From sequence record PP408249.1: a DNA stretch of 64,000 nucleotides; one strand, given 5' to 3'. Within the stretch, counting starts at the first letter, position 1. Each line of letters opens with the position of its first letter. Position numbers and translations under genes: made by a program. Below the pieces are notes generated by a model. It saw only the letters and a list, made by a program, of their open reading frames with translations. It ran no database searches and had not been told where the DNA came from. Positions 1 through 64,000 of the stretch are shown here, one piece after another.

Positions 1-1
1 A

Positions 2-886
2 GAAGAAGGTATAAAATATACAAAGGGAAATATTTCTTCTGGTCATGCAGAAATATCTGAATATGTGCGTTCATTGGGATTTAATGTAATCGACAATGAT
101 CGTACTATTATATTTCCGCGAGAAATTGATATTTTTATTCCCGAACTTAACATAGGAATAGAATACAACGGATTATATTTTCATAGCACACGAACAGAAG
201 GAAATGTAACAAAGCATAGAGAAAAATATAGCATATGTAAACAAAAAGGTATTCGTTTAATACAAATTTTTGAAGATGAATTTATTCATAAGAAAGAACT
301 AGTAAAGAGAAAATTAGCGCACATTTTAGGAAAATCTAATAATAAATGTTATGCAAGGAATTGTATAGTTAAAGAAATATCGGTAGCAGACAAACGAAAT
401 TTCTTTAAAAAATATCACATACAAGAAGATTCTGCATCCTCGTATGCATATGGATTATATTATGATAATGAATTAGTTTGTGCTATGTCTTTTCTTAAAA
501 AGAAGAAATGTACAGAACTAGTTAGATATGCATCTTCTATGCACGTGATCGGCGGATTTTCTAAGTTGTTGAAATATTGTATTAATAATAACAAAATAGA
601 TGTTATAAACACATATGCTGATCTCAGATGGTCGAATCCGACAAATAATGTATATGTAAACAATGGGTTTGATATACTGTATGAGACTGATTTTAATTAC
701 ACTTATGTGAGTAAAGAGGATTTTTCAAAAAGGCTTAATAGGCAAAAATTTATGAAACACAAGTTGAAAAACATTTTATCAGATTTCGATAAATCATTAA
801 CAGAAGAAGAGAATATGAAAAATAATGGATTTTATCGAGTATACGATGCTGGCCATTTAAAATTGCAATATAAGGTTAATAAATGA
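2..886 (+). CDS. Hef-like PD-(D/E)xK homing endonuclease, 5'-partial
   Basis: Frame is open from base 2 (EEGIKYTKGNISSGHAEISEYVRSLG...), so the gene starts outside the window; REIDIFIPELNIGIEYNGLYFHS nuclease motif; LIQIFEDE and ELVRYAS motifs typical of Hef-like phage endonucleases. Confidence 0.75.
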   Translation, partial: EEGIKYTKGNISSGHAEISEYVRSLGFNVIDNDRTIIFPREIDIFIPELNIGIEYNGLYFHSTRTEGNVTKHREKYSICKQKGIRLIQIFEDEFIHKKELVKRKLAHILGKSNNKCYARNCIVKEISVADKRNFFKKYHIQEDSASSYAYGLYYDNELVCAMSFLKKKKCTELVRYASSMHVIGGFSKLLKYCINNNKIDVINTYADLRWSNPTNNVYVNNGFDILYETDFNYTYVSKEDFSKRLNRQKFMKHKLKNILSDFDKSLTEEENMKNNGFYRVYDAGHLKLQYKVNK

Positions 887-1083
887 TTACAGATGTTGAA
901 GCAATAAATGAAATTTGGGCTGCCGTGCGACCATATATTAAGTCATCTGAGCGCATTCATGCAGCGGACGCGTTTATAGAAGTTTTAGATGAATACGGAA
1001 TGCTTGATGTAGATATTCAAATGTTTGAAAAAGAACTTAAAATAGCAGCAAAAACACATTTAGGTGAAGCAGATGACGACTAA
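883..1083 (+). CDS. hypothetical protein
   Basis: 66 aa ORF overlapping the upstream stop, operon context. Confidence 0.6.
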   Translation: MITDVEAINEIWAAVRPYIKSSERIHAADAFIEVLDEYGMLDVDIQMFEKELKIAAKTHLGEADDD

Positions 1084-1399
1084 TTTAGAATTTAGTGACG
1101 AATTTCTATCAACTGTATCGTCGTTGAAAGCCAATATAACATCCAAAAATAAAGATGCTGTCATAGAACAATTAGACAAATTGTTAGATATGGTAACAAA
1201 AGATATGAATGCAGTTATATGGGTAATACAACCTGAAAATATTAATAACCTACATATACTATGTTCTGATTCATTTAATATTCCTATTAGTCAATTTAGA
1301 CTAAAACGAAGAATACCGTCAAAATCTCAACGAGCTCATTTATTTTTAAAAGTAATTAGGATTGCACTTGCTGGAAAAGAAAATGAACAATTGGTATAA
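1073..1399 (+). CDS. hypothetical protein
   Basis: ORF in operon; ATG 1073 after a TAGGTGA SD-like site preferred over GTG 1064. Confidence 0.6.
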   Translation: MTTNLEFSDEFLSTVSSLKANITSKNKDAVIEQLDKLLDMVTKDMNAVIWVIQPENINNLHILCSDSFNIPISQFRLKRRIPSKSQRAHLFLKVIRIALAGKENEQLV

Positions 1400-1847
1400 C
1401 ATTGTCTATGCAGATTTATCTAAGATACCTGATTTCATTTCTTTTTTTGAAAAAGAAATAGATATTTCTAAGTCTACAGAAATGTCTTTAAAGGGTAAAA
1501 CTTTAGAGAAACATTGCGCAGAGTTGCCGGGTATAGTGGAGAATAGATTTGCACAGCTTCAAGAAATTGAAGCTGTACTAGAATTACTTAATATTCAGTA
1601 TAAACAAGAAAAAAGCGACAGATTCAAATTTTATCTACAGCAGTTTCCTAAAGCACTTTCTTCTAGGGATGCAGAGAAATATGCAGAAGGAGATCCACTT
1701 GTAGTAAACAGGGCAATATTAGTTAATGAAGTTGCATTGCTAAGAAACAAATATCTTTCGCTAATGAAGGGTTTAGATTCTAAGAATTGGATGGTAGGCC
1801 ACATAGTTAAACTTCGTTGTGCAGGACTAGACGACGCACAAATTTAA
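1383..1847 (+). CDS. uvsY: UvsY-like recombination mediator
   Basis: Helical protein with ALSSRDAEKYAEGD and MKGLDSKNWMVGHIVKLRCAG motifs directly upstream of UvsW; ATG at 1383. Confidence 0.65.
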   Translation: MNNWYNIVYADLSKIPDFISFFEKEIDISKSTEMSLKGKTLEKHCAELPGIVENRFAQLQEIEAVLELLNIQYKQEKSDRFKFYLQQFPKALSSRDAEKYAEGDPLVVNRAILVNEVALLRNKYLSLMKGLDSKNWMVGHIVKLRCAGLDDAQI

Positions 1848-1859
1848 ATAGGATTCGTA

Positions 1860-3311
1860 ATGGCAAAGGATTGCAAATTAGTAATAAAAGATGAAGTAAA
1901 TATTGCATTTACTGGACTTGATATAAACACTCGTAGAAAACTATCTGATTCGTTAAAATTCTTTTTACCTCATGCAAGACACCAACCTGCATACAAGTTA
2001 GGTAGATGGGATGGATGTATTAGGTATTGTGATATAGCCGGACGCTCGTATCTTAATTTTTTAGATATACTTATTCCTATTGTAGAAAATAGTGGTTATT
2101 ATATAACCATAGAAGATAATAGACAACCGTTTTCGTGTAATTTTGAACCAATAGATGCTAACTCATATTCTCATCTTACTTGGCCTGTAGGACATCATTA
2201 TGAAGGGCAGAATATTGTTCTACGGGATTATCAAGTAGAGGCAGTGAATAATTACTTAGCTAATACACAGAGTATAGCAACATTGCCTACTGGTTTTGGA
2301 AAAACATTAGTTACTGCTGCATTAGCACATAAAGTAGAAAAGTATGGAAGAACAATAACAATTGTTCCATCTAAAGACTTAGTTACCCAAACAGAACGGG
2401 ATTTTAAGAACTTCGGATTAGATACTGGCGTTTATTTCGGAGATAGAAAAGAATTAGGCAAAACTCACACTATAGTTACCTGGCAAAGTATTGAAGCTAT
2501 TTATAAACAAAGTAAAGCAGACGAAAATGCATTGACATTAGAAGAATTCATCGAAGGTGTAGTAGCAGTAGTAGTCGATGAAGCACATACCATTAAGGGT
2601 CAATCATTAAAAGAACATTTAACTTCTACATTTGCTAATGTTCCTATTCGATGGGCTATGACAGGAACTATACCAGAAGAGGAACATGCCGCTGCTGCCC
2701 TCATTGCATGCATAGGTCCTGTTACAAAAACTGTGAAAGCAAAAGAATTGCAAGAAGCAGGAATACTTAGTGAATTGCACATAGAAGTCTTACAATTAAA
2801 CGATTATCATACTTCACATCCGAACTATGCAGCCGAATTAAAATTTCTTACTACAGACCCTACTCGTTTAAAATGGCTAGCCGAACATATAAAATCTCAA
2901 GAAGGTAATACGTTAGTGTTAGTTGATAGGCTGTCGAGCGGAGAAGAACTTCTTAAGCATATACCCAATGCTGCATTTGTTAAAGGTGATTTAAAAAGTA
3001 AGGACAGAAGAACTGAATATAAATCAGTTACATCAGATACAGATAAAATTATTATAGCAACCTTTGGGGTTGCATCTACTGGTATTGATATACCATACAT
3101 ACATAATGTATATTTATTAGAACCAGGAAAGTCTTTTATTAGGGTAATTCAGTCTATCGGCCGCGGTCTACGCAAGGCACCTGGAAAAGACTATGTATAT
3201 GTATTTGATATTACTTCTGTTGCAAAATATTCTGCAAGGCATTTAACTAAAAGGAAAAAATTCTATAAAGAAGCAGAATATCCATTTTCTGTGAAAAAAA
3301 TAGATTATTAA
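1860..3311 (+). CDS. uvsW: UvsW-like SF2 DNA helicase
   Basis: LRDYQ, PTGFGKT (Walker A), VDEAH, MTGT, STGIDIP, QSIGRGLR motifs. Confidence 0.9.
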   Translation: MAKDCKLVIKDEVNIAFTGLDINTRRKLSDSLKFFLPHARHQPAYKLGRWDGCIRYCDIAGRSYLNFLDILIPIVENSGYYITIEDNRQPFSCNFEPIDANSYSHLTWPVGHHYEGQNIVLRDYQVEAVNNYLANTQSIATLPTGFGKTLVTAALAHKVEKYGRTITIVPSKDLVTQTERDFKNFGLDTGVYFGDRKELGKTHTIVTWQSIEAIYKQSKADENALTLEEFIEGVVAVVVDEAHTIKGQSLKEHLTSTFANVPIRWAMTGTIPEEEHAAAALIACIGPVTKTVKAKELQEAGILSELHIEVLQLNDYHTSHPNYAAELKFLTTDPTRLKWLAEHIKSQEGNTLVLVDRLSSGEELLKHIPNAAFVKGDLKSKDRRTEYKSVTSDTDKIIIATFGVASTGIDIPYIHNVYLLEPGKSFIRVIQSIGRGLRKAPGKDYVYVFDITSVAKYSARHLTKRKKFYKEAEYPFSVKKIDY

Positions 3312-3312
3312 T

Positions 3313-3564
3313 ATGAATTTTTATCAAGACGGAATTTATATAAAATTAGATGCAGATTTAAATGAACAATCGAACTTATTTAAATTAAAATCAGAATTAT
3401 ATGTACATTCGTATCCTACCCCTGATTTTTATAGATATACCAAACATGGTAAAACCATGTTAGGAGTAGTATATGTCGGTTCATTAGAAACTGTATTTCT
3501 TAATATTATTAGCGGGGACTTTGACAAAGAAAAATTTTGTGCTATAATAGAAAAATACAAATAA
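3313..3564 (+). CDS. hypothetical protein
   Basis: 83 aa ORF packed between operon genes. Confidence 0.55.
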   Translation: MNFYQDGIYIKLDADLNEQSNLFKLKSELYVHSYPTPDFYRYTKHGKTMLGVVYVGSLETVFLNIISGDFDKEKFCAIIEKYK

Positions 3565-3574
3565 AGGTGTAATT

Positions 3575-4078
3575 TTGAAAATTTTATTAACCGAAAATGA
3601 ATCATACGAATTAGATAGAGTCCCAGACGACATAGAGGATATACGGTATTGTATATTAGATTGTAATGATAAATCTAATGTAGATTTTTACTTTTTGCCT
3701 CTTATATTTTTAGAAAGTTTTTATTCTCCCGCGGTTGTACTTAAGATAGGAAAGTACAGTATACAAATGCCGTTAGATTGGTCTATACTAGTATGCGACG
3801 AAGAATATTCTGATTTGGAAGTAGTACCACTTACTAGTCTAAATGACAGGGGGTTTCATACAATAGTATTTAATCCACTAAAACACATGGTGCCTGTTCC
3901 TTCTGAAATAACAATAACTAGTGTATTTACTGAAGTAAAGTGGTATTTCCCTAAATTAAAAAGTGGTGCTGTCCTAGTTATTCCTTTAGAAGACGGACCT
4001 AATCCAAATTGTGCATTGTTTGTAAAAGAAGGGAATAAAATTCCTGATCCTATAGATATAGCAGAGTTATTTAAATAA
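3575..4078 (+). CDS. conserved hypothetical protein, possible degenerate Hint fold
   Basis: TTG start after AAGG; beta-strand pattern resembles Hint domains but catalytic residues are absent. Confidence 0.55.
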   Translation: MKILLTENESYELDRVPDDIEDIRYCILDCNDKSNVDFYFLPLIFLESFYSPAVVLKIGKYSIQMPLDWSILVCDEEYSDLEVVPLTSLNDRGFHTIVFNPLKHMVPVPSEITITSVFTEVKWYFPKLKSGAVLVIPLEDGPNPNCALFVKEGNKIPDPIDIAELFK

Positions 4079-4545
4079 TGGCAGAAGAAAGCATTTTACC
4101 GCTTTGGATGGAATTACAAGCATTAGATTATAATGATAGAGATTTTTATGACAAGTTAACTGATGAACAGAAGAAAGTATTTTCATCGTGGATTATAATG
4201 AGATATTCTAGTAATATAATCGGTGATAATGCAGATTGGGGTCTTATAATGACCAATGATATTGTAAATGTGGATTTTTCATTAATGTACAAGCATCCTA
4301 AACTGCAATGGATGCTATTGTCGTTGTGTGGAACTGGAAGAAAAGAACAACGTAAATGGATTGCCCCAAATAAAAAGAAAAAAAAGAATCCGAGGAAAGA
4401 ATTTATTTTTAAAATTCATCCAAACGCAAAAGATGACGAAATTGATATGCTTGCAGATTTGTACACTGATGCAGAATTAAAGGATATTATGTTATCCTAC
4501 GGATATGAAGATAAAGAAATAAAAGATATTTTAAAGAAGAAATAA
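4078..4545 (+). CDS. clamp loader small subunit (T4 gp62-like)
   Basis: DFYDKLTDEQKKVFSSWIIMRYSS, HPKLQWMLL and KWIAP motifs. Confidence 0.7.
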   Translation: MAEESILPLWMELQALDYNDRDFYDKLTDEQKKVFSSWIIMRYSSNIIGDNADWGLIMTNDIVNVDFSLMYKHPKLQWMLLSLCGTGRKEQRKWIAPNKKKKKNPRKEFIFKIHPNAKDDEIDMLADLYTDAELKDIMLSYGYEDKEIKDILKKK

Positions 4546-4558
4546 TTCTAGTAAGTAT

Positions 4559-5266
4559 ATGCAAGCATCTAAGAAAAATAAAAAGGCAACATCGATGGCA
4601 AAGTGCGAGTTTTGTAGTAAAGAATTTAAGTCAGAACGAACAATAGCTGCTCATTTGTGTGTTAAAAAGAAGAGGTTTGCAGAAAAAGACACAGTCGGGT
4701 CTAGACTGGGATTTAGGGTATTTCAGCGATTCTACGAACTAACTACTTCTTCTAAAACACCTAAATCTTTTAGAGAATTTATTGATAGTAAATTTTATAT
4801 AGATTTTGTTAAATTTGGAAGACACCTAATAGATATTAATCCTATTAACACAGATGAATACATAGATTTCATAATAAAGAACGCTATACCGCTGTCTGAT
4901 TGGAAAAAAGACTATGTATATGTAAGATATCTTAAAGAATATACTCAGAAAGAACCTGCACAAAAAGCACTAGAACGAACTATAATCGAGATGGGCACTT
5001 GGTGTACTGAAAATAATGTAGATATTGTAGATTTTTTTGAAAAAGTTAATACAGTAGAGGCAGTATATCTTATTAAATCAGGAAAGCTTAGTCCGTGGGT
5101 ATTATATCTGGCATCTTCTTCTGATAAATTGTGGGTTAGAATAAATGAAGAACAAGAAAAATTTATTCAAACTGCTGTAGATTTTGATTGGTGGCAAAAG
5201 AAATTTATTGCAAATAAGGATGATGTTGACTTTATAGTGTCTGTATTGACAGAGGCTAAGTTGTAA
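4559..5266 (+). CDS. zinc-finger protein
   Basis: N-terminal CEFCSKEFKSERTIAAHLC C2H2-like finger. Confidence 0.65.
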   Translation: MQASKKNKKATSMAKCEFCSKEFKSERTIAAHLCVKKKRFAEKDTVGSRLGFRVFQRFYELTTSSKTPKSFREFIDSKFYIDFVKFGRHLIDINPINTDEYIDFIIKNAIPLSDWKKDYVYVRYLKEYTQKEPAQKALERTIIEMGTWCTENNVDIVDFFEKVNTVEAVYLIKSGKLSPWVLYLASSSDKLWVRINEEQEKFIQTAVDFDWWQKKFIANKDDVDFIVSVLTEAKL

Positions 5267-5267
5267 T

Positions 5268-5870
5268 ATGGCAAAAGTGGTTACTGATGTTGATATTGAC
5301 GTAGCAGATAGGTTAACAGTTTTGTCTGGACTACAACACATATCTGCTAAATTAGACGGAGTGGGAAAGAAACATTTATCTGGTGTATATTTTCAACCTA
5401 TTCCGTTTGATCCGGAACAAAATATGAGCAACATAGATTATAAAGTTGCAGAAGAATTAGGCTACATGAAGATTGATCTTCTTAACGTGAGTATATACGA
5501 ACAAGTTAGATCGGAGGAACATCTAAAGAAATTAATAGATAAAGAACCTAACTGGTCTTATTTTGAACATAAACAGATAGTTCAAAATTTATTTCATTTA
5601 GGAAATTATGCTGATCTGGCAGTAGGAATGAAACCGAAAAGTGTAGAACAGTTAGCAATGTTGCTGGCTGTTATACGTCCGAGTAAGTATCATTTACAAT
5701 ATAAACCTTGGGATATTATTGCCAAAACTGTGTGGGATAAGCCCAGCGACGGGTCATATCATTTTAAAAAAGCACATGCCATTAGTTATGCACTTGCAAT
5801 TGTTGTTCAGTTGAATTTATTAGAAGAAGAAGCAGAACAAGAACCCGATCCATTTAAGTTATTTTCCTGA
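5268..5870 (+). CDS. family C (DnaE-like) DNA polymerase, catalytic palm half
   Basis: TDVDID, KKHLSGVY, GYMKIDLL, LAVIRP, FKKAHAISYA match DnaE PDFDVD, KHAAGV, KFDFL, ALFRP, FNKSHSAAYA. Confidence 0.85.
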   Translation: MAKVVTDVDIDVADRLTVLSGLQHISAKLDGVGKKHLSGVYFQPIPFDPEQNMSNIDYKVAEELGYMKIDLLNVSIYEQVRSEEHLKKLIDKEPNWSYFEHKQIVQNLFHLGNYADLAVGMKPKSVEQLAMLLAVIRPSKYHLQYKPWDIIAKTVWDKPSDGSYHFKKAHAISYALAIVVQLNLLEEEAEQEPDPFKLFS

Positions 5871-6252
5871 TTAAAGATACTTGTCGTCTTTTTATTCTCT
5901 TTTTGAGCATATTGTTAAGAGAAGTACATGGTCCGAAAACTATTTTTATATCTTTGTTTACTAGGGTTTTTAGGCAATATCTAAATTCTGCCATTTCGTT
6001 TGGCATGAATATATTTATTGGTAATATCCTAGAAGATTCCCACCACCAACAGTCACCACATTGAAGAAATATATCTTTGTGTTGACTGTTTTTTAATGAT
6101 TTAAAATCATAAAAACTTATATATTTGTCATCCGAGTTTTGAATAATTCCTATATAAAAATTTTCTAAGTGTTGTATGCCACTTAAAAATGGAAATTTTT
6201 CAGATAATTCTGCTAACTCTTGATCTATTGTATTATTATTTGTGTTGTCCAT
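5854..6252 (-). CDS. hypothetical protein
   Basis: 132 aa ORF filling the gap, divergent from 6315 with an AATAAATA motif upstream. Confidence 0.7.
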   Translation of the reverse strand: MDNTNNNTIDQELAELSEKFPFLSGIQHLENFYIGIIQNSDDKYISFYDFKSLKNSQHKDIFLQCGDCWWWESSRILPINIFMPNEMAEFRYCLKTLVNKDIKIVFGPCTSLNNMLKKRIKRRQVSLIRKIT

Positions 6253-6301
6253 GATTTTCTTCTCTCTTTATTATTTATTCCTTTAACACTAACCGTTTTA
6301 A

Positions 6302-6309
6302 TATAAATA
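6302..6309 (+). promoter_or_regulatory. T4-type late promoter TATAAATA
   Basis: Exact T4 late consensus, intergenic, 5 nt before ATG 6315. Confidence 0.6.
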
Positions 6310-6314
6310 CGTGT

Positions 6315-7184
6315 ATGACATTCCATACATTATATAAATATGATAATTTTGTAGAACTGTTATATGATAACGGTATACTTTCTTGCAATTGTAAATTATT
6401 GGATAATAGACCTATGCATTCACAAACAATAAAACTATACAAAGGTGTAGATAATCAAGTAAAATTTAGGGTTTATAATCCTGATAGACGATTAGTAAAC
6501 ATTCATGGACTTTCTGTGTTTGCTAGTTTAATTAATACAGAAAATAAAGAACGAGTGCTAGTAAAACAGTGTGATATATATGAGCAGTCTCCTGGAATTT
6601 TTATATTGTCTATATTAGAAGGAGATCTAATAAATGTGCCTAATGGATATTACACTTTGAGTATAATAGGACAAGAAGAATTTATTCCCGGCATATCTAA
6701 TATAGACGGACTCCCTGTAATTAGTACGCCGTTTTATACAAATACATCATCTGATATACAACTGTATGCAGAAGTTAGAGATAGTTTAGAAAAGGCGCCC
6801 ATAGACACTATAGTTGCTACTGAATGGCGAAAAGTAATAAACACTGATTATACTTTTAATTATTACAATGCAGGTCCATTTCCATCTAATAGAGTAAAAA
6901 ATTATAGATCGGGTGTGCATACTATTGCAATATATGCAGAAAATTTCACAGGTAAATTTGAAGTATATGGTACATTAGACCAAATTCCTTCGCTAGAAGA
7001 TGAATTTAGTTCTTGGTTTCCGATTAATTTAAGATCTATGTTTGATTATATTCAGTTTAATAATTTCACTGGAATAATGCCATACACTTTTCAAGCAAAT
7101 GTTCTTTGGTTAAAATTCCGTTGGTATCCGGATTCGACAATCCCAAACAATGGAGAAATTTCTAAAGTAATGTTAAGAAGTTAA
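6315..7184 (+). CDS. probable virion/baseplate protein (BppU N-terminal-like plus beta-rich C-domain)
   Basis: LYKGVDNQVKFRVYNPDRR...GYYTLSI pattern; late promoter; C-domain similar to 57290..57724. Confidence 0.55.
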   Translation: MTFHTLYKYDNFVELLYDNGILSCNCKLLDNRPMHSQTIKLYKGVDNQVKFRVYNPDRRLVNIHGLSVFASLINTENKERVLVKQCDIYEQSPGIFILSILEGDLINVPNGYYTLSIIGQEEFIPGISNIDGLPVISTPFYTNTSSDIQLYAEVRDSLEKAPIDTIVATEWRKVINTDYTFNYYNAGPFPSNRVKNYRSGVHTIAIYAENFTGKFEVYGTLDQIPSLEDEFSSWFPINLRSMFDYIQFNNFTGIMPYTFQANVLWLKFRWYPDSTIPNNGEISKVMLRS

Positions 7185-7213
7185 TTGACAACGAAAAACG
7201 TGCATGCTATAAT
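7185..7213 (+). promoter_or_regulatory. sigma70 promoter for primase
   Basis: Perfect TTGACA-17-TATAAT. Confidence 0.85.
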
Positions 7214-7219
7214 GTGCGC

Positions 7220-8242
7220 GTGATTAGCGAACTTTTAAAACAAGAAATAACTTCTAGACTTCCGTATTTAAAGCCAGGAAACAAAGGATGGTTAGTTTGT
7301 AATTGTCCTTTGTGTGTCGCTATGGGTACAACTGCTGATAAGCGAAAACGGTTCGGTGTTATGTTTGAATCGGATGGAACAATAGGGGTCCATTGCTTTA
7401 ACTGTACATTTGTAACAAAATGGACTCCGGGGACTCTGATAGGAGAGAAAATAGAGTTCCTTCTACGACATATAGGTACATCCGATGATGATATTCGTAA
7501 ACTTAAATTCCAGGCATTTAGAGAGAAAGAAGCAGGAGACATATTTAAAACTCCCGAACTAGAATTAAGTATTAAAACTAATTGGACTACTACTAGTCTT
7601 CCTAAAAATTCTAAACCTATATTAGAATGGTTAGAAATATCTCCTAATGATCCCAATCTTCTTAAATGTGCAATGTATGCCTTATCTAGAGGATTTCCGG
7701 ATATGTCTAATATATACTGGTCACCCTCTCAGAAATTTTTATGGAATAAACGAATAATACTTCCGTTCACATATAATGGAAAAGTTGTAGGATATTGCGG
7801 AAGATATTTTGAAGAACAACCAAATGAATTAGAAATAAGAAGATATGAAAATAGATTCCCTGAACATTTTGTGTATGGGTTAGATTCCCAAAGATCCTAC
7901 AATAGAAAATATGTTATACTAACGGAAGGAGTAATAGATGCTATAATGGTAGATGGAGTATCTACCATGGGTTCTGTAAGTAAACATCAAGCAAATATAA
8001 TAAACTCGCTAGGCAAAGAAATAATAGTATTGCCTGATTTTGATAGTAACGGCAGTCATTTAGTAGATTCTGCTTTAGAATATAACTGGTATGTATCATT
8101 TCCTAATTGGGATAATAATATAAAAGATGCTAGCGAAGCATCCCAAAAATATGGAAGATTACTTACAGTTCAGAGTATTATATACGGTATAGAACGGAAT
8201 TCTACTGCCATACGAATTAAAAGAAAAATAAAAGGAATATAG
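7220..8242 (+). CDS. DNA primase (gp61/DnaG-like)
   Basis: CPLC...HCFNC zinc ribbon; TOPRIM LTEGVIDA and LPDFD; IKDASE; GTG at 7214 or 7220. Confidence 0.85.
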   Translation: MISELLKQEITSRLPYLKPGNKGWLVCNCPLCVAMGTTADKRKRFGVMFESDGTIGVHCFNCTFVTKWTPGTLIGEKIEFLLRHIGTSDDDIRKLKFQAFREKEAGDIFKTPELELSIKTNWTTTSLPKNSKPILEWLEISPNDPNLLKCAMYALSRGFPDMSNIYWSPSQKFLWNKRIILPFTYNGKVVGYCGRYFEEQPNELEIRRYENRFPEHFVYGLDSQRSYNRKYVILTEGVIDAIMVDGVSTMGSVSKHQANIINSLGKEIIVLPDFDSNGSHLVDSALEYNWYVSFPNWDNNIKDASEASQKYGRLLTVQSIIYGIERNSTAIRIKRKIKGI

Positions 8243-8243
8243 T

Positions 8244-9683
8244 GTGAAACAAAACAAAGACGTAGTAAAGGATTATAATACTGGCGTAGAAGATTTGTTT
8301 ATAAAATTTTTCTTAACTGACCCAGAATTGTTTATTAGATGCCGATCTATAATACAACGAGACCACTATTCGGATAAGATTAACCAAAAAGTTATAGATT
8401 TTCTAAATGAACATGCAGATAAACATAGTACTCTTCCTACTGTAGAACAAGTATCTGCCATAACAGGAAAATCATTTGAGTTATTAGATAACATACATGA
8501 TAGCCACAAAAATTGGTTTTTGGAAGAATACGAAACATTTGCTAGGCATAAACAACTAGAGAATGTAATATTAGAGTCTCCTGATTTATTAGTTACTGGT
8601 CGGTACGGAGAAGTTGAACAAAAAGTTAAGAATGCAGTTTCTATTGCATTAGTTAAAGATTTAGGTACTGATTATTTTGGAGATCCACTGTCCAGACTTA
8701 ATGCCATTAAAGACAGAAAATCGTTAGTGTCGACTGGCATGAAAGATTTAGATGCAAAACTGTACGGTGGTTTTGAGCGAGGCGCCCTAAATATTTTTGC
8801 AGGACAATCGGGCGCTGGCAAATCTATATTCCTACAAAATATAGGATTAAATTGGGCTATAGCAGGACTTAACGTAGTTTACCTTAGTTTAGAATTAAGC
8901 GAAAACTTATGTTCTATGCGCATAGATTCTATGAACACAGGTATTGATACAAAAGAAGTTTTACGCAGGGTAGATGACGTAGCTATAAAAGTTATTGAAT
9001 CTAAAAAGAAAACTAAAGGCTCCCTTCGAATTAAGCAATTACCTAACGGTTGTACAGCCAACGATATACGTTCTTATATAAAAGAATACGAAATTCAAAC
9101 AGGATTAAAAGTAGATGCAATAATGTTAGACTATTTGGATTTGTGTATGCCTATAAGTAAAAAGGTAAGTCCATCGGATCTGTTTGTTAAAGACAAATAC
9201 GTTTCTGAAGAATTAAGGAACTTAGCAGTCGAGCTTCAAATTCTATTAGTCACTGCATCGCAGTTAAACAGAAATTCACACGAATCTGTAGATTTTGGAC
9301 ATGAACACATTTCCGGAGGTATTTCTAAGATTAATACTGCCGATAATGTAATAGCTATTTTTACAACGCAAGCTATGAGAGAAAATGGAAGATATCAAAT
9401 TCAATTTCTTAAAACACGTTCGTCGTCGGGCGTCGGGCAGAAAGTAGATCTTGCGTTTGATCAAAGAACACTAAGATTATCTGATTTAGATCCAGAACAA
9501 GCTAGCGCATTATCCGAGAATACAAGGAGTGTTATTGATAAACTCCGCGCAGATAGGTCATTAGACACACCTAATAATAAAGATACTCATGTACAAAAGA
9601 CACCTGTTATTGAACAAAAACCGGCAGAATCTATGGTAGAAAAAAGTGCCCGGCTTCGTAATCTACTTAGCGGCAACAGATAA
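8244..9683 (+). CDS. replicative DNA helicase (gp41/DnaB-like)
   Basis: GQSGAGKS Walker A, LDYLD, TASQLNR, KTRSS. Confidence 0.9.
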   Translation: MKQNKDVVKDYNTGVEDLFIKFFLTDPELFIRCRSIIQRDHYSDKINQKVIDFLNEHADKHSTLPTVEQVSAITGKSFELLDNIHDSHKNWFLEEYETFARHKQLENVILESPDLLVTGRYGEVEQKVKNAVSIALVKDLGTDYFGDPLSRLNAIKDRKSLVSTGMKDLDAKLYGGFERGALNIFAGQSGAGKSIFLQNIGLNWAIAGLNVVYLSLELSENLCSMRIDSMNTGIDTKEVLRRVDDVAIKVIESKKKTKGSLRIKQLPNGCTANDIRSYIKEYEIQTGLKVDAIMLDYLDLCMPISKKVSPSDLFVKDKYVSEELRNLAVELQILLVTASQLNRNSHESVDFGHEHISGGISKINTADNVIAIFTTQAMRENGRYQIQFLKTRSSSGVGQKVDLAFDQRTLRLSDLDPEQASALSENTRSVIDKLRADRSLDTPNNKDTHVQKTPVIEQKPAESMVEKSARLRNLLSGNR

Positions 9684-9694
9684 TAGTAATAGTA

Positions 9695-9702
9695 GATAAA
9701 TA
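9695..9702 (+). promoter_or_regulatory. late promoter-like GATAAATA
   Basis: Intergenic, upstream of 9724; same motif precedes many putative late genes (15608, 16053, 17636, 33298, 52932, 57260). Confidence 0.5.
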
Positions 9703-9723
9703 TAACGAATAGGGGATACTGAT

Positions 9724-9963
9724 GTGAGTACTAGACGTAGTATTTTAGAAGAACTTAATAATTATGTTCCTTCTAAGAGCAAAGAAGAATTGATAGAATA
9801 TAGAGCAGAACATATAATACAATCTGCAATTCATCTAATTGAGTATATCGAATCTAATTACTCTGATGCAGACGCAGAGCAATTAGAAAAAAAATTACTT
9901 AGTAGTATCAAATACAAGGATGCTAAACGATTTAGTAAGTCAGTGAGAAAACTTAAGGAATAA
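9724..9963 (+). CDS. hypothetical protein
   Basis: 79 aa, GTG start after AGGGGA SD. Confidence 0.65.
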   Translation: MSTRRSILEELNNYVPSKSKEELIEYRAEHIIQSAIHLIEYIESNYSDADAEQLEKKLLSSIKYKDAKRFSKSVRKLKE

Positions 9964-9965
9964 TA

Positions 9966-10577
9966 ATGAAAAAAGTATTCGAAGCTAGTACATTTGACGA
10001 TTTCATTGGGTTAAACAGTCCAGTAGCACAACAGAGCAGCTATATGCATGAAGCACCGGATGTATCTGATGCAGAATCTTCTTCTAAAAAGAAGATAGCT
10101 TCTAAACAACCTAATAAAAAAGCACCTACTAAACGTACTACTAAAGAAGTCGTTAAACAATTTGTTAAAAAAGCAAGTGAAGATAATGCAAAAGTAGGTC
10201 CAGAAAAAAAAGAAACTGATCCAGAATATGTAAAGCAGTTTCTTATAGGTTTAGGATATCCGGAAGAGCAGGTGCAAGATATAATTCAAGGTAAATTAAA
10301 AGTCCAAACAAAAATACCTGAAATTATTCCAGATACACAAAAACTAGAAACAAAACCTGAACAACCTAAACAAACACAACGACCAGCGCCCACTCGCGCT
10401 CCTGAGCCAAGACCTGACATAGCAGGCGAACTTAACTCCTACACTAAAGCTAATACATTTGAATTGACTCCAGAACAACAGGAAGACATGGAGCGTATTC
10501 AAAGATTTGTAACATCAGGTGTGTTAAATAAAAGACAACTTCTTACGCTAATACGAGAATTAGAAAACGATGACTAA
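9966..10577 (+). CDS. hypothetical (probable late/head) protein
   Basis: 203 aa, K/P/Q-rich low complexity. Confidence 0.65.
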   Translation: MKKVFEASTFDDFIGLNSPVAQQSSYMHEAPDVSDAESSSKKKIASKQPNKKAPTKRTTKEVVKQFVKKASEDNAKVGPEKKETDPEYVKQFLIGLGYPEEQVQDIIQGKLKVQTKIPEIIPDTQKLETKPEQPKQTQRPAPTRAPEPRPDIAGELNSYTKANTFELTPEQQEDMERIQRFVTSGVLNKRQLLTLIRELENDD

Positions 10578-11769
10578 TAAAACTTTTAAAAGATTTTTAT
10601 CTACAGAAAAATCTAAACAGGAATTAAAAGATCTAAACCGTCTCTATGAATCTGTGCGTAACGATATTTCGGAGTTTACTACAATCATAGAGGCATTTAT
10701 TTCGCCGGGAGAAATAGTAAATATATTCAACATTGCTTCTAAGAAAAGAGGTTCTGGTAAAGGATTTTTAGGATCCTTTACCTCTGATAACAGAAGTGCA
10801 TCAAATGCTGCCAATCAAGTTAAACAGCGAATAGAGCCCGTAATAGACCAAATATATGATCAGGCAGAACAAACTGAAATATCACATGAAGTTCAGTCAG
10901 ATGATAAAGAAACTGCCGAAGAAGCTCAGCGTAAACTTAATAAACAGGCAATAAAAGATAAAGTAGATATAAAGACTGCATTATCTGGCCAAAGACGAGC
11001 AGCAGATGTTAATAAAATGGTAGATTATTTAATGAGACAGCTATCTAATTCTGCCGCCGCTGCATTTATATCATCTACTTTATCTGCCGCCGCAGAATCT
11101 GCTAAAAAAGGAACAGTAGCAAACGAAATATTTGCTATGTTATCATTTGCATTAGATAAAGTCAATAAAGAATTAGACGATACTTCCTCTACAAATGAAT
11201 CTATTATAAACGAAGGACCATTAGATTTTTTATCGAGGGCTTGGTCTAGAGTCACAGACACTATCGGCAACTCAAATGTAGGACAAAATGCATCTAATAA
11301 ACTAGATATATTAAAGGGACAATTAGGTCTAAATGGCGGCCGCGGCGAAGTTGATGCAGATATACTAAAACGAGTATGGAAGAATAAATATCACGGTTCT
11401 ACCGATAGTGCAGATATAGAGCAAATTCTCAAAGATTTTAAATTTAGTGATAGAGAAATCAAAAATATATTCAAAGAAGCAGGAATTACAAAAGAAGAAG
11501 ATTATAATGAAGAATTGGTTAGGGTAGCATCTCTTATTAAGAAAGCAGGGTTGCGGGCGCCCGTACTATCATGGCTAAAAAGAAACCAATCTAGATTGTA
11601 TAAACTTCTTCCTGAAAGTATCGAATCTCCTATAATGGAAAAGTCTACATTATCTGACAAAGATGTTTTAGATATTATTACTCAATTAACTTCTGAGACT
11701 GAACACCGAGATACCAATGAACTCGATCCAGATAATGAATCTAAACAGTTAAATAGAAAACATCGGTAA
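10570..11769 (+). CDS. hypothetical (probable late/head) protein
   Basis: 399 aa helical ORF followed by a terminator. Confidence 0.7.
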   Translation: MTNKTFKRFLSTEKSKQELKDLNRLYESVRNDISEFTTIIEAFISPGEIVNIFNIASKKRGSGKGFLGSFTSDNRSASNAANQVKQRIEPVIDQIYDQAEQTEISHEVQSDDKETAEEAQRKLNKQAIKDKVDIKTALSGQRRAADVNKMVDYLMRQLSNSAAAAFISSTLSAAAESAKKGTVANEIFAMLSFALDKVNKELDDTSSTNESIINEGPLDFLSRAWSRVTDTIGNSNVGQNASNKLDILKGQLGLNGGRGEVDADILKRVWKNKYHGSTDSADIEQILKDFKFSDREIKNIFKEAGITKEEDYNEELVRVASLIKKAGLRAPVLSWLKRNQSRLYKLLPESIESPIMEKSTLSDKDVLDIITQLTSETEHRDTNELDPDNESKQLNRKHR

Positions 11770-11782
11770 TATTATTTTCTAT

Positions 11783-11821
11783 AAAAATCCCGTTACTGCT
11801 TGACGCAATAACGGGATTTTT
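11783..11821 (+). terminator. bidirectional intrinsic terminator
   Basis: AAAAATCCCGTTA...TAACGGGATTTTT. Confidence 0.8.
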
Positions 11822-11829
11822 GCTATTAT
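11800..11829 (+). promoter_or_regulatory. sigma70-like promoter with -35 in the terminator loop
   Basis: TTGACG-18-TATTAT with extended -10 TGc. Confidence 0.5.
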
Positions 11830-11853
11830 AACTTCGAATAATAAGGTAATAGT

Positions 11854-13194
11854 ATGAATATTGCAGAAATACAAAAACACAAAGGGATTAAACATTTAGA
11901 TAACTTAACACTCACAGAATTAGTATCATTTGTTAATTCCATGCATGAAGCTACTATAACAGAAAAAATAGACGGTTACTATTTATGTATGGGGTTAGAT
12001 AATATAGGTTTATTCACATCTAGGGAAGGTAAGGGCGGAACTAGAATTTATAATATTTCTGCATTAGAAAAGACATTTAAGAATGTATACCATATAATAG
12101 CCCACACCCTGTTAGAACAAAATAAAGACATTTTAATTAAAAGTGGATTATCAGTTGGAGATATATATGAAATCGAAGTATTATACGGGAAGATACCCAA
12201 CGTAATTGAATATGACGGTATTAATCGAATTGTGTTTTTAAGAAATTTAAACGGCAATTCGTTTGATTGTGTATCTACAGCAATGAATAACATAAGAGAT
12301 TGTGTTGAGTTGTCTATACCTGTAGTAAATGACAATGGTGTAGGTTTTACTGAAGAGACGAGTATAACAGAATGGGAATTTTCTAAATTAGAAAGTATAA
12401 AACTATCTAATGTTAATCTTCAATTAGATACAATTTTAAAAGATATAGTAGACTTTGCTAGTTCTCCTTCTAAAATAGAAGGGATGACTAATTTAAAATC
12501 AATTGAACTTAAAGTGACTAGTAGGTTAAATAGCGAGAAAGTTACTGAAGATAGCAAACAACTCATTAAAGATAATAGAGAGTATATTTTCAACAAAACA
12601 AAAGAGTTTTCTTCTAAGTTAAAAGAACGTATATTAAATGATATATCTTTAAAATCTAATTTCGGTGCTACCTTTGTAGAAGGATATGTAATACGTACAC
12701 CTAGTATGCAAGTAAAAATTGTAGATAAGACTTTATTTACTGAAGTAAATGAATTTTATCATATGTACAGTAATGCACTTTGTAGATTGGCAACGAATGA
12801 TAATATCTCCGGACAAACTTCTCTATTTAGTGAAACTTTTATAAAAGTAGGCAAAGTCCTCGGCAATAAAAATCTAGGCACAGTTAGGCGCAAACAAGTA
12901 AACATTGATGATAGAATTCTAAATAATATAGATAAAAATGTAATATTAGGAATACTATCTGAATCTATAAACGAGCTAGACACTTTTACTAAATCTTATT
13001 TAAACAGATATAAAGATATGGAAAAAGTAGTATATAAATCGTATATGAAATATACATTTAGATATAACGATTCTGTTCATACAAAAACATTAGAAGCAAT
13101 TTCTAATCTTAGGAATAGATTGTATAATGCGAAAGAAATAGTTAGTAATTCTAGTTATGTAAAAGAATTATTTAATAAGTTGGCGTCTATATAG
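11854..13194 (+). CDS. RNA-ligase-like (covalent nucleotidyltransferase fold) protein
   Basis: TEKIDG (motif I), EIEVL (III), VEGYVIR (IV), VKIVDK (V). Confidence 0.6.
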   Translation: MNIAEIQKHKGIKHLDNLTLTELVSFVNSMHEATITEKIDGYYLCMGLDNIGLFTSREGKGGTRIYNISALEKTFKNVYHIIAHTLLEQNKDILIKSGLSVGDIYEIEVLYGKIPNVIEYDGINRIVFLRNLNGNSFDCVSTAMNNIRDCVELSIPVVNDNGVGFTEETSITEWEFSKLESIKLSNVNLQLDTILKDIVDFASSPSKIEGMTNLKSIELKVTSRLNSEKVTEDSKQLIKDNREYIFNKTKEFSSKLKERILNDISLKSNFGATFVEGYVIRTPSMQVKIVDKTLFTEVNEFYHMYSNALCRLATNDNISGQTSLFSETFIKVGKVLGNKNLGTVRRKQVNIDDRILNNIDKNVILGILSESINELDTFTKSYLNRYKDMEKVVYKSYMKYTFRYNDSVHTKTLEAISNLRNRLYNAKEIVSNSSYVKELFNKLASI

Positions 13195-14214
13195 ATGGCA
13201 CATTTAAGTAAAACTCAACTATTAAAAAGAAATAATTGGGATATATTTCTTAATAAAATAGAAAATAGAGAGTATTTTACACTAGTAAATGGTAGTAAAA
13301 TAAAATTAGGATATAAGTCTACTGTAGCTAATTCTAAATTTGTTAAATTTTTACGTTCTTCGGGTTTAGAGAAGTCGCTGGAATCGTTAAAAAATGGGAA
13401 TAAAATTGTATTCCCGTCCGGTAGTGATACTGTAGCCCTTTCTGAAATATTAAAATCTAGTGAATTTGGCGGAAAACCCGGAAGCAAACAGTTATTAGAA
13501 AGGCAAGAACATTCCTTTGTATCTATAATAAATAATGAAACAAGTAGTTGCCCTGTCACTATTAATGCTAATTTAAAAATAGAAAATGTTACAAATGCAT
13601 ATAAATATAGTGGGAGAAACAGTTTAGGAAAAGAACCGTACACTGATGTTGTTCTTAATACAGTTAACGGAGCGTGCTACAATATAAGTATGAAAGGTGT
13701 TACGTCACCGTCTATAGCAGGCGGTGGCCTAGCAGGCATAAACGTAATAGCACCCGGATTTATGAACGAACCGTTGCAATGTGCTATAGAATACTTTAAA
13801 AACAAAGGATATAAACAGGGTCACGAATTTTCTAAAAATGACCCAGCAGATGTATTTTATAAAATTCCAGTTTCTGTTGCTACTAAGATAGTAAAAGGTA
13901 CAAAAGAAATGGGAGGACCCATAGATTATCTATACATAGGTCCTATGGATGTAAAATATTCTGTTACAGATGATGTGATTACATTTAATGGTAAATTTTT
14001 AACTGTTTCTGATTTAATAAATTCGGAAGAATTATATATTAGGATTAGGCGACGGTCAAATGACCAGACACTAACATATATTGATGTAGATACATTTGGA
14101 TATCCTAGCTTATTTACTAGTCAATCCGAGCCTAACAGACGGATAGAAGTTTATAAGAAATCCCAAATGCCAAGGAACGCAACAATAATTAATAAGGGTT
14201 TACAATGCGATTAG
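13195..14214 (+). CDS. putative restriction-endonuclease-fold protein
   Basis: E...PYTDVVL...YNISMKG resembles a PD-(D/E/S)xK core. Confidence 0.45.
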   Translation: MAHLSKTQLLKRNNWDIFLNKIENREYFTLVNGSKIKLGYKSTVANSKFVKFLRSSGLEKSLESLKNGNKIVFPSGSDTVALSEILKSSEFGGKPGSKQLLERQEHSFVSIINNETSSCPVTINANLKIENVTNAYKYSGRNSLGKEPYTDVVLNTVNGACYNISMKGVTSPSIAGGGLAGINVIAPGFMNEPLQCAIEYFKNKGYKQGHEFSKNDPADVFYKIPVSVATKIVKGTKEMGGPIDYLYIGPMDVKYSVTDDVITFNGKFLTVSDLINSEELYIRIRRRSNDQTLTYIDVDTFGYPSLFTSQSEPNRRIEVYKKSQMPRNATIINKGLQCD

Positions 14215-14450
14215 ATGAAATACAAAGTAAAACTCCTGTATCCGATATTACTAAGGATATAGCTTTCGATAAGAGTTTATATCAAAAGGTCATTAAAATA
14301 ATTAATAAGAGAATTAAATTAGGCGACCTCGGCGCCAGCGCAGCGAAACGGTCTGTAATAAAACGCTGGAAAACAGGCGATCGCATTGCGCAAGGTTATA
14401 ACGCAGATTTAAGTAAAATAAATCTATCAATATCGGACGTATTAAAATAA
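14205..14450 (+). CDS. hypothetical protein
   Basis: 81 aa, overlapping neighbours. Confidence 0.6.
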   Translation: MRLDEIQSKTPVSDITKDIAFDKSLYQKVIKIINKRIKLGDLGASAAKRSVIKRWKTGDRIAQGYNADLSKINLSISDVLK

Positions 14451-15163
14451 TGAGCGGAAATGCATTCGGTCAATTAGAACCGGTGAGTTTATCGGTATTA
14501 CCAGATATAGTGTTGTCGTTAGAAAGTATTCTTAGTTTATCTTTATCGAATAACTATTTAGGATCTACTGGAAAATTTCCAGTAACAGGTGATATAGATT
14601 TAGCAATAGATAAAGATTATATAACGTTATCTGATTTTAAATCTTTATTATTATCTTCGTTTGGTCAAGAAAATGTAATCCAACATGGCGGACAGCCATC
14701 TTTCTCTGTTAAATATCAGCACACCGATACTAAATATTATCAGGTAGATTTTATGCACGGGGAAGTTAATTGGCTAAAATTATATTATTTTAGAGATGAA
14801 AACTCAGCATACAAAGGATCTCATAGAAATTTAGCAATTTCTGGAATTTTCCAAACACAATTCTTGGATCCCACTACTGATTATGTTTCTAGATATATAT
14901 GGTCGCCTGTTAGGGGTATGGTACGAATAAATCGATATTACGATACATCTATACCTGACGTTACTATATCGCAAACTACTCATCCTACTTTAATAAAATA
15001 TGTACTAGGGGCTAATATAAATTCCTTAGAGGATTTATATAATTTTATTCCGTATTATGAAGGAGATCCAGAAGCGACGTATTCTGCTATAGCAAATAAT
15101 TTTAAAAATGCTAATATAGTGGACGGTTTTGTATTTCCTACAGAAATACAAAAATATATTTAG
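14450..15163 (+). CDS. Pol-beta superfamily nucleotidyltransferase
   Basis: LGSTGK...GDIDLAID and QVDFM (GS, DxD, third Asp). Confidence 0.7.
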   Translation: MSGNAFGQLEPVSLSVLPDIVLSLESILSLSLSNNYLGSTGKFPVTGDIDLAIDKDYITLSDFKSLLLSSFGQENVIQHGGQPSFSVKYQHTDTKYYQVDFMHGEVNWLKLYYFRDENSAYKGSHRNLAISGIFQTQFLDPTTDYVSRYIWSPVRGMVRINRYYDTSIPDVTISQTTHPTLIKYVLGANINSLEDLYNFIPYYEGDPEATYSAIANNFKNANIVDGFVFPTEIQKYI

Positions 15164-15170
15164 GATTTTT

Positions 15171-15602
15171 ATGTCTAGTTATCAATCACGTTTTGACAAA
15201 ATTATGTCGTCTATAGACAATACAACTAATATAAAAGTAGACTGGGATGACATAAAAAACAATGGAACTCAAGCAGAATTTCATAGAAAGCACAAAGGCG
15301 AAGTTATATTTGGGTACAACTTTGGCGGAAAATTTTACTATAAACACGGCAACGTAATTAAGTCACTTCCGTATCCCGGTCTGGAAGAGAGTGTATCTTT
15401 GCAAGAAAGTAGACCTACTAGATTAATAGACCTTATTTCTAGTATAGGAAAGAGTGATTTTATAAAAGATATAGTTTCTATAAAATCTACAGCTAATGGC
15501 ATAGTTGCGTTAGTTAGTACAACGGATGGAAATGCATATGAAATAACTCTCATTCCGGCAGAATACTCTACAAAATTTCCGGAAAAAACTAATAAACAAT
15601 AG
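15171..15602 (+). CDS. hypothetical protein
   Basis: ATG 15171 after AGGA preferred over the overlapping 15129 start. Confidence 0.65.
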   Translation: MSSYQSRFDKIMSSIDNTTNIKVDWDDIKNNGTQAEFHRKHKGEVIFGYNFGGKFYYKHGNVIKSLPYPGLEESVSLQESRPTRLIDLISSIGKSDFIKDIVSIKSTANGIVALVSTTDGNAYEITLIPAEYSTKFPEKTNKQ

Positions 15603-15668
15603 AAAAAGATAAATAACTATAGCTACAAAGGAAACTTTGTATAAATTAATTAATGGAGAATATTTAAC

Positions 15669-15971
15669 ATGGTACAAAAAGTACATGGCGGCATCTTAGC
15701 AGGTACTAACTTAACTGGTCATCTGCAATATCTAAAAATCGAAGTTGCTAGCGTTGACGTAAACCCGCAATTACCTAACAGCGTAGCAGAACAAGTATAT
15801 CGCACTGTTTCTTTAAAATCGACTCTAGTTATTATAGAATTCGATGCTGGTGTAATGCATGTTGCTGTAGAAAATGCTGGCGCCGGCTGGACCAAGGCAG
15901 ACCTAGAAGCTGCATTAACTGCTGCTGGTTTGACCGGTACTGTTACTGTAGGTAAGTTTACTGTAGTTTAA
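15669..15971 (+). CDS. small probable virion protein
   Basis: GATAAATA at 15608, GGAG SD, high-expression codon bias, own terminator. Confidence 0.65.
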   Translation: MVQKVHGGILAGTNLTGHLQYLKIEVASVDVNPQLPNSVAEQVYRTVSLKSTLVIIEFDAGVMHVAVENAGAGWTKADLEAALTAAGLTGTVTVGKFTVV

Positions 15972-15994
15972 TATAGTTAACTTAAATGAAACTT

Positions 15995-16017
15995 GAAAGG
16001 GCTTAATAAGCCCTTTC
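15995..16017 (+). terminator. intrinsic terminator
   Basis: GAAAGGGCTTA-A-TAAGCCCTTTC. Confidence 0.7.
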
Positions 16018-16089
16018 TTGTTCTTAGTGTGTAGAAAAAACTTTACATATGCGATAAATACCTATATAATATGTGTATAGGTAATAGCA

Positions 16090-16554
16090 ATGACACAAAA
16101 AATTCATGGTACTAGTAGTGCCCAACAAAATCTAACTGCCGATGTACCCTATTTTATAGTATATGCGCAATCCGATAAGGCATATACTGATCCCGAAAAC
16201 GCAGAAGGGATAAACATCTTAGTAACAAATAATATACATGATATAAGCCAAAAGAATTTCGAAATACTTCTTCAAAGTATAGGTCTCAGAGCTATGCCAG
16301 TTATAATGAATAATCCTGTTCCTGTTGCTAATTTAGCTGCATATGGTGCCCCTACATTAATTGGCGAAGGATTTGTATGGAAATTCGCATGCGAAATGCC
16401 GGAAGTGTTTACTAATTATAACCCATATGGTACACCCGGAACAACCGGGTTATTAGTAGACGAACTAGATGGTATTATATTGCCGTCAGGTACCATTATA
16501 AGAACATATGGGTCGGGTTTAAACATAGAATTTGTGAGATCTTCATTATTATGA
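16090..16554 (+). CDS. probable virion protein, paralog of 15669..15971
   Basis: N-terminus MTQKIHG..QNLT versus MVQKVHG..TNLT; GATAAATA at 16053. Confidence 0.6.
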   Translation: MTQKIHGTSSAQQNLTADVPYFIVYAQSDKAYTDPENAEGINILVTNNIHDISQKNFEILLQSIGLRAMPVIMNNPVPVANLAAYGAPTLIGEGFVWKFACEMPEVFTNYNPYGTPGTTGLLVDELDGIILPSGTIIRTYGSGLNIEFVRSSLL

Positions 16555-17177
16555 ATAAAATAAAATTAGAACAAATATTAAAAGAGCAATTCGGTTTAAA
16601 CGAACTAGAATTACGTTCATTTATGAAATATATTTCATTTAAGGATTTCGTGGCATTAACTGAGAGTCAAGACCACATAGATTCTGACATTATAAAACAT
16701 ATAGTAGAATCATTAGATAATAGTTATTCTGCTGTAAGGGATACTTCGATTGCACCAAATCAACAACAAAAAATTACTGCTGCTGATTTAACTAATTTAA
16801 AAGATACTCCTAATTTTAAGAAATTAAAAACTGGTGATAAACTTACAATTGCCAATCCCGAATCCGGAAATCCTAAAGATGTAACAGTAAAAAATAAAAC
16901 AATAGCAGGCAATACTATTACTATTAATACTTCCGACGGCGGTTCGATTGTTCAATCGGGCGATAGTATAATTCCGGTTACTCCTAATATGTCTGCAGAC
17001 GATGCAACAAAAGAAATCGATCGTATAAAAAAATTAGCCGGTATATCTAATGATTCGGCTGTAGATGAATCATCATTTATGTCATCTGCTGCTATAAGTG
17101 GTGTAGTAACTCCATTGGGTGAAATAAAACGTAGACATAAGAAACCTAAAAAACCCGGTCCCAAACCAAAAAAGTAA
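16551..17177 (+). CDS. hypothetical (probable late/head) protein
   Basis: 208 aa ORF in late block. Confidence 0.65.
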   Translation: MNKIKLEQILKEQFGLNELELRSFMKYISFKDFVALTESQDHIDSDIIKHIVESLDNSYSAVRDTSIAPNQQQKITAADLTNLKDTPNFKKLKTGDKLTIANPESGNPKDVTVKNKTIAGNTITINTSDGGSIVQSGDSIIPVTPNMSADDATKEIDRIKKLAGISNDSAVDESSFMSSAAISGVVTPLGEIKRRHKKPKKPGPKPKK

Positions 17178-17178
17178 T

Positions 17179-17634
17179 ATGCCTAAAAAAATAAACAAAA
17201 AGAAAATATTAGAGACATTTGATGAAGTAATATCATCTACTATACTATCATTAAATGAAGATGAGTTAGAATTATTAGCAGATAAAAAGAATGAATCTGT
17301 ATATGGTAGTTATGTAATTAAATATAAAAATGATAAGTGGATAATAGTTAATTCCGATACAGCAAGAAAAGAAAACATTTCTTTTAACTTATACAGTACG
17401 GCATACTGCTATGCTATGTGTATGGAAAAGAATTTAATAAACGGAAAAAGAAAAGTTCTAAATTGGGAATCTAGTTACACAAAACATTTAAATGATATAG
17501 TTCATTATTCGTATTCTAAACGATTTGCTAATTTAGAAGATACTTGTATGTATGATGACAGAATTTCTGTTGCTAAACACAACATAGTTAAGCTAAAGCG
17601 CGCAATTAGATCCTTTAGGTTATCTAATAAATAA
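17179..17634 (+). CDS. hypothetical protein
   Basis: 151 aa ORF. Confidence 0.65.
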   Translation: MPKKINKKKILETFDEVISSTILSLNEDELELLADKKNESVYGSYVIKYKNDKWIIVNSDTARKENISFNLYSTAYCYAMCMEKNLINGKRKVLNWESSYTKHLNDIVHYSYSKRFANLEDTCMYDDRISVAKHNIVKLKRAIRSFRLSNK

Positions 17635-17670
17635 TGATAAATATATACAAAATTATAAGGTAATTTAGCT

Positions 17671-18858
17671 ATGTTTTTGAAAGACGTTAAAATTACAGAA
17701 TCAAAAAAATTTAAGAAAATAAATTCGATGTTAAAATCGAGTTACGGTGTATCATTATCTGAGTCGGCGTCTGTCGAAGAACTAGAAAAACTCAAAGAAT
17801 CTGTTGTAAAATCAATTATTAATAATAGAATCAATAATATTTCTGCATCGTCACCCGAGCATGCTAAATGCATTTTAATGAAAGAAGGCATTGACACTTT
17901 GTTAGAAATGCATAGATCGGTAGATGGCAGGGTAGATTCGGCATCGTATAATAATGTATTATCTACTCTATTTAAAGATGCAGTAAATTTATTAAAACAA
18001 GGTGATGACATAGACGATGCTATGAGATCCACATTAAATTCGTATCGTTCTAGCTCATACAGATTTAAAGACGACGATATAGCATTAGATTTAAGAGCTA
18101 GATTAGAACATTATTTAAATTCTAACTCAGATGATACTATGTTAACTGATTCGTATGATTGGTCAACTGTATCGCAATCTCAACGAGATGCAGCAAACGA
18201 ATTATTGAAACAAAAAGGAAGTAAATTGGCTGATTTAGAATTAGAGCCATACGGCGACCGAGCAGACTTTGAACGCCATGGTCGTGAAATATACAAACAT
18301 CCCAGCCTAACTAAAGGTATTTCAGTGAAAGAATCTAGAAAATTAAATGAAAACGAAGTAGAACAAGCAGAAGTAGTTATTGCTGCTAAAGGTTTCGGTC
18401 AAGAACTGCAAACTATGGTAGAAAAGTTAGGCAGACTTATGAACGAAGACTTAGGTGCAGTATCTGATCAAATGCGTCAAACTTACGGCGCCGCTACAGC
18501 AAATAGATTCCAGTCAGAATTACTTGCTGATTTCAATAGTATAGTAGACACCTTACGCAGTACAAAAGACCGCATCGATAATGCAGTAGATATGCTTTCT
18601 ACTGGAAGTACATATACCGATATGGATGGAATAGAAACTGCTGGCACTGATGTCGATATGGATGATCAACTAGAAATAGGCGACGATTTAGGACTGGGAA
18701 TAGAGGATAATTTCGGTGCAGCCGACACTGAAGAACCGTTAGGTCGTTCCATGAAAGAATCTAACTCAACAAGAAGTAATAAACTAAAAAAATTATCTGA
18801 AAGTTTAGTTTCATTACAGGCATCTATAGATAAATTGAAATCTTCTAGGAAACAATAA
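17671..18858 (+). CDS. hypothetical (probable head/scaffold-like) protein
   Basis: 395 aa acidic and helical; GATAAATA at 17636. Confidence 0.65.
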   Translation: MFLKDVKITESKKFKKINSMLKSSYGVSLSESASVEELEKLKESVVKSIINNRINNISASSPEHAKCILMKEGIDTLLEMHRSVDGRVDSASYNNVLSTLFKDAVNLLKQGDDIDDAMRSTLNSYRSSSYRFKDDDIALDLRARLEHYLNSNSDDTMLTDSYDWSTVSQSQRDAANELLKQKGSKLADLELEPYGDRADFERHGREIYKHPSLTKGISVKESRKLNENEVEQAEVVIAAKGFGQELQTMVEKLGRLMNEDLGAVSDQMRQTYGAATANRFQSELLADFNSIVDTLRSTKDRIDNAVDMLSTGSTYTDMDGIETAGTDVDMDDQLEIGDDLGLGIEDNFGAADTEEPLGRSMKESNSTRSNKLKKLSESLVSLQASIDKLKSSRKQ

Positions 18859-19173
18859 GTGAAGATTAAAGATATATTAGTCGAATCAGACGAATATGTA
18901 GATAGACTAGAAAGTTCTTTGTTTGATATTATAACGGCAGCAAAAGCTGCCGGTTTGTCCACTATTAGTACAAAAAGGGTAACAGACAAATTAATTTCTA
19001 TGGGTTATTCTGTTACACCTGATCAAGTTGTTTCTCAATTAGAAAATGTACCCGGCATTACTAGTGTAAATGGGCAAGTCATAACAATAGGTAACACAAC
19101 AGATATTACTGACAAAGAAGATGATAAGTTTTCTAAAGAAGTATCTAAATTAGCTATGCAGGATCTAAAATAA
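18859..19173 (+). CDS. hypothetical protein
   Basis: 104 aa, GTG start abutting upstream stop. Confidence 0.65.
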   Translation: MKIKDILVESDEYVDRLESSLFDIITAAKAAGLSTISTKRVTDKLISMGYSVTPDQVVSQLENVPGITSVNGQVITIGNTTDITDKEDDKFSKEVSKLAMQDLK

Positions 19174-19508
19174 TGAGTTGTGGATCTGGATTTATACGTG
19201 CTGAAGATGCAAGGATAATGAGTAGAGATAATAAAACTATCTTTACAGAAATATGCGGAATTCAGCAAGCAATACTAACAGCAATAGACATGAAGCAACT
19301 AAGCGTCTATGTTAAATCGGGTACACCTATAACTAATGACACACCCGATAAAGATTACTATAAAGTATTTATGAAACAAAAAACAGATAGGGCCATCACC
19401 GATCAGTTCGAATTCATAACACAATACTTTACTGATTTGGGATATGTAATCAAACTTCAGTTAAATCCTAACACTCAATCTAGCCTTCAGTGGTATATTA
19501 CTTGGTAA
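19173..19508 (+). CDS. hypothetical protein
   Basis: 111 aa, stop/start overlap. Confidence 0.65.
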   Translation: MSCGSGFIRAEDARIMSRDNKTIFTEICGIQQAILTAIDMKQLSVYVKSGTPITNDTPDKDYYKVFMKQKTDRAITDQFEFITQYFTDLGYVIKLQLNPNTQSSLQWYITW

Positions 19509-19535
19509 TATACCACTAATTTTCATTGTCTGTTC

Positions 19536-19564
19536 TTGACATATTTATAGCCTTATATTATAAT
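19536..19564 (+). promoter_or_regulatory. sigma70 promoter for exonuclease
   Basis: Perfect TTGACA-17-TATAAT, 7 nt before ATG 19572. Confidence 0.85.
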
Positions 19565-19571
19565 ACAGGCT

Positions 19572-20237
19572 ATGTTAATACAAAAATTCAATTATACTTT
19601 TTGCGATCGTGTAGATTCTCCGGCAGGTAGAAAATACAAAACACCAGACGGAAAATTATTGCCTTCTGTTACTACTATATTAGATTTTGTTACCGATAAG
19701 TCATTTCTAACTGATTGGCGTGAAAGGGAAGGTGAAGAAAACGCAGCTAAAATAACAGAGTCGTCTTCATACACCGGAACGCATTTGCACCAAAACTTAG
19801 AAAATTTTCTTAACGGTAGTTCCGAAATTAACGGAAATCCTATGGCTAAAATGATGTTTGGTTTAATTAAACAGAATGGACTGAAACATCTTTCAGAAGC
19901 ATGGGGTACTGAAGTCCCATTATATTATCCTGAATTATATGCAGGTACTACAGACTTGGTCGGTGTATATAAGGATAAAGAATCAATAATAGATTTTAAA
20001 AATGCAAGAAATGTTAGGAAAAAAGAATGGATTGAAAATTATTTTAAGCAATTAGTTGCATATGCAGAAGCTCACAACATCATGTATGGAACTAATATAA
20101 CTACTGGTGTTATACTTATGGCAACACAAACAGGAATGTTTCAGGAATTTATTATAGAAGCAGATGAATATTCTGAATATAAGAATATGTGGTTTGATGA
20201 TGTTATGAGATATTATACTGAAGTAGTATTGGCATAA
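19572..20237 (+). CDS. PD-(D/E)xK exonuclease (Cas4/RecB-like phage exonuclease)
   Basis: LPSVTTIL, GTHLH, TEVPL, AGTTDLV, IIDFK, QLVAYA. Confidence 0.85.
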   Translation: MLIQKFNYTFCDRVDSPAGRKYKTPDGKLLPSVTTILDFVTDKSFLTDWREREGEENAAKITESSSYTGTHLHQNLENFLNGSSEINGNPMAKMMFGLIKQNGLKHLSEAWGTEVPLYYPELYAGTTDLVGVYKDKESIIDFKNARNVRKKEWIENYFKQLVAYAEAHNIMYGTNITTGVILMATQTGMFQEFIIEADEYSEYKNMWFDDVMRYYTEVVLA

Positions 20238-20268
20238 ATATAATACAAAATAAAATGGAATTTTTAGC

Positions 20269-21468
20269 ATGGCCGATCCGTATTTAACACAAGATATAAT
20301 AGTAGCACGAATAGAAAACAGAAGAGGTCGTCGTGTTAACTTGCCGCAACCACTAAGACCGGGAGAACTCGGTTGGTGTATGGATACTAAGCAATTATTT
20401 ATTGGCGTGTCTGACGAAGATGCAGTAGCAGCCGTTGAATTGTTTAGGGGAGAACCTCTTGGATCCCAAGATTTAGTTAACCAAACATTATTACACAATA
20501 TTTTTACTTTTGTATCGGAGCCAACTACATTAACTGATGCTGAAAAGCAAAATCTAGCAGAATTGGCTAAATTCCCGCAGCTATACTATGTTTCTGATAC
20601 TAACAGAGAAAGCATTAATGAATACGAACGAAATATAGAGATTATTCGTAGTGTTAAGACGTCTGTACTTCAGTCAACAGGTAGCGCCTCTGATATTAGA
20701 TATACATTGATGTATTCGTGGACTATTGATTCCTCTGATCAGTATACGTTTAAATTTTTTGCAGGATGCCAACCGCCCGATTCGTTTAATCTGACAACTA
20801 TAGCTAACAATTCGTATATTATAGATAACACTGTAAACTCTGCATACAATAACGGTATAGTAATGGACGCAGGGATATTATTTACTGATACTGTATACGA
20901 ATCTGCTAGTTTAAGTGTATTAATAAATGAATATATTACTACAGACAGTGACAAAGCATATGTAACTACAAAACAGAACGTAGAAATACTAACAGAATAC
21001 TTTAAAACTACTAGTAGTACAGATGTAATAGTAAATAGTCCTATAACATACGAATTAGAGCCTTCTAATTCGTTTACTTTAGTAAAAACTATAGATATAA
21101 TAAACGGCGGTAACTACGAAACTAGTCCAATGACGTTTGATGGTTCGGTATCTGATACATTTAATATAGATTATTCTATAAGTTTTGATGACATGCAAGG
21201 TCCAGTTATGGGCAGCGATGGCAGGTTTGTTCAAACCGGAACATTAAATATTATTTTATCTAAGGGATCAGAAACTGTAGTTGTTTCGGATACATCTGTT
21301 GAGCACAGATCTTCGGTGGGATACGACGCTGATGTAGATTTTAGTGGAGAATATGTAGCACCTAACACAGTAAATATAACATACAGGCATAATTTTCCGT
21401 CGAGGGTACTTCTTAAATTAACTACAAAGCGTTGGATTTCGTGGGATAACGAATCAGTTCAGAATTAA
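20269..21468 (+). CDS. virion/tail-associated protein (Mtd N-terminal-like)
   Basis: PLRPGELGWCMDTKQLFIG motif of tail proteins; CATAAATA at 20233. Confidence 0.6.
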   Translation: MADPYLTQDIIVARIENRRGRRVNLPQPLRPGELGWCMDTKQLFIGVSDEDAVAAVELFRGEPLGSQDLVNQTLLHNIFTFVSEPTTLTDAEKQNLAELAKFPQLYYVSDTNRESINEYERNIEIIRSVKTSVLQSTGSASDIRYTLMYSWTIDSSDQYTFKFFAGCQPPDSFNLTTIANNSYIIDNTVNSAYNNGIVMDAGILFTDTVYESASLSVLINEYITTDSDKAYVTTKQNVEILTEYFKTTSSTDVIVNSPITYELEPSNSFTLVKTIDIINGGNYETSPMTFDGSVSDTFNIDYSISFDDMQGPVMGSDGRFVQTGTLNIILSKGSETVVVSDTSVEHRSSVGYDADVDFSGEYVAPNTVNITYRHNFPSRVLLKLTTKRWISWDNESVQN

Positions 21469-21484
21469 CAAATAGAAATAATAA

Positions 21485-21919
21485 ATGACAGATTGGAATA
21501 ATCTCCGGGCAGATAAACGGATTGCTGCCTGGAGACAGCATAGACTCTCCTTAAAAACTCTACCCATTAATCAAGCATTACTAGAAATTGCAAACTTTTT
21601 TGCAGATATGCCATTGGGCCCTAGAACTATTGATTTTTATAATCCTAATACTTGGCCAGACCCGTGGGACATTCTTGCTGATATTAAATTTTGTGAAAAT
21701 TCTATATCATTAATGATGTACTACACTGTTATTTCTGTATTCCCTGATGCAAATATTAAAATGTATGTCATAGATGATACAGAACAAAGATTTATGGTAC
21801 CTGTTGTGGATGGTATGGTATTAAATTATTATCCAAGAGATGTAATAGAATTAAATAATCTAACAAATATAGCTGTAATAGATATTTACAGTAAAGAACA
21901 CATAAGAGAACTAAACTAA
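21485..21919 (+). CDS. hypothetical protein, possible transglutaminase-like (BTLCP) fold
   Basis: WPDPWDIL...FCENSISLMMYYTV resembles WxTPxE...GDCEDYAIAKYxxL. Confidence 0.4.
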   Translation: MTDWNNLRADKRIAAWRQHRLSLKTLPINQALLEIANFFADMPLGPRTIDFYNPNTWPDPWDILADIKFCENSISLMMYYTVISVFPDANIKMYVIDDTEQRFMVPVVDGMVLNYYPRDVIELNNLTNIAVIDIYSKEHIRELN

Positions 21920-21927
21920 GGAAATAT

Positions 21928-24213
21928 ATGAAAGGGATTTTTGTTATTAAACGTGACGGTACCAAAGAAGAATTTGATCCAGAAAAAATTCATAAAATTT
22001 TATATTGGGCAACCGAGGGTCTAACAGGTGTATCTGTGTCTCATTTAGAAATGAAGGCACAATTGCAATTATACCCCGGCATCACAACTGATACTATTCA
22101 TGAAATTTTAATTGCTGCTGCACATGAATTAATTTCTGAAGAAAGTCCTAATTACCAATGGGTTGCAGCAAGGCTTCGACTGTTTCAAATTAGAAAAGAA
22201 GCATTAGGTCAGTATGATACCATTCCTGTTTATGATTTAGTACAAAGAAATATCAAATTAGGATATTATACAAAAGAGTTGTTAGATTGGTATACAAAGG
22301 AAGAATGGGATCATTTCGATAATGTAATAGATCATTCGAGGGATTTTAACCATGCCTATGCAGGTATGGAACAATTTCGTGGAAAATATTTAGTTCAAGA
22401 TAGAGTTACTAAGAAAGTATTTGAAACCCCTCAATACCTAAATCTTTTAGTTGCAGCAACTATGTTCCATAAATATACAGGAAAAGAACGAGTTGCTATA
22501 GTAAAAGAATGTTATGATTTATTAAGTACTGGTGTAATTTCCTTGCCAACACCCATTATGGCAGGTCTTAGAACCTCTGTAAAACAATTTAGTTCATGTG
22601 TATTAATCGAAACTGATGATAGCTTAGATTCTATAAATGCTACAACTAGTTCTATTGTTAAATATATTAGTCAAAAGGCAGGGATAGGCATACACGGCGG
22701 TCATATACGTGCATTAGGGGCAAAGATAAGAAATGGTGATACAAAACATACTGGCGTAACTCCGTTTTATAGAATGTTCCAGGCTGCTGTTAAATCTTGT
22801 TCTCAAGGCGGCGTGCGAGGCGGCGCCGCTACACTTTCTGCTCCCTATTGGCATCTAGAAATTGAAACAATTCTTAATCTTAAAAATAATAAAGGAACTG
22901 AAGAGAATTCAGTCAGACACATGGATTATTGCATACTGTTTAACAGATTTGCATATTCTAGATTGTTAGAAAATGGTAATATAACATTATTCAGTCCGAA
23001 CGAAGTGCCTGATTTACAAAAAGCGTTTTATGATGATCAAAAAGAATTTGAACGTCTTTATGTAAAATACGAAAATACTAAGGGAATTATTAAGCATACT
23101 ATTAGTGCTGAAGAACTATTTGATAAGTTTATAACAGAACGAAAAGAAACTGGCCGTATATATTTAATGAATATTGATCATGCAAATGATCATGGTGCAT
23201 TTATTCCCGAATTTGCACCGATTAAAATGACAAATTTGTGTACCGAAATTACACTTGCAACTAAACCTCTTAAACATGTATATGATGAAGAAGGTGAAAT
23301 AGCGTTATGTACACTTGCAGCAATTAATTTAGGTTTAGTTAAGAAAAAAGAAGATTTGCAACGACCTGCCGAAATATTAGTGAGAGGTTTAAACGAGTTA
23401 CTAGATTATCAAAATTATCCGATTCCTGCCGCAAAAAATTCTACACTTAAATATCGTCCTTTGGGAATAGGAGTTATTAATCTTGCATATTGGTTAGCTA
23501 AAAATAATTTCAAATATACTGATAACAGCGGATTAGAAGCATGGGATGAGCTGATGGAAGCATTCCAGTATTATTTAATTAAAGCTAGTTCAGATATAGC
23601 AAAAGAAAAAAATGCTACAATACCGGGATGGGATAATATAAAATATAGCAGGAATATTTTCCCTATAGATACTTATAAAACAAGTGTAGACCAATTAGTT
23701 AAAAATGTACAAAGAATGCCATGGGATGAACTGAGAGAACAAGTGGCACAGTATGGCATGTATAATAGTAATCTATCTAGTTTTATGCCATCAGAGACAT
23801 CTGCGCAAATAAGTAATGCAACTAATGGTATAGAACCGCCTAGAGCATTTATTAGTGTAAAAGGATCGGGCGAAGGTAGACTTAAACAAGTGGTACCTGG
23901 ATTCCCTAAACTAAAGAATAGATACGAACTTTTATGGGATATGAAGAGTTGTACTGGTTATTTAAATCTAGTAGCAGTTGCACAGAAATATCTAGATCAG
24001 GCAATTTCTACAAATACATTTTATAATCCAGAACACTACGAGAATGATGAAATTCCGAAATCAGTAATGATCAAAGATCTGCTATATGCATATAAAATGG
24101 GTTTAAAAACACTTTATTACCATAATACATACGATGGTCAAACAGACGACGTAGAGGCTGATATTTCATCTGCTATTGCTGACGAAGAAGATTGCGATTC
24201 TTGCAAAATATAA
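21928..24213 (+). CDS. nrdA: class Ia ribonucleotide reductase alpha subunit
   Basis: ATP cone (VIKRDG), PTPIMAG, FSSCVL, SQGGVRGGA, TNLCTEI, KTLYY, C-terminal CDSC. Confidence 0.97.
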   Translation: MKGIFVIKRDGTKEEFDPEKIHKILYWATEGLTGVSVSHLEMKAQLQLYPGITTDTIHEILIAAAHELISEESPNYQWVAARLRLFQIRKEALGQYDTIPVYDLVQRNIKLGYYTKELLDWYTKEEWDHFDNVIDHSRDFNHAYAGMEQFRGKYLVQDRVTKKVFETPQYLNLLVAATMFHKYTGKERVAIVKECYDLLSTGVISLPTPIMAGLRTSVKQFSSCVLIETDDSLDSINATTSSIVKYISQKAGIGIHGGHIRALGAKIRNGDTKHTGVTPFYRMFQAAVKSCSQGGVRGGAATLSAPYWHLEIETILNLKNNKGTEENSVRHMDYCILFNRFAYSRLLENGNITLFSPNEVPDLQKAFYDDQKEFERLYVKYENTKGIIKHTISAEELFDKFITERKETGRIYLMNIDHANDHGAFIPEFAPIKMTNLCTEITLATKPLKHVYDEEGEIALCTLAAINLGLVKKKEDLQRPAEILVRGLNELLDYQNYPIPAAKNSTLKYRPLGIGVINLAYWLAKNNFKYTDNSGLEAWDELMEAFQYYLIKASSDIAKEKNATIPGWDNIKYSRNIFPIDTYKTSVDQLVKNVQRMPWDELREQVAQYGMYNSNLSSFMPSETSAQISNATNGIEPPRAFISVKGSGEGRLKQVVPGFPKLKNRYELLWDMKSCTGYLNLVAVAQKYLDQAISTNTFYNPEHYENDEIPKSVMIKDLLYAYKMGLKTLYYHNTYDGQTDDVEADISSAIADEEDCDSCKI

Positions 24214-24218
24214 TATAA

Positions 24219-24239
24219 AAAGGGAACATTGTTCCCTTT
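24219..24239 (+). terminator. intergenic hairpin/terminator between nrdA and nrdB
   Basis: AAAGGGAACA-T-TGTTCCCTTT. Confidence 0.55.
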
Positions 24240-24266
24240 ATTACACACAATATAAGGATAACATAC

Positions 24267-25406
24267 ATGAAATTTAAAACATTTGAACCAGAACAGTTTG
24301 ATGCTACTAAAGAAGCTATGTTCTTCGGTCGGCCAATAAACGTATCTAGGTTTGATAGACAAAAATATTCATTTTTCGAAAAGCAAACCAGAAAACAGAT
24401 AGGTTTCTTCTGGGTACCAGAAGAAATAGCAATGGATCAAGATAAAGATGATTTTCATCGCAAATTAGACGCAGCCGGTAAACATATTTTTACATCAAAT
24501 CTCAGTTATCAGATTTTACTAGATTCTGTTCAGGGTAGAGCACCTAATATTGCACTTACTCCGTTTGTGTCTATTCCGGAATTAGAAGGATTTATTCTTG
24601 CATGGACTTTTATGGAAAGTATACATTCGAGAAGTTATTCTCACTTAATTAGGAATGTGTACCATGATCCAAAAGATGTGTTAGATAATGTAGTAAAAAT
24701 AGAACCTATCATCGAACGTGCCAGCGCAGTTACAAAATACTATGACGAGTTTATAGAATATGGTAATTGGTACAATATGCTAGGATATGGTAATCATATT
24801 GTAAACGGTAAAGAGATAGATATAAATCCGAAAAAACTAATGACATTATTCTATAAAATGATGGTAGCTATAAACATACTAGAAGGTGTCAGATTTTATG
24901 TTTCGTTTGCATGTACATGGGCATATAGTGAATCGTTAAAATTAATGAATAAATCTGCAAAAATAATTAAAATGATTTGCAGAGACGAAAACGTACACTT
25001 GGCAGTTACTACTACTATTCTTAAAAAGTTTGCAGATGGCTCAGAAGGCGAAGCATGGAAACAAATTGCAGAAAATTGCAAAGATGAGGTTTATGCTATG
25101 TATGAAGAAGCTGTTCAACAAGAACGTGAATGGGCAGATTATTTGTTTAAAGATGGTTCTATCGTAGGTTTATCGTCTGCCATACTAAAACAGTATGTTG
25201 AGTTTATTGCAGATAGACGTTTGCATGCATTAGGTATGCAAAAAATATACAAACATGCTAGTAATCCACTTCCGTGGACAGAGCATTGGATTGGTTCTAA
25301 AACAACCCAAGTAGCGCCACAAGAAGAGGAAATTACTTCGTATACTCAGGGCGGAGTAAAAAATGATATTTCTGAAATTTATAATACAGGATTTAGTTTA
25401 GACTAA
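24267..25406 (+). CDS. nrdB: class Ia ribonucleotide reductase beta subunit
   Basis: FFWVPEE, LDSVQ, ESIHSRSY (radical Tyr), LEGVRFYVSF, RDENVH, APQEEE. Confidence 0.97.
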   Translation: MKFKTFEPEQFDATKEAMFFGRPINVSRFDRQKYSFFEKQTRKQIGFFWVPEEIAMDQDKDDFHRKLDAAGKHIFTSNLSYQILLDSVQGRAPNIALTPFVSIPELEGFILAWTFMESIHSRSYSHLIRNVYHDPKDVLDNVVKIEPIIERASAVTKYYDEFIEYGNWYNMLGYGNHIVNGKEIDINPKKLMTLFYKMMVAINILEGVRFYVSFACTWAYSESLKLMNKSAKIIKMICRDENVHLAVTTTILKKFADGSEGEAWKQIAENCKDEVYAMYEEAVQQEREWADYLFKDGSIVGLSSAILKQYVEFIADRRLHALGMQKIYKHASNPLPWTEHWIGSKTTQVAPQEEEITSYTQGGVKNDISEIYNTGFSLD

Positions 25407-25430
25407 ATAAATTAAAATACAGGAGTTCAT

Positions 25431-26453
25431 ATGCCAGAAGCAGTAAGATTGGGGGATATATGTAGCGGTCATCAAATTGGATATCCACCGCGCCCGAATG
25501 TTCAGGGTAGTCCTAATGTATTCGTGAATAATTTACCAGAACACCGAGTAACAGATAAGTGGGATGTGCATTGCAGTCCCGCCGGGTCCTGTCATAATAG
25601 TACGATGGCAGTAGGATCCCCTAACGTCTGGGTAAATAATCTTCCTGCTGCTAGGCTAGGCGATTTAGTCGGTTGTACTTCGTTGGCAGCTCAGGGTAGT
25701 CCTAACGTTTTTATTAATAACGGCAACACTGATCCTATAATAGTAGATGATGTAATATTACCTAAAGACCAGAATGAATATATCAACGCAGTGGGAATTC
25801 TTCCTTGCGGTCCTCTAGATTATCAGGAAGGCGATCCTATTGCAGACGAATATGAAACAAATTCAGGGGGAGGACATTATCCTCCCCTGCCCCAAACAAC
25901 ACCGCCGCCGCCCATATCTAAACCTCCTGTAGATGAAAATAATAATATTCCCCCGGCGCGTCCGCCGATACCCACGGAATGTCCGGTCATAACAGGTAGC
26001 ATAGATTATTCTATTAGATTAAGTCCTAATTTTACAATAGGGGATTTATCTATAAAAGCCACATTTCCTCATGCTATAAAAGCACAACGTGGTCTAACTG
26101 TAAATGAAATAGTATGTAATCTTAAAAGTTTAGCAGAGCATTGCTTAGAACCTATTATAGCACAATATCCGGGAGCTAGAATAAATTCCGGTTTCAGGAA
26201 TGTACAAAACGGCAAGTCTGATCACGAAAAGGGTTTTGCTGCCGATTTACAATGGCCAGGAAAGTCGTATGATCAATTATGGCAAATGGTTTTGTGGGTA
26301 AAAGATAATGTCCCGTACAAACAACTTATATGGGAGCATGGCAACATGCCTTGGATACACATTGCATACGCAAGGACCGGCGAAACGTCTGCTACTAGGG
26401 TAATGACTATGTATCAGAATCAATATAGTCCCGGATTAAAGAAAATGCGTTAA
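25431..26453 (+). CDS. PAAR spike-tip protein fused to M15 metallopeptidase
   Basis: N-terminal RLGD..SGH / PAARLGD PAAR repeats; Pro-rich linker; C-terminal NSGFR, SDHEKGFAAD, WIHI. Confidence 0.85.
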   Translation: MPEAVRLGDICSGHQIGYPPRPNVQGSPNVFVNNLPEHRVTDKWDVHCSPAGSCHNSTMAVGSPNVWVNNLPAARLGDLVGCTSLAAQGSPNVFINNGNTDPIIVDDVILPKDQNEYINAVGILPCGPLDYQEGDPIADEYETNSGGGHYPPLPQTTPPPPISKPPVDENNNIPPARPPIPTECPVITGSIDYSIRLSPNFTIGDLSIKATFPHAIKAQRGLTVNEIVCNLKSLAEHCLEPIIAQYPGARINSGFRNVQNGKSDHEKGFAADLQWPGKSYDQLWQMVLWVKDNVPYKQLIWEHGNMPWIHIAYARTGETSATRVMTMYQNQYSPGLKKMR

Positions 26454-26494
26454 CTAAATACATTAACTAGACACAAACACACAAGGAGAAAAAA

Positions 26495-26719
26495 ATGTCT
26501 GCTAGTAAAACACCGTACGAAATTAGACTTAATATTTTAGAACTTGCTTATAAAATCGTAAGAGATAAAAAACAAGCAGATTATATAAGTAAAAGCATAC
26601 ATTCATCTGGCAGTGTTGTCATAACAGAATGTATAGACATTTCGGCAGATGAAGTAATAGAAGTAGCAAAAAAGCTTAATTCGTTTATTTCTACATCTGA
26701 AAAGAGACTAAATGGTTAA
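26495..26719 (+). CDS. hypothetical protein
   Basis: AAGGAG SD; ACTAAATA at 26453; PYEIRL motif. Confidence 0.7.
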   Translation: MSASKTPYEIRLNILELAYKIVRDKKQADYISKSIHSSGSVVITECIDISADEVIEVAKKLNSFISTSEKRLNG

Positions 26720-26927
26720 AATCCAAATACCTATACTAGATGAAAATAAACGCGACATGATGTTGTGGTGTTCTGAGAACGTTAGTCCTGCAGATTATTA
26801 TATCATGTCGTCGTATGATAGTGAAAATTACAGAATATGTATTACTTTTGCGTTCTTTGAAGAAAGTGATGCACTTATGTTTATGTTATACTTTTCTATC
26901 CCTGACAGTAATATTTATAGACATTGA
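26712..26927 (+). CDS. small protein of repeated W..EN..F.F..DA..F.L family
   Basis: WCSEN...FAFFEESDALMFMLYF. Confidence 0.6.
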   Translation: MVKIQIPILDENKRDMMLWCSENVSPADYYIMSSYDSENYRICITFAFFEESDALMFMLYFSIPDSNIYRH

Positions 26928-26952
26928 CTTGCTACTACAACAGTTGTATAAT
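26924..26952 (+). promoter_or_regulatory. sigma70 promoter
   Basis: TTGACT-17-TATAAT upstream of 26985. Confidence 0.75.
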
Positions 26953-26984
26953 GTAACTATATTAGTACAACTGGATGAATAAAC

Positions 26985-27746
26985 ATGAACTTAGCACACT
27001 GTACTTCAGGCTATTCGAAAATGCTAGTTATTAGTGATATTCATTCGGCAGCTGACAAACTAAAACAAGCGTTAGACTATGCAACTAAACATGACATGTT
27101 TGTTGTATTTCTCGGCGATTTAGTCGACGGTGTAGTTAATGCAAAACCTATGGAAACTCTATTAATGGTAAAATCGGTAATAGAGAGTAACTGCGGTGCA
27201 TTAATTATAGGAAATCATGATGACAAATTCTATCGCTGGGCGCAAGGCAACGAAGTTGTGTTGGGTAACCAACAGCAATCTACATTAGAAAGCATAGGCG
27301 ATTATTTAATTTCTGAATTTTCCGATTGCATAACAGACATTATAACCAATTGCAATGCATACTACTATGCATATTTAAACAATTGGTTATTTGCTCACGG
27401 TGCAGTAGCAGAATCAATGTGGGATTATCCTGTAGCAGTATCGAAGTACGAGAGGTATATGTTACTGTACGGTCAAACCAATGGTCAACGTGATAATACA
27501 GGCTTTCCCGTTAGACTTTATAGTTGGACGGATTATGTCCCTTCGGGTAAATGGTGTATAGTAGGACACGATAGAGCACCTTTTCACGGAAAGAAAATAA
27601 CACACCCCGTAATACATGTAAACAATAATAAAGGTAGGACTATCTTTATGGACACGTCGTGCGGGAAAATACCGGAAGGTAAGCTTAGTTGTGCAATATT
27701 GGATATACAATCTGTTATTAGATTAGAGAAATTTATAGCAATATGA
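26985..27746 (+). CDS. calcineurin-like metallophosphoesterase
   Basis: SDIH, GDLVD, GNHD, AHG, GH motifs. Confidence 0.85.
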   Translation: MNLAHCTSGYSKMLVISDIHSAADKLKQALDYATKHDMFVVFLGDLVDGVVNAKPMETLLMVKSVIESNCGALIIGNHDDKFYRWAQGNEVVLGNQQQSTLESIGDYLISEFSDCITDIITNCNAYYYAYLNNWLFAHGAVAESMWDYPVAVSKYERYMLLYGQTNGQRDNTGFPVRLYSWTDYVPSGKWCIVGHDRAPFHGKKITHPVIHVNNNKGRTIFMDTSCGKIPEGKLSCAILDIQSVIRLEKFIAI

Positions 27747-28111
27747 AATACTTGGCTGTAGTTGGCAGTAGAGGGTACATAGATTCTGACTTTATATTCT
27801 TGGTATTGGATGCACTTTTTACAGAATATATGTACGAAGGTATAGTATCGGGCGGATGTAAAAATAGTCCCGATGAAATAGCTGCTATATACGCAAACTT
27901 AAATAATATACCATTACTAGAAATAAAACCAGACTGGAAACAATACGGTAAATCTGCAGGTTTCAAAAGAAATGTAGAAATATGGGATAACGCACATTCT
28001 GGTGTTGCATTCTGGGATGGAGTCAGTAAAGGAACAAAACACAGCTTCTATATAGCTAAAAGTCAAAATAAAGATATAATAATTTTTAAAGGAAAGGAGT
28101 TGTATGAATGA
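27743..28111 (+). CDS. SLOG superfamily (YspA/DUF2493-like) protein
   Basis: VVGSRGY, IVSGG, PDWKQYGKSAGFKRN, FWDGVSKGT. Confidence 0.8.
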   Translation: MKYLAVVGSRGYIDSDFIFLVLDALFTEYMYEGIVSGGCKNSPDEIAAIYANLNNIPLLEIKPDWKQYGKSAGFKRNVEIWDNAHSGVAFWDGVSKGTKHSFYIAKSQNKDIIIFKGKELYE

Positions 28112-28424
28112 TAGTTTTATGTTCTATGGCCAAATAATTAATTTTGTTGTTTTTGCCATAGTGGTTATTGTATCGTTTATTAAGATGATTTATATTATAG
28201 CTGACGATGAAACTGAAGACACTTTATCTGAAAAAATAAACAAACATCTGTTCGATTGGTTTTGGCTAGCAATAGGACAATTTTTATTCTGTTTTATTCC
28301 GTTATTATATACTGCATTCTGGGCAATTATTGTATTACAACACGTATTGGTTTTTATAACAAAACAAATAATAAATTCGAACTATATTCAAAAATACAGA
28401 ACATTTAACAAGCTTAAAAAATAA
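28104..28424 (+). CDS. membrane protein
   Basis: Two or three hydrophobic segments. Confidence 0.6.
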   Translation: MNDSFMFYGQIINFVVFAIVVIVSFIKMIYIIADDETEDTLSEKINKHLFDWFWLAIGQFLFCFIPLLYTAFWAIIVLQHVLVFITKQIINSNYIQKYRTFNKLKK

Positions 28425-29320
28425 TGAATAATTACGATCCGCAATATTTAAACATAATTAAAACTATTTTAGATACAGGTATAGATAGGGATGATAGGAC
28501 CGGAATAGGATCCAGGGCCATTTGGGGTGCAAATATGCACATAAACTTAACGGAAGGATTTCCTATTCAAACTTCACGACGTGCATCATTGAGAATTGCG
28601 TTTGAAGAACTTATGTGGATGCTAAGAGGGCAAGTAGATTCTACAATTTTAAAAAATAAAAACATTAACATCTGGGAAGGAAATACTACTAGAGAATTTT
28701 TAGATAGTAGAAAATTAAATTATTTGCCAGTAGGCCATATCGGTAAAGGATATGGATTCCAGATGAGAAATTTTGGAGGTCATTATTCTACTGTAAACGG
28801 AATCACAGATTACAGTAAACTTGACAATACTGGCATAGATCAGATAAAAAATTTAATAGAATCTTTAACTAAGGATCCACACTCTAGAAGACACATTGTT
28901 TTACACTGGAATCCTACCCAATTAGATGATGCTGCCTTACCTAGTTGTCATTTATATCATCAGTATCAAATTCTTGATGGAAAATTAAATAGTAGTTTTG
29001 TTGCAAGAAGTCAAGATATATGCTTCGGTACACCCACTAATATAATGTTTTATTCTCTATTAAATCATTTTATAGCAAATGTACTCGGAATAGAACCGGG
29101 AATATTATACTATTCTGGAATGGATGTCCATATTTACAACAACCAAATGGACATGGCAAAAGAATTAATAACCAGGACCTGGCATGACTTACCTAAACTT
29201 ATAATTAAAAAGGATTTAAAGACTTTAGATGATATATTGTCACTTGAATTCGAAGATATAGAACTAGAAAATTACAAATGTAATCCAGATGTTTCTAATA
29301 AACCTAGGATGGCTATATAA
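28424..29320 (+). CDS. thyA: thymidylate synthase
   Basis: DRTGIG, EL.W.LRG, PHSRR, ALPSCH, RSQD..G.P.N (dUMP-specifying Asn), HIY. Confidence 0.92.
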   Translation: MNNYDPQYLNIIKTILDTGIDRDDRTGIGSRAIWGANMHINLTEGFPIQTSRRASLRIAFEELMWMLRGQVDSTILKNKNINIWEGNTTREFLDSRKLNYLPVGHIGKGYGFQMRNFGGHYSTVNGITDYSKLDNTGIDQIKNLIESLTKDPHSRRHIVLHWNPTQLDDAALPSCHLYHQYQILDGKLNSSFVARSQDICFGTPTNIMFYSLLNHFIANVLGIEPGILYYSGMDVHIYNNQMDMAKELITRTWHDLPKLIIKKDLKTLDDILSLEFEDIELENYKCNPDVSNKPRMAI

Positions 29321-29631
29321 TGAAAACTCCGATCAATGTAACATACGATATAGTTGATGTAGTGGAAACTTTAAAAAAAGTAGAGCAATTATTATCTACG
29401 CCAGATATTATAGACATTTTAGAAAAAGAAAATATAATGGATAAATTAAAAGGCGAAGATCATGTATATACATCTGAGTCTTTGCTAAGTATGCTAACTA
29501 CTATGTGTGCTCGCATAAATGAAATTCAAACAGATGTATCATTGATAAAAAATACAGTTAATTCTATTAAAGATGCAATTGTATCAATGCCTAAAACAAC
29601 CCCGTTGCCTCATATTCCGCATTTATTTTAA
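29320..29631 (+). CDS. hypothetical protein
   Basis: 103 aa, stop/start overlap. Confidence 0.6.
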   Translation: MKTPINVTYDIVDVVETLKKVEQLLSTPDIIDILEKENIMDKLKGEDHVYTSESLLSMLTTMCARINEIQTDVSLIKNTVNSIKDAIVSMPKTTPLPHIPHLF

Positions 29632-29680
29632 CTATGTAGTTAATGTTGTTAAAACGTATCTAAATATCTTTGTCATTAGG

Positions 29681-29709
29681 TTGACACGGAAGAAAACGTA
29701 TAGTATACT
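29681..29709 (+). promoter_or_regulatory. sigma70 promoter for folE-queD-clpX-rpsU operon
   Basis: TTGACA-17-TATACT. Confidence 0.8.
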
Positions 29710-29722
29710 ATACAAATAATTA

Positions 29723-29749
29723 AAGCAAAGTGCAGGCGGCACTTTGCTT
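29723..29749 (+). other. 5' leader stem-loop of folE
   Basis: AAGCAAAGTGC-AGGCG-GCACTTTGCTT, no U tract. Confidence 0.6.
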
Positions 29750-29779
29750 ATCAAACTAAAATGATTTCAGGAGGAAATC

Positions 29780-30469
29780 GTGTCGTTAAACAAAACTAAA
29801 ACTGATGCCGAACTAGGCAAAAAAGTACAGCAATATTTAATCCAACAAGGAGTAGAAACTCCTATGCAAGAGCAAACTCTAAACGTTAAAGAGCGGATAG
29901 ATAAAATTGAATCTCATTTTGTTGAAATTATGAATGCACTTGCGTTGGATCTTTCCGACGATAGTCTTGCAGAAACGCCTCGCCGAGTAGCAAAAATGTA
30001 TGTATCTGAGATATTTTACGGGTTGGATTATGAGGCATTTCCTAAATGCACCACTATTGAAAATAAATTTAATGCAAATGAAATGGTCTTAGTAAAAGAT
30101 ATAGATTTATATTCTCAGTGTGAACATCATATTTTACCAATAATTTCTGGATCATCTTCCGGCCGGGGTGGAATATCAGTTGCTTATATTCCTAAAAATA
30201 AAGTAATAGGTCTCTCTAAATTAAATAGAGTGGCAGAATTTTTCTGCAAGCGACCTCAAGTTCAAGAACGACTCACATTGCAAATATTTCATGCATTACG
30301 GTATATTCTGGAAACAGACGATGTTGCTGTTTTAATTAACGGAAGGCATCTGTGTGTGGAATCTAGGGGCGTAGAAGATACAAGTTCGAGTACGATAACT
30401 TCTAAATTAAGTGGTGCATTTAGCAACGATCCTGCCACCCGTGCAGAATTTATGTCTCTTGTAAAATAA
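29780..30469 (+). CDS. folE: GTP cyclohydrolase I
   Basis: ETPRRVAKMY, SQCEHH, GLSKLNR, RPQVQERLT, HLCVESRG; GGAGG SD and GTG start. Confidence 0.95.
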   Translation: MSLNKTKTDAELGKKVQQYLIQQGVETPMQEQTLNVKERIDKIESHFVEIMNALALDLSDDSLAETPRRVAKMYVSEIFYGLDYEAFPKCTTIENKFNANEMVLVKDIDLYSQCEHHILPIISGSSSGRGGISVAYIPKNKVIGLSKLNRVAEFFCKRPQVQERLTLQIFHALRYILETDDVAVLINGRHLCVESRGVEDTSSSTITSKLSGAFSNDPATRAEFMSLVK

Positions 30470-30473
30470 CAAA

Positions 30474-30506
30474 AACTACTATGGATAGGACCTATCCATA
30501 GTAGTT
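30474..30506. repeat. 16-bp inverted repeat with 1-nt spacer
   Basis: AACTACTATGGATAGG-A-CCTATCCATAGTAGTT. Confidence 0.85.
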
Positions 30507-30536
30507 ACACATAGCATATTAATAAGGAATATAAAA

Positions 30537-31055
30537 TTGTGGCAGATTAATAAAAGTTTCAGTTTTGCATATGCTCACAGAGTCCATAATCAACACTTAG
30601 ATGCAGATTTAGTTGAAGACACCAAATGCAAATGCAGGCATTTACACGGACATACAGGTAAAGTAGTTATTCATTTAACTGGAACTTCTTTAGTAAACGG
30701 TATGGTAACTGATTTTAAGCATTTAGGTTTTCTTAAAAAATTTATAGATGACGTAATCGACCATAAGTTTATTATAGATGCAAACGATCCTAATTTTAGT
30801 AAGATAACCAATGCATCTAAATATTCTACTATAAGTTTTGAGCACTATGGAATATTCGATACATCTGAAGAGACAGTAGAACACGAAAAGGAACATGCAG
30901 ATAGTTTTGTAATAGTAGATTTTGTTCCTACTGCAGAAAATTTAGCTAAATGGATTTGGGAATATGCTGAAAGCATTTTAGAACAAAAAGGTATAACTGT
31001 TTCTAAAGTAGAATGGTGGGAAACTGATAAAGCTTGTGCAACATATATTGCATAA
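30537..31055 (+). CDS. queD: 6-carboxytetrahydropterin synthase
   Basis: FAYAHR, CRHLHGH, GMVTDF, IDHK, PTAENLA, WET. Confidence 0.9.
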   Translation: MWQINKSFSFAYAHRVHNQHLDADLVEDTKCKCRHLHGHTGKVVIHLTGTSLVNGMVTDFKHLGFLKKFIDDVIDHKFIIDANDPNFSKITNASKYSTISFEHYGIFDTSEETVEHEKEHADSFVIVDFVPTAENLAKWIWEYAESILEQKGITVSKVEWWETDKACATYIA

Positions 31056-31072
31056 TATAAAGGTAGATATAA

Positions 31073-32299
31073 ATGTCGAAAGAAACATGCTCTTATTGCA
31101 ATAAAGGCAAAGATGATGTGTCTAAGTTGTTTCGTAGCCCTGCTAAATATGGATCAAATGTATATATATGTGACCAGTGTGTAACTCAGTGCAACAATTT
31201 TTTAGAAACTGCCGAAACAAATGATCAGGAATCTAATAAATTAGAAATAAAATACACACCTGAAGAATTAAAGGAATTGCTAGATAAAGACATTGTAGGG
31301 CAAGATCACGCAAAAGAATTACTAAGTCTAGCGGTGTATAATCACTATAAACGGGTAAACTATAACACCACTGAACACGATGTAGAGTTATCTAAATCTA
31401 ACATAATGCTACTGGGACCCTCAGGTAGCGGTAAGACATTTTTAATATCTAGTATATCTAAATTGTTAAACATACCTTTTGTTTCTGTAGATTCTACTTC
31501 GCTAACAGAGGCAGGATATGTCGGCGATCATGTAGAGACTATATTTACTAGATTAATCGCAGAAGCAAATGGTGACATAGAACTAGCGCAACGTGGAATC
31601 GTATTTATAGATGAAATAGATAAGAAGCGTTCTAAAAAAGGAACAAATTCTGCAGGATCTGATGTTTCCGGCGAAGGCGTCCAACAGTCTTTACTTCGGG
31701 TGCTAGAAGGAACAACGATTAAATTAGAACTAAATTCTAACAGTATGTTTAGTCCTAGACAGGAAATTATGTTTGACACAACTAACGTTTTGTTTATAGT
31801 TGGCGGCGCATTTATAGGATTAGATGCAGTAATAAATAAAAGACTTAGTTCTACTAAATCTCAAATGGGATTTGGTTCCGAAGCTGGTAAACCCATAGAA
31901 GGTAGTTTATTCTATGTAGAACCGGAAGATTTGTATACATACGGTTTTATAAGAGAATTTGTAGGAAGATTTCCTGTTCTTATTGCGTTTCATGATGTAA
32001 CAGAGACTATGCTTCGTCGAATTCTAGTAGAGCCTAAAAGTTCTATACTTAAACAATATCAAACTATGTTTAAATTAGATAACATTGAATTAGAATTCGA
32101 TGAAGATTTTATAAAATCTGTTGCTACTACAGCGTTTAATAGGAAAACAGGCGCTCGTGGTTTAAGAACTATTTTAGAAAAAGAACTATCTAGTATAGCA
32201 TATAGATTGCCTTCTATAAGACGAGAAGGGTTTAGCAAGATTATTATACACGAACTAGGAAAACATAATTTCATAAAAGGGCAAAATGAAGACATTTAA
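31073..32299 (+). CDS. clpX: ClpX AAA+ unfoldase
   Basis: CSYC...CDQC zinc-binding domain, GPSGSGKT, GYVG, DEIDK, DVSGEGVQQSLL, MGF loop, GARGLR. Confidence 0.95.
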   Translation: MSKETCSYCNKGKDDVSKLFRSPAKYGSNVYICDQCVTQCNNFLETAETNDQESNKLEIKYTPEELKELLDKDIVGQDHAKELLSLAVYNHYKRVNYNTTEHDVELSKSNIMLLGPSGSGKTFLISSISKLLNIPFVSVDSTSLTEAGYVGDHVETIFTRLIAEANGDIELAQRGIVFIDEIDKKRSKKGTNSAGSDVSGEGVQQSLLRVLEGTTIKLELNSNSMFSPRQEIMFDTTNVLFIVGGAFIGLDAVINKRLSSTKSQMGFGSEAGKPIEGSLFYVEPEDLYTYGFIREFVGRFPVLIAFHDVTETMLRRILVEPKSSILKQYQTMFKLDNIELEFDEDFIKSVATTAFNRKTGARGLRTILEKELSSIAYRLPSIRREGFSKIIIHELGKHNFIKGQNEDI

Positions 32300-32492
32300 T
32301 ATAATTACTGGTCTTACTGTAGAAGTAAGACACGATAACTTTAACCAAGCACTTAGAACTTTTACTAAAAAGGTTCAAAATTCAGGAAAATTAAAAGAAG
32401 TTCGAGAACGCGAATTCTATGAAAAGCCTTCTGTAAAAAAGACAAAAGCTAAAAAAGCAGCAATTCAACGCCAGAAAAAGAAAAAAATATAA
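32286..32492 (+). CDS. rpsU: ribosomal protein bS21
   Basis: VEVRHDNFNQALRTFTKKV...EVREREFYEKPSVKK..KKAA..R. Confidence 0.92.
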   Translation: MKTFNIITGLTVEVRHDNFNQALRTFTKKVQNSGKLKEVREREFYEKPSVKKTKAKKAAIQRQKKKKI

Positions 32493-32494
32493 TA

Positions 32495-32830
32495 ATGGAT
32501 CTTTGCAGGATTTTAAATAATGAACTTATGTTTTGCAGAAATCGTAGGAATAAACTCTATTATAGCTTACGGCAATTGGATAAAGTTGACATCCCTGCAG
32601 ATCCTGCAGATTCTTTACTTATTTCCAGCATAAAAATGGATATAGAACAGCTCCAATCGTATAAAGATGCTATATCCGAATGCAGTAAACTTGAACAACG
32701 TATAATCTGTATAGATAAAACTATGCAGTATATCCGTCGGTATTGCAATCATAAGTTTGTGTATCACAATACTAATTATCATACAAATACAGATGCAGAA
32801 AAATGCATTTATTGCGGATTAATAATTTAA
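32495..32830 (+). CDS. hypothetical protein
   Basis: 111 aa, C-terminal CxH...CxxC. Confidence 0.55.
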   Translation: MDLCRILNNELMFCRNRRNKLYYSLRQLDKVDIPADPADSLLISSIKMDIEQLQSYKDAISECSKLEQRIICIDKTMQYIRRYCNHKFVYHNTNYHTNTDAEKCIYCGLII

Positions 32831-32831
32831 T

Positions 32832-33302
32832 ATGGCATATTTTTCAACTAAGAGATTTGGACCTATTTCCACTGGCCATCGTCAATGGAAAGATACGGGT
32901 CATTGCAGTAGAATACACGGCTATGGAAGAACAGTGAAGATTGTTTTTTCTGCTACTACATTAGATGATAAAATGTGGGTAGTAGATTTTGGTGGATTGA
33001 AAGATTTTAGGAAATGGTTGGAAGAACAATGGGATCATAATGTTTTAGTTGCATCTGATGATCCCAAGTTAAATATCCTTAAACAAATGGAACAAGAAGG
33101 TCTAGTTAAGTTAAATATAATGGATGTTAAAAAAGGTCATGGTCCCGGAATAGAAGGTTCATGTAAGCATCTGTTTGACTATTTAAATCCCATTATAGAA
33201 AAACATTCTGGCGGAAGATGTTGGGTCCATAGTATAGAAATATGGGAACACGAAAACAATTCTGCTATATATGAAACGTATAAGTCAACATTTAAAAGAT
33301 AA
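32832..33302 (+). CDS. second QueD/PTPS-like T-fold protein (HGY type)
   Basis: GHRQW...CSRIHGY, WVVDFGGLK, WDHNVLV, EHENNSA. Confidence 0.8.
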   Translation: MAYFSTKRFGPISTGHRQWKDTGHCSRIHGYGRTVKIVFSATTLDDKMWVVDFGGLKDFRKWLEEQWDHNVLVASDDPKLNILKQMEQEGLVKLNIMDVKKGHGPGIEGSCKHLFDYLNPIIEKHSGGRCWVHSIEIWEHENNSAIYETYKSTFKR

Positions 33303-33385
33303 ATAACATTAGTATTCCACGAGGAATACTATACAACGAGTGCCATATTGGGCTCACACTATATCTTGCGTAAAGGAGATTAAAA
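33298..33385 (+). promoter_or_regulatory. late promoter plus structured 5' UTR (ROSE-like thermometer candidate) of hsp20
   Basis: GATAAATA 33298; hairpin 33310-33331; weak hairpin 33338-33355; ATCTTGC...AGGAGAT pairing over the SD. Confidence 0.45.
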
Positions 33386-33817
33386 ATGCAAAAACATGTT
33401 ATAATGTCATCTAACCTAGCTAATTATAGATATGCACTAGGTGCAACTGATTTACTTAATACTATTACTAATGAACTTAGTAGCCAGAAGTTTCCTCCCC
33501 ATAATTTGATAAAGAATGCAGACGGTAGCTATTGTCTTGAATTAGCTCTTGCCGGTTATGATAAATCCGAGCTAGATGTTTATGTAGATAGCAGAGAACG
33601 ACTGTTAGTAATAGAAACAAAACCGGAACGAATTTTTAAAACTGAAGTAGAATACGAACACAAAGGTATTTCTAGTAAAGATTTTTCTGTCAAATTCAGG
33701 CTTGTAGACGATCTTATAAATATATCTTCGTGCGGTATGAAAAATGGCATTCTAACAATAAAAATTCAACCGCCAAGTCCCGCAGAATCACAACGAAAAG
33801 TAATTGATATAGAATAA
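33386..33817 (+). CDS. small heat shock protein (Hsp20/IbpA-like)
   Basis: FPPHNL, LELALAGY, EHKGIS, NGILTI. Confidence 0.9.
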   Translation: MQKHVIMSSNLANYRYALGATDLLNTITNELSSQKFPPHNLIKNADGSYCLELALAGYDKSELDVYVDSRERLLVIETKPERIFKTEVEYEHKGISSKDFSVKFRLVDDLINISSCGMKNGILTIKIQPPSPAESQRKVIDIE

Positions 33818-33824
33818 TGTTTAC

Positions 33825-33856
33825 AAATAAAAAGCTGGTATTCCAGCTTTTTATTT
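33825..33856 (+). terminator. bidirectional intrinsic terminator
   Basis: AAATAAAAAGCTGG-TATT-CCAGCTTTTTATTT. Confidence 0.8.
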
Positions 33857-33867
33857 TGCTATATAAC

Positions 33868-33895
33868 TTGACGACACTGTTTAAACATATATAAT
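33868..33895 (+). promoter_or_regulatory. sigma70-like promoter for clpS
   Basis: TTGACG-16-TATAAT. Confidence 0.6.
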
Positions 33896-33931
33896 AATGT
33901 GTATCAATTACGATCAACTTGGGATTTAAAA

Positions 33932-34234
33932 ATGACTGTAAAGGTAGCTAATAAAGTTGAAACTTCGTCTACTGTATTTCAACCTAAGAAATATAATGTA
34001 GTTTTCCACAACGATAACAAAACCACTATGGAATTTGTTATGCAATTGTTAGTGTATATATATGACTACGATGCATCTAGCGCATACAATACAATGATGG
34101 AAGTGCATGAACGCGGCGCAAAGATTGTAGGCAGCTATACAAAAGAAATTGCAGAATCGAAACAGTCTAAATCTGTTCAACTTGCTATTAACAACGGTTA
34201 TCCCGATTTTAAAGTAACTGTAGAAGAATCGTAA
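33932..34234 (+). CDS. clpS: ClpS N-degron adaptor
   Basis: YNVVFHNDNKTTMEFV, EVHERG, YTKEIAE; ATG 33932. Confidence 0.92.
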   Translation: MTVKVANKVETSSTVFQPKKYNVVFHNDNKTTMEFVMQLLVYIYDYDASSAYNTMMEVHERGAKIVGSYTKEIAESKQSKSVQLAINNGYPDFKVTVEES

Positions 34235-34246
34235 TACAGCAAAAAC

Positions 34247-34266
34247 GGGGGTAGACACCTACCCCC
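34247..34266. terminator. GC-rich hairpin (U tract on the minus strand)
   Basis: GGGGGTAG-ACAC-CTACCCCC preceded by AAAAAC. Confidence 0.5.
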
Positions 34267-34308
34267 TTCCCTATTATAATAAATAAAGCATATAGGGATA
34301 TAAGAATT

Positions 34309-34857
34309 ATGAATGATTCCATAAAGAAATACATATCTATTGCAGAAGCTGCATCGTCCGTAAAGAAAATTCCTATCCCGTATTCCGTAAGTAGTCTTAG
34401 TCCTACTTTCTCTAAAGATTTAGTAGAACTACATTACGGAACATTATATTCTAATTACATATCTTCAGTAAACAAAGACCCCAGTAATAAATTTTCATTT
34501 GCAGGTGCATACTTGCACGGGATTTATTTTAGTCAATTTACTGATTCTCAAAAAAGATATTCTCCTTCCGGGATATTGTTAAAAGATATAAAATCTAAAT
34601 TTACTTCATTTTCTAAATTTAAAAATGAGGTTATATCTGCATGCATGGATGTTCATGGTTCTGGATGGATTTATGTTTCTAATACCCTTGTAATAAAGGA
34701 AATCCCAAATCATGAAGTAAGAGACGATATATTCTTACTTATTGATTGTTGGGAGCATGCATATATGCTCGATTATAAAGCAGACAAGAAGTCATACTAC
34801 GAGAATATATGGAATATATTTAATTGGGAATATCTGGAGGGTATGTATTCTCAATAA
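34309..34857 (+). CDS. Fe/Mn superoxide dismutase-like protein
   Basis: PYS..SLSP, LHY, LHGIYF, HGSGW, DCWEHAY (four metal ligands present). Confidence 0.85.
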   Translation: MNDSIKKYISIAEAASSVKKIPIPYSVSSLSPTFSKDLVELHYGTLYSNYISSVNKDPSNKFSFAGAYLHGIYFSQFTDSQKRYSPSGILLKDIKSKFTSFSKFKNEVISACMDVHGSGWIYVSNTLVIKEIPNHEVRDDIFLLIDCWEHAYMLDYKADKKSYYENIWNIFNWEYLEGMYSQ

Positions 34858-34876
34858 ATAACTTCGGTGAATACTT

Positions 34877-35161
34877 ATGAGAACTAAAAAGCATTGGGAT
34901 GAATGCCTCTTTTCTTTATCTTATGAAACTGCACAACACATGGCATTTGAATTAAAGGAATTTGCCAAGCAAGCAGGATTTAATCCAAACGGTATTAAAG
35001 TATTGTCGAAAAAACAAATTCATAAATATGTAAAAGCTGATGCAGCTATTATGTGGGGCGAAGGTCCAGAGTGTTGGGCTAATTCGTTATTGTTTAAAGA
35101 TTTATTAGGAGTATACGTATCTACCTATAAGGGTAACACAATTCTATTTCATGACAGGTAA
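34877..35161 (+). CDS. hypothetical protein
   Basis: 94 aa; AATAAATA at 34853. Confidence 0.6.
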   Translation: MRTKKHWDECLFSLSYETAQHMAFELKEFAKQAGFNPNGIKVLSKKQIHKYVKADAAIMWGEGPECWANSLLFKDLLGVYVSTYKGNTILFHDR

Positions 35162-35170
35162 TGCAAATAA

Positions 35171-35464
35171 ATGATAGATATACACACTATTGGAAAAGAT
35201 TACACAGTAATCAATAAAAGAAATGGTGTATCTGTAACAGTTAGTGTGGTATTTTATAAAGATATTTTACGCAATATAAAACCATATTCTATAACTCAAC
35301 CTATAGACCAATATGTAATTTATGTTTGTGAACAAATTAAACCAACTAAACCATATCACTGGCATACTAATTATTCGGAAACTATTAACTTAGAACATTT
35401 AATAAAAGAAACATTACAAAATAATAAACAATTATTAATAATACAAGATTTATATACAGACTGA
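35171..35464 (+). CDS. hypothetical protein
   Basis: 97 aa ORF. Confidence 0.5.
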   Translation: MIDIHTIGKDYTVINKRNGVSVTVSVVFYKDILRNIKPYSITQPIDQYVIYVCEQIKPTKPYHWHTNYSETINLEHLIKETLQNNKQLLIIQDLYTD

Positions 35465-35531
35465 TATGGATAGCTTTTGCAACAAGAAGCTTGAAGATCG
35501 ACACAAACGCATGACGTAATAAGGATTATAA

Positions 35532-35759
35532 ATGAAAACATTTGATTTTACTTTTGGAGTATATAGAGCTAAACAGTGTGAATGGAAAGGAAATTCTAAA
35601 ACACAATGCGGAGCAAAACCTATAGAAGGAAAAGCATATTGTTTAGAACACTTTAAAAAGGCATATGTTAATATTTCTGAAGAAATGTTAGATAAACAAA
35701 CAGAAGCACAGTTAAAGAAATTAGAAAAAGAAATGCCTGTGGTAATCGAAGAAGAGTAA
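35532..35759 (+). CDS. small zinc-binding protein
   Basis: CEW...CGA...YCLEH; AAGGA SD. Confidence 0.6.
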   Translation: MKTFDFTFGVYRAKQCEWKGNSKTQCGAKPIEGKAYCLEHFKKAYVNISEEMLDKQTEAQLKKLEKEMPVVIEEE

Positions 35760-35790
35760 AAACAATCCCCGCAATTGCGGGGATTGTTTT
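35759..35790. terminator. perfect 32-bp palindrome / bidirectional terminator
   Basis: AAAACAATCCCCGCAA|TTGCGGGGATTGTTTT. Confidence 0.8.
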
Positions 35791-35804
35791 ATAAGGAGAT
35801 AAAA

Positions 35805-36449
35805 TTGGAACTTAAAACAGATGAACAGAAATCTATAATAGGAACATTTGCAACTTTAATGTTAACTAGAATATTTGCAGCCGCCGGTGCATATTTAGCA
35901 TTAACTATGCCAATTCTTAATATGAATTTACTTGTGTGTATATTTTCATATTTTGCTATAATGTTTATTATAGATTGTATTAGAACAAATGTGTATGTGT
36001 CTATTGTAGGGAGTGTATTTTTATTATTTTGGCAAGGAATAACATTAGGGAATGGATTAACTGCGTTACTGGGGGAAGTAGCGCCATTATTAGTTTTAGT
36101 TATGTTTACTATAAGTTCGTTTTTATATATGTTTCTTTGTGCAAACGCAATTATGTCAAAAAACATTTTTAGTTTCGCGTCGTCATTTAATGTTTCTATA
36201 GCAATGACTTTGCTTGTGACCATAGTAATGTCTATACTATTAGATCTATCAGTCAGTTATTGTATAGGCAGTATGATAATAAACGTGATTAATTGCGTGG
36301 TAATACTCAAAACATTAGAAGATTGTATAAACGAAAAATGTGAAAATATATCTATGCAAAAACTATCTACAACTGTAGTATTATTTTGGTACGATACAAT
36401 AATGGAGTCTATAGAGAAACTTTTAAAACTATTTACATATAAGCGGTAA
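35805..36449 (+). CDS. multi-pass membrane protein, Bax inhibitor-1/YccA-like
   Basis: TTG 35805 after AAGGAG; about 7 hydrophobic segments over about 215 aa; adjacent to ftsH. Confidence 0.5.
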   Translation: MELKTDEQKSIIGTFATLMLTRIFAAAGAYLALTMPILNMNLLVCIFSYFAIMFIIDCIRTNVYVSIVGSVFLLFWQGITLGNGLTALLGEVAPLLVLVMFTISSFLYMFLCANAIMSKNIFSFASSFNVSIAMTLLVTIVMSILLDLSVSYCIGSMIINVINCVVILKTLEDCINEKCENISMQKLSTTVVLFWYDTIMESIEKLLKLFTYKR

Positions 36450-36460
36450 ACAGTTATATT
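36432..36460 (+). promoter_or_regulatory. sigma70-like promoter for ftsH
   Basis: TTTACA-17-TATATT. Confidence 0.5.
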
Positions 36461-36489
36461 ACACACATAACCCCTTATAGGATCAAATA

Positions 36490-38220
36490 ATGCAACATAT
36501 TGTTAAGTTCATAAAAAATAACAGATTTATTATTTTATTTCTTGTAATATGCATAACTGGATTTGCGTTAACGATTAATTACAAGCCGACTAGTGTGTCT
36601 ATAAACACCTTTTTATCAGACGCATCGAGCGGTAAAATAATTAGTGTTAAATTAAAAGAAGATGGACAAACACTACAGTATGTTACTAACACATCAGACA
36701 GAAGAAAAGTAACATTCCCCGGAGATACCAGTAAATTAATAGAATCATTTCTTAAAGCAGGTGTTCCTGTAGTAACTGAAGAACCTTCTACCCCTAGTCC
36801 ATTCCTTACTAGTTTGGTGTCTGGACTTATAGTAATGTTAGTATTTTTAATTTTAATGGTATTCGTTTTGAAGCGAATGGGTCCTGGTTCTTCATTAGAT
36901 GCAAAAAGTAAATCCAAACTTCGCAAGATAGAACCAAAAGACATTGAAGTAACGTTTAACGATGTAGCTGGTCATACTCACGAAATAAATGAAGTAAAAG
37001 AGTTAGTTGATTTTATTGCTCATCGAACTAAGTATTCTAGCATGGGAATAGATGTGCCTCGTGGAATTCTAATGCACGGCAGTCCGGGCGTCGGGAAAAC
37101 ACTTTTAGCAAAGGCAATGGCAAAAGAGGCAAATGTTAATTTTTTCTATGTTGCTGGATCTGAGTTTAATGATACATTTGTCGGTGTAGGTGCAAACCGT
37201 GTAACAGATATGTTTAAAAAAGCAAAGGAAGCTGCGCCGTGCATTATTTTCATAGACGAAATTGATGCACTTGCACAACAACGTTCTACTAAAATATCTA
37301 ATGGGTCAGACCAAACACTCAATCAGTTATTAGTAGAAATGGATGGAATGCAAGATAACGATGGTATTACAATTCTTGCAGCTACTAATAGACTAGATAT
37401 ATTAGACCCGGCTGTTATTCGTCCTAAACGATTTGACAGAATTGTTCAACTAAGTTTACCTGATGTGGGGATTAGACAGAAGATTTTAGAAATAAATGCA
37501 AATGGAAAAACATTTGAAGACAATGTAGATTTTTCAGTAATAGCAAAAGGAACTCCGGGATTCTCTGGTGCTGAGTTAGCTAAACTAGTCAATGAGGCTG
37601 CAATCTATGCAGTAAGGTCTGGGCAAACTGTAATTACCCAGGAGCATGTAGAACGAGCAAAAGATAAGGTGTTAATGGGTGAAAATTCGACAAAGAAATA
37701 TACCCAAGAAGAATTGCTTCGTACTGCATATCATGAAGCCGGTCATGCAATATCGGGTGTAATTTACAAATCTAATGATAACTTGCATAAAGTATCTATC
37801 ATTCCTCGAGGTCTAGCACTAGGTGTAACTGTATTTCTTCCTAACGAAGAGCCTTCTGTTAGCAAAGAGCAGCTCATGAATAAATTAGTTACGTTAATGG
37901 CAGGCCGCGCAGCAGAAGAACTCATATACGGTGAATCTGCAATATCCACTGGCGCTAGTTCAGATATAAAGAGAGCAACCGAACTTGCAGTATACATGAC
38001 TACATCGTGTGGTTTCGGTAGTATAGGACCGGTTGCGACATCGACCCTGTCTAGTTTGCAATCTAGTGCAGAACAAGATGCAGCAATTCTAGTAAAAGAT
38101 GCGTACAATAAGGCCATAACATTACTTTCGGATAAAAAGGCTGAATTAAAACTTGTAGCAGACTTGTTAATGGAAAAAGAAACAATAGATTGTGCAGAAG
38201 TAGAACAAGTTCTTGCATAA
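36490..38220 (+). CDS. ftsH: FtsH membrane AAA+ metalloprotease
   Basis: Two N-terminal TM segments, GSPGVGKT, FVGVG, DEID, TNR...RPKRFDR, HEAGH, GASSDI. Confidence 0.95.
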   Translation: MQHIVKFIKNNRFIILFLVICITGFALTINYKPTSVSINTFLSDASSGKIISVKLKEDGQTLQYVTNTSDRRKVTFPGDTSKLIESFLKAGVPVVTEEPSTPSPFLTSLVSGLIVMLVFLILMVFVLKRMGPGSSLDAKSKSKLRKIEPKDIEVTFNDVAGHTHEINEVKELVDFIAHRTKYSSMGIDVPRGILMHGSPGVGKTLLAKAMAKEANVNFFYVAGSEFNDTFVGVGANRVTDMFKKAKEAAPCIIFIDEIDALAQQRSTKISNGSDQTLNQLLVEMDGMQDNDGITILAATNRLDILDPAVIRPKRFDRIVQLSLPDVGIRQKILEINANGKTFEDNVDFSVIAKGTPGFSGAELAKLVNEAAIYAVRSGQTVITQEHVERAKDKVLMGENSTKKYTQEELLRTAYHEAGHAISGVIYKSNDNLHKVSIIPRGLALGVTVFLPNEEPSVSKEQLMNKLVTLMAGRAAEELIYGESAISTGASSDIKRATELAVYMTTSCGFGSIGPVATSTLSSLQSSAEQDAAILVKDAYNKAITLLSDKKAELKLVADLLMEKETIDCAEVEQVLA

Positions 38221-38247
38221 TATTAAGTAATTAAATAAGGCACTATT

Positions 38248-39618
38248 ATGATTCGTACAATTTTAGACGAAATCGGAAATACTACTAAACGAACTACTAA
38301 ATTAGCTATTCTAGAAAGAAACAAGGATAATGACACATTAAAAAAAGTAATACACTTGGCATTAAATCCATTTATTAACTTTTACATAAAGAAAATACCA
38401 GAATTCACACGAACAGATACTACTCTTACCTTAGAACAAGCACTAACCGAATTATCTGTTCTATCTGATAGAATAAAAACAGGTAATGCTGCAATATTGC
38501 ATCTAACATATATTCTTTCTAGTTTAACAGATGACGATGCAAATGTAATTATTCGGATTATTAGAAAGGATTTACGCGCAGGGATACAAGATGCTACAGT
38601 TAATAAAATATGGAAGGATCTAGTACCTAAATATCCGTGCTTGCTAGCAGAACCTGCAACAGAAAATCTTCTTAGTAAATGCAAATTACCATATTATTCT
38701 CAGATAAAATCAGACGGAACTAGAATTAATATTCATGTTAGTAAATCCGGAATTGTTTCATTTTATGGAAGATCGGGTAAATCATACGATTTTAAAGATA
38801 TTTTAGATGACGCATTTGTTTCGCTAATTAAATATTTTGACGAAGATATGGTTTTTGATGGCGAATTAATAGTTGTAGATTCTAATAATAATATACTCCC
38901 TAGACGGACAGGAAACGGTATCATAAGTAAAGCACAAAGTGATACCATTACAGATAATGAAATAAAGAATGTAAGAGCAATTCTTTGGGATTGTATTCCT
39001 CTTAGATGTTTTAATGAACATAAATGCACTACACCCTATTCTAGTAGATTCGAAAGTTTATCGAATGCAATACATAAATTGCAAGTAGATGATGATTATA
39101 TAGAAAGTAAAATATATAATACTATTTTAGGAAATATAGGGCAAATTAGGTTAGCAGAAACTCGTCTCCTTTATAGCAAAGAGGAAGTAAAAATCTTCTT
39201 CGACGAAGCAATATCTAGAAACGAAGAAGGCATAATGGTAAAATGTCCTGATAGTATATGGGAAAATAAACGAAGTAAGTTAGTATTAAAATATAAATCA
39301 GAAAAAGTATGCGAATTAATTGTAACTGGGTTTAATTACGGAACAGTAGGTACTAAAACAGAACATAAAGTTGGATCATTAATATGTGAAAGTTCAGACG
39401 GTAAGGTAATAGTCAACATATCCGGTTTAACTGACAGCGAACGCGATGATGCAACAGCAAATTTTGAAAATAAATGGAAACATAGCATAGTGAGTGTTAT
39501 GTATAATGAAAGAATTAAAAGCGTAGACCGAATGGATGTTGATTCGCTTTTTCTTCCTAGATTTTTAGAAATAAGAACAGATAAATTTGAAGCAGATTCT
39601 AGCAAAGATATAAAATAA
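38248..39618 (+). CDS. ATP-dependent DNA ligase (gp30-like)
   Basis: IKSDG, FDGEL, EEGIMVK, RSK..LKYK, LFLPRF.EIRTDK. Confidence 0.92.
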   Translation: MIRTILDEIGNTTKRTTKLAILERNKDNDTLKKVIHLALNPFINFYIKKIPEFTRTDTTLTLEQALTELSVLSDRIKTGNAAILHLTYILSSLTDDDANVIIRIIRKDLRAGIQDATVNKIWKDLVPKYPCLLAEPATENLLSKCKLPYYSQIKSDGTRINIHVSKSGIVSFYGRSGKSYDFKDILDDAFVSLIKYFDEDMVFDGELIVVDSNNNILPRRTGNGIISKAQSDTITDNEIKNVRAILWDCIPLRCFNEHKCTTPYSSRFESLSNAIHKLQVDDDYIESKIYNTILGNIGQIRLAETRLLYSKEEVKIFFDEAISRNEEGIMVKCPDSIWENKRSKLVLKYKSEKVCELIVTGFNYGTVGTKTEHKVGSLICESSDGKVIVNISGLTDSERDDATANFENKWKHSIVSVMYNERIKSVDRMDVDSLFLPRFLEIRTDKFEADSSKDIK

Positions 39619-39627
39619 GGATATTTT

Positions 39628-39789
39628 ATGATAAATGTAGGCGACGATGTTATTATTAAAACCGAATTTGGCGAGACATGCGGCATTGTTATAAAATTTA
39701 TATCTAATAAAACTATTGCTATAGTAGAATTAGAAGACGGTAACGAAATAGAAATAGGCAAAGGCGACTTAGAGTTGAGTAATAAATAA
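39628..39789 (+). CDS. small SH3/KOW-like protein (53 aa, not in ORF track)
   Basis: AAGGA SD; MINVGDDVIIKTEFGETCGIVIKF...; fills the gap exactly. Confidence 0.55.
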   Translation: MINVGDDVIIKTEFGETCGIVIKFISNKTIAIVELEDGNEIEIGKGDLELSNK

Positions 39790-39808
39790 TAAAAAAGGAT
39801 ATATTATT

Positions 39809-40318
39809 ATGACATTACCTTCTTCAGGTTCTCTTTCTACACAGCAAATTAACGTCGAATTAGGAAATCCACAAGATGCTCGGTTAGATGTAAACGCTGC
39901 CGAAATGAGGATATTATGTGGTGCAGCAACTACAGGGCAAGTAAGTATTGCTGGCGCATATGGTAGAATGCCAACAGGACAATATATATTAACTTCTGCT
40001 CAGTTGCAAGCTGCACCGAATGCCCAATATGGATATAGAGTGTTTGCGACAGGTTCTAAAATAAACAATATTGTTTTTAAAGGATACAATTTAACTATAG
40101 TTGCATGGAATGATTACGATAAAGTGCTAGGAATAGGTGTCGATCAAACTAATGCACCAACCAACTTAGTAACTAATTTCTGGAGTTCTGTAACCGGTTA
40201 TTTAGGTGCACCAACACAATATACTTCAGATTTAGGAGGTAATACAGTATACGGATGGACCTGGAATGGTACAAATCCATTCCCTGTATCTTCGGTTCAA
40301 ATGGTGCAAATTGTGTAA
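39809..40318 (+). CDS. probable tail-tip/adhesin-like virion protein
   Basis: MTLPSSGSLSTQQINVELG N-terminal motif of small phage tail proteins; aromatic-rich C-terminus; AATAAATA at 39781. Confidence 0.5.
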   Translation: MTLPSSGSLSTQQINVELGNPQDARLDVNAAEMRILCGAATTGQVSIAGAYGRMPTGQYILTSAQLQAAPNAQYGYRVFATGSKINNIVFKGYNLTIVAWNDYDKVLGIGVDQTNAPTNLVTNFWSSVTGYLGAPTQYTSDLGGNTVYGWTWNGTNPFPVSSVQMVQIV

Positions 40319-40347
40319 AATAAAAGGGCATTGAGCCCTTTTATTTT
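40317..40347 (+). terminator. bidirectional intrinsic terminator
   Basis: AAAATAAAAGGGC-ATTGA-GCCCTTTTATTTT. Confidence 0.8.
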
Positions 40348-40379
40348 ATCATAATTGTGTATATATTTTATATATTTGG

Positions 40380-40388
40380 TGTTATAAT
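40380..40388 (+). promoter_or_regulatory. extended -10 promoter
   Basis: TGtTATAAT upstream of 40415. Confidence 0.5.
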
Positions 40389-40414
40389 GTATACAATAAC
40401 AAGAGAATATTATA

Positions 40415-41188
40415 ATGACACCACGTTTAAAAGAATTACTAGAATCACTTATAATTTTAGATACAGAAACTACACATTTAGATACTCGTGTAGCAGAAAT
40501 AATAGAATTAGGTATAGCGTCTTATACTAACAAATGGACTTATAGTAGTGAATTATTTAAACCCAGAGTTAATCATGCGCAAATAACTCCTAAAATAAGT
40601 TCTATAACTGGCATAACAGATCGTATGGTAGAAGGAAAACCTACTTTTGCCGATGTAGTCGACCAATACAAATCTATTACAAACTGCCAATTAATAGTTG
40701 CACACAATGCTCCGTATGATAAAAAGGTATTAGAGAGATATAACATAGCATCTAGCACTAATTGGTTGTGTACTTTAAAACTTGCACGATATGCATATCA
40801 AACCGATCCTACTTTTGAAGAATTTAAATTATCTTATCTAAGATATAAATTAATGTTAGATATTCCTGACGATTTCGTAGCGCATAGAGCAGGAGAAGAT
40901 GCATATATGTGCGGTGTATTATTAGAACGAATAGTAACTGATTTAGAGTCTAAGAATAAATTAGATAGTGATATACCGTATGCAGATCAACTTATAGAAA
41001 TATCTAATAAGCCGTTAATGCTTTCGTCTATGCCATTTGGCAAACATAAAGATAAACCCTTAGATGAAGTTCCAATGGACTATTGGATTTGGGCATTAAA
41101 TAATTTAGATGCATTAGACGAAACAAAACCCGAATATAATAGAGACTTAGCGTATACATTAGAACAATATTTGAGCGACAAGATATAA
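40415..41188 (+). CDS. DEDDh 3'-5' exonuclease (ExoX/DnaQ-like)
   Basis: LDTETT, VAHNAPYD, HRAGEDA; C-terminal MPFGKHK domain. Confidence 0.88.
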   Translation: MTPRLKELLESLIILDTETTHLDTRVAEIIELGIASYTNKWTYSSELFKPRVNHAQITPKISSITGITDRMVEGKPTFADVVDQYKSITNCQLIVAHNAPYDKKVLERYNIASSTNWLCTLKLARYAYQTDPTFEEFKLSYLRYKLMLDIPDDFVAHRAGEDAYMCGVLLERIVTDLESKNKLDSDIPYADQLIEISNKPLMLSSMPFGKHKDKPLDEVPMDYWIWALNNLDALDETKPEYNRDLAYTLEQYLSDKI

Positions 41189-41214
41189 AAATGCCCCGTA
41201 CGGGGCATTTTTAT
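41185..41214. terminator. perfect 30-bp palindrome / terminator between convergent genes
   Basis: ATAAAAATGCCCCGT|ACGGGGCATTTTTAT. Confidence 0.85.
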
Positions 41215-41582
41215 CTATCCATAATATTTCCGGGACCATATGGAATATCGTTGTATTGTTTATAACTAGGATCTATTTTTTGGTAAGGCTCAAACGGTAA
41301 TCCTGCACGTTCTTTTGCCATTTGTAAACCTCTAAAACCAGGAGATTGTGTATCGTCGTTTTTTGGATGATTATTAAATGGTTTATTGGCAGGATTTTTC
41401 GGAATAGTTTTAAATACAGGAGTCGGTCCGTCGCCTGTCATACCCAAAACAGCATATCTCTTAATCTGTTTTTGATTATTAGTATATAATTCTGGATTGT
41501 AAAATGCATCAATGTCAGTGTTTGCAGCACCGTACAATTCTATATGTGTTTTATTTTCTAGTATTATTTCTTTTATTTTCAT
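41211..41582 (-). CDS. hypothetical (probable late/head) protein
   Basis: MKIKEIILEN start at 41582, 5 nt downstream of minus-strand GATAAATA (41588-41595). Confidence 0.65.
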   Translation of the reverse strand: MKIKEIILENKTHIELYGAANTDIDAFYNPELYTNNQKQIKRYAVLGMTGDGPTPVFKTIPKNPANKPFNNHPKNDDTQSPGFRGLQMAKERAGLPFEPYQKIDPSYKQYNDIPYGPGNIMDR

Positions 41583-41616
41583 AACAATATTTATCATACT
41601 AAACTTTAATTATAAC

Positions 41617-41645
41617 TAGACGATGTATAATAACATTGCTATTAT
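41617..41645 (+). promoter_or_regulatory. sigma70-like promoter for clpP
   Basis: TAGACG-17-TATTAT with extended -10 TGc. Confidence 0.55.
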
Positions 41646-41678
41646 ATACACAACGTAAACAAACACAGGACTTATTAT

Positions 41679-42350
41679 ATGAGCTACAATTATACAGCAC
41701 AAGGACAATATCCTACCGAAGCTGGTTTGATTCCCATGGTTGTCGAAAATAACGGCAACGGCGAACGTAGCTGGGATATTTATTCCCGTCTTCTAAAAGA
41801 GCGCATTGTTTTTCTTAATGGTCCAGTTCGCGACGAAATGGCATCCGTAATTGTTGCCCAGCTTCTTTTCCTCGAATCAGAATCGGCAGAACAGCCCGTT
41901 TCGATGTATATTAATTCTCCGGGCGGCAGCGTTACTGCTGGCTTGTCTATTTACAACACGATGGAATATATTTCGTGTCCCGTTAATACCATCGTGTTAG
42001 GCCAAGCATGCAGTATGGGGTCTTTCCTAGCACAAGCAGGTACTCCGGGGCATCGTTATGTGTCTAGCGAATCCCGCACTATGATTCATCGAGCCAGCGG
42101 CGGCTTCGGGGGATTCGGCGGCACAACTCAACAAGTTGAGTTAGGAATCGAAGATGCTGTCCGCCATGCAGCAGAACTATCTAAAATTAACAAGCGTCTC
42201 ACTGAGCTGTATGTCCATCATAACACTGCCGGCAAGACGTTCGACGAATTTATCGAAATTATGAAATTCGACACATTCCTCTCTGCTCAAGAAGCAGTTG
42301 AGTTCGGGTTGGCAGACAAAGTATTCCGCACTAAAGCTGACCTGAAGTAA
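41679..42350 (+). CDS. clpP: ClpP serine protease
   Basis: [35 protein letters not shown] (Ser), MIH (His), DTF (Asp). Confidence 0.96.
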
Positions 42351-42376
42351 CTATTCACTGTAGCTGGTGATAATTT

Positions 42377-42402
42377 AAGGGGACTTCGGTCCCCTTTTTT
42401 TG
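42377..42402 (+). terminator. intrinsic terminator with cUUCGg loop
   Basis: AAGGGGAC-TTCG-GTCCCCTTTTTTT. Confidence 0.9.
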
Positions 42403-42473
42403 TGTGAGCATTATTTGTTTAAGGTAAATTAAATAACACTATATAAATGTCGTGTGTAGTGTTTTAAATGCAT

Positions 42474-42502
42474 TAAAAACCCCGCATTATGCGGGGTTTT
42501 TA
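42474..42502. terminator. bidirectional terminator
   Basis: TAAAAACCCCGCAT-T-ATGCGGGGTTTTTA. Confidence 0.8.
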
Positions 42503-42559
42503 GTAATTGTGTTACAGCGCAAACACATAAACATTATACGCTAAATTGTGTTAAAAATG

Positions 42560-42790
42560 CTACTCGTCTATGTAATATTTAATGCGTTGAAATACCAACT
42601 CATCATATTCTTTAAATCTTACACGGGTTCCTAGCCTAACACATTTGTTTATTCCGAGCTCTGCTACTACATCTATAGCATCTTTTATATTTTTAAACTG
42701 TAATTGGTTGTTTTCCCAAGAATTCCAGTTTGTAATATATGTTTTTGCATGCATATAAGATTCACCGTATGTTTTTTGCTCTTCAGACAT
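42560..42790 (-). CDS. hypothetical protein
   Basis: 76 aa with SD, followed by a terminator. Confidence 0.6.
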   Translation of the reverse strand: MSEEQKTYGESYMHAKTYITNWNSWENNQLQFKNIKDAIDVVAELGINKCVRLGTRVRFKEYDELVFQRIKYYIDE

Positions 42791-42821
42791 TGTATTTTCC
42801 TATATATTAAACGAAAACAAC

Positions 42822-42849
42822 TTGCTTTTGTATAAAATTATGTTATAAT
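42822..42849 (+). promoter_or_regulatory. sigma70-like promoter
   Basis: TTGCTT-16-TATAAT with extended -10 TGt. Confidence 0.6.
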
Positions 42850-42877
42850 TCTAGCATAATAAAAAGGAGTAAGTCAA

Positions 42878-43135
42878 ATGGATTTTAGTAATCTTCCTAA
42901 GAAACAATACACCACTACAGGAAACTATGTACAGGCTACTACTATTTTTAAAAATAAAAATACAGAATGGACTTTTGTAGATCTAGAACTAGATTTATCT
43001 GATATTGTAAATAAATCTTTGGTAATTTGGTGTGATGAAAACGTAGAATCTAAATGGACCATGCTCGGCGGATCTAAATTTGGGTTCGAAGATGGCTCGG
43101 AAGCGCTAATGTTCAAATTACAGTTTGGACTTTAA
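42878..43135 (+). CDS. small protein of repeated W..EN..F.F..A..F.L family
   Basis: WCDENV...FGFEDGSEALMFKLQF; AAGGAG SD. Confidence 0.7.
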   Translation: MDFSNLPKKQYTTTGNYVQATTIFKNKNTEWTFVDLELDLSDIVNKSLVIWCDENVESKWTMLGGSKFGFEDGSEALMFKLQFGL

Positions 43136-43150
43136 TAGGAGCTAATAACA

Positions 43151-43351
43151 ATGATGAGCCTAGATGATAAATTGCAAATTATAAATTCTTCTAGTTTAGA
43201 AGATTTGTATATTTTCCAAGAAACTTACAGTAAGCTATTAGAAGATAATAGGTATTGTTATGATAAAGATGTTGAAATACTTTGTTCAACAACTAATGAG
43301 CGTATTAGGCAAATCTCGCGAGAATTCATCAACCATACGCATAGATCCTAA
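43151..43351 (+). CDS. hypothetical protein
   Basis: GGAG SD, 66 aa. Confidence 0.55.
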   Translation: MMSLDDKLQIINSSSLEDLYIFQETYSKLLEDNRYCYDKDVEILCSTTNERIRQISREFINHTHRS

Positions 43352-43517
43352 TCCCCACACTGCAGAAACATTACACAAACTTATACTCTGGTGTAATGAA
43401 AATTGTAGATACAAATGGGAATTAGATGTAGAACATAATTCGGGTAAAATTACTAGATATATATTTACTTTTAGAAATAAAGAAGAAGCAGTAACATTTG
43501 GATTAATGCATAAATGA
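43260..43517 (+). CDS. small protein of repeated W..EN family (start uncertain)
   Basis: WCNENC...FTFRNKEEAVTFGL. Confidence 0.55.
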   Translation: MIKMLKYFVQQLMSVLGKSRENSSTIRIDPNPHTAETLHKLILWCNENCRYKWELDVEHNSGKITRYIFTFRNKEEAVTFGLMHK

Positions 43518-44548
43518 TTAGAATACCGGAAGAAATTTTTGTAGGAACTAGAATTCCCAATGCATCAGGAACACAAAAAACTAACCAAATTCCTGCAGGT
43601 GGAATGTGTCCTTACGAAAAAACAAGACACCAGAAAATGGAGTCTATAAATAGATATTATAAAAATAGCACCACTGTATACGCAAACCAGCCCTTGCCAG
43701 GATTTACTATAATTAAATCATCAACTTGGCGAGGAAATACTAGTCTGTGGACTGTATGTGATCCCAGAGGGTTTACAATAGAGATAAGCTCAAACAACAT
43801 TACTTCTATTCTAAGTTGTGGCAGCATCTCAGAAGGATTAATCCAAGACAAATGTGTGTGGGGATATGATTCTGGCGAAAACGTATTAATACCAGAATCG
43901 TCTAGTCTATATAAATCTGCCAGAGAAAATACTAAACTATTAGAGTCGAAAATTAAATTATCCGAAGTTCCTATAGGATCTTGGGTGAAATTAAAATCTA
44001 AAGTAGAGTGCGTATATCTAGGATCATTTAATTTTATAGAACTTTGCGGACAATATTATTATCAAACTAAGAGTCATTCATATGAATTACTATCTACTGC
44101 AAAGAAAAAATTGCTCTTTGCAAAAATAGATAATATTAGTAATACATTAACATATTTTATAGAATCTACAAATAAGATTGCAACTGTAGGTAATGTATTA
44201 GATGAGTTTAGTGACAAAGATGTAAATAGGGATAATTTTAATAAAATTGCATCAGATCAATACACTAAACTAGACAAATACGATTGTATTGTGCCTTTTA
44301 ATATCTTTGGTGCATTTAACAAAAAAGTAGAAATAGAAAATGTAAATGTATCTAGTGATATAGACGAACATGCATATTCTATAAAATTAATGTACCACGT
44401 AATGGGACATTTTACACTTGGTAGACGCAATTATAATTATTATATATTTAAACCGGATGGCACGCATAAATTATCTGTAGAATGGAATTCTAGAAATCCA
44501 TTGCCAAGTACAACAGAACACGGATATTTGAATATTAAATTTAAATAA
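43514..44548 (+). CDS. hypothetical protein
   Basis: 344 aa; DPRGFTIEISSNN motif. Confidence 0.75.
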   Translation: MIRIPEEIFVGTRIPNASGTQKTNQIPAGGMCPYEKTRHQKMESINRYYKNSTTVYANQPLPGFTIIKSSTWRGNTSLWTVCDPRGFTIEISSNNITSILSCGSISEGLIQDKCVWGYDSGENVLIPESSSLYKSARENTKLLESKIKLSEVPIGSWVKLKSKVECVYLGSFNFIELCGQYYYQTKSHSYELLSTAKKKLLFAKIDNISNTLTYFIESTNKIATVGNVLDEFSDKDVNRDNFNKIASDQYTKLDKYDCIVPFNIFGAFNKKVEIENVNVSSDIDEHAYSIKLMYHVMGHFTLGRRNYNYYIFKPDGTHKLSVEWNSRNPLPSTTEHGYLNIKFK

Positions 44549-45024
44549 TGAACATATTAGATAAAAAATGGAAAACCAGGTTAATAGAATTAACTAAATT
44601 AATAGCGTCTTGGTCTAAAGATCCATCTACTAAAACGGGTGCATTAATTGTAACTAAAATCGGAGAACCTGTTAGCTTTGGGTTTAATGGATTTCCGAAG
44701 GGAGTAGATGACGACGAATCTCTTTATAATAATAGAGAGTTTAAGTTATTAGCGTGCGAGCACGCAGAGCGAAATGCAATATATCAAGCCACTGTATCAT
44801 TAAAAGGATGTGTTTTATATACAACTCATCATCCGTGTGCATCTTGTGCAAGGGCTATTATTCAGTCCGGTATAACACATGTTATAATAGACGAATCTAT
44901 ATTAATACAAGACACTGGATATAATGACCGATGGACAGAAGAATTAAAAGTATCTAAATGGCTATTTAATCAAGCAAACGTAACAGTATTAACGTCAGGG
45001 GATGACAATGAGCACAAACAATAA
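44548..45024 (+). CDS. dCMP deaminase
   Basis: SKDPSTKTGA, GFNG, HAERNAI, PCASCARAIIQSGI. Confidence 0.9.
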   Translation: MNILDKKWKTRLIELTKLIASWSKDPSTKTGALIVTKIGEPVSFGFNGFPKGVDDDESLYNNREFKLLACEHAERNAIYQATVSLKGCVLYTTHHPCASCARAIIQSGITHVIIDESILIQDTGYNDRWTEELKVSKWLFNQANVTVLTSGDDNEHKQ

Positions 45025-45409
45025 TTATACTAAATTTGTACAGAAACTACTTAGTGAACCGAGTTCTAATTTCGATGCATATATCGATGCACTAAAAAAG
45101 CTCAAAGCAAATGGCTGTAAGATAGAAACATTAGATACTGCAAGCCAAGGTATGCTAGCAGAATCGGGTGAATTTGGGGAAATTGTTAAGAAACTTAAAT
45201 ATCAAGGAAAAGAATATACAGATGATGTGGTATATCATCTAAAACGAGAATTAGGCGACGTAATGTTCTATGTTGTTTCGGCTTGTATTGCACTCGATAT
45301 TTCCCTAGACGAAATAATTGGCATGAACGTGGAAAAACTAGAGGCACGGTATCCGGGAGGAAAATTTAATGTCTATGAATCCGAAGTTCGGAAAGAATCC
45401 GATATATAA
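45002..45409 (+). CDS. MazG-like nucleotide pyrophosphohydrolase
   Basis: AESGEFGEIVKK, RELGDVMFY, NVEKLEARY. Confidence 0.88.
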   Translation: MTMSTNNNYTKFVQKLLSEPSSNFDAYIDALKKLKANGCKIETLDTASQGMLAESGEFGEIVKKLKYQGKEYTDDVVYHLKRELGDVMFYVVSACIALDISLDEIIGMNVEKLEARYPGGKFNVYESEVRKESDI

Positions 45410-45806
45410 CAATATTTATAAAGATATAAGTGGTCAAAGAGACGTATCTAGTGATCCATTTAAATTATATAATAATCCGTTAATGACTCATTTTGATGTA
45501 GCAGAACACATATGTTTTGTCAAAACAGTATGCGGAAGGATTGTACCGTTATGCAATATATTAGAACTTTCTGAAAAGGTTACGGTCGATTGCGACGCAG
45601 GAATTGTGGATATAATTTCAGATAACCAAGCACAGCTTTATATAAATTGCAAAACACAGGGAGGAACTGCATGGTATGGGGTTGATGTGTCACCTGATAA
45701 TTATAGAGAATGTTTAGGTGAGGAATTCTATTTTCAAAATTATGCTATAGTGAAACACGCAATTATCTTAGCTTGGACAAAATATATGTTGCAACATGCG
45801 CAGTAA
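45369..45806 (+). CDS. hypothetical protein (start uncertain)
   Basis: ORF fills gap; true start may be ATG near 45483. Confidence 0.5.
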   Translation: MSMNPKFGKNPIYNNIYKDISGQRDVSSDPFKLYNNPLMTHFDVAEHICFVKTVCGRIVPLCNILELSEKVTVDCDAGIVDIISDNQAQLYINCKTQGGTAWYGVDVSPDNYRECLGEEFYFQNYAIVKHAIILAWTKYMLQHAQ

Positions 45807-45817
45807 TAATATATTAT
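45789..45817 (+). promoter_or_regulatory. sigma70-like promoter
   Basis: TTGCAA-17-TATTAT upstream of 45854. Confidence 0.5.
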
Positions 45818-45853
45818 AAGTACAAATCAACATAACTACCGGGTATCAACGCA

Positions 45854-46123
45854 ATGTCTACGAACAGCAATGCCAAGGATGTTAAGTTCGAAATCGACTT
45901 CGACGACGTTGAGCAGTTTAATAAATTTGTTTCTTTTATGAACAGTCAGTTTGGTCATGGTAGAAAAAATTGGTCGGCAGGATCGCCGCGGTATTCTATT
46001 AAACGGATTCTCTCGCAGCGTTCTGCCCGGTTTGTTAGAACTAAAAAACCGTTTCCTGTTCGTGTGTACAATACCGACATGGATGCTGAGCATATTCTTG
46101 TTCTAATAAAACTTTGTTTATAA
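45854..46123 (+). CDS. hypothetical protein
   Basis: 89 aa, higher GC than neighbours. Confidence 0.6.
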   Translation: MSTNSNAKDVKFEIDFDDVEQFNKFVSFMNSQFGHGRKNWSAGSPRYSIKRILSQRSARFVRTKKPFPVRVYNTDMDAEHILVLIKLCL

Positions 46124-46137
46124 TAAAAGGTAAGGGA

Positions 46138-46398
46138 ATGAAAGTATTAGTCACGGAAGACTCAACAATAATACCACTAAACACAATTGCTGAAGTTAAG
46201 TACCAAAAATCCACAGAAGAGTATGTAGTTTCTTTTATATCTGGAAAAATTAGAATAGAAATTCTAACAAAATATGGGCGTACTCATATAGTAAATTTAA
46301 GGGATCAATCGAATATAGATGCATCATTTGCTACTGCTAGTGATGAAGTTATTTATAAAAAATTTCTAGATTCGTGGATTTTGTCGCTGAAACCTTAG
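46138..46398 (+). CDS. hypothetical protein
   Basis: ATG 46138 after AAGGG. Confidence 0.55.
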   Translation: MKVLVTEDSTIIPLNTIAEVKYQKSTEEYVVSFISGKIRIEILTKYGRTHIVNLRDQSNIDASFATASDEVIYKKFLDSWILSLKP

Positions 46399-46418
46399 GC
46401 AACTTTTTGAAAAGAAAG

Positions 46419-46631
46419 ATGCTAAAAATTACAATTAAATCTGATTATAATAATACAAGAAAAATTAGAAAATGGCTATTTACTGAATTTAGAAGTGATA
46501 TAGGGTGGCACGACACGTTTAAAGACGGTGAACGATACGAAGTATTTTATTTTAATTCACCCGAATCTGAAATAATAGCTAGGATAAAATATCCATATAT
46601 ATTTATTAATGGAATATCAGAAAGAACATGA
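46419..46631 (+). CDS. hypothetical protein
   Basis: ATG 46419; weak similarity to the small W...F.F family. Confidence 0.5.
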   Translation: MLKITIKSDYNNTRKIRKWLFTEFRSDIGWHDTFKDGERYEVFYFNSPESEIIARIKYPYIFINGISERT

Positions 46632-46963
46632 AAAAATTATATTCCGATTATTTAGTATCCGAAGATAATCCCTTGATGTACATGAGCACTAAACCTGTTT
46701 ATTATAGTAGATGGTCGCCTGCTTGTAAGGATTATTCTAATGACGAAATAGATTCATATAGAAGAAAAATAGATAATATAATAAAAGATATGCGGCGGAC
46801 TTCTGAATTTGTTGGAGTAGCTGTAGACGCCCATGACTTCAAATATATTGCTTTTAAGAATCATGACGATGCTGTGTATTTTACACTAAGTGTTGGATCT
46901 GAATTTACTAGAGTATATGTATGGCGCACTGGTTTACTTTTTCATATAACGACAAATGACTAA
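46628..46963 (+). CDS. hypothetical protein
   Basis: YIAFKNHDDAVYFTL resembles the small-family motif. Confidence 0.55.
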   Translation: MKKLYSDYLVSEDNPLMYMSTKPVYYSRWSPACKDYSNDEIDSYRRKIDNIIKDMRRTSEFVGVAVDAHDFKYIAFKNHDDAVYFTLSVGSEFTRVYVWRTGLLFHITTND

Positions 46964-47258
46964 ACACTGGGACCTATCAAAGTATTCTGTAGATATAGGC
47001 GGCGAAGACGGAAATGTATTTTTCCTTGTGGCAAAAATAAAACGAATAATACAAGAATTATATTCTACAGAAGATTCTATAATATTTACTAAAATGGCTT
47101 GGTTTAAAGATTATGAAGCCATTGGTATCGATGCGAAACCGACATACTCAGATATACTAAACAGAATTATAGAACTTACAAATATTACCTACATTAGTAC
47201 ATATAAATTGCCACTAGACGACGTACATTATACGCTTTATACTACGCATATACTTTAA
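46956..47258 (+). CDS. hypothetical protein
   Basis: 100 aa; GEDGNVFFL motif. Confidence 0.55.
   Translation: MTKHWDLSKYSVDIGGEDGNVFFLVAKIKRIIQELYSTEDSIIFTKMAWFKDYEAIGIDAKPTYSDILNRIIELTNITYISTYKLPLDDVHYTLYTTHIL
47215..47243 (+). promoter_or_regulatory. sigma70-like promoter
   Basis: TAGACG-17-TATACT upstream of 47282. Confidence 0.45.
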
Positions 47259-47281
47259 TAACCCGCCGCTGGAGACATGCA

Positions 47282-47782
47282 ATGGCAACTGTGAACCAAA
47301 AAAATACTTCTGTAAATGCCCAAAATACCGATGCAAATGCAGATCCACTAGCGCACCGCAAGGTAATCGGGGAAAAAGAGAAAAAAGCTATTGCTCGTAA
47401 AATGCGAGTAATGCGACTGAAATATTTTTTCGCCGAATTAAAGGAAAAAATTTGCAGTATTCGTTTTACTAAACATCATCTAATTCATTGGCGAAATACT
47501 ATGTGGCTCAACGCTGCATTTTTTCTCCGCGGCTTGATAGGGATTATGACCTTCGGCCTAGTTGAGCTAGAACTAACTGGCAAACCGTCTACTTACCGAG
47601 CTGTTTCTGCTGCTGTGCTCCGAGAGAACCTAGAGCGACAGCTAGCAGAGACAGAAGCATATAAGTCCGGAGAACAAGTCCTAGTAGGTACTAGTAGTTC
47701 GGATTCAAAACGGCAAACAGTTGCCGATGCGAGCGAAGATGAGTTGGACGACTGGCTTAAGCACTTTTCCGGACGCAGCTAA
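47282..47782 (+). CDS. hypothetical protein
   Basis: GGAG SD, higher GC, followed by a terminator. Confidence 0.7.
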   Translation: MATVNQKNTSVNAQNTDANADPLAHRKVIGEKEKKAIARKMRVMRLKYFFAELKEKICSIRFTKHHLIHWRNTMWLNAAFFLRGLIGIMTFGLVELELTGKPSTYRAVSAAVLRENLERQLAETEAYKSGEQVLVGTSSSDSKRQTVADASEDELDDWLKHFSGRS

Positions 47783-47797
47783 GACCTGCATAGTTGT

Positions 47798-47827
47798 AAA
47801 AGGGCACTTGACAAGTGCCCTTTTTTT
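47798..47827 (+). terminator. intrinsic terminator with TTGACA at its apex
   Basis: AAAAGGGCACTTG-A-CAAGTGCCCTTTTTTT. Confidence 0.85.
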
Positions 47828-47837
47828 GCCATATAAT
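47808..47837 (+). promoter_or_regulatory. sigma70 promoter overlapping terminator
   Basis: TTGACA-18-TATAAT. Confidence 0.65.
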
Positions 47838-47857
47838 ATAGGAAAAGGAATTTCTAT

Positions 47858-48154
47858 ATGATTAACGGCGATTGGTCTAAATTAACAGATGAAGAATTAC
47901 AGTCTAGATTGATGAAAGCAAGGGAATATTTAAATCAAGCACATATGGCTGGCCATCATACCTTAATACACAGTGTAGAAATAACACTGGCACAACTAGA
48001 AGAAGAATACGAATACAGGATGACCAAGGCACGTAATGAGCAATTAACAAAAGAAAATATGGCAAAAGGTATAGATCCCCTCGCTCCTATTAATTTAGGT
48101 AAAGTATCGGGCGACCCAACTGCATTAGACCGTATAACAAAAAGGAACAAATAA
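47858..48154 (+). CDS. hypothetical protein
   Basis: 98 aa coiled-coil, AAGGA SD. Confidence 0.65.
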   Translation: MINGDWSKLTDEELQSRLMKAREYLNQAHMAGHHTLIHSVEITLAQLEEEYEYRMTKARNEQLTKENMAKGIDPLAPINLGKVSGDPTALDRITKRNK

Positions 48155-48862
48155 ATGTTTGCTGACGTACAAGGGTTTTATTCTTTTAAAAGAAAATTTA
48201 AAACACACGTTCTTACTTCTGTATTGAAAGAAACTGAATGGGAAATTATAATTGGATTCGTTCCTGCAAAGGATGCAAGCAACGGAGAAGATTTAATTGA
48301 TTTTGAAGTTCAAAAAAATATAATAGATTACTGGATTTCTAATTACGTAGAAGGCAGTATTATCGTCGATATGAGCGATACTAGAATTTCTATGTTGTAT
48401 GATATAGCAGAAAATAACATAATAGGTGTTCCTAGTTTTCCTAAAGATTTAAAAACGCTAGCAATGGTTTTTCATTCTAAGATTTCATCTATAACAGATG
48501 GCAAGCTATCTATAGGTGACATTATTATATCAGACGATAGTAATTTTAGTTACACATTCGGAAAACATGTAGATGAAATATACGATCTTCCTACAATAGA
48601 CGATATGTTTCCTAACGAAGATGAAAAACCCATATGGGACGTGCCGTGGTGGGATAGGGTCGATGTAGATACATTTGATTATGTTCCTGATTTAGAAAAT
48701 CGTACATTAGAAGAAGTACAAATGTCTGTTTGTACAAGACATGTGTTAAATGATATTAACGATAAGTTCGAAGCTGCAATAAAAGAAGAATTAGGTATAA
48801 ATGTAGAAACTGAAGACAATGTTATAGACATAGTTGATGTTTTAAATGAACGACAAATATAA
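48155..48862 (+). CDS. hypothetical protein, possible degenerate QueD-like T-fold
   Basis: LIDF...WISNYVEGSIIVD...PSFPKDLKTLA aligns by eye with QueD VTDF...FIDDVIDHKFIID...FVPTAENLA; no His ligands. Confidence 0.45.
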   Translation: MFADVQGFYSFKRKFKTHVLTSVLKETEWEIIIGFVPAKDASNGEDLIDFEVQKNIIDYWISNYVEGSIIVDMSDTRISMLYDIAENNIIGVPSFPKDLKTLAMVFHSKISSITDGKLSIGDIIISDDSNFSYTFGKHVDEIYDLPTIDDMFPNEDEKPIWDVPWWDRVDVDTFDYVPDLENRTLEEVQMSVCTRHVLNDINDKFEAAIKEELGINVETEDNVIDIVDVLNERQI

Positions 48863-49355
48863 TAGAAAAGAAATAACTATATCAACAGGCATAAATATCC
48901 TTTTGCAAGGGAACCAGCTGGGAGATCCACTCTTTGTTGACAACGAAGACATAAACAAGTATAATATGCACGTAGAACAAGTGTTAGGGTTGCATAAACT
49001 TAATACGACGAAACACTTAACTTGTTCTGTTGATGAATTTCATGAAAAAATGTCTTCAGAATGGTTTATGCCACCGGAATTTAAAAATATAGATATAGAT
49101 TCTTTTATATTAAATTTATGTGACACTGATGCACAAAAAGAAAGAGTATTAATGGAACTGAAACTCTTTCAAGAACGCGGTTTATACAATATGCTAAGAT
49201 TTATGATATATTTTGTATCATATATGAGGGAAAATTGCCTTATCTGGGGTGTGGGTCGCGGGTCTAGTGTTGCGTCTTATGTATTATTTTTAATAGGCGT
49301 GCATAAAGTAGATTCACTAAAATATAATTTAGATATAAAAGAATTTCTAAAATAA
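48846..49355 (+). CDS. family C (DnaE-like) DNA polymerase, N-terminal palm/thumb half
   Basis: ERVLMEL, IWGVGRGSSVASYVLFLIGVHKVDSLKYNLDIKEFLK matches DnaE [33 protein letters not shown]. Confidence 0.85.
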   Translation: MNDKYNRKEITISTGINILLQGNQLGDPLFVDNEDINKYNMHVEQVLGLHKLNTTKHLTCSVDEFHEKMSSEWFMPPEFKNIDIDSFILNLCDTDAQKERVLMELKLFQERGLYNMLRFMIYFVSYMRENCLIWGVGRGSSVASYVLFLIGVHKVDSLKYNLDIKEFLK

Positions 49356-49367
49356 AAGGAGTTAATT

Positions 49368-49709
49368 ATGCAAAAAAAATCTAACAATGGCGTATTAGTA
49401 GATATGGATTCACTCCGTATTCAAAATGAAAATGTAGTTGCAGTGGGAAACATGAATGTTAACGCAAAAGGCGACAAGTTGGGTCCAGGCGGCGAAATTA
49501 TAGAAACTGCTGCTGAGCGAGTTCACAGATACCATTCTGAACACCAAACAGAAACTGCAACAGCTTCTATCAAACCTAATCTAGATGAAGAAGATGAGCA
49601 CGAAGAAGTAGTACAACCTAAAAAAGTTACAAAAGAAAAACGTAAGAAAGAAATTATAGACGACGAAGGGAATATTACTATAGCAGAAGATAGTAATAAA
49701 GATATTTAA
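49368..49709 (+). CDS. hypothetical protein
   Basis: AAGGAG SD; NMNVNAKGDKLGPGG motif. Confidence 0.7.
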   Translation: MQKKSNNGVLVDMDSLRIQNENVVAVGNMNVNAKGDKLGPGGEIIETAAERVHRYHSEHQTETATASIKPNLDEEDEHEEVVQPKKVTKEKRKKEIIDDEGNITIAEDSNKDI

Positions 49710-49710
49710 A

Positions 49711-50037
49711 ATGAATATAATACCACTCCATAACAATATTATTGTAACTAATTTTAAAAAAGGCGAACGCACTGTAGGCGGTATTATTTTTACAGATGAT
49801 AACGGTAAGTCACACGGCATCCGCGCTCGGTGGGCACAAGTATCCCATATAAGAGAAGATCAAAAAGATACATTTGTTGTAGGCCAATGGGTGTTAATTA
49901 AGCATGGTCGCTGGTCCCGTCCAGTACACACTACAGATCAAAATGTATATTACTGTGCTGAAATAGATTCTATTTTATTGGTATCCGATGAAGAGCCAGA
50001 AGACAATATAATAGTAGAAACACGAGTTTATAATTAA
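49711..50037 (+). CDS. groES: GroES-like co-chaperonin (gp31-like role)
   Basis: IIPLHNNIIV, ERTVGGII mobile loop, VGQWVL, IDSILLV. Confidence 0.75.
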   Translation: MNIIPLHNNIIVTNFKKGERTVGGIIFTDDNGKSHGIRARWAQVSHIREDQKDTFVVGQWVLIKHGRWSRPVHTTDQNVYYCAEIDSILLVSDEEPEDNIIVETRVYN

Positions 50038-50050
50038 GGCATAATATCTA

Positions 50051-50980
50051 ATGAAAGAATTATGGACAGAAAAATATCGTCCTAAAAAAGTAGAAGATTA
50101 CGTATTTACTAGTGAACAACAAAAGAAGCAAGTACAAAGTTGGATAGACAATAAAAGTATTGGAAATCTTTTGCTTACTGGTACACCTGGTGTAGGCAAA
50201 ACTACTTTAGCTAGGTTACTGTTAAATGAATTAGGAGTAATGGATGCCGATTGTCTGTTCATTAACGCATCTAGAGATAACGGTGTAGATTTTATTAGGG
50301 ACACAGTTAGTGGGTTTGCTTCTACATTACCGTTCGGCGATTTTAAATATATTATACTAGATGAGTGCGACCATTTAAGTATAAATGCACAAGCAACACT
50401 TCGTGGAATATTAGAGCAATATTCAAATTCTTGTAGATTTATTCTTACAGGTAATTATCAAAATAAAATTATCCCTGCATTACATAGTCGTTGTCAGAGT
50501 TTCCACGTAGAAAAAGTAGATGAAGTCGAATTTACTACACGAATGGCGACTATACTTTTAAATGAAGGCATTAGTTTTGAATTAGAAGTGTTAGACGATT
50601 TCGTAAAATCTACGTATCCTGATCTTAGAAAATGCATTAATGTACTTCAGCAGAATACAACTAGTGGTGTATTAGAAATACCGCAAGCATCTAGTGTAAC
50701 AACAGAAGATTATAAGATTAGTGCAATTGCTCTGTTTAAAAATGGAAAATATTCCGAAGCAAGGCAACTTATATGTAAACAAATACGACAAGAAGAGTAT
50801 GATGATATGTATAGGTTTATGTATGATAATTTAGATCTTTGGGGTGACACTGATGATCAAAAAGATAGTGCAATTCTTATTATTAGAAATGGTCTATCTA
50901 AACACTCATTAGTTGCTGATCCGGAAATAAACTTATCGGCAACAATTATAGAACTAGAACGAAACAGACGAGGACTTTAA
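50051..50980 (+). CDS. clamp loader large subunit (gp44/RFC-like)
   Basis: WTEKYRP, GTPGVGKT, NASRDNG, LDECD, ALHSRC, DLRK. Confidence 0.92.
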   Translation: MKELWTEKYRPKKVEDYVFTSEQQKKQVQSWIDNKSIGNLLLTGTPGVGKTTLARLLLNELGVMDADCLFINASRDNGVDFIRDTVSGFASTLPFGDFKYIILDECDHLSINAQATLRGILEQYSNSCRFILTGNYQNKIIPALHSRCQSFHVEKVDEVEFTTRMATILLNEGISFELEVLDDFVKSTYPDLRKCINVLQQNTTSGVLEIPQASSVTTEDYKISAIALFKNGKYSEARQLICKQIRQEEYDDMYRFMYDNLDLWGDTDDQKDSAILIIRNGLSKHSLVADPEINLSATIIELERNRRGL

Positions 50981-50981
50981 T

Positions 50982-51344
50982 ATGGTTTCATCTAAACGAG
51001 CATACATTGTACTGACTCATCGATATTCACTAAAGAAATACACTAAAGACCAATGGGAAGTAACAGAAGAATGTGCATTTCTTAATAAATTGCCGAATTC
51101 TGTATTGCTTCAATCGTCTGTTATTTTAGATGCAAAGGCAGAAACTGTATATAAAAATAGAACAGAAGGCAATGCGTCATATAACGAAATTGCAAAATAT
51201 GTTGCTGAAAAATATCCCATTCAGTTTGGGCAATTTTATAGCCTTTTAGGTAAAGAGAATCCGTTTGCAATAAAAGAATCAAATACTGCCAACGAAGAAA
51301 CTACAGAACCCGAAATTAGCGAGACAGAATCTAGTGAGCAATAA
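50982..51344 (+). CDS. hypothetical protein
   Basis: 120 aa ORF. Confidence 0.65.
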   Translation: MVSSKRAYIVLTHRYSLKKYTKDQWEVTEECAFLNKLPNSVLLQSSVILDAKAETVYKNRTEGNASYNEIAKYVAEKYPIQFGQFYSLLGKENPFAIKESNTANEETTEPEISETESSEQ

Positions 51345-51930
51345 TCTTATACTAGTAGATGTTGATGGTGTACTTTTAAAATGGTATCCCGAATTTTTAA
51401 ATTTTTTGAAATCTAAAAACCTTATACCGCAAGATAGTAATATTGTTGCATCTACGTATGATATGGCATCTGACTTAAAATTAGATAAAGATGCTATTAA
51501 TGAACTTATATTAGAGTTTAATAATTCTAGTGTAATGCGATATCTGTCTCCCATGGATAACGCAGTAGATGCTATTAATAAATTAAAAGATAAAGGATTT
51601 AGTTTTGTTGCCATTAGTAGCTTAAGTGGGAAAGAACATGCACTAGATAACAGAAAATACAATATCTCTGAAGTATTCGGCAAAGAAGTGTTTGATGAAG
51701 TCCACTGCATAGAGCCCGGACTAAGTAAAGAAGAATTGTTAAAGAAATATTCTAAAGATGCAATTCTCTGGATAGAAGACCATCCGGGTAACGCAGAATT
51801 AGGTCATAAACTCGGTATAAGAACTGTTCTTGCACTTCATCCTCATAATACAAATGTAAAAACTTCTAAAAATATTATAAGGATTGATATAGACAAACTT
51901 TGGACCGAAATAGAAAATATTGTAAACTAA
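51334..51930 (+). CDS. HAD-family 5'(3')-deoxyribonucleotidase-like
   Basis: DVDGVL, SK, WIEDH. Confidence 0.82.
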   Translation: MSNNLILVDVDGVLLKWYPEFLNFLKSKNLIPQDSNIVASTYDMASDLKLDKDAINELILEFNNSSVMRYLSPMDNAVDAINKLKDKGFSFVAISSLSGKEHALDNRKYNISEVFGKEVFDEVHCIEPGLSKEELLKKYSKDAILWIEDHPGNAELGHKLGIRTVLALHPHNTNVKTSKNIIRIDIDKLWTEIENIVN

Positions 51931-51932
51931 CA

Positions 51933-51966
51933 AAAATAAAACCCTAACTAGTTAGGGTTTTATTTT
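51933..51966. terminator. perfect 34-bp palindrome / terminator
   Basis: AAAATAAAACCCTAACT|AGTTAGGGTTTTATTTT. Confidence 0.8.
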
Positions 51967-51984
51967 GGGTTTAATAATTAGACA

Positions 51985-52014
51985 AAATAAAAGGGGCATA
52001 TGCCCCTTTTATTT
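51985..52014. terminator. perfect 30-bp palindrome / terminator for phoH
   Basis: AAATAAAAGGGGCAT|ATGCCCCTTTTATTT. Confidence 0.8.
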
Positions 52015-52786
52015 AATTAATGTCCTTATACATTTCTAAGATATCTTCAATTAGTGGATGACGTTTAATATCCTTTGAAGTAAATTTAATGACACTTATG
52101 TGTTTATTGCCGCCTGCTCTATCGAGTCTTTCTAAGAAATCTTTTAGTCCATTTACTTCGAAGCCCCGATCGTGTTGCTCTATATCGCCAGTAACTATCA
52201 TTTTACAATTCTCACCTATTCTTGAAAAAAGCATTTTAGACATGTTAGGCGTTGTATTCTGTATTTCGTCTGCTAATATAACACAATTTTTAAATGTTCT
52301 GCCTCTCATATATGCAAGGGGAGCAATTTCTATAATTTCTTCCATAAGCATTTGTTCTATTTCGACAGGGGAATAATATTCTTTAAACACATCCATTATT
52401 GGTATTACCCAAGGAGCCATTTTATCTATTAGCGTGCCTGGCAAAAAACCGTGTTCTTCGTCTACTGATACTGCTGGCCTAGTAATTACAATCTTATCGC
52501 ATTTACCTTCTTTATATGCTTTAATTGCATACATAGATGCTAGTAATGTTTTTCCAGATCCTGCTGGACCTGTTGCAAATACAATGTGCTGTGTATCGTC
52601 TTCTAATGCGTTTACATATTCTTCTTGTGCTAAGCTTTTTGGTATTAGCTTAACTTCTTGTTTTCTTTGTATAGATCTTACTTGTTTAGTATTAGTAGAC
52701 GGCTGAACAACATTGTTAGTTACTAGATGAAAGGTACTGTTAGGACCTTCGCTTGCTCGAGCTTTGCGCTTATCACGTTGTTTCAA
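52013..52786 (-). CDS. phoH: PhoH-like ATPase
   Basis: GPAGSGKT, ITRPAV, GFLPG, LAYMRGRT, DEIQN, GDIEQHD, RHPL. Confidence 0.95.
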   Translation of the reverse strand: MKQRDKRKARASEGPNSTFHLVTNNVVQPSTNTKQVRSIQRKQEVKLIPKSLAQEEYVNALEDDTQHIVFATGPAGSGKTLLASMYAIKAYKEGKCDKIVITRPAVSVDEEHGFLPGTLIDKMAPWVIPIMDVFKEYYSPVEIEQMLMEEIIEIAPLAYMRGRTFKNCVILADEIQNTTPNMSKMLFSRIGENCKMIVTGDIEQHDRGFEVNGLKDFLERLDRAGGNKHISVIKFTSKDIKRHPLIEDILEMYKDIN

Positions 52787-52950
52787 AAGTATGACTCCTG
52801 GTTAAAATCTTATTTTTAGTGTGATAATATGTATAAAGACCTAATCTTTACATTGTTATTTATGTGTGTTATTATACATTAAGACTTAAGAAAAATCTAC
52901 ATCTAATTTTAAATATTAAGATTAATGTGTAGATAAATATAATATATTAT

Positions 52951-53484
52951 TTGGATAGTAAAATGAACAAACACAATGCAGATACTGCTAGAGAGAATTT
53001 AGTTCAAATAGCAGGAAATAATAAAGTATTAGATATGCTCATAGAATTAGAAAAAACATTAGATAACTGTAATGTTTTTTCTTATGCAAATTGGAATAAA
53101 GGAGAATTAGTTGCCGGACCCTTTATTTCTAGATATTGGGTTACTACTACCTGGATGTACAATGAAAAAGATATGCCAGATCCCGATGCAGGATTGCGTT
53201 TACTAAAATACGGTTGCAAAGTAAAGTACGAAAGGGATGTTTTTTTAGAACCAAAAAAAGTAACAGGTAGACCTGACTACGAAAACCCATCCACTAAACA
53301 AGCAAAAATAGAAGAATTGCCTATTTGGTTAGTGACAATAACTATGCCTAGGAAATTTATAGACGAAGCAATAATAGATGGCATGCAGGATTTCTCTAAC
53401 GTAGATGATATAGATCCTAGTGCAATAGCTGATGTAGAAGCAGCAGGCGAAAACGGAATAAACGATGTAGATGGAAATCTATAA
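52951..53484 (+). CDS. hypothetical protein
   Basis: GATAAATA at 52932; start TTG 52951 or ATG 52963. Confidence 0.7.
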   Translation: MDSKMNKHNADTARENLVQIAGNNKVLDMLIELEKTLDNCNVFSYANWNKGELVAGPFISRYWVTTTWMYNEKDMPDPDAGLRLLKYGCKVKYERDVFLEPKKVTGRPDYENPSTKQAKIEELPIWLVTITMPRKFIDEAIIDGMQDFSNVDDIDPSAIADVEAAGENGINDVDGNL

Positions 53485-53513
53485 AATTATTCCATATTAT
53501 AAAGGGGTATATA

Positions 53514-54215
53514 ATGTTAGCTAGACACTCATTAAAAGGAACCGTATTACCTATAATTTCGGTGGATGAGTATATGCCTAAATCTGGAACACAGGAAGAA
53601 GTTATAGTCATTGCATTCTATACCATTGACGAAGACCCTGCGTTTGATTTAGACGATTTTATAGAAAAAAGTTTTATAGAAGTATTAGATGTCGATGTAA
53701 GTCCCAATCCCGACGAAAACGGAAATTATTTAGTATTTGTAGAATTAAAAAGAAAAGCAGGCTTCTTTGAAAAATTTTACAAGATTATAAAAGATGTAGA
53801 AAATGTGTCTGGAAAGCAAGACTGGTTAGTTAAAGCATATCTTTGTAACGAATTACTACCATACGATGACGAAAGACTATTAGATTATATAATATTACTA
53901 GATGACGAAGAAGCATCAATAACAGAAAGTGTAATATCTATGCTTACTGACAGTGATATATCTTCTGCTCACATAGATGATTCTAGAATATACATATCTA
54001 ATTCTCATAGAACAGTAAGTTTTGAGCCATTGTATATAGGCGAAAAAGCATTTAATAGTTTAAAACTAAATGAATGTGCTATAGAACTATCTAATGTAGA
54101 TAGTAATGTTGCTTTATTATCGGCATTTTTAGGTAAAAAATGGGAAGTATATAAACTAAACGAATATATAATACTTCAACACCAATCTAAGCAACCTATT
54201 ATAGCCAAATTATAA
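53514..54215 (+). CDS. hypothetical protein
   Basis: AGGGG SD, 233 aa. Confidence 0.7.
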
Positions 54216-54219
54216 TCAA

Positions 54220-54246
54220 AAAGCACTTATTTTCGATAAGTGCTTT
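54220..54246. terminator. hairpin/terminator
   Basis: AAAGCACTTAT-TTTCG-ATAAGTGCTTT. Confidence 0.55.
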
Positions 54247-54253
54247 AACTATC

Positions 54254-54943
54254 ATGAAGAATTGGCAAACAATCCTTGGCGTATCTGCTAATCCCACAGA
54301 AAAACAGATAAAGACTGCATACAGAAAACTTGCATCAAAATATCATCCTGACAGAAATAAAGATAAAGATGCAGAAAACATGTTTAAACAAGTAAGGGAA
54401 GCATACGAATATGCAATAAAATGGATTTCTATTAAAACAGAACAATACACAGATACAGTATATATTCCATTAAAATACCAAAATAAAGGCGGCAAATTCA
54501 AGACATCTAATCATAAATTTATTATAGAAATTCCGCCACATTTCCCTCATAATTCACAAAAAATAATAATAGTAAACAATTCTATATTATTAGTTACTGT
54601 AATATTCATACATGATACATTTTCTATAGCTCAAAATGGCATAGATGTATATGCAACTATTTCTGTAGAAAGTCTCGACATAATTATGGGCACAGAAATA
54701 ATAGTTGAGCATCCGTACGGAAATAAGATAAAAGTAGGTATACCTACATCATTTGTATCTGGATCTAAAATACTAGTGAAGAATAAAGGTATTAAGAATA
54801 CATATACAGTAAACAATATTTTAGAAACCATAACAGGTCATTTGTATATAACTGTCAACATGTTCACAAAAGTTCGTTTGACTAAAAGCAGCGATACTAG
54901 TATACTACTAACGTACAAAGCAAAACCATACACAATCTCGTAA
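54254..54943 (+). CDS. DnaJ/CbpA-like J-domain co-chaperone
   Basis: [21 protein letters not shown] (HPD), C-terminal DnaJ_C-like region with GHLYI. Confidence 0.88.
54878..54906 (+). promoter_or_regulatory. sigma70 promoter for clpA inside the J-protein 3' end
   Basis: TTGACT-17-TATACT. Confidence 0.65.
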
Positions 54944-54952
54944 GGGGTACAC

Positions 54953-57172
54953 ATGGATAGCCAAAAGAAACTGAATACCGTACTTACTGAAGCAAAAAAA
55001 CTTGCAGTAAGTCACCAACACGAAGCCATTACTTCAGATCATGTATTGTATGTTTTATTAGGATACGACGAAGTAAAGGACTGTGTTAAAAACTGCAATG
55101 CAGACCCGGATCAATTAACTAAAGCAGTATCTAATTTCCTTGTTACCCAGTTGGGAAAATCCCGACACATAACTGATATGAATATCGATATCAGTCCCTC
55201 TCTTAGTCGCTGGTGCCAGCAATTGGCAACTAAAATTGCATTAGATCCTAACAAAGCAATGACGTATGTCGATATGCTCGATGCACTCATCAAAGACACC
55301 AGTTGCAATGCAAGCCAGCTTCTCGCGCACTACGGTGTTACTACTGCTGTAGTAACTGAAGCGAAGAAATCTGCAGAAGCAGAATCCCTCATAAAGTCGT
55401 TTACTCGCAATCTTAACGACGAAGTATCTGAGGGCAAAATTGATCCGGTTATCGGCCGGGAAACTGAACTAGAAGAAGTTATCGAAGCCCTCGCCCGCCG
55501 GCGAAAAAACAATTGCATTCTTACCGGCAAAGAAGGTGTGGGTAAGACAGCAATTGCTGAAGGGTTGGCGATGAAAATCGTCAACGGCGAGGTGCCCGAA
55601 GCAATTTCTGACAAACAAGTTATTTCACTCGATATCGGCGCGATGATGGCAGGCACTAAATATCGCGGCGAGTTCGAAGAGCGCATGAAAGCGCTGTTAG
55701 ACGAACTAAAAGCAATGAAAAATGCCATCGTCTTCATCGACGAAATACATATGATCATGGGCGCCGGTGCAAGTAATGGTTCGTCAGTAGACGCTGCTAA
55801 CCTGCTCAAGCCAGAATTGGCAAAAGGAACACTTCGTTGCATAGGCGCAACTACTTACGACGAATATAGTACACACTTTGAAAAAGATCGGGCATTAATG
55901 CGCCGGTTCCAAAAAGTGGATGTTCCGCCGCCTAGTGTAGGTGACACCAAAAAAATAGTTGCCGGACTAAAGCAATATTACGAAGAGTTCCATGGCGTCA
56001 AATACGACGTAGGGACTCTAGATCTAGCAGTCGATTTGACTGAACGATACATCAAAACTCGGCACCAGCCCGACAAATCAATCGATGCAATAGACCTGGT
56101 CGGCGCCAGAGCTAAATTAGCAGGGATTTCTACCATTACCGAGCGTATGGTCATAGAAACTGTAGCTAAACTAGCTCATATGCGTCCGGAAATGTTAGAT
56201 AACACCGAAAACGACACTATTGCTCGTCTAGAAGGTAACCTCAAACACGATGTGTTTGGGCAAGACGAAGCTATTAGCAAGCTCTGCGAAGCAGTAATGG
56301 TACACAAAGCAGGACTTCGAGATGCCAATAAGCCGATTGGTAACTTCTTATTAGTAGGTCCTACCGGTACTGGCAAAACGTTCTTGGCAAAAAAACTATC
56401 CCAACATATGGGTATTCCTTTGGTGCGGTTCGATATGTCTGAATACCAAGAACAGCATAGCGTCGCCCGGCTGCTCGGTGCGCCGCCCGGATATGTAGGG
56501 CACGGCGAAGGTGAAGCTGGCGCAGGGCAGTTAATCTCTGAGATTGAAAAAAATCCCAACTGCATCTTGTTGCTAGACGAAATCGAAAAAGCACACCCGA
56601 AGGTATTTAGTACGTTCCTTCAGGTAATGGATGACGCCCGACTAACTTCGTCAACTGGCAAAACTGTATTCTTTGGTAACGTTTTGCTACTAATGACATC
56701 TAACTCCGGCGCTGCTCAAGCTGCTAAAGCATCAATTGGATTTGGAAATAATTTTAACGACGGTGCAATAGATAGCGCAGTTACAAAAGGATTTGCGCCT
56801 GAATTCCGGAACAGGCTCGACGGCATTGTTAAGTTCTCGGCGCTCACTATCAACGAAATGTCTAAGATTGTAGACACTGAGTTTGCTAAAGTACAAGCAA
56901 GTGTACTAGAAAAAGGCGTATCGTTGATCCTTACCCAAGAAGCACGTCAAAAATTAGCAACAGATGGATATGATCCTAAGATGGGCGCCCGTCCGCTCGC
57001 GAGGCTGTTCCAAGAGAAAGTCAAGTTGCCGCTGTCAAAGCTGATGCTACTTGGCGATCTTAAAAATGGCGGTCACGCAGAAGTCAGGGTAGTAGCAGAC
57101 GAAGTTGTAGTTATACAAGCAATTGCCCCTGCTACTAAAGCTAAAAAGAAAATAGACCAAACTGTAGTTTAA
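54953..57172 (+). CDS. clpA: ClpA AAA+ unfoldase
   Basis: Clp N-domain; NBD1 GVGKT, KYRG, IDEIH; NBD2 GPTGTGKT, GYVG, LDEIEK; IGF loop; no ClpB/ClpC middle coiled coil. Confidence 0.92.
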   Translation: MDSQKKLNTVLTEAKKLAVSHQHEAITSDHVLYVLLGYDEVKDCVKNCNADPDQLTKAVSNFLVTQLGKSRHITDMNIDISPSLSRWCQQLATKIALDPNKAMTYVDMLDALIKDTSCNASQLLAHYGVTTAVVTEAKKSAEAESLIKSFTRNLNDEVSEGKIDPVIGRETELEEVIEALARRRKNNCILTGKEGVGKTAIAEGLAMKIVNGEVPEAISDKQVISLDIGAMMAGTKYRGEFEERMKALLDELKAMKNAIVFIDEIHMIMGAGASNGSSVDAANLLKPELAKGTLRCIGATTYDEYSTHFEKDRALMRRFQKVDVPPPSVGDTKKIVAGLKQYYEEFHGVKYDVGTLDLAVDLTERYIKTRHQPDKSIDAIDLVGARAKLAGISTITERMVIETVAKLAHMRPEMLDNTENDTIARLEGNLKHDVFGQDEAISKLCEAVMVHKAGLRDANKPIGNFLLVGPTGTGKTFLAKKLSQHMGIPLVRFDMSEYQEQHSVARLLGAPPGYVGHGEGEAGAGQLISEIEKNPNCILLLDEIEKAHPKVFSTFLQVMDDARLTSSTGKTVFFGNVLLLMTSNSGAAQAAKASIGFGNNFNDGAIDSAVTKGFAPEFRNRLDGIVKFSALTINEMSKIVDTEFAKVQASVLEKGVSLILTQEARQKLATDGYDPKMGARPLARLFQEKVKLPLSKLMLLGDLKNGGHAEVRVVADEVVVIQAIAPATKAKKKIDQTVV

Positions 57173-57182
57173 CACTACTCCT

Positions 57183-57212
57183 AAAAATAGCCCCAAACGG
57201 GGCTATTTTTTT
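57183..57212 (+). terminator. bidirectional intrinsic terminator
   Basis: AAAAATAGCCCC-AAAC-GGGGCTATTTTTTT. Confidence 0.88.
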
Positions 57213-57259
57213 GACAACAATTTTCAGTAACGTACTAATTCAATACAATTACGTACACT

Positions 57260-57267
57260 GATAAATA
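57260..57267 (+). promoter_or_regulatory. late promoter-like GATAAATA for tail genes
   Basis: Intergenic, upstream of GAGG SD of 57290. Confidence 0.55.
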
Positions 57268-57289
57268 CTGCATAATAATAGAGGTCAAA

Positions 57290-57724
57290 ATGAGTATTAG
57301 AAAATCTGTATTAATGCTGCAAGGTGCAAGTTTTGACGGAGAAATGAAAATAGTAGGTGAAAGAGTTAGGGCTGACAACTTTTTCGGTTTTACTGACGGA
57401 ATTCATACAGTATCTATGTCTTATTATAATTTTAAAGGATACTTTATGCTTCAAGGAACTCTATCTATGAATCCAGAAGAGTCGGATTGGTTTAATATAG
57501 ATGTAACTGAACGAAATAGAAGAACCACTGTTTTACGTTTCCCCGAAGATCCGGCGCATCCCACAGGCGAGAAAAATGGCGATACTGGTACAAAGGCATT
57601 TACTTTTATAGGTAATTTTACTTATCTAAGAGCAGTTGTATCGTGGGAAGGATATATACCGCCGCCTGTGCTTGTAACAAACGAAGATATGGGTAGTGTA
57701 GATAAAGTGCTGTTAGCAATGTAG
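57290..57724 (+). CDS. probable virion protein, homologous to C-domain of 6315..7184
   Basis: GIHTVSMSYYNFKGYFMLQGTL...SDWFNI versus GVHTIAIYAENFTGKFEVYGTL...SSWFPI. Confidence 0.65.
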   Translation: MSIRKSVLMLQGASFDGEMKIVGERVRADNFFGFTDGIHTVSMSYYNFKGYFMLQGTLSMNPEESDWFNIDVTERNRRTTVLRFPEDPAHPTGEKNGDTGTKAFTFIGNFTYLRAVVSWEGYIPPPVLVTNEDMGSVDKVLLAM

Positions 57725-57737
57725 GGTTAAAAAGAAT

Positions 57738-60700
57738 ATGAGTATACAATCAGGTCCTTCTGTATTAAATCAATTTGTTCCAGATTTTCTAATAGATAGT
57801 ACACCAACTAATGGTCAATTTTTAGTTTATGACGATACTGTCCAGGCATTTGTAAATAGCACAAATCCCAGAATCGTATTAGATTCGTCTAATATATTAG
57901 ACGGTTCTATAACAATTGATAAACTTGCAATATCTGGTAATAAAGTGCCTGGATACGTACTAACTATAACTTCCGCGGGCGGAATGGCATTTTTACCAGT
58001 ACCTGGCAGCGGTGGCCAATTACCTAGTCTAGATGAATTACTAGACACAAATATAGTATCTCCTACTGTAACCCAATATCTTAAATGGGACGGTTCTGCA
58101 TGGGTTAATAGTAATATAACGTTAAATGATGTATCAGATGTCTCTGTTATCTCCCCTACAGCCAACGATGTATTAGCATGGGAATCAGGTTCTTGGACAA
58201 ATAAGAAAATAGATTATACATCACTAACAAACAAACCAGATTTGAGTGATGTAGTTAGATCTAGCGAATTGTCATCGGTTGCATTCAGTGGTGATTATAA
58301 TGATTTAGTAAATATTCCCGGTGCAACTTCTAATACTATAGTTGGATTAACAGATGTTAATGATACTGCACTACCCAACGGATTCTTGCGCTGGAACACA
58401 AGTGGTGATGAGGTAGAATTTATTACTTCAATTTCTGCTACTGTAATAACCGGGTTAGCTCCGGTTGCTACTAGTGGAAATTATAATGACTTACTAGGAA
58501 AACCTAATTTGTCAGTGTATCCGCTTAGAACTGAATTTTCTACTGTTGCAACCACTGGTAATTATTCTGATTTGAACAATGTGCCTTTGACATTTGCACC
58601 AAGTGCGCATACTCACCCGGCTGCACAAATCACAGGATTAGCATCTGTAGCTACTAGCAACGATTATAACGATTTAGTTAATAAACCGACTGCGATGGCG
58701 CCAACAGCACATACGCATGCTATATCTGATATTATAGGATTGCAAAATTCGCTAGATAGTAAGTTGACTGTTAATTTAACTACTAGACTTCCAAAAGATG
58801 TTATTTATTTTAACGGCACTTCATGGGTAAACAAGCAATTATCTTATACTGATATTTCCGGTACTCCTAACTTAGATAACTATGTTACTGATTCAGAATT
58901 ATCTACTGTTGCTACAACTGGCAGATATTCTGATTTAATAAATAAACCCGAGTTAGTAGAAAATTTAAACGACTTATTAGATGTAGATGTTTCTTCTAAA
59001 CAAACAGGAAACGTATTAACCTGGAACGGAACAGCATGGGTTGCTAGTGCAATAACACAAGCAAGCATAGATTGGGCTAATATAAGCAATAAACCAAGCG
59101 TTTTTAGCCCCGCTGCGCATACACACGACGTAGTAGACGTACTAGGCCTGCAAAGTTTACTAGACAGCAAACTTGACGCAAATATTGCATTCGACGGCGA
59201 TTATAATAGTTTAACAAATAAGCCGGGGTTAATAGATCTTCAAGATACATTTAGTCCTGCTGTACCTAATGGATTCTTACGGTGGAATAATTTAGGTACC
59301 TTAGTTGCATATCAAGATTATATATATCCGCAAGATATTTCGGGATTGTCAGATGTTGCTATATCAGGTCAGTATTCGGATTTATTGGGTGCCCCTTCCT
59401 TATCAACTGTTGCTATAACCGGGAGTTATAGCGACTTAATTGATGCGCCGCCTGCGTTTGACGGCGATTATGATAGTTTAACAAATAAACCGTTTATTCC
59501 TACTAATTTTGATTTTAAATTTATAGGTTTAAATGATGTAAGTCCTACTGTTCAGCCCGGTGGCTATTTAAAATGGAACTTAGACGGTTCATTTGTTGTA
59601 TCGTCAGCAAACATTCCTGCAACAGATGTAGCAGGATTGTCTGTTGTGTCTACAACCGGACAATATTCAGATTTATTAGGCAAACCGTTATTAGCTACAG
59701 TTTCTTCGTCAGGTAGTTATACTGATTTAATAAATATTCCTACTGAATTTAATCCAGCCGAACATACCCACAATATAGCAGACGTATCCGGATTACAGGC
59801 ATCCCTGGACAATAAATTAAATACCTCTGATGCATTTAGTGGTGATTATAATGATTTAACTAACGCACCTACTAATAGTTCATATTCATTGGTGGGATTA
59901 TCAGATACTAATTCTGTACCTGTTGCAAACGGATTCTTACGCTGGAATGCATCCGGAAGTAGTGTTGAATATATTCAAACAATTCCTGTAAATGCAATAA
60001 CCGGATTGGCTCCTGTCGCATCATCTGGCCAGTATGCAGATTTGCAAGGAACACCGGATTTATCTGACTATGTTTTATCTGTATCATTAGCCGACATAGC
60101 TACAACTGGAGAATATTCAGATTTAATAAATGCACCCGATTTAAGTGTGTATGCTAATAAAACTGATCTGTCAGATGTAGCTACAACAGGACAGTATTCG
60201 GATTTATTGGGTATTCCTACACAATTTACACCGACAGTTCATGTCCATAACGTTTCTCAAATAAGTGGATTAGCTACTGTTGCTACTAGCGGAAGTTATA
60301 ATGATTTATCTAATAAACCGTCGTTTGCTAATGTTGCAACAACAGGCAGCTATGATGATCTAAACAATAAACCATCCATACCTACTAATGGCAGTTTTAG
60401 TTTACTTGGGTTAAATGATACAAATAATACGCCAGTTGCAGATGGTATATTGCGTTGGAATTCCAGTGCAAATCAGGTAATATATGCAAATACAATCGAT
60501 GCACAATCTGTTTCTGGATTAGCTACTGTTGCGACTATAGGTAAACTATCTTCACTAAGTGATGTAGATTTAATAGGTTTGAACCAGAATGAAATATTGC
60601 AATGGAACGGTTCTGCATGGGTACCTGTACCTTATAATCCTAATCAAATACAAGCTTACATAGAGAGCGGAAATACAAAAGTTTCTACTAACGATATTTT

Positions 60701-63700
60701 AGATAGCATTGTTCTAACAGCAGGACCTACTACTGGAAATATAATATTCGAGTTAGGAAACACAAATAGCTCAATTATTCTAAATCCAGTTACTAATAAC
60801 GTAGATGCTCTTATTTCTTCTACTTCTAGAATAAAATTAGATTCATCCACTGGCATATCATTAGGTAATATAAGTTATCCAATGACCGACGGTACAGTTG
60901 GGCAAGCAATAGTTACAAATGGAGCTGGCCAACTATCGTTTGAAACAGTAGTTAAACCCTCTCAATTGGCCACAGTTGCTACTAGTGGAAATTATAATGA
61001 CTTAACTAATAAACCTACATTAGTAACCGAACTAAACGGACTTGCTGACGTTCGTATGCGTGATACTAATGGAAATTATTTAGCACAACCGGAGGATGTG
61101 TTAACATATTCTAACGGAATATGGCAAGCACGACCGAATACAAGTTCTTCTTTTATAGGTTTAAGCGATACCCAAAATATAACATTGCCGGAAGATAGGG
61201 CTAACGCATACTTACGTTGGGATACTACTGGAAATCTAATTATATACGAAGATAGTATTTCTGCAAGCGTAATTGCCGGATTAGCAGAAGTAGCAACCAC
61301 AGGAGATTTGCACGATTTAATAAATGTAAATGTAAATTTACCTGATATGAACAATCCAGCTACACAAGCTGTTTGGGGTTTAATATGGGATCGTCAAAAT
61401 CAACGTTGGATAAATTACAATTTACGTAATATAGCAGGTTCAGGCGGATCTACGGTAGTAGCATTAAATGACTTAACTGATGTTACTCTTACTTTCCCTG
61501 TAGTTGACGGTAATGTTCTTAGAGCAACTGTGCAACCAGACAATAGTATTGTTTGGCAGAACAAACAACTATCTTATAGTGACTTAACTGGAACTATAAG
61601 TATGAGTCTGTTGCAATTAACTGATACTAGTTCATCTGCTGTACCTAATGGATTCTTGCGGTGGGACTCGTCGGGTAGCACAGTTCAGTATATTACTACA
61701 ATAAGTACAAATGATATAACTGGGTTAGCTCCGGTTGCTACTAGTGGAAATTATAATGACTTATCTAATACACCTGCTATACCGGCATCAATTAATGATT
61801 TAGCAGATGTTAATACTGTTAATCCTGTTCCTACAAACGGATATGTATTAACATGGGATAGTAGTTCGAATAATTGGATTGCAAAAGAACCTGCAACTAA
61901 CCCATCTGGTAGTACAGCCCTAGCTGATCTAACAGATGTATCTCTATCTGATCTAGCTGCTAGTGATGTTTTAAAATACAACGGCACTACATGGGTAAAC
62001 GAACCAGTTACGTATTCTGAATTAACAGATTTACCTACATTTGCGTTAGTTGCATTCAGTGGTGATTATAATGATTTAACTAATAAGCCATCAGGATCTA
62101 CTACATCTATACTAGATCTAACTGACACTGCAGATACTGCACTACCCAACGGATTCTTGCGCTGGAACACAAGTGGTGATGAGGTTTTATATCAATCATC
62201 TATTGATGTTTCTGATATAATAGGATTATCTAGTGTAGCTATAAGTGGTGATTATAACGATTTATCCAACAAACCGGAAAATAATTCGTATTATTTTAGA
62301 AAGTTAGCTGATGCAGGAAATCCGCAGCCTAATACATTTATAAAATATCCTGCGTTTACTATTCCGCCCGGTAGTGATATAGACGATGTTAATCCTATAC
62401 TCGAATATGTAAGTAGCATAAATGCACTAACTGACATAGATAACCTAGCTCCGGTCGCTACTAACGGAATACTAGGAAGTTTAGTAGACGTAAATCTAAA
62501 TTCAGTAGAAGATGGACAAGTTCTTACTTATGATGCTGTAACAAATAGCTGGATAAACAAAAATAGTTCAGGATCGCCGGTAGTAACTTCGTGGACAAAG
62601 ATAAATGGCAACTATACTGTAACTGGCTCAGAATATTTATTGGTAGATACAACTTCTGCTAGTGTAACAATTACTCTGCCTGTTGCCCCTACCGAAAATA
62701 TGGTAATTCGTATTGCTGATTGGAAAGGTACATTTAGAACAAATAGTTGTGTAGTGAATACTAATGGCATGCCTTTAATGGGTGCCAGCATGGATAACAC
62801 ACTAACTATTCAGAACCAAAATGCAAGTATAGAGTTAACATTTGTAGACACAACGTACGGTTGGAAAATAACAGATGGTATAGGTGAGATATCTAAACAA
62901 AACATTCCAGTTACGAATTGGCGTACTGTGGATTCATCTAGCACACCTGCTATGCTAATAGCTCAACCGGGCGAAGCAATTTATGTTAATACCAACAATG
63001 GTGCAGTAACTGTTAAATTACCGACAGGAGCAAGTGTTAACGCTGTTGTCAGAATAGCTGACTTGTTAGGTACTTACGATAAAGCAAGTTGCTTTGTAGA
63101 TGGCAACGGCAACCCAATAATGGGTAAAAACGAAATATTAGAAATTGCAAACGAAAATGCTTCTATAGAATTTACATACGTCGATTCGGTAGTCGGGTGG
63201 AAAGTAACAGACGGCATAGGTGAGTTAGGTAGAAAAACTGATATTGCATCTGATTCGGATATAATAGTTTATGTAGCTACAGATGGTAACGACACTACAG
63301 GAAGTGGAACCGAAGAATCTCCATTTGCTACATTAAATGCTGCTTTCCTTAGTCTAGATGGCAAATTTGTAAATAGTTCTGCAGAAATTATAGTTCGTGT
63401 TGCAGAAGGTGTCTACGAACCTACTAATCCTGTTGCGTTTAGTCACATTCAGGGAATGAATGTAAAACTCATAGGCGAATTGCCCCAAGCAAGTAGTTCA
63501 TTTACTGTTACTAATATAACCAATAATGCAGGATTGGCAACGGTAACAATGCAACTTTCTTCTGTCAGTGACTACGATGTAGGGGACATTATAAAGATTA
63601 CGTCGGCAGCAACTATGTTAGAATGTGTTGAAATTATAACAGCAATAAACACAGGGTCTAATACTTTAGAGATAGTAATTCCTAATAGTGTATTAGCCGA

Positions 63701-64000
63701 TGTATCTGACTATACTGGGTACACCGGAACTATATCTAAATTCACTACAGTATTTAAAAATACAAACATGTATGTAGCTGGCGGATATTCGTTAGGTTTC
63801 ATAGATAACATAGCGTTAGTAGACGATACTGGTTTAGGAACTGCACTTACTGTAGGAAGAACATATACCACAGGTATATATGATGGACCTTCGTATGTTG
63901 GTTTAGGTGCAAACTTTGCAGTATATGGATACGAAACTGCAATACAATCTATACCGGGTTCTAGTGTAGTATTGGCAGGAAATCTATGCAGGCAAGCAGG
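57738..64000 (+). CDS. giant repetitive tail fibre, 3'-partial (at least 2087 codons; absent from ORF track)
   Basis: ATG 57738; frame checked open at several points and at the window end; repeats VATSGxYNDL, GFLRWN, HxH, LxDLxDV; two gp34-like VDT..VTITLP repeats; VYVATDGND..G.GTEESPFATL beta-helix opener. Confidence 0.88.
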   Translation, partial: MSIQSGPSVLNQFVPDFLIDSTPTNGQFLVYDDTVQAFVNSTNPRIVLDSSNILDGSITIDKLAISGNKVPGYVLTITSAGGMAFLPVPGSGGQLPSLDELLDTNIVSPTVTQYLKWDGSAWVNSNITLNDVSDVSVISPTANDVLAWESGSWTNKKIDYTSLTNKPDLSDVVRSSELSSVAFSGDYNDLVNIPGATSNTIVGLTDVNDTALPNGFLRWNTSGDEVEFITSISATVITGLAPVATSGNYNDLLGKPNLSVYPLRTEFSTVATTGNYSDLNNVPLTFAPSAHTHPAAQITGLASVATSNDYNDLVNKPTAMAPTAHTHAISDIIGLQNSLDSKLTVNLTTRLPKDVIYFNGTSWVNKQLSYTDISGTPNLDNYVTDSELSTVATTGRYSDLINKPELVENLNDLLDVDVSSKQTGNVLTWNGTAWVASAITQASIDWANISNKPSVFSPAAHTHDVVDVLGLQSLLDSKLDANIAFDGDYNSLTNKPGLIDLQDTFSPAVPNGFLRWNNLGTLVAYQDYIYPQDISGLSDVAISGQYSDLLGAPSLSTVAITGSYSDLIDAPPAFDGDYDSLTNKPFIPTNFDFKFIGLNDVSPTVQPGGYLKWNLDGSFVVSSANIPATDVAGLSVVSTTGQYSDLLGKPLLATVSSSGSYTDLINIPTEFNPAEHTHNIADVSGLQASLDNKLNTSDAFSGDYNDLTNAPTNSSYSLVGLSDTNSVPVANGFLRWNASGSSVEYIQTIPVNAITGLAPVASSGQYADLQGTPDLSDYVLSVSLADIATTGEYSDLINAPDLSVYANKTDLSDVATTGQYSDLLGIPTQFTPTVHVHNVSQISGLATVATSGSYNDLSNKPSFANVATTGSYDDLNNKPSIPTNGSFSLLGLNDTNNTPVADGILRWNSSANQVIYANTIDAQSVSGLATVATIGKLSSLSDVDLIGLNQNEILQWNGSAWVPVPYNPNQIQAYIESGNTKVSTNDILDSIVLTAGPTTGNIIFELGNTNSSIILNPVTNNVDALISSTSRIKLDSSTGISLGNISYPMTDGTVGQAIVTNGAGQLSFETVVKPSQLATVATSGNYNDLTNKPTLVTELNGLADVRMRDTNGNYLAQPEDVLTYSNGIWQARPNTSSSFIGLSDTQNITLPEDRANAYLRWDTTGNLIIYEDSISASVIAGLAEVATTGDLHDLINVNVNLPDMNNPATQAVWGLIWDRQNQRWINYNLRNIAGSGGSTVVALNDLTDVTLTFPVVDGNVLRATVQPDNSIVWQNKQLSYSDLTGTISMSLLQLTDTSSSAVPNGFLRWDSSGSTVQYITTISTNDITGLAPVATSGNYNDLSNTPAIPASINDLADVNTVNPVPTNGYVLTWDSSSNNWIAKEPATNPSGSTALADLTDVSLSDLAASDVLKYNGTTWVNEPVTYSELTDLPTFALVAFSGDYNDLTNKPSGSTTSILDLTDTADTALPNGFLRWNTSGDEVLYQSSIDVSDIIGLSSVAISGDYNDLSNKPENNSYYFRKLADAGNPQPNTFIKYPAFTIPPGSDIDDVNPILEYVSSINALTDIDNLAPVATNGILGSLVDVNLNSVEDGQVLTYDAVTNSWINKNSSGSPVVTSWTKINGNYTVTGSEYLLVDTTSASVTITLPVAPTENMVIRIADWKGTFRTNSCVVNTNGMPLMGASMDNTLTIQNQNASIELTFVDTTYGWKITDGIGEISKQNIPVTNWRTVDSSSTPAMLIAQPGEAIYVNTNNGAVTVKLPTGASVNAVVRIADLLGTYDKASCFVDGNGNPIMGKNEILEIANENASIEFTYVDSVVGWKVTDGIGELGRKTDIASDSDIIVYVATDGNDTTGSGTEESPFATLNAAFLSLDGKFVNSSAEIIVRVAEGVYEPTNPVAFSHIQGMNVKLIGELPQASSSFTVTNITNNAGLATVTMQLSSVSDYDVGDIIKITSAATMLECVEIITAINTGSNTLEIVIPNSVLADVSDYTGYTGTISKFTTVFKNTNMYVAGGYSLGFIDNIALVDDTGLGTALTVGRTYTTGIYDGPSYVGLGANFAVYGYETAIQSIPGSSVVLAGNLCRQA
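58362..58414 (+). repeat. 53-nt exact direct repeat, copy 1 (copy 2 at 62133..62185)
   Basis: GATACTGCACTACCCAACGGATTCTTGCGCTGGAACACAAGTGGTGATGAGGT at both sites. Confidence 0.85.
58452..58493 (+). repeat. 42-nt exact direct repeat, copy 1 (copy 2 at 61722..61763)
   Basis: GGGTTAGCTCCGGTTGCTACTAGTGGAAATTATAATGACTTA at both sites; partial third copy near 60975. Confidence 0.85.

Follow-up and report, generated by a model that had tools for sequence, protein, structure and literature searches.

Two short genes on the plus strand were analysed in a 64,000-nucleotide stretch of sequence record PP408249.1, which is called the window here and whose base 1 is base 124001 of the record. The first, at 5268..5870, encodes a 200-aa protein that begins MAKVVTDVDID and belongs to phrog_11778. 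The second, at 48846..49355, encodes a 169-aa protein that ends in KEFLK followed by the stop codon and is assigned to PF07733 and phrog_11127. Both ORFs are located and oriented as a first-pass annotation of the sequence had claimed, and they are referred to as the C-half and the N-half, respectively, of a putative minimal family C polymerase. The distance from the start of the C-half gene to the start of the N-half gene is 43,578 bp, and the two products together comprise 369 aa. Over positions 4500-6300, the window had the same sequence as Pseudomonas phage vB_Pa-PAC2 (PP408249.1; 100% identity) and shared 99-99.8% identity with PA5oct, MIJ3, Callisto, Paride and their relatives. The source phage, vB_Pa-PAC2, belongs to the T4-like jumbo myoviruses of P. 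aeruginosa that do not form a nucleus (Arenbergviridae, Wroclawvirus; PA5oct group), and its genome has 286 kb.

The C-half gene is located in an array that contains, in order, UvsY, UvsW helicase (1860..3311, plus strand, with UvsY just ahead of it), three ORFs, a C2H2 zinc-finger protein (phrog_11058; 4559..5266, plus strand), the C-half, a small antisense ORF of 132 aa (phrog_11637; 5854..6252, minus strand), one further ORF, a gp61-like primase (7322..8242, plus strand) and a gp41-like primase/helicase (8244..9683, plus strand), and this order is kept in phages RaK2 and Atu_ph07. The C2H2 gene ends 1 nt ahead of the C-half start codon, and the antisense ORF is convergent with the C-half and overlaps its last 17 nt. 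Among 80 IMG/VR loci with a C-half, the C2H2 homologue was found upstream in 72, mostly at some distance from the C-half (median offset -1136 nt; in RaK2 another ORF intervenes), and the antisense ORF in 77, on the opposite strand every time. The primase and the helicase were found downstream in 70 and 61 of these loci, and also in RaK2 and Atu_ph07, while UvsW was found upstream in 45, a count limited by the locus ends, and also in RaK2.

The N-half gene is followed by a small ORF, a GroES-like protein (49711..50037, plus strand) and a gp44/RFC-like clamp loader (50051..50980, plus strand). The GroES-like gene was present in 75 and the clamp loader in 62 of 80 IMG/VR loci with an N-half, and both were also present in RaK2 and Atu_ph07. 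As the neighbours are conserved at matching positions, both halves are fixed parts of two different replication-gene blocks, which suggests a role in the replisome, although everything is syntenic in these arrays, which are long collinear modules of the T4-like type.

The other replication genes of the phage, according to GenBank annotations and, for some of them, Pfam and PHROG checks, include UvsW, primase, helicase, a single-stranded DNA-binding protein (SSB) and the clamp loader. Beyond the end of the window, at a distance of 14-19 kb, there is a T4 gp43-like family B polymerase (PolB; record positions 201926-204337 and 206013-207152); a homing-endonuclease gene splits its coding sequence, and a PCNA-like clamp comes after it. 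Within the window, positions 40415..41188 encode a DnaQ-like 3'-5' exonuclease; it was considered as a linked partner of the split genes and rejected, being near either half in none of 160 IMG/VR loci (80 per half). Genes for 7-deazaguanine are also located within the window.

For the N-half, the family assignment could be made from the single sequence. It matched Pfam PF07733 (DNA_pol3_alpha) with an E-value of 4e-9 and 36.9 bits against a cut-off of 23.9, over profile positions 21-94, and phrog_11127, annotated as 'DNA polymerase', at 8e-46. A sequence search with it also found the Pol III alpha chains of Thermus, M. tuberculosis and E. coli. In the profile of the N-half family (60 relatives), positions 102-174 aligned to residues 320-392 of E. 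coli alpha, with FERFL as the last residues. In the window protein, residues from about 95 to 169 correspond approximately to E. coli alpha 320-393, which contains the helical palm scaffold and the dNTP-binding GRGS loop, and the four residues of this loop (G137, R138, G139 and S140) were invariant in 60/60 relatives. Residues 1-94 are an N-terminal region specific to the family.

The C-half alone gave no match in a Pfam search, and when it was used as a single-sequence query its matches in the PDB were at chance level only. It matched phrog_11778 ('DNA polymerase') at 2e-63, and the profile built from 95 relatives matched only Pol III alpha chains in the PDB, with an E-value of 3e-5. This profile aligned to E. 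coli alpha 539-641, with the KFD motif, and 740-768, with FNKSH, while its alignment to residues 400-418 (PDFDVD) was a weak, negative-scoring stretch. By alignment, the C-half carries the beta-sheet with the three metal-binding aspartates (D7, D9 and D70) and K68, followed by two segments of the fingers, R137-P138 and Y164...K167-K168-x-H170. The homology of the N-half and the C-half is not due to chance, as the E-values exclude it. In phrog_405, the full-length phage DnaE family, the N-half is found at positions 362-429 and the C-half at 579-679, so the halves are in the correct order and do not overlap, in agreement with the first-pass annotation.

Natural fused forms of the two halves were found in an exhaustive phmmer search with the C-half against 1.84 billion cluster representatives. 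Nearly all of the 368 matches were stand-alone proteins of 185-215 aa, but one, P0198, was a fused protein of 375 aa, in which residues 189-372 matched the C-half and residues 80-180 were 44% identical to the N-half. Two more fused proteins were identified, P0271 and P0272; the three are 375-376 aa long, come from three metagenomic assemblies and share 78-81% identity with each other. In the tree of C-halves, the fused trio formed one clade (support 100) inside a clade of stand-alone C-halves (support 99). From this nesting it follows that the fusion came second and that, within the family as sampled, the split state is the more ancient; the halves can therefore work as one chain. The fused gene occupies the type of context seen for the C-half, being followed by the antisense ORF and then by the next conserved ORF (locus L189). 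In L190, the split locus closest to the fused clade, a 200-aa ORF lies immediately ahead of the C-half. It was considered as a candidate N-half and turned out to be a C2H2 homologue.

The junction between the halves was read from a joint alignment (A3) after checking, as joint alignments with many half-length sequences misplaced the halves or the ends of the junction. In A3, K169 of the N-half pairs with K180 of P0198 and M1 of the C-half pairs with G185, and only 4 residues of the fused protein fall outside both halves. On the E. coli alpha chain, the N-half stops at the match to N393 and the C-half begins at about residue 395, six residues before D401. The claim that the halves are contiguous segments of the family C palm is therefore upheld, both by the profile alignments to E. 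coli alpha and by the four-residue gap. As the fused chain consists of an N-half, four residues and a C-half, the two halves are parts of one enzyme.

The AlphaFold2 model of P0198, built from A3, of which only three rows span both halves, had a mean pLDDT of 87.5 and a pTM of 0.86, with the first 70 residues being less certain. When it was compared with the PDB by Foldseek, the best 16 matches were all family C polymerases (Pol III alpha of Thermus, E. coli and M. tuberculosis, and PolC); the top 14 had E-values from 2e-8 to 4e-4 and query-normalised TM scores of 0.46-0.59. The PDB matches that came next, Cid1 and a CCA-adding enzyme, had E-values of about 1 or worse. In the viral library BFVD, the matches were phage DnaE-type polymerases and one 173-aa N-half. 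Over the structure searches as a whole, Cid1, CCA-adding and poly(A) enzymes appeared only at E-values of about 0.5 or worse. The AlphaFold model of the C-half of the window had a pLDDT of 95.2, and its best 14 matches in the PDB were all Pol III alpha, which were individually weak (E-values of 0.003-0.24).

In the models of both P0198 and the C-half, the DxD strand is followed almost directly by a beta-hairpin and the KxD strand, and the thumb insertion is absent. Consistent with this, the profile alignment and the model gave no counterparts in the C-half of E. coli alpha residues from about 419 to 538, which form the thumb, or of 642-739, and none of the residues beyond about 780, which include the clamp motif, HhH, OB and the tau-binding region. 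A PHP domain (PF02811) was matched neither in the halves nor in the adjacent ORFs, and the N-half has only 94 residues ahead of the palm. The ORF at 48155..48862, which overlaps the start of the N-half, was considered as a PHP remnant and rejected, with no matches in Pfam or PHROG and no homologues in 80 N-half loci. The C-half ends with an acidic stretch and then PFKLFS, an ending reminiscent of the C-terminal tail of T4 gp43. This was also rejected as a clamp-binding tail, as it is not a feature of the family: the C-terminal tails of the 95 relatives are unrelated in length and sequence, and a hydrophobic-aromatic pair occurs within the last ten residues in 28 of them. Based on Pfam, the profile alignments and the comparison of tails, the 369 aa of the two halves, without PHP, thumb, OB/HhH or clamp-binding region, agree with the first-pass annotation, which gave about 370 aa in total and named PHP, most fingers, HhH/OB and clamp-binding regions as lacking.

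The roles of the active-site residues were taken from a 2026 preprint on the cryo-EM of the E. coli Pol III ternary complex (10.64898/2026.06.29.735100). In that complex, R362, G363 and S364 bind the incoming dNTP, and their counterparts are R138, G139 and S140 of the N-half. All three catalytic aspartates are retained, as had been claimed, with D401, D403 and D555 aligning to D7, D9 and D70 of the C-half in 95/95 relatives. The primer-phosphate contact K553 corresponds to K68 (95/95), and R639 and P640, which lie against the templating nucleotide, correspond to R137 (94/95) and P138 (95/95). H760, the steric gate against rNTPs, corresponds to H170 (93/95), and the finger tyrosine six residues before the gate, which stacks on the incoming nucleotide, to Y164 (69/95). 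This tyrosine is printed as Tyr745 in the preprint and is Y754 by the alignment numbering used here. Two further contacts differ. The dNTP contact R390 is not kept, as its equivalent E166 in the N-half is Glu in 58/60 relatives, and the segment with R710, which may interact with the dNTP, is absent from the C-half. The nucleotide pocket is thus not identical to that of DnaE, and in E. coli Pol III the R390A substitution lowered efficiency 27-fold (10.64898/2026.06.29.735100). The residues that are kept are those to be expected in a polymerase that is DNA-templated and dNTP-selective and whose triphosphate pocket is somewhat altered, and not those of an untemplated transferase or of an enzyme that makes RNA.

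The two genes are widespread in large phages and occur together in about 96 phage genomes. A tblastn search identified 96 GenBank phage records with a C-half and 98 with an N-half. The hosts were distributed in nearly the same way for both (C-half/N-half), including Escherichia (34/34), Pseudomonas (11/11), Klebsiella (11/10), Salmonella (8/8) and Erwinia (8/8). The surplus N-half matches were weak matches to full-length DnaE genes of Bacillus phages. For the best 60 C-half records, 58 were also among the N-half matches listed, and one of the other two was a partial record of 109 kb. The genes were on the same strand in every phage record compared. Their spacing differed between lineages, rising from 15 kb in XacN1 (where the N-half comes first) through about 30-42 kb in RaK2/121Q-like phages and 43.6 kb in the PA5oct group to 182 kb in Atu_ph07 and 224 kb in Phosso. 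The halves were 5.8 kb apart in one metagenomic contig (L188), and within the 160 IMG/VR loci they were never found within 6 kb of each other. In GenBank record CMSTMSU, the copies of the halves are broken.

At least 600 viral metagenome loci were found in IMG/VR for each half, and a search with the N-half in a collection of 5.8 billion proteins gave 5542 matches. A profile search of 185,579 species genomes found only 19 loci, all in metagenome-assembled bins of unrelated phyla. Those that were examined carry phage gene context, and the 19 are most likely mis-binned phage contigs; the split-polymerase family is viral. PF07733 has also been reported as a marker of a cluster of marine jumbo phages (Weinheimer and Aylward 2022, PMC9123017).

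Both genes are under purifying selection, with dN/dS of about 0.17. Pairwise comparison gave a median of 0.18 over 116 pairs of C-halves and of 0.16 over 353 pairs of N-halves, and the ORFs were intact in 80/80 C-half loci (median 190 aa) and 80/80 N-half loci (median 173 aa). The first-pass annotation had named frameshift or pseudogene signatures and a lack of purifying selection as findings that would count against its reading; the ORFs were instead intact in all 160 loci sampled, and purifying selection was seen for both halves.

The N-half and the C-half are probably the two parts of a single minimal DNA polymerase of family C (DnaE-like), which is accessory to PolB. Each half would be translated separately and the two would assemble without covalent joining. 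A physical association of the N-half and the C-half is very likely, and is backed by the fused forms, the co-occurrence of the genes and the confident single-chain model of P0198. In the assembled enzyme, the N-half would give the helical side of a Pol-beta-like palm and the GRGS loop holding the incoming dNTP. The C-half would give the beta-sheet with the three metal-binding aspartates and the lysine contacting the primer phosphate, together with the Arg-Pro pair at the templating base and a finger helix-loop-helix with the stacking tyrosine and the steric-gate histidine. Considering the residues contributed by both halves, the product would most likely be a DNA-templated, dNTP-specific polymerase, and catalytic activity as a DNA polymerase is likely. 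The split polymerase is probably distributive, given that a thumb, a proofreading PHP domain and any recognisable clamp motif are all missing from it.

The suggestion in the first-pass annotation that this may not be the main replicase fits the genome, as the search for a separate PolA or PolB replicase that it had called for identified the T4-like PolB and its clamp outside the window. On balance, we slightly favour an accessory, short-patch role beside this PolB. The likeliest jobs would be short-patch synthesis at the fork, where primers would be extended next to the primase/helicase and then handed off, or synthesis in recombination-dependent replication and repair. A more specific version, in which a dedicated hand-off polymerase of T4-like jumbo-phage replisomes docks on the primase/helicase, extends primers briefly and passes them to the clamp-bound PolB, is speculative and on present evidence rather unlikely. 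If it were true, the split polymerase would play the part in viruses that Pol alpha plays in eukaryotes and DnaE in B. subtilis. No smaller family C polymerase would exist in nature, and the enzyme could therefore serve as a working model of the ancestral replicase core of bacteria, as Iyer et al. (2021) speculated.

Another possibility is that the enzyme is a true co-replicase, with the mini Pol III processively making one strand and PolB the other, which is one of the options suggested by Iyer et al. 2021. All phages of this group have the split polymerase, its genes lie within replisome gene arrays, its catalytic and fidelity-related residues are conserved, and the DnaQ-like exonuclease could in principle proofread for it. 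However, the enzyme has no thumb, clamp-binding motif or conserved C-terminal tail, it has no PHP domain on which an epsilon-like exonuclease could dock, and its 369 aa compare with about 1160 aa in a processive DnaE. The DnaQ-like gene is near neither half in any of the 160 loci, and the phage already has a complete T4-type set of PolB, clamp and clamp loader. We therefore regard processive co-replication as improbable.

It is slightly less probable still that the Pol-beta-like core serves some other chemistry, such as untemplated tailing, RNA primer synthesis, nucleotide signalling or DNA modification, or that the halves act separately. There are many non-polymerase transferases in the Pol-beta-like superfamily, the thumb and half of the fingers are gone, R390 and the segment with R710 are not kept, and the phage heavily modifies its DNA (7-deazaguanine genes; PMC7824862). 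Nevertheless, the only significant fold matches were family C DNA polymerases. Untemplated and RNA-primer synthesis, both raised by the first-pass annotation, become less likely because the template-contacting R137/P138 and the rNTP-excluding steric gate H170 are near-invariant. Separate action of the halves is countered by their natural fusion and their co-occurrence.

Covalent joining of the halves, either by a split intein in the style of cyanobacterial DnaE or by RNA trans-splicing, could be thought of because split dnaE genes that are far apart are the classic case of a split intein, and because the PolB and RecA-like genes of the same phage are interrupted by an intein or a homing endonuclease. 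However, the 4 unmatched residues leave no room for an N-intein of about 100 aa or a C-intein of about 35 aa, the lengths of the proteins are uniform across the 160 loci, and no intein or Hint domain was matched in either half in the Pfam search. An intein is excluded by the make-up of the fused chain, which bears out the first-pass annotation on this point, and covalent joining by either route is very improbable. That the genes are decaying fragments of a captured dnaE gene, as their small size, the lack of a Pfam match for the C-half and the broken copies in CMSTMSU might suggest, is refuted by the selection analysis, by the intact ORFs, by active-site residues that are invariant among relatives only 35-55% identical, and by the 5542 protein matches of the N-half and 368 cluster representatives of the C-half.

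Split DnaE-like genes in jumbo phages were already known, as the first-pass annotation had stated. A phage-specific, minimal split Pol III alpha was described in group 2.2 jumbo phages by Iyer, Anantharaman, Krishnan, Burroughs and Aravind (2021, Viruses 13:63, PMC7824862). Its N-terminal part is a protein that binds NTP and its C-terminal part one that binds Mg and the template; the two are encoded by distant genes, with a family B polymerase alongside and the other Pol III domains absent, and PA5oct was among the phages analysed. The authors proposed cooperation with PolB in the synthesis of one strand or in repair, and a model of the ancestral enzyme. The genes described here are the same system, as two stand-alone, distant genes are present here too and nothing essential differs, and the features of group 2.2 phages, namely a family B polymerase, UvsW, an OB-fold SSB, a clamp and clamp loader and a T4-like jumbo myovirus background, were all found. 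The existence and architecture of the split polymerase are thus already published, and both genes are labelled DNA polymerase in GenBank and in PHROGs. Within the literature searched, including passages of that paper, we did not find the fused forms, the quantified gene order and selection, the residue map on the 2026 ternary complex, or the DnaQ-like exonuclease in the genome, and the search found no biochemical or genetic study of the split polymerase. The junction at residue level, the quantified pairing and the argument from template contact and steric gate are further additions of the present analysis.

Compared with DnaE and PolC (PDB 2hnh, 2hpi, 3e0d and 3f2b), the phage enzyme shares the Pol-beta-like palm, the GS loop, the three aspartates, the equivalent of Lys553, the Arg-Pro pair, the finger tyrosine and the steric-gate histidine. 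It differs in being one third of the size and made of two chains, in having no PHP, thumb, beta-clamp motif, HhH, OB or tau-binding region, and in having Glu as the equivalent of R390 and no 642-739 segment. With the cyanobacterial split DnaE (dnaE-n and dnaE-c) it shares the origin of a family C polymerase from two distant genes; however, the cyanobacterial enzyme is full length and its halves are ligated by protein trans-splicing, whereas the phage halves carry no intein and the break is inside the palm, just before the DxD strand.

The interrupted PolB and RecA-like genes of the same phage, described with their homing endonuclease and intein in MIJ3 (Imam et al. 2019, PMC6892783), are likewise fragmented replication genes, but their pieces are adjacent and separated by the mobile endonuclease or intein gene. 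The Pol III halves, in contrast, are 43 kb apart with no mobile element at their ends, and their split is common to very distant phages. The B. subtilis DnaE works with primase and helicase before handing off to PolC (PMC3664799). It, too, is a non-proofreading family C enzyme that serves as second polymerase next to the main replicase, and the phage C-half gene adjoins primase and helicase genes, which may point to an analogous role; B. subtilis DnaE is, however, full length, and the main replicase of the phage belongs to family B.

To summarise, the two-piece phage polymerase would, to our knowledge, be the smallest natural family C core, and one that is cut through its catalytic domain. If it is active, it would define the minimum required for DnaE-type catalysis, with thumb, PHP and clamp contact being dispensable for at least some task, and it is a good and easy target for biochemistry. 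Of the replication genes in large T4-like phages that lack an explanation, those of the split polymerase are among the most widespread, and their role therefore bears on the division of labour between the two polymerases in these phages.

The C-terminal half of the split Pol III (C-half, 5268..5870, plus strand) is closely flanked on both sides, and both neighbours recur in distant viruses. Its last 17 nt are overlapped by a convergent ORF of 132 aa (5854..6252, minus strand; phrog_11637), to which a Pfam search gave no match. Within the window's first 32 kb, just three genes, this ORF included, are annotated on the minus strand. Of 80 distant viral loci sampled from IMG/VR for the C-half, 77 carry a homologue of this ORF at the corresponding antisense location, and the fused gene, a metagenomic gene encoding both halves in one chain, also has a homologue after it. 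On the other side, the C-half start codon lies 1 nt past the end of a gene for a C2H2 zinc-finger protein (4559..5266, plus strand; phrog_11058). A C2H2 homologue is located upstream of the C-half in 72/80 loci, usually with one further small ORF intervening, and the protein may act as a replisome or DNA-binding partner.

At the N-terminal half (N-half, 48846..49355, plus strand), the start is overlapped by the last 17 nt of a 235-aa ORF (48155..48862, plus strand), which matched no Pfam or PHROG family. No homologue of this ORF was present in any of the 80 N-half loci, and on this distribution it is restricted to the PA5oct lineage.

The distance between the halves varies among genomes. The nearest unfused arrangement seen was on a MAG contig (JAHEYR010000170.1), where the N-half (3-440) and the start of the C-half (6266-6439) are 5.8 kb apart on one strand with the N-half first, and this order is shared by XacN1, in which the halves are 15 kb apart. 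In Escherichia phage CMSTMSU (MH494197.1), the C-half match was in three pieces and the N-half match covered only 21% of its length, reflecting either sequencing errors or true decay in that one record. When the predicted structure of the fused protein P0198 was searched against the BFVD viral structure library, different parts of the model were matched by two distinct proteins from another phage, Pseudomonas phage PA5, each labelled 'DNA polymerase III alpha' (A0A1J0MHX4 and A0A1J0MHX0, 466 and 569 aa). They may represent a larger, different split of a phage DnaE.

Other genes of the phage are also fractured. A RecA-like gene just upstream of the window is annotated in two pieces with Hef-like homing-endonuclease genes adjoining (window 1..886; PP408249.1 120052-124886), and downstream of the window a T4-like PolB is in two pieces with a Hef-like homing-endonuclease gene between them (PP408249.1 201926-207152). 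These fractures, associated with homing endonucleases, differ in kind from that of the Pol III.

The gene at 40415..41188 (plus strand) is annotated as 'DNA polymerase III', yet it encodes a DnaQ/RNase T-type 3'-5' exonuclease (PF00929, 1e-17; phrog_192, 'DNA polymerase exonuclease subunit'). A proofreading role alongside the mini polymerase is conceivable in principle. Linkage of its homologue to either polymerase half was not found in other loci.

The window also carries an unusual, host-like protein-quality-control set, comprising ClpX, ribosomal protein S21, FtsH with a partner membrane protein, ClpP, GroES-like, DnaJ and ClpA (31073..32492, 36490..38220, 41679..42350, 49711..50037 and 54254..57172); these names are GenBank labels, the GroES-like gene alone having been checked beyond annotation. 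GTP cyclohydrolase I and 6-carboxytetrahydropterin synthase of the 7-deazaguanine pathway (29864..31055), together with QueE outside the window (record 212772-213644), are consistent with the deazaguanine-modified DNA that has been reported in PA5oct.

Follow-up and report, generated by a model that had tools for sequence, protein, structure and literature searches.

Genes for ClpP, ClpX, ClpA and ClpS in a Pseudomonas aeruginosa jumbo phage belong to an inherited giant-phage backbone

The stretch of DNA analysed here (64,000 nucleotides, hereafter the window) matches Pseudomonas phage vB_Pa-PAC2 (PP408249.1) with 100% identity across the 24 kb compared, and ten further GenBank records match it at 98.6–99.1%. 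The sequence comes from a known virulent jumbo myovirus (286 kb) that infects P. aeruginosa and belongs, like PA5oct, MIJ3 and Paride, to the genus Wroclawvirus. The G+C content of the window ranges from 0.30 to 0.41, that of the P. aeruginosa host being about 0.66. A first-pass annotation had proposed a phage-encoded protease system at this locus. The identity to vB_Pa-PAC2 bears out the phage origin, and all genes named at that stage, encoding ClpP, ClpX, ClpA, ClpS, FtsH, a YccA-like protein, Hsp20, a J-protein and GroES, were found on the plus strand (Table 1), the span 31073–57172 running exactly from the ClpX start to the ClpA stop. To call the set uncharacterised is wrong in the sense of unnoticed: clpX, clpS, ftsH, clpP, dnaJ and clpA are already named in vB_Pa-PAC2 GenBank records, Clp and chaperone genes are annotated in 11 GenBank isolate records, and earlier work has reported an equivalent clp set in Agrobacterium phage Atu_ph07 (PMC6102473), and a jumbo-phage survey lists such sets too (PMC7824862).

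Table 1 Clp, chaperone and neighbouring genes in the window
Feature	Position	Strand	Length	Support
ClpX unfoldase	31073-32299	+	408 aa	Pfam zf-C4_ClpX, AAA_2, ClpB_D2-small
bS21 ribosomal protein	32286-32492	+		NCBIfam S21p 52.6 bits (cut-off 28.95)
Small heat-shock protein, Hsp20/IbpB-like	33386-33817	+		Pfam HSP20 40.6 bits, above cut-off
ClpS adaptor	33932-34234 (annotated ATG; ORF opens 33899)	+	100 aa	Pfam ClpS E 1e-21
Fe/Mn superoxide dismutase, clpS neighbour	34309-34857	+		Pfam Sod_Fe_C, Sod_Fe_N
Multi-pass membrane protein, weakly Bax1-I/YccA-like, directly 5' of ftsH	35859-36449	+		
FtsH membrane AAA+ zinc protease	36490-38220	+	576 aa	Pfam FtsH_ext, AAA, AAA_lid_3, Peptidase_M41
ClpP peptidase	41679-42350	+	223 aa	Pfam CLP_protease E 8e-60
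GroES/T4 gp31-like co-chaperonin candidate	49711-50037	+	108 aa	Pfam Cpn10 22.0 vs 21.1 bits, marginal
Virion structural protein, 5' of dnaJ	52963-53484	+		PHROG 12928
Virion structural protein, directly 5' of dnaJ	53514-54215	+		PHROG 13138
J-domain protein	54254-54943	+	229 aa	Pfam DnaJ 62.8 bits, DnaJ_C 30 bits
ClpA double-ring unfoldase	54953-57172	+	739 aa	Pfam Clp_N, two AAA modules, AAA_lid_9, D2-small
Small virion structural protein, directly 3' of clpA	57290-57724	+		PHROG 13657, PHROG 14467
Tail fibre	from 57738, past window end	+	6.7 kb	annotated in PAC2

The catalytic triad of ClpP is intact in alignments (Ser112, His137, Asp198). An AF2 model with a pLDDT of 87.7 and target-normalised TM-scores of 0.89–0.92 against solved ClpP structures confirms the predicted ClpP fold of the phage protein. 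Its handle region is 12 residues longer than that of bacterial ClpP, with the extra length contributed by three gaps (3, 7 and 2 residues) between His and Asp, and an identical His–Asp spacing was found in 112 of the 120 closest ClpP relatives. Judged from these alignments, the longer handle is common to the clade and a clade-specific form, of which we found no earlier report in the literature. The NCBIfam head-maturation model scores the phage ClpP under its cut-off, and a function as head protease was rejected because the genome carries a separate T4-like prohead core/protease gene (PMC7318152).

ClpX passes the NCBIfam ClpX equivalog cut-off (456 versus 359 bits), and its alignment with host P. 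aeruginosa ClpX (PDB 9ndj_F) revealed four zinc-binding cysteines, a GYVG pore loop and the Walker A/B motifs; the ClpP-docking tripeptide is MGF, whereas the host protein has IGF. ClpA, which tblastn locates at a single place per genome, scores highest with the NCBIfam ClpA model (791 bits, versus 647 bits for ClpB). It aligns with E. coli ClpA without interruption across the D1–D2 region, the middle domain being absent, and it contains KYRG and GYVG pore loops along with two Walker A/B pairs and an IGF docking loop (IGL in E. coli ClpA). ClpS, likewise 100 aa in its relatives, is conserved at the positions of E. coli N34, D35, T38, M40, M62, H66, E79 and K84, of which the last two contact the ClpA N-domain. 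The features originally read from these proteins, namely the Ser-His-Asp triad of ClpP, the zinc-binding domain and MGF loop of ClpX, a ClpA with N-domain and IGF loop lacking a middle domain, and the N-degron pocket of ClpS, therefore all hold, as judged by Pfam and by alignment to host ClpX, E. coli ClpA and E. coli ClpS structures.

Within the Clp set, ClpX alone passes the NCBIfam equivalog cut-offs; the other members score below the curated values and are therefore divergent proteins. That the missed cut-offs betray functionless passenger genes in decay is extremely improbable and already contradicted by conservation: reading frames are intact, every catalytic residue is present, proteins are at least 98.8% identical among the eleven isolate records, and gene order and motifs are conserved over a deep clade.

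FtsH carries HEAGH at position 415, Walker A/B motifs, an F-V-G pore loop and two N-terminal hydrophobic segments, and its nearest relatives past two metagenomic proteins are bacterial FtsH (42–44% identity). The gene is transcribed throughout PA5oct infection (PMC7318152). The protein encoded upstream of it displays hydrophobic segments along its whole length and matches Bax1-I with 21.2 bits as a 224-aa ORF and 15.7 bits in its 196-aa annotated form, both below the Pfam cut-off of 34.1. An exhaustive search returned P0362 (Bax1-I 32.9 bits) as its sole relative, also located directly upstream of an FtsH (575 aa). FtsH and its Bax1-I-like partner are a lineage-specific addition. The J-protein has an HPD motif at position 31 and a partial DnaJ C-terminal domain with no CxxC/zinc finger, Hsp20 matches PHROG 432 (E 3e-25) and ends in a C-terminal I-x-I, and the GroES-like protein matches PHROG 3188 (“GroES”) and, weakly and N-terminally, E. 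coli GroES. Neither Hsp70, GroEL, ClpB nor Lon is annotated in the genome records read, and GroEL, which was looked for, is absent; a “near-complete proteostasis network” is thus an overstatement. With no phage Hsp70 or GroEL, the J-protein and the GroES-like protein necessarily depend on partners from the host; these two and the small heat-shock protein would have to act by steering the host's DnaK and GroEL.

Rather than being merely dispersed as single units, as had been assumed, the genes form three conserved small groups: clpX, bS21, hsp20, clpS and sod; ligase, exonuclease and clpP; and phoH, two virion proteins, dnaJ, clpA, a virion protein and the tail fibre. These groups are common to uncultured giant-phage contigs and to the isolates Atu_ph07, Phosso and SCTP-2, the isolates keeping parts of them. 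In two independent marine/environmental contigs, clpX, bS21, hsp20, clpS, sod, ligase and clpP occur in the same order as in the window. The bS21 gene overlaps the clpX 3' end by 14 nt, as it does in the marine relatives L011 and L012, where sod also holds the same place; hsp20 adjoins clpS in marine relatives too. The gene after clpX is bS21 in SCTP-2 and IF3 in Atu_ph07 and Phosso. The closest ClpP relatives (66–69%) have the handle insertion too, and their genes are arranged in the same way (ligase, RNase T, minus-strand ORF, clpP); the closest ClpA relatives (≤54% identity) lie in a block of phoH (minus strand), two virion proteins, dnaJ, clpA and a small virion protein. At least 566 viral contigs in IMG/VR encode this ClpP type; within 10 kb of the best 80 IMG/VR ClpP genes, however, ClpX and ClpS were rarely found, near only 8 and 12 of them, respectively. 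Collectively, these data show that the Clp genes are old, vertically inherited backbone components in a wide clade of giant phages, and not a new system. Recent capture from the host, or a host-derived island, was rejected since relatives, gene order and low G+C point to the phage clade.

As peptidase, both unfoldases and adaptor retain intact catalytic, pore-loop and ClpP-docking motifs, the autonomous degradation machine suggested by the first-pass annotation is plausible. The best explanation, to which we assign a probability of roughly 0.55, is that the phage encodes ClpXP and ClpAPS proteases that are canonical and self-sufficient and turn over proteins while infection proceeds. A barrel of phage-made ClpP, with the longer handle at its ring–ring equator, would be capped either by phage ClpX through the MGF loop or by phage ClpA through the IGF loop. 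ClpS would bind the ClpA N-domain and deliver proteins whose N-terminal residue is Leu, Phe, Tyr or Trp, in keeping with the pocket and role of ClpS in bacteria (PMC9663308); since it keeps the canonical N-degron pocket, it probably recognises the same degron class as its host counterpart. FtsH and the Bax1-I-like protein would add membrane-protein turnover in this genus only.

Alternatively, the set might not be autonomous: phage ClpS would redirect the host's ClpAP, and the ClpX and ClpA of the phage would cap host ClpP1/ClpP2 or compete for it. The tripeptides used for docking follow a generic hydrophobic-Gly-Phe/Leu pattern, ClpS keeps its E79 and K84 counterparts, phage ClpP has the same fold as host ClpP1 at ~49% identity, the J-protein and GroES-like protein certainly need host partners, with no DnaK or GroEL annotated, and phages with ClpS alone presumably use host ClpAP (PMC7824862). 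We nevertheless consider such mixing rather unlikely: at least four isolate lineages carry the full clp set and conserve it together, a redundancy were the host's own parts enough, and the longer ClpP handle at the ring–ring interface could block mixed barrels.

The suggestion that the machinery is re-specified finds some support in ClpX and in the ClpA N-domain, but not in ClpS, whose pocket is canonical. The ssrA tag is read by the RKH loop and pore-2 Thr of ClpX (PMC7652416). Host ClpX has these residues, whereas in phage ClpX the RKH loop is not conserved, and the positions matching it and the pore-2 Thr are replaced or deleted (alignment to PDB 9ndj_F). Having lost them, phage ClpX probably selects degrons other than ssrA, perhaps via its zinc-binding domain. 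The ClpA N-domain evolves fast, with a median identity across relatives of 21.6%, whereas the remainder of ClpA reaches 55.9%. A literature search found no earlier report of either feature, that is, the loss of ssrA-reading residues or a fast-evolving phage ClpA N-domain. Both could reflect a redirection of the proteases towards specific host proteins involved in defence, antitoxins or regulators; fast N-domain evolution is expected under lineage-specific selection on substrate choice, and the jumbo-phage survey suggests host proteins as possible targets of patchy phage peptidases and of ClpS (PMC7824862). This counter-defence role appears improbable, as no target, adaptor or degron is identifiable, the ClpS pocket is of the ordinary type, and the backbone is kept in phages whose hosts are as different as Pseudomonas, Agrobacterium, Sinorhizobium, Salicola and marine bacteria, which is more in line with a general function.

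A counterpoint to self-sufficient ClpXP and ClpAPS is the position of dnaJ–clpA among virion genes, beside the tail fibre. The two genes preceding dnaJ match families of “virion structural protein” (E 1e-31 and 4.5e-35) and are kept at 37–52% identity and the same position in L006 and L008; dnaJ lies directly upstream of clpA in Atu_ph07, L006 and L008, and one gene further upstream in Phosso. The product of the small gene 3' of clpA is a “Structural protein” in the MIJ3 record, and its L008 counterpart is Phage_T4_Y05C-like. This setting, kept in uncultured relatives and Atu_ph07, points at least as much to assembly: DnaJ–ClpA and the GroES/gp31-like protein may chiefly be chaperones that fold, unfold or pass on very large structural proteins (such as tail fibres and the baseplate), with degradation by ClpP secondary. 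In the Rak2-like Salmonella phage 7t3, a ClpA-like gene adjoins tail genes and its product has lost the ClpP-docking tripeptide, and is therefore a stand-alone unfoldase there. The GroES-like protein also matches PHROG 931 (“head morphogenesis”), and the jumbo-phage survey proposed that ClpA and ClpX take part in assembly (PMC7824862). We regard virion assembly as a serious rival, compatible with the best explanation, yet possible rather than likely as the main function: unlike in 7t3, IGF is kept in the window ClpA and in 109 of its 119 relatives, so that docking loops are kept where phage ClpP exists, the presence of phage ClpP and ClpS fits proteolysis, and clpX, clpS and clpP have replication, nucleotide and stress genes, rather than structural genes, as their neighbours.

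If phage ClpXP and ClpAPS do act as self-sufficient machines, the set might, as the least certain part of the proposal, supply bulk proteolysis and folding independent of collapsing host expression, host transcripts being depleted during PA5oct infection (PMC7318152). Equally tentatively, this capacity might serve quality control of massive large-protein synthesis and the recycling of host protein to amino acids; an oligopeptidase A encoded elsewhere in the genome would finish the peptides released by ClpP. On circumstantial grounds, the set could matter most in starved, non-growing hosts; the sister isolate Paride replicates in dormant cells (PMC10761892).

A 24-kb slice of the window matched Pseudomonas phage vB_Pa-PAC2 (PP408249.1) at 100% identity, record base 124001 being window base 1, and ten further Wroclawvirus records at 98.6–99.1%, including PA5oct, MIJ3, Paride, Ettore, Cassandra, Deifobo, Callisto, 30-2 and 30-3. 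Wroclawvirus (family Arenbergviridae) comprises virulent myoviruses of 284–288 kb whose host is P. aeruginosa. Genes were confirmed with Pfam, NCBIfam and PHROGs, and residues were checked on tool-made alignments, which bore out the ClpP, ClpX, ClpA, ClpS, FtsH, J-protein and Hsp20 genes named in the first-pass annotation and the motifs that it gave for the Clp proteins. Its suggestion of an overlooked system was not supported. Systems of this kind have been seen before, and the phage itself is known and annotated: clpX, rpsU, ftsH, clpP, a “chaperonin”, dnaJ and clpA are named in the records of PAC2 and MIJ3, with the membrane protein beside ftsH entered as “FtsH-interacting integral membrane protein”, and clpS is named in other Wroclawvirus records. 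The complete Clp set is likewise already known. Such sets have been described in jumbo phages (PMC6102473, PMC11242549), with seven Clp-family genes and DnaJ in Atu_ph07 (PMC6102473) and six Clp-family genes in AP-J-162 (PMC11242549), and ClpP, ClpS, ClpA and ClpX have been mapped across jumbo phages (PMC7824862). Publications dealing with PA5oct, MIJ3 and Paride treat FtsH alone among these genes, and the PhageExpressionAtlas text mentions clpX and clpP only as S. aureus host genes. The main new result is the origin and order of the genes across giant phages, and we found no literature report of the long-handle ClpP, the ClpX without an RKH loop, the clpX–bS21 coupling, the position of dnaJ–clpA among virion genes or the pairing of FtsH with a Bax1-I-like protein. 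Our comparisons establish the identity of the phage, the integrity of the motifs, and conservation and synteny across the clade. In this set, NCBI curated equivalog scores are reached by ClpX and bS21 alone; ClpA, ClpP, FtsH and ClpS fall below the cut-offs and are therefore divergent members of their families.

ClpP, of peptidase family S14, aligns with bacterial ClpP along its length, scores 202 bits in Pfam against a cut-off of 20.2 and keeps the Ser/His/Asp triad (Ser112, His137 and Asp198), which is invariant in 31 aligned relatives. An AF2 model built on 31 relatives (pLDDT 87.7) gave target-normalised TM-scores of 0.89–0.92 to solved ClpP structures, a fold likeness of ~0.9 at a sequence identity to bacterial ClpP of only ~50%. 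The handle is 12 residues longer than that of bacterial ClpP, measured as three summed gaps in the stretch from the catalytic His to the Asp. All three gaps are common to the window ClpP and its closest relatives (66–69% identity, 205 residues, on contigs of up to 346 kb), and the same His–Asp spacing occurs in 112 of the best 120 relatives. ClpP remains below the NCBI equivalog cut-offs (NF001368, 236 versus 249 bits; TIGR00493, 213 versus 308.6 bits), a shortfall that fits the handle insertion and the divergence from bacterial ClpP. The model puts the extra residues in a loop (137–149) and in the initial turns of a helix of 32 residues (150–181). In bacterial ClpP, the handle is the part that joins the two heptamers. 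We conjecture that the extension might insulate the phage ClpP barrel against rings of the host peptidase, although the model is a single chain and the function of the extension at the ring junction lies beyond it. ClpP of Atu_ph07 and Phosso probably does without the long handle, as their matches fall ~10 residues short of the stretch of window protein that they cover. A different role, as head maturation protease, is written into RefSeq NC_071039 and the Paride, Ettore, Cassandra and Deifobo records. This label is probably an error, because the head-maturation model NF045542 reaches 88.9 bits against a cut-off of 120 and because the genome has, in another region, a separate T4-like module of prohead core/protease, scaffold and capsid (also PMC7318152); it probably originates from PHROG 94.

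ClpX carries an N-terminal C4 zinc-binding domain with all four cysteines, one AAA+ module with Walker motifs, the pore loop GYVG and the docking tripeptide MGF, and exceeds two NCBIfam equivalog cut-offs (456 versus 359 and 416 versus 370.75 bits). It was aligned with ClpX of PDB 9ndj, the P. aeruginosa ClpP1/ClpP2–ClpX complex and thus the host enzyme, in which MGF aligns with IGF. In this alignment, host Arg229, Lys230 and His231 are replaced by Ser, Met and Ser in the phage, and host Thr200 by Gly, so that the RKH loop and the pore-2 Thr of the host, features of proteobacterial ClpX and not of the whole ClpX family, are missing. E. coli ClpX reads ssrA tags through pore-1 Tyr153/Val154, pore-2 Thr199/Val202 and RKH-loop Arg228/His230; R228A shifts its specificity, and human ClpX, in which two of the ssrA-reading positions differ, does not degrade ssrA-tagged proteins (PMC7652416). 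Deletions of 5 and 10 residues occupy the RKH-aligned region in marine relatives and SCTP-2, whereas Arg-Lys is kept in ClpX of Atu_ph07 and Phosso and Arg-Lys-His in that of phage G. The loss of ssrA-reading residues is therefore a trait of this branch.

ClpA comprises Clp_N and two AAA+ modules with Walker A/B motifs, pore loops KYRG and GYVG and the docking tripeptide IGF, which aligns with IGL of E. coli ClpA. The alignment to the latter is continuous from D1 to the end, a ClpB-type middle domain is absent, and the top NCBIfam model is ClpA, not ClpB or ClpV, albeit under the equivalog cut-offs (TIGR02639, 791 versus 993 bits; NF008263, 681 versus 1350 bits). IGF is kept in 109 of 119 relatives; the tripeptide is missing from the ClpA-like protein that Rak2-like Salmonella phage 7t3 encodes among its tail genes. 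Across 114 relatives, median identity is 21.6% in the N-domain (Pfam, 30 bits) and 55.9% in the rest of the protein; at 11.8 bits, the N-domain is barely recognizable against E. coli ClpA, too divergent for its predicted ClpS contact surface to be mapped. ClpS scores 76.8 bits in Pfam (cut-off 23) and 63.7 bits against an NCBIfam equivalog cut-off of 143. It is identical to E. coli ClpS at positions aligned with N34, D35, T38, M40, M62 and H66, which we take to be the N-degron pocket, and also keeps residues aligned with E79 and K84, presumably the ClpA contact. The specificity of this pocket is for Leu, Phe, Tyr and Trp, and ClpA docks on ClpP through IGL loops (PMC9663308). The window ClpS is thus canonical, whereas in marine relatives a Phe replaces the residue at the M40-aligned position.

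Compared with bacterial ClpXP/ClpAP/ClpS of E. coli and the host, domain architectures, catalytic triad, Walker motifs, pore loops and tripeptide docking loops are alike, and ClpX and ClpA match bacterial proteins strongly. The docking tripeptides differ in detail, being MGF and IGF in phage ClpX and ClpA but IGF in host ClpX and IGL in E. coli ClpA, and the bacterial clpP–clpX and clpS–clpA operons are not kept. Recent capture from the host was rejected on the low G+C, the ~49% identity to host ClpP1 and a gene order common to distant phages. Among isolated phages, Atu_ph07 of Agrobacterium, Phosso and AP-J-162 of Sinorhizobium and SCTP-2 of Salicola likewise encode ClpA, ClpX, ClpP and ClpS, with dnaJ adjoining clpA, a translation gene after clpX and phoH upstream of clpA, but these sets are only 35–57% identical to those of Wroclawvirus. 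Atu_ph07 additionally has ClpB (PMC6102473), whereas each of the 11 Wroclawvirus records holds one Hsp100 match.

The gene order of the window recurs in uncultured viruses. A 207-kb Logan contig (SRR5007141_23751), a Tara Oceans contig (ERZ907900 k127_1529133) and IMG/VR UViGs combine a long-handle ClpP, a ClpX lacking RKH (42% identical to the window ClpX in marine relatives) and a window-like gene order. On the 207-kb contig and, independently, the Tara Oceans contig, clpX, bS21, hsp20, clpS, sod, two small ORFs, ligase, RNase T, an ORF on the minus strand and clpP succeed one another as they do in the window, and bS21 has the identical 14-nt overlap with clpX. These contigs differ from the window in that the FtsH and Bax1-I-like genes are absent between sod and ligase in the stretch read, and in that the RNA ligase RtcB, GroEL, which Wroclawvirus lacks, and NAD-salvage genes follow downstream. 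The next gene after clpX is bS21 in SCTP-2, where the order runs clpX, bS21, clpS, and IF3 in Atu_ph07 and Phosso; the unfoldase gene is thus in persistent coupling with a translation gene, as clpX–bS21 or clpX–IF3. A further translation factor of the clade, a small IF1/eIF-1A-like protein, is encoded in uncultured relatives, in one of them just upstream of dnaJ–clpA.

The dnaJ–clpA pair has its own conserved surroundings. The closest ClpA relatives outside the genus are all metagenomic proteins, with up to 54% identity versus 41.6–43.8% for isolated phages of other genera. On their contigs, ClpA is preceded by phoH (minus strand), two proteins of ~200 and ~250 residues and a J-protein, and followed by a small Y05C-like protein. 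The window counterparts of the two proteins belong to virion structural families and are 37–52% identical to the contig neighbours; the small ORF after clpA is likewise structural, and the tail fibre comes next. dnaJ beside or near clpA is kept in Atu_ph07 and Phosso, and phoH lies upstream of clpA in SCTP-2. This position inside a structural block keeps alive the possibility that the J-protein and ClpA act as chaperones of virion assembly, which would be compatible with the bulk-turnover role that we conjecture for the Clp set. A promoter and terminator scan around dnaJ–clpA returned counts no better than for shuffled sequence.

Genes for the window type of ClpP were counted on at least 566 viral contigs of IMG/VR. 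For the best 80 of these, ClpX was encoded within 10 kb in 8/80 and ClpS in 12/80, and ClpX, ClpS and ClpP occurred together in six of 52 informative loci, a count that refers to 10-kb flanks and not to whole genomes. The full window-like gene order belongs to a subclade. In the phage database, Wroclawvirus, Atu_ph07, Phosso and SCTP-2 were each found to have ClpA, ClpX, ClpP and ClpS; few isolates have the complete set, but it is neither unique nor new. “Acinetobacter phage MD-2021a”, with all parts present, was not counted, being a multi-contig metagenomic record with bacterial-style clpP–clpX and clpS–clpA pairs. The INPHARED-derived collection includes bacterial contigs (e.g., Salmonella AGRM01000002 and AFYI01000007) along with numerous short “phage” fragments that lack annotation; since such records carry host-like clp, ftsH and groL, raw counts overstate the frequency of these genes in phages. 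The IMG/VR contigs, together with the marine gene order, indicate that virus-encoded Clp proteolysis is probably widespread in giant phages, from the sea as well as among sewage isolates.

FtsH possesses two N-terminal hydrophobic segments with a periplasmic domain, an AAA+ module with Walker A/B motifs and an F-V-G pore loop, and an M41 protease domain with HEAGH. It is ~60 residues shorter than bacterial FtsH and does not reach the TIGR01241 cut-off (550.6 versus 600 bits). Only two closer relatives were found, all others being bacterial, chiefly gammaproteobacterial, at 42–44% identity, and none of Atu_ph07, Phosso, AP-J-162 and SCTP-2 gave a tblastn match at ≤1e-40. The protein encoded upstream of it, hydrophobic throughout, had been described as YccA-like; membership is unproven, with 21.2 and 15.7 bits against a Pfam Bax1-I cut-off of 34.1, no NCBIfam or PHROG match, and a single relative (32.9 bits) in an exhaustive search of 1.84 billion representatives. 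This sole relative lies directly upstream of a gene for a 575-residue FtsH. Given this pairing and the bacterial kin of FtsH, the pair seems to have been added separately in this lineage.

On the folding side, the first-pass annotation had seen a near-complete proteostasis network, which overstates the case: DnaK, GrpE, GroEL, ClpB, Lon and HslUV are unannotated in the whole MIJ3 genome and in the window part of the PAC2 record. The presence of another Hsp100, such as ClpB, was rejected, as the ClpA query matched a single place per Wroclawvirus genome, and a query with the Cpn60 of a marine relative returned 211 phage records, the 11 of Wroclawvirus not being among them, because Pseudomonas does not figure among the ten most frequent organism names, the last of which has 3 records. 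What the phage does encode is a J-protein (Pfam DnaJ, 62.8 bits; HPD at residue 31), a small heat-shock protein with an alpha-crystallin domain (Pfam HSP20, 40.6 versus 20.8 bits; terminus I-D-I-E, an I-x-I motif) and a putative GroES-like protein. The J-protein and four relatives have no CxxC, so that the CxxCxGxG zinc finger, which together with a Gly/Phe-rich region marks class A DnaJ proteins, is missing, and the NCBIfam DnaJ score is 88 bits against a cut-off of 377. The GroES-like protein passes Pfam Cpn10 by a narrow margin (22.0 versus 21.1 bits) and is otherwise marginal in every library (NCBIfam, 23.2 versus 128 bits; PHROG 931 and PHROG 3188; PDB GroES, E 0.31); its single-sequence model (pLDDT 51) was unusable. 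As a small all-beta GroES-like protein encoded without GroEL it recalls T4 gp31 and other phage co-chaperones by which host chaperonins are re-aimed, with marginal similarity, and the PDB sequence search returned no match named gp31. The phage would thus combine complete Clp and FtsH proteases with a folding side made up of co-chaperones only (J-protein, GroES-like protein, small heat-shock protein), and co-chaperones without a phage DnaK or GroEL would have to act on host DnaK and GroEL.

How such a set might work can be sketched from these features. Phage ClpP would assemble with phage ClpX and with phage ClpA, ClpS would deliver N-degron substrates, and ClpX would pick altered degrons. The first-pass proposal of an autonomous, re-specified machine is, on sequence evidence, plausible as regards autonomy and a re-aiming of ClpX and ClpA, but is not supported for ClpS with its canonical pocket. 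We conjecture that the Clp set serves bulk protein turnover and amino-acid recycling, because MIJ3 also encodes an oligopeptidase A, because host transcripts are depleted and FtsH is transcribed throughout PA5oct infection (PMC7318152), and because Paride replicates in dormant cells, in which RpoS and (p)ppGpp are still needed (PMC10761892). In its strongest form, this would be an insulated, virus-specific Clp protease that forms no mixed ClpP barrels, reads its own degrons and, with oligopeptidase A, strips the host proteome, aiding Paride-type replication in starved, dormant P. aeruginosa; we give this full reading a chance of roughly one in eight. Own ATP-dependent proteases, an adaptor and co-chaperones would lessen the dependence on a host shut down by the phage or by starvation, and Wroclawvirus phages are therapy candidates, with Paride replicating in dormant, antibiotic-tolerant cells. 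The ClpX lacking RKH and the long-handle ClpP represent naturally occurring forms of machines that have been studied well, and the Bax1-I-like–FtsH pair and the clpX–bS21 coupling, as conserved units, may merit a look.

Coordinates of genes and features in the window, in MIJ3 and in sequence stretches of relatives (L011 and L012, marine relatives with window-like gene order; L008 and L013, uncultured relatives; L021, a further relative)
Feature	Sequence	Coordinates	Remark
GTP cyclohydrolase I and two 6-pyruvoyl-tetrahydropterin/QueD-type synthase genes	window	29780-31055 and 32832-33302	flank clpX
clpX	window	31073-32299	+ strand
bS21	window	32286-32492	starts 14 nt before clpX stop
hsp20	window	33386-33817	
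clpS	window	33932-34234	+ strand
sod	window	34309-34857	
94-residue ORF	window	34877-35161	between sod and ftsH; Pfam Tox-MPTase3 (metallopeptidase), weak, sub-threshold
Bax1-I-like	window	35859-36449	
ftsH	window	36490-38220	
clpP	window	41679-42350	+ strand
“Polyubiquitin-like protein”	window	46138-46398	PAC2 label
169-residue ORF	window	48846-49355	Pfam DNA_pol3_alpha, model positions 21-94 of 260 only
GroES-like	window	49711-50037	
dnaJ	window	54254-54943	
clpA	window	54953-57172	+ strand
bS21	L011	1718-1969	starts 14 nt before clpX stop
bS21	L012	1715-1966	starts 14 nt before clpX stop
bS21	L021	2726-2986	
RtcB	L011	13611-14837	near clpP
GroEL (Cpn60)	L011	15912-17537	near clpP
Nicotinamide phosphoribosyltransferase	L011	20253-end	near clpP
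IF1/eIF-1A-like	L008	4992-5207	just upstream of dnaJ–clpA
IF1/eIF-1A-like	L013	213-431	
Oligopeptidase A (PrlC)	MIJ3 LR588166.1	20219-22240	outside window
BCS1-like AAA+ ATPase	MIJ3 LR588166.1	166203-167630	outside window
DksA homologue	MIJ3 LR588166.1	182308-182538	outside window

Several further genes were recorded. The DksA homologue of MIJ3 is worth mention because Paride in dormant cells needs host (p)ppGpp signalling. The GTP cyclohydrolase I and QueD-type genes that flank clpX belong to the deazaguanine DNA-modification pathway of PA5oct (PMC7824862); marine relatives have no second QueD-type synthase gene between bS21 and hsp20. The “polyubiquitin-like protein” label was rejected as unsupported, since neither a Pfam family nor a PDB sequence was matched. 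Scans of the 64-kb window for tRNAs and Rfam families found nothing, and the lack of long ORFs past 57724 is due to a tail-fibre gene of 6.7 kb that continues beyond the window end. The 94-residue ORF matches Tox-MPTase3 at E 3.5e-4 (21.2 bits, below the cut-off of 25) and has no PHROG family, and the 169-residue ORF may be either a fragment or a stand-alone piece of DNA_pol3_alpha (“Bacterial DNA polymerase III alpha NTPase domain”). The G+C content rises to 0.37–0.41 at window positions 54000-58000, the region of dnaJ–clpA, versus 0.30–0.35 in most of the window.
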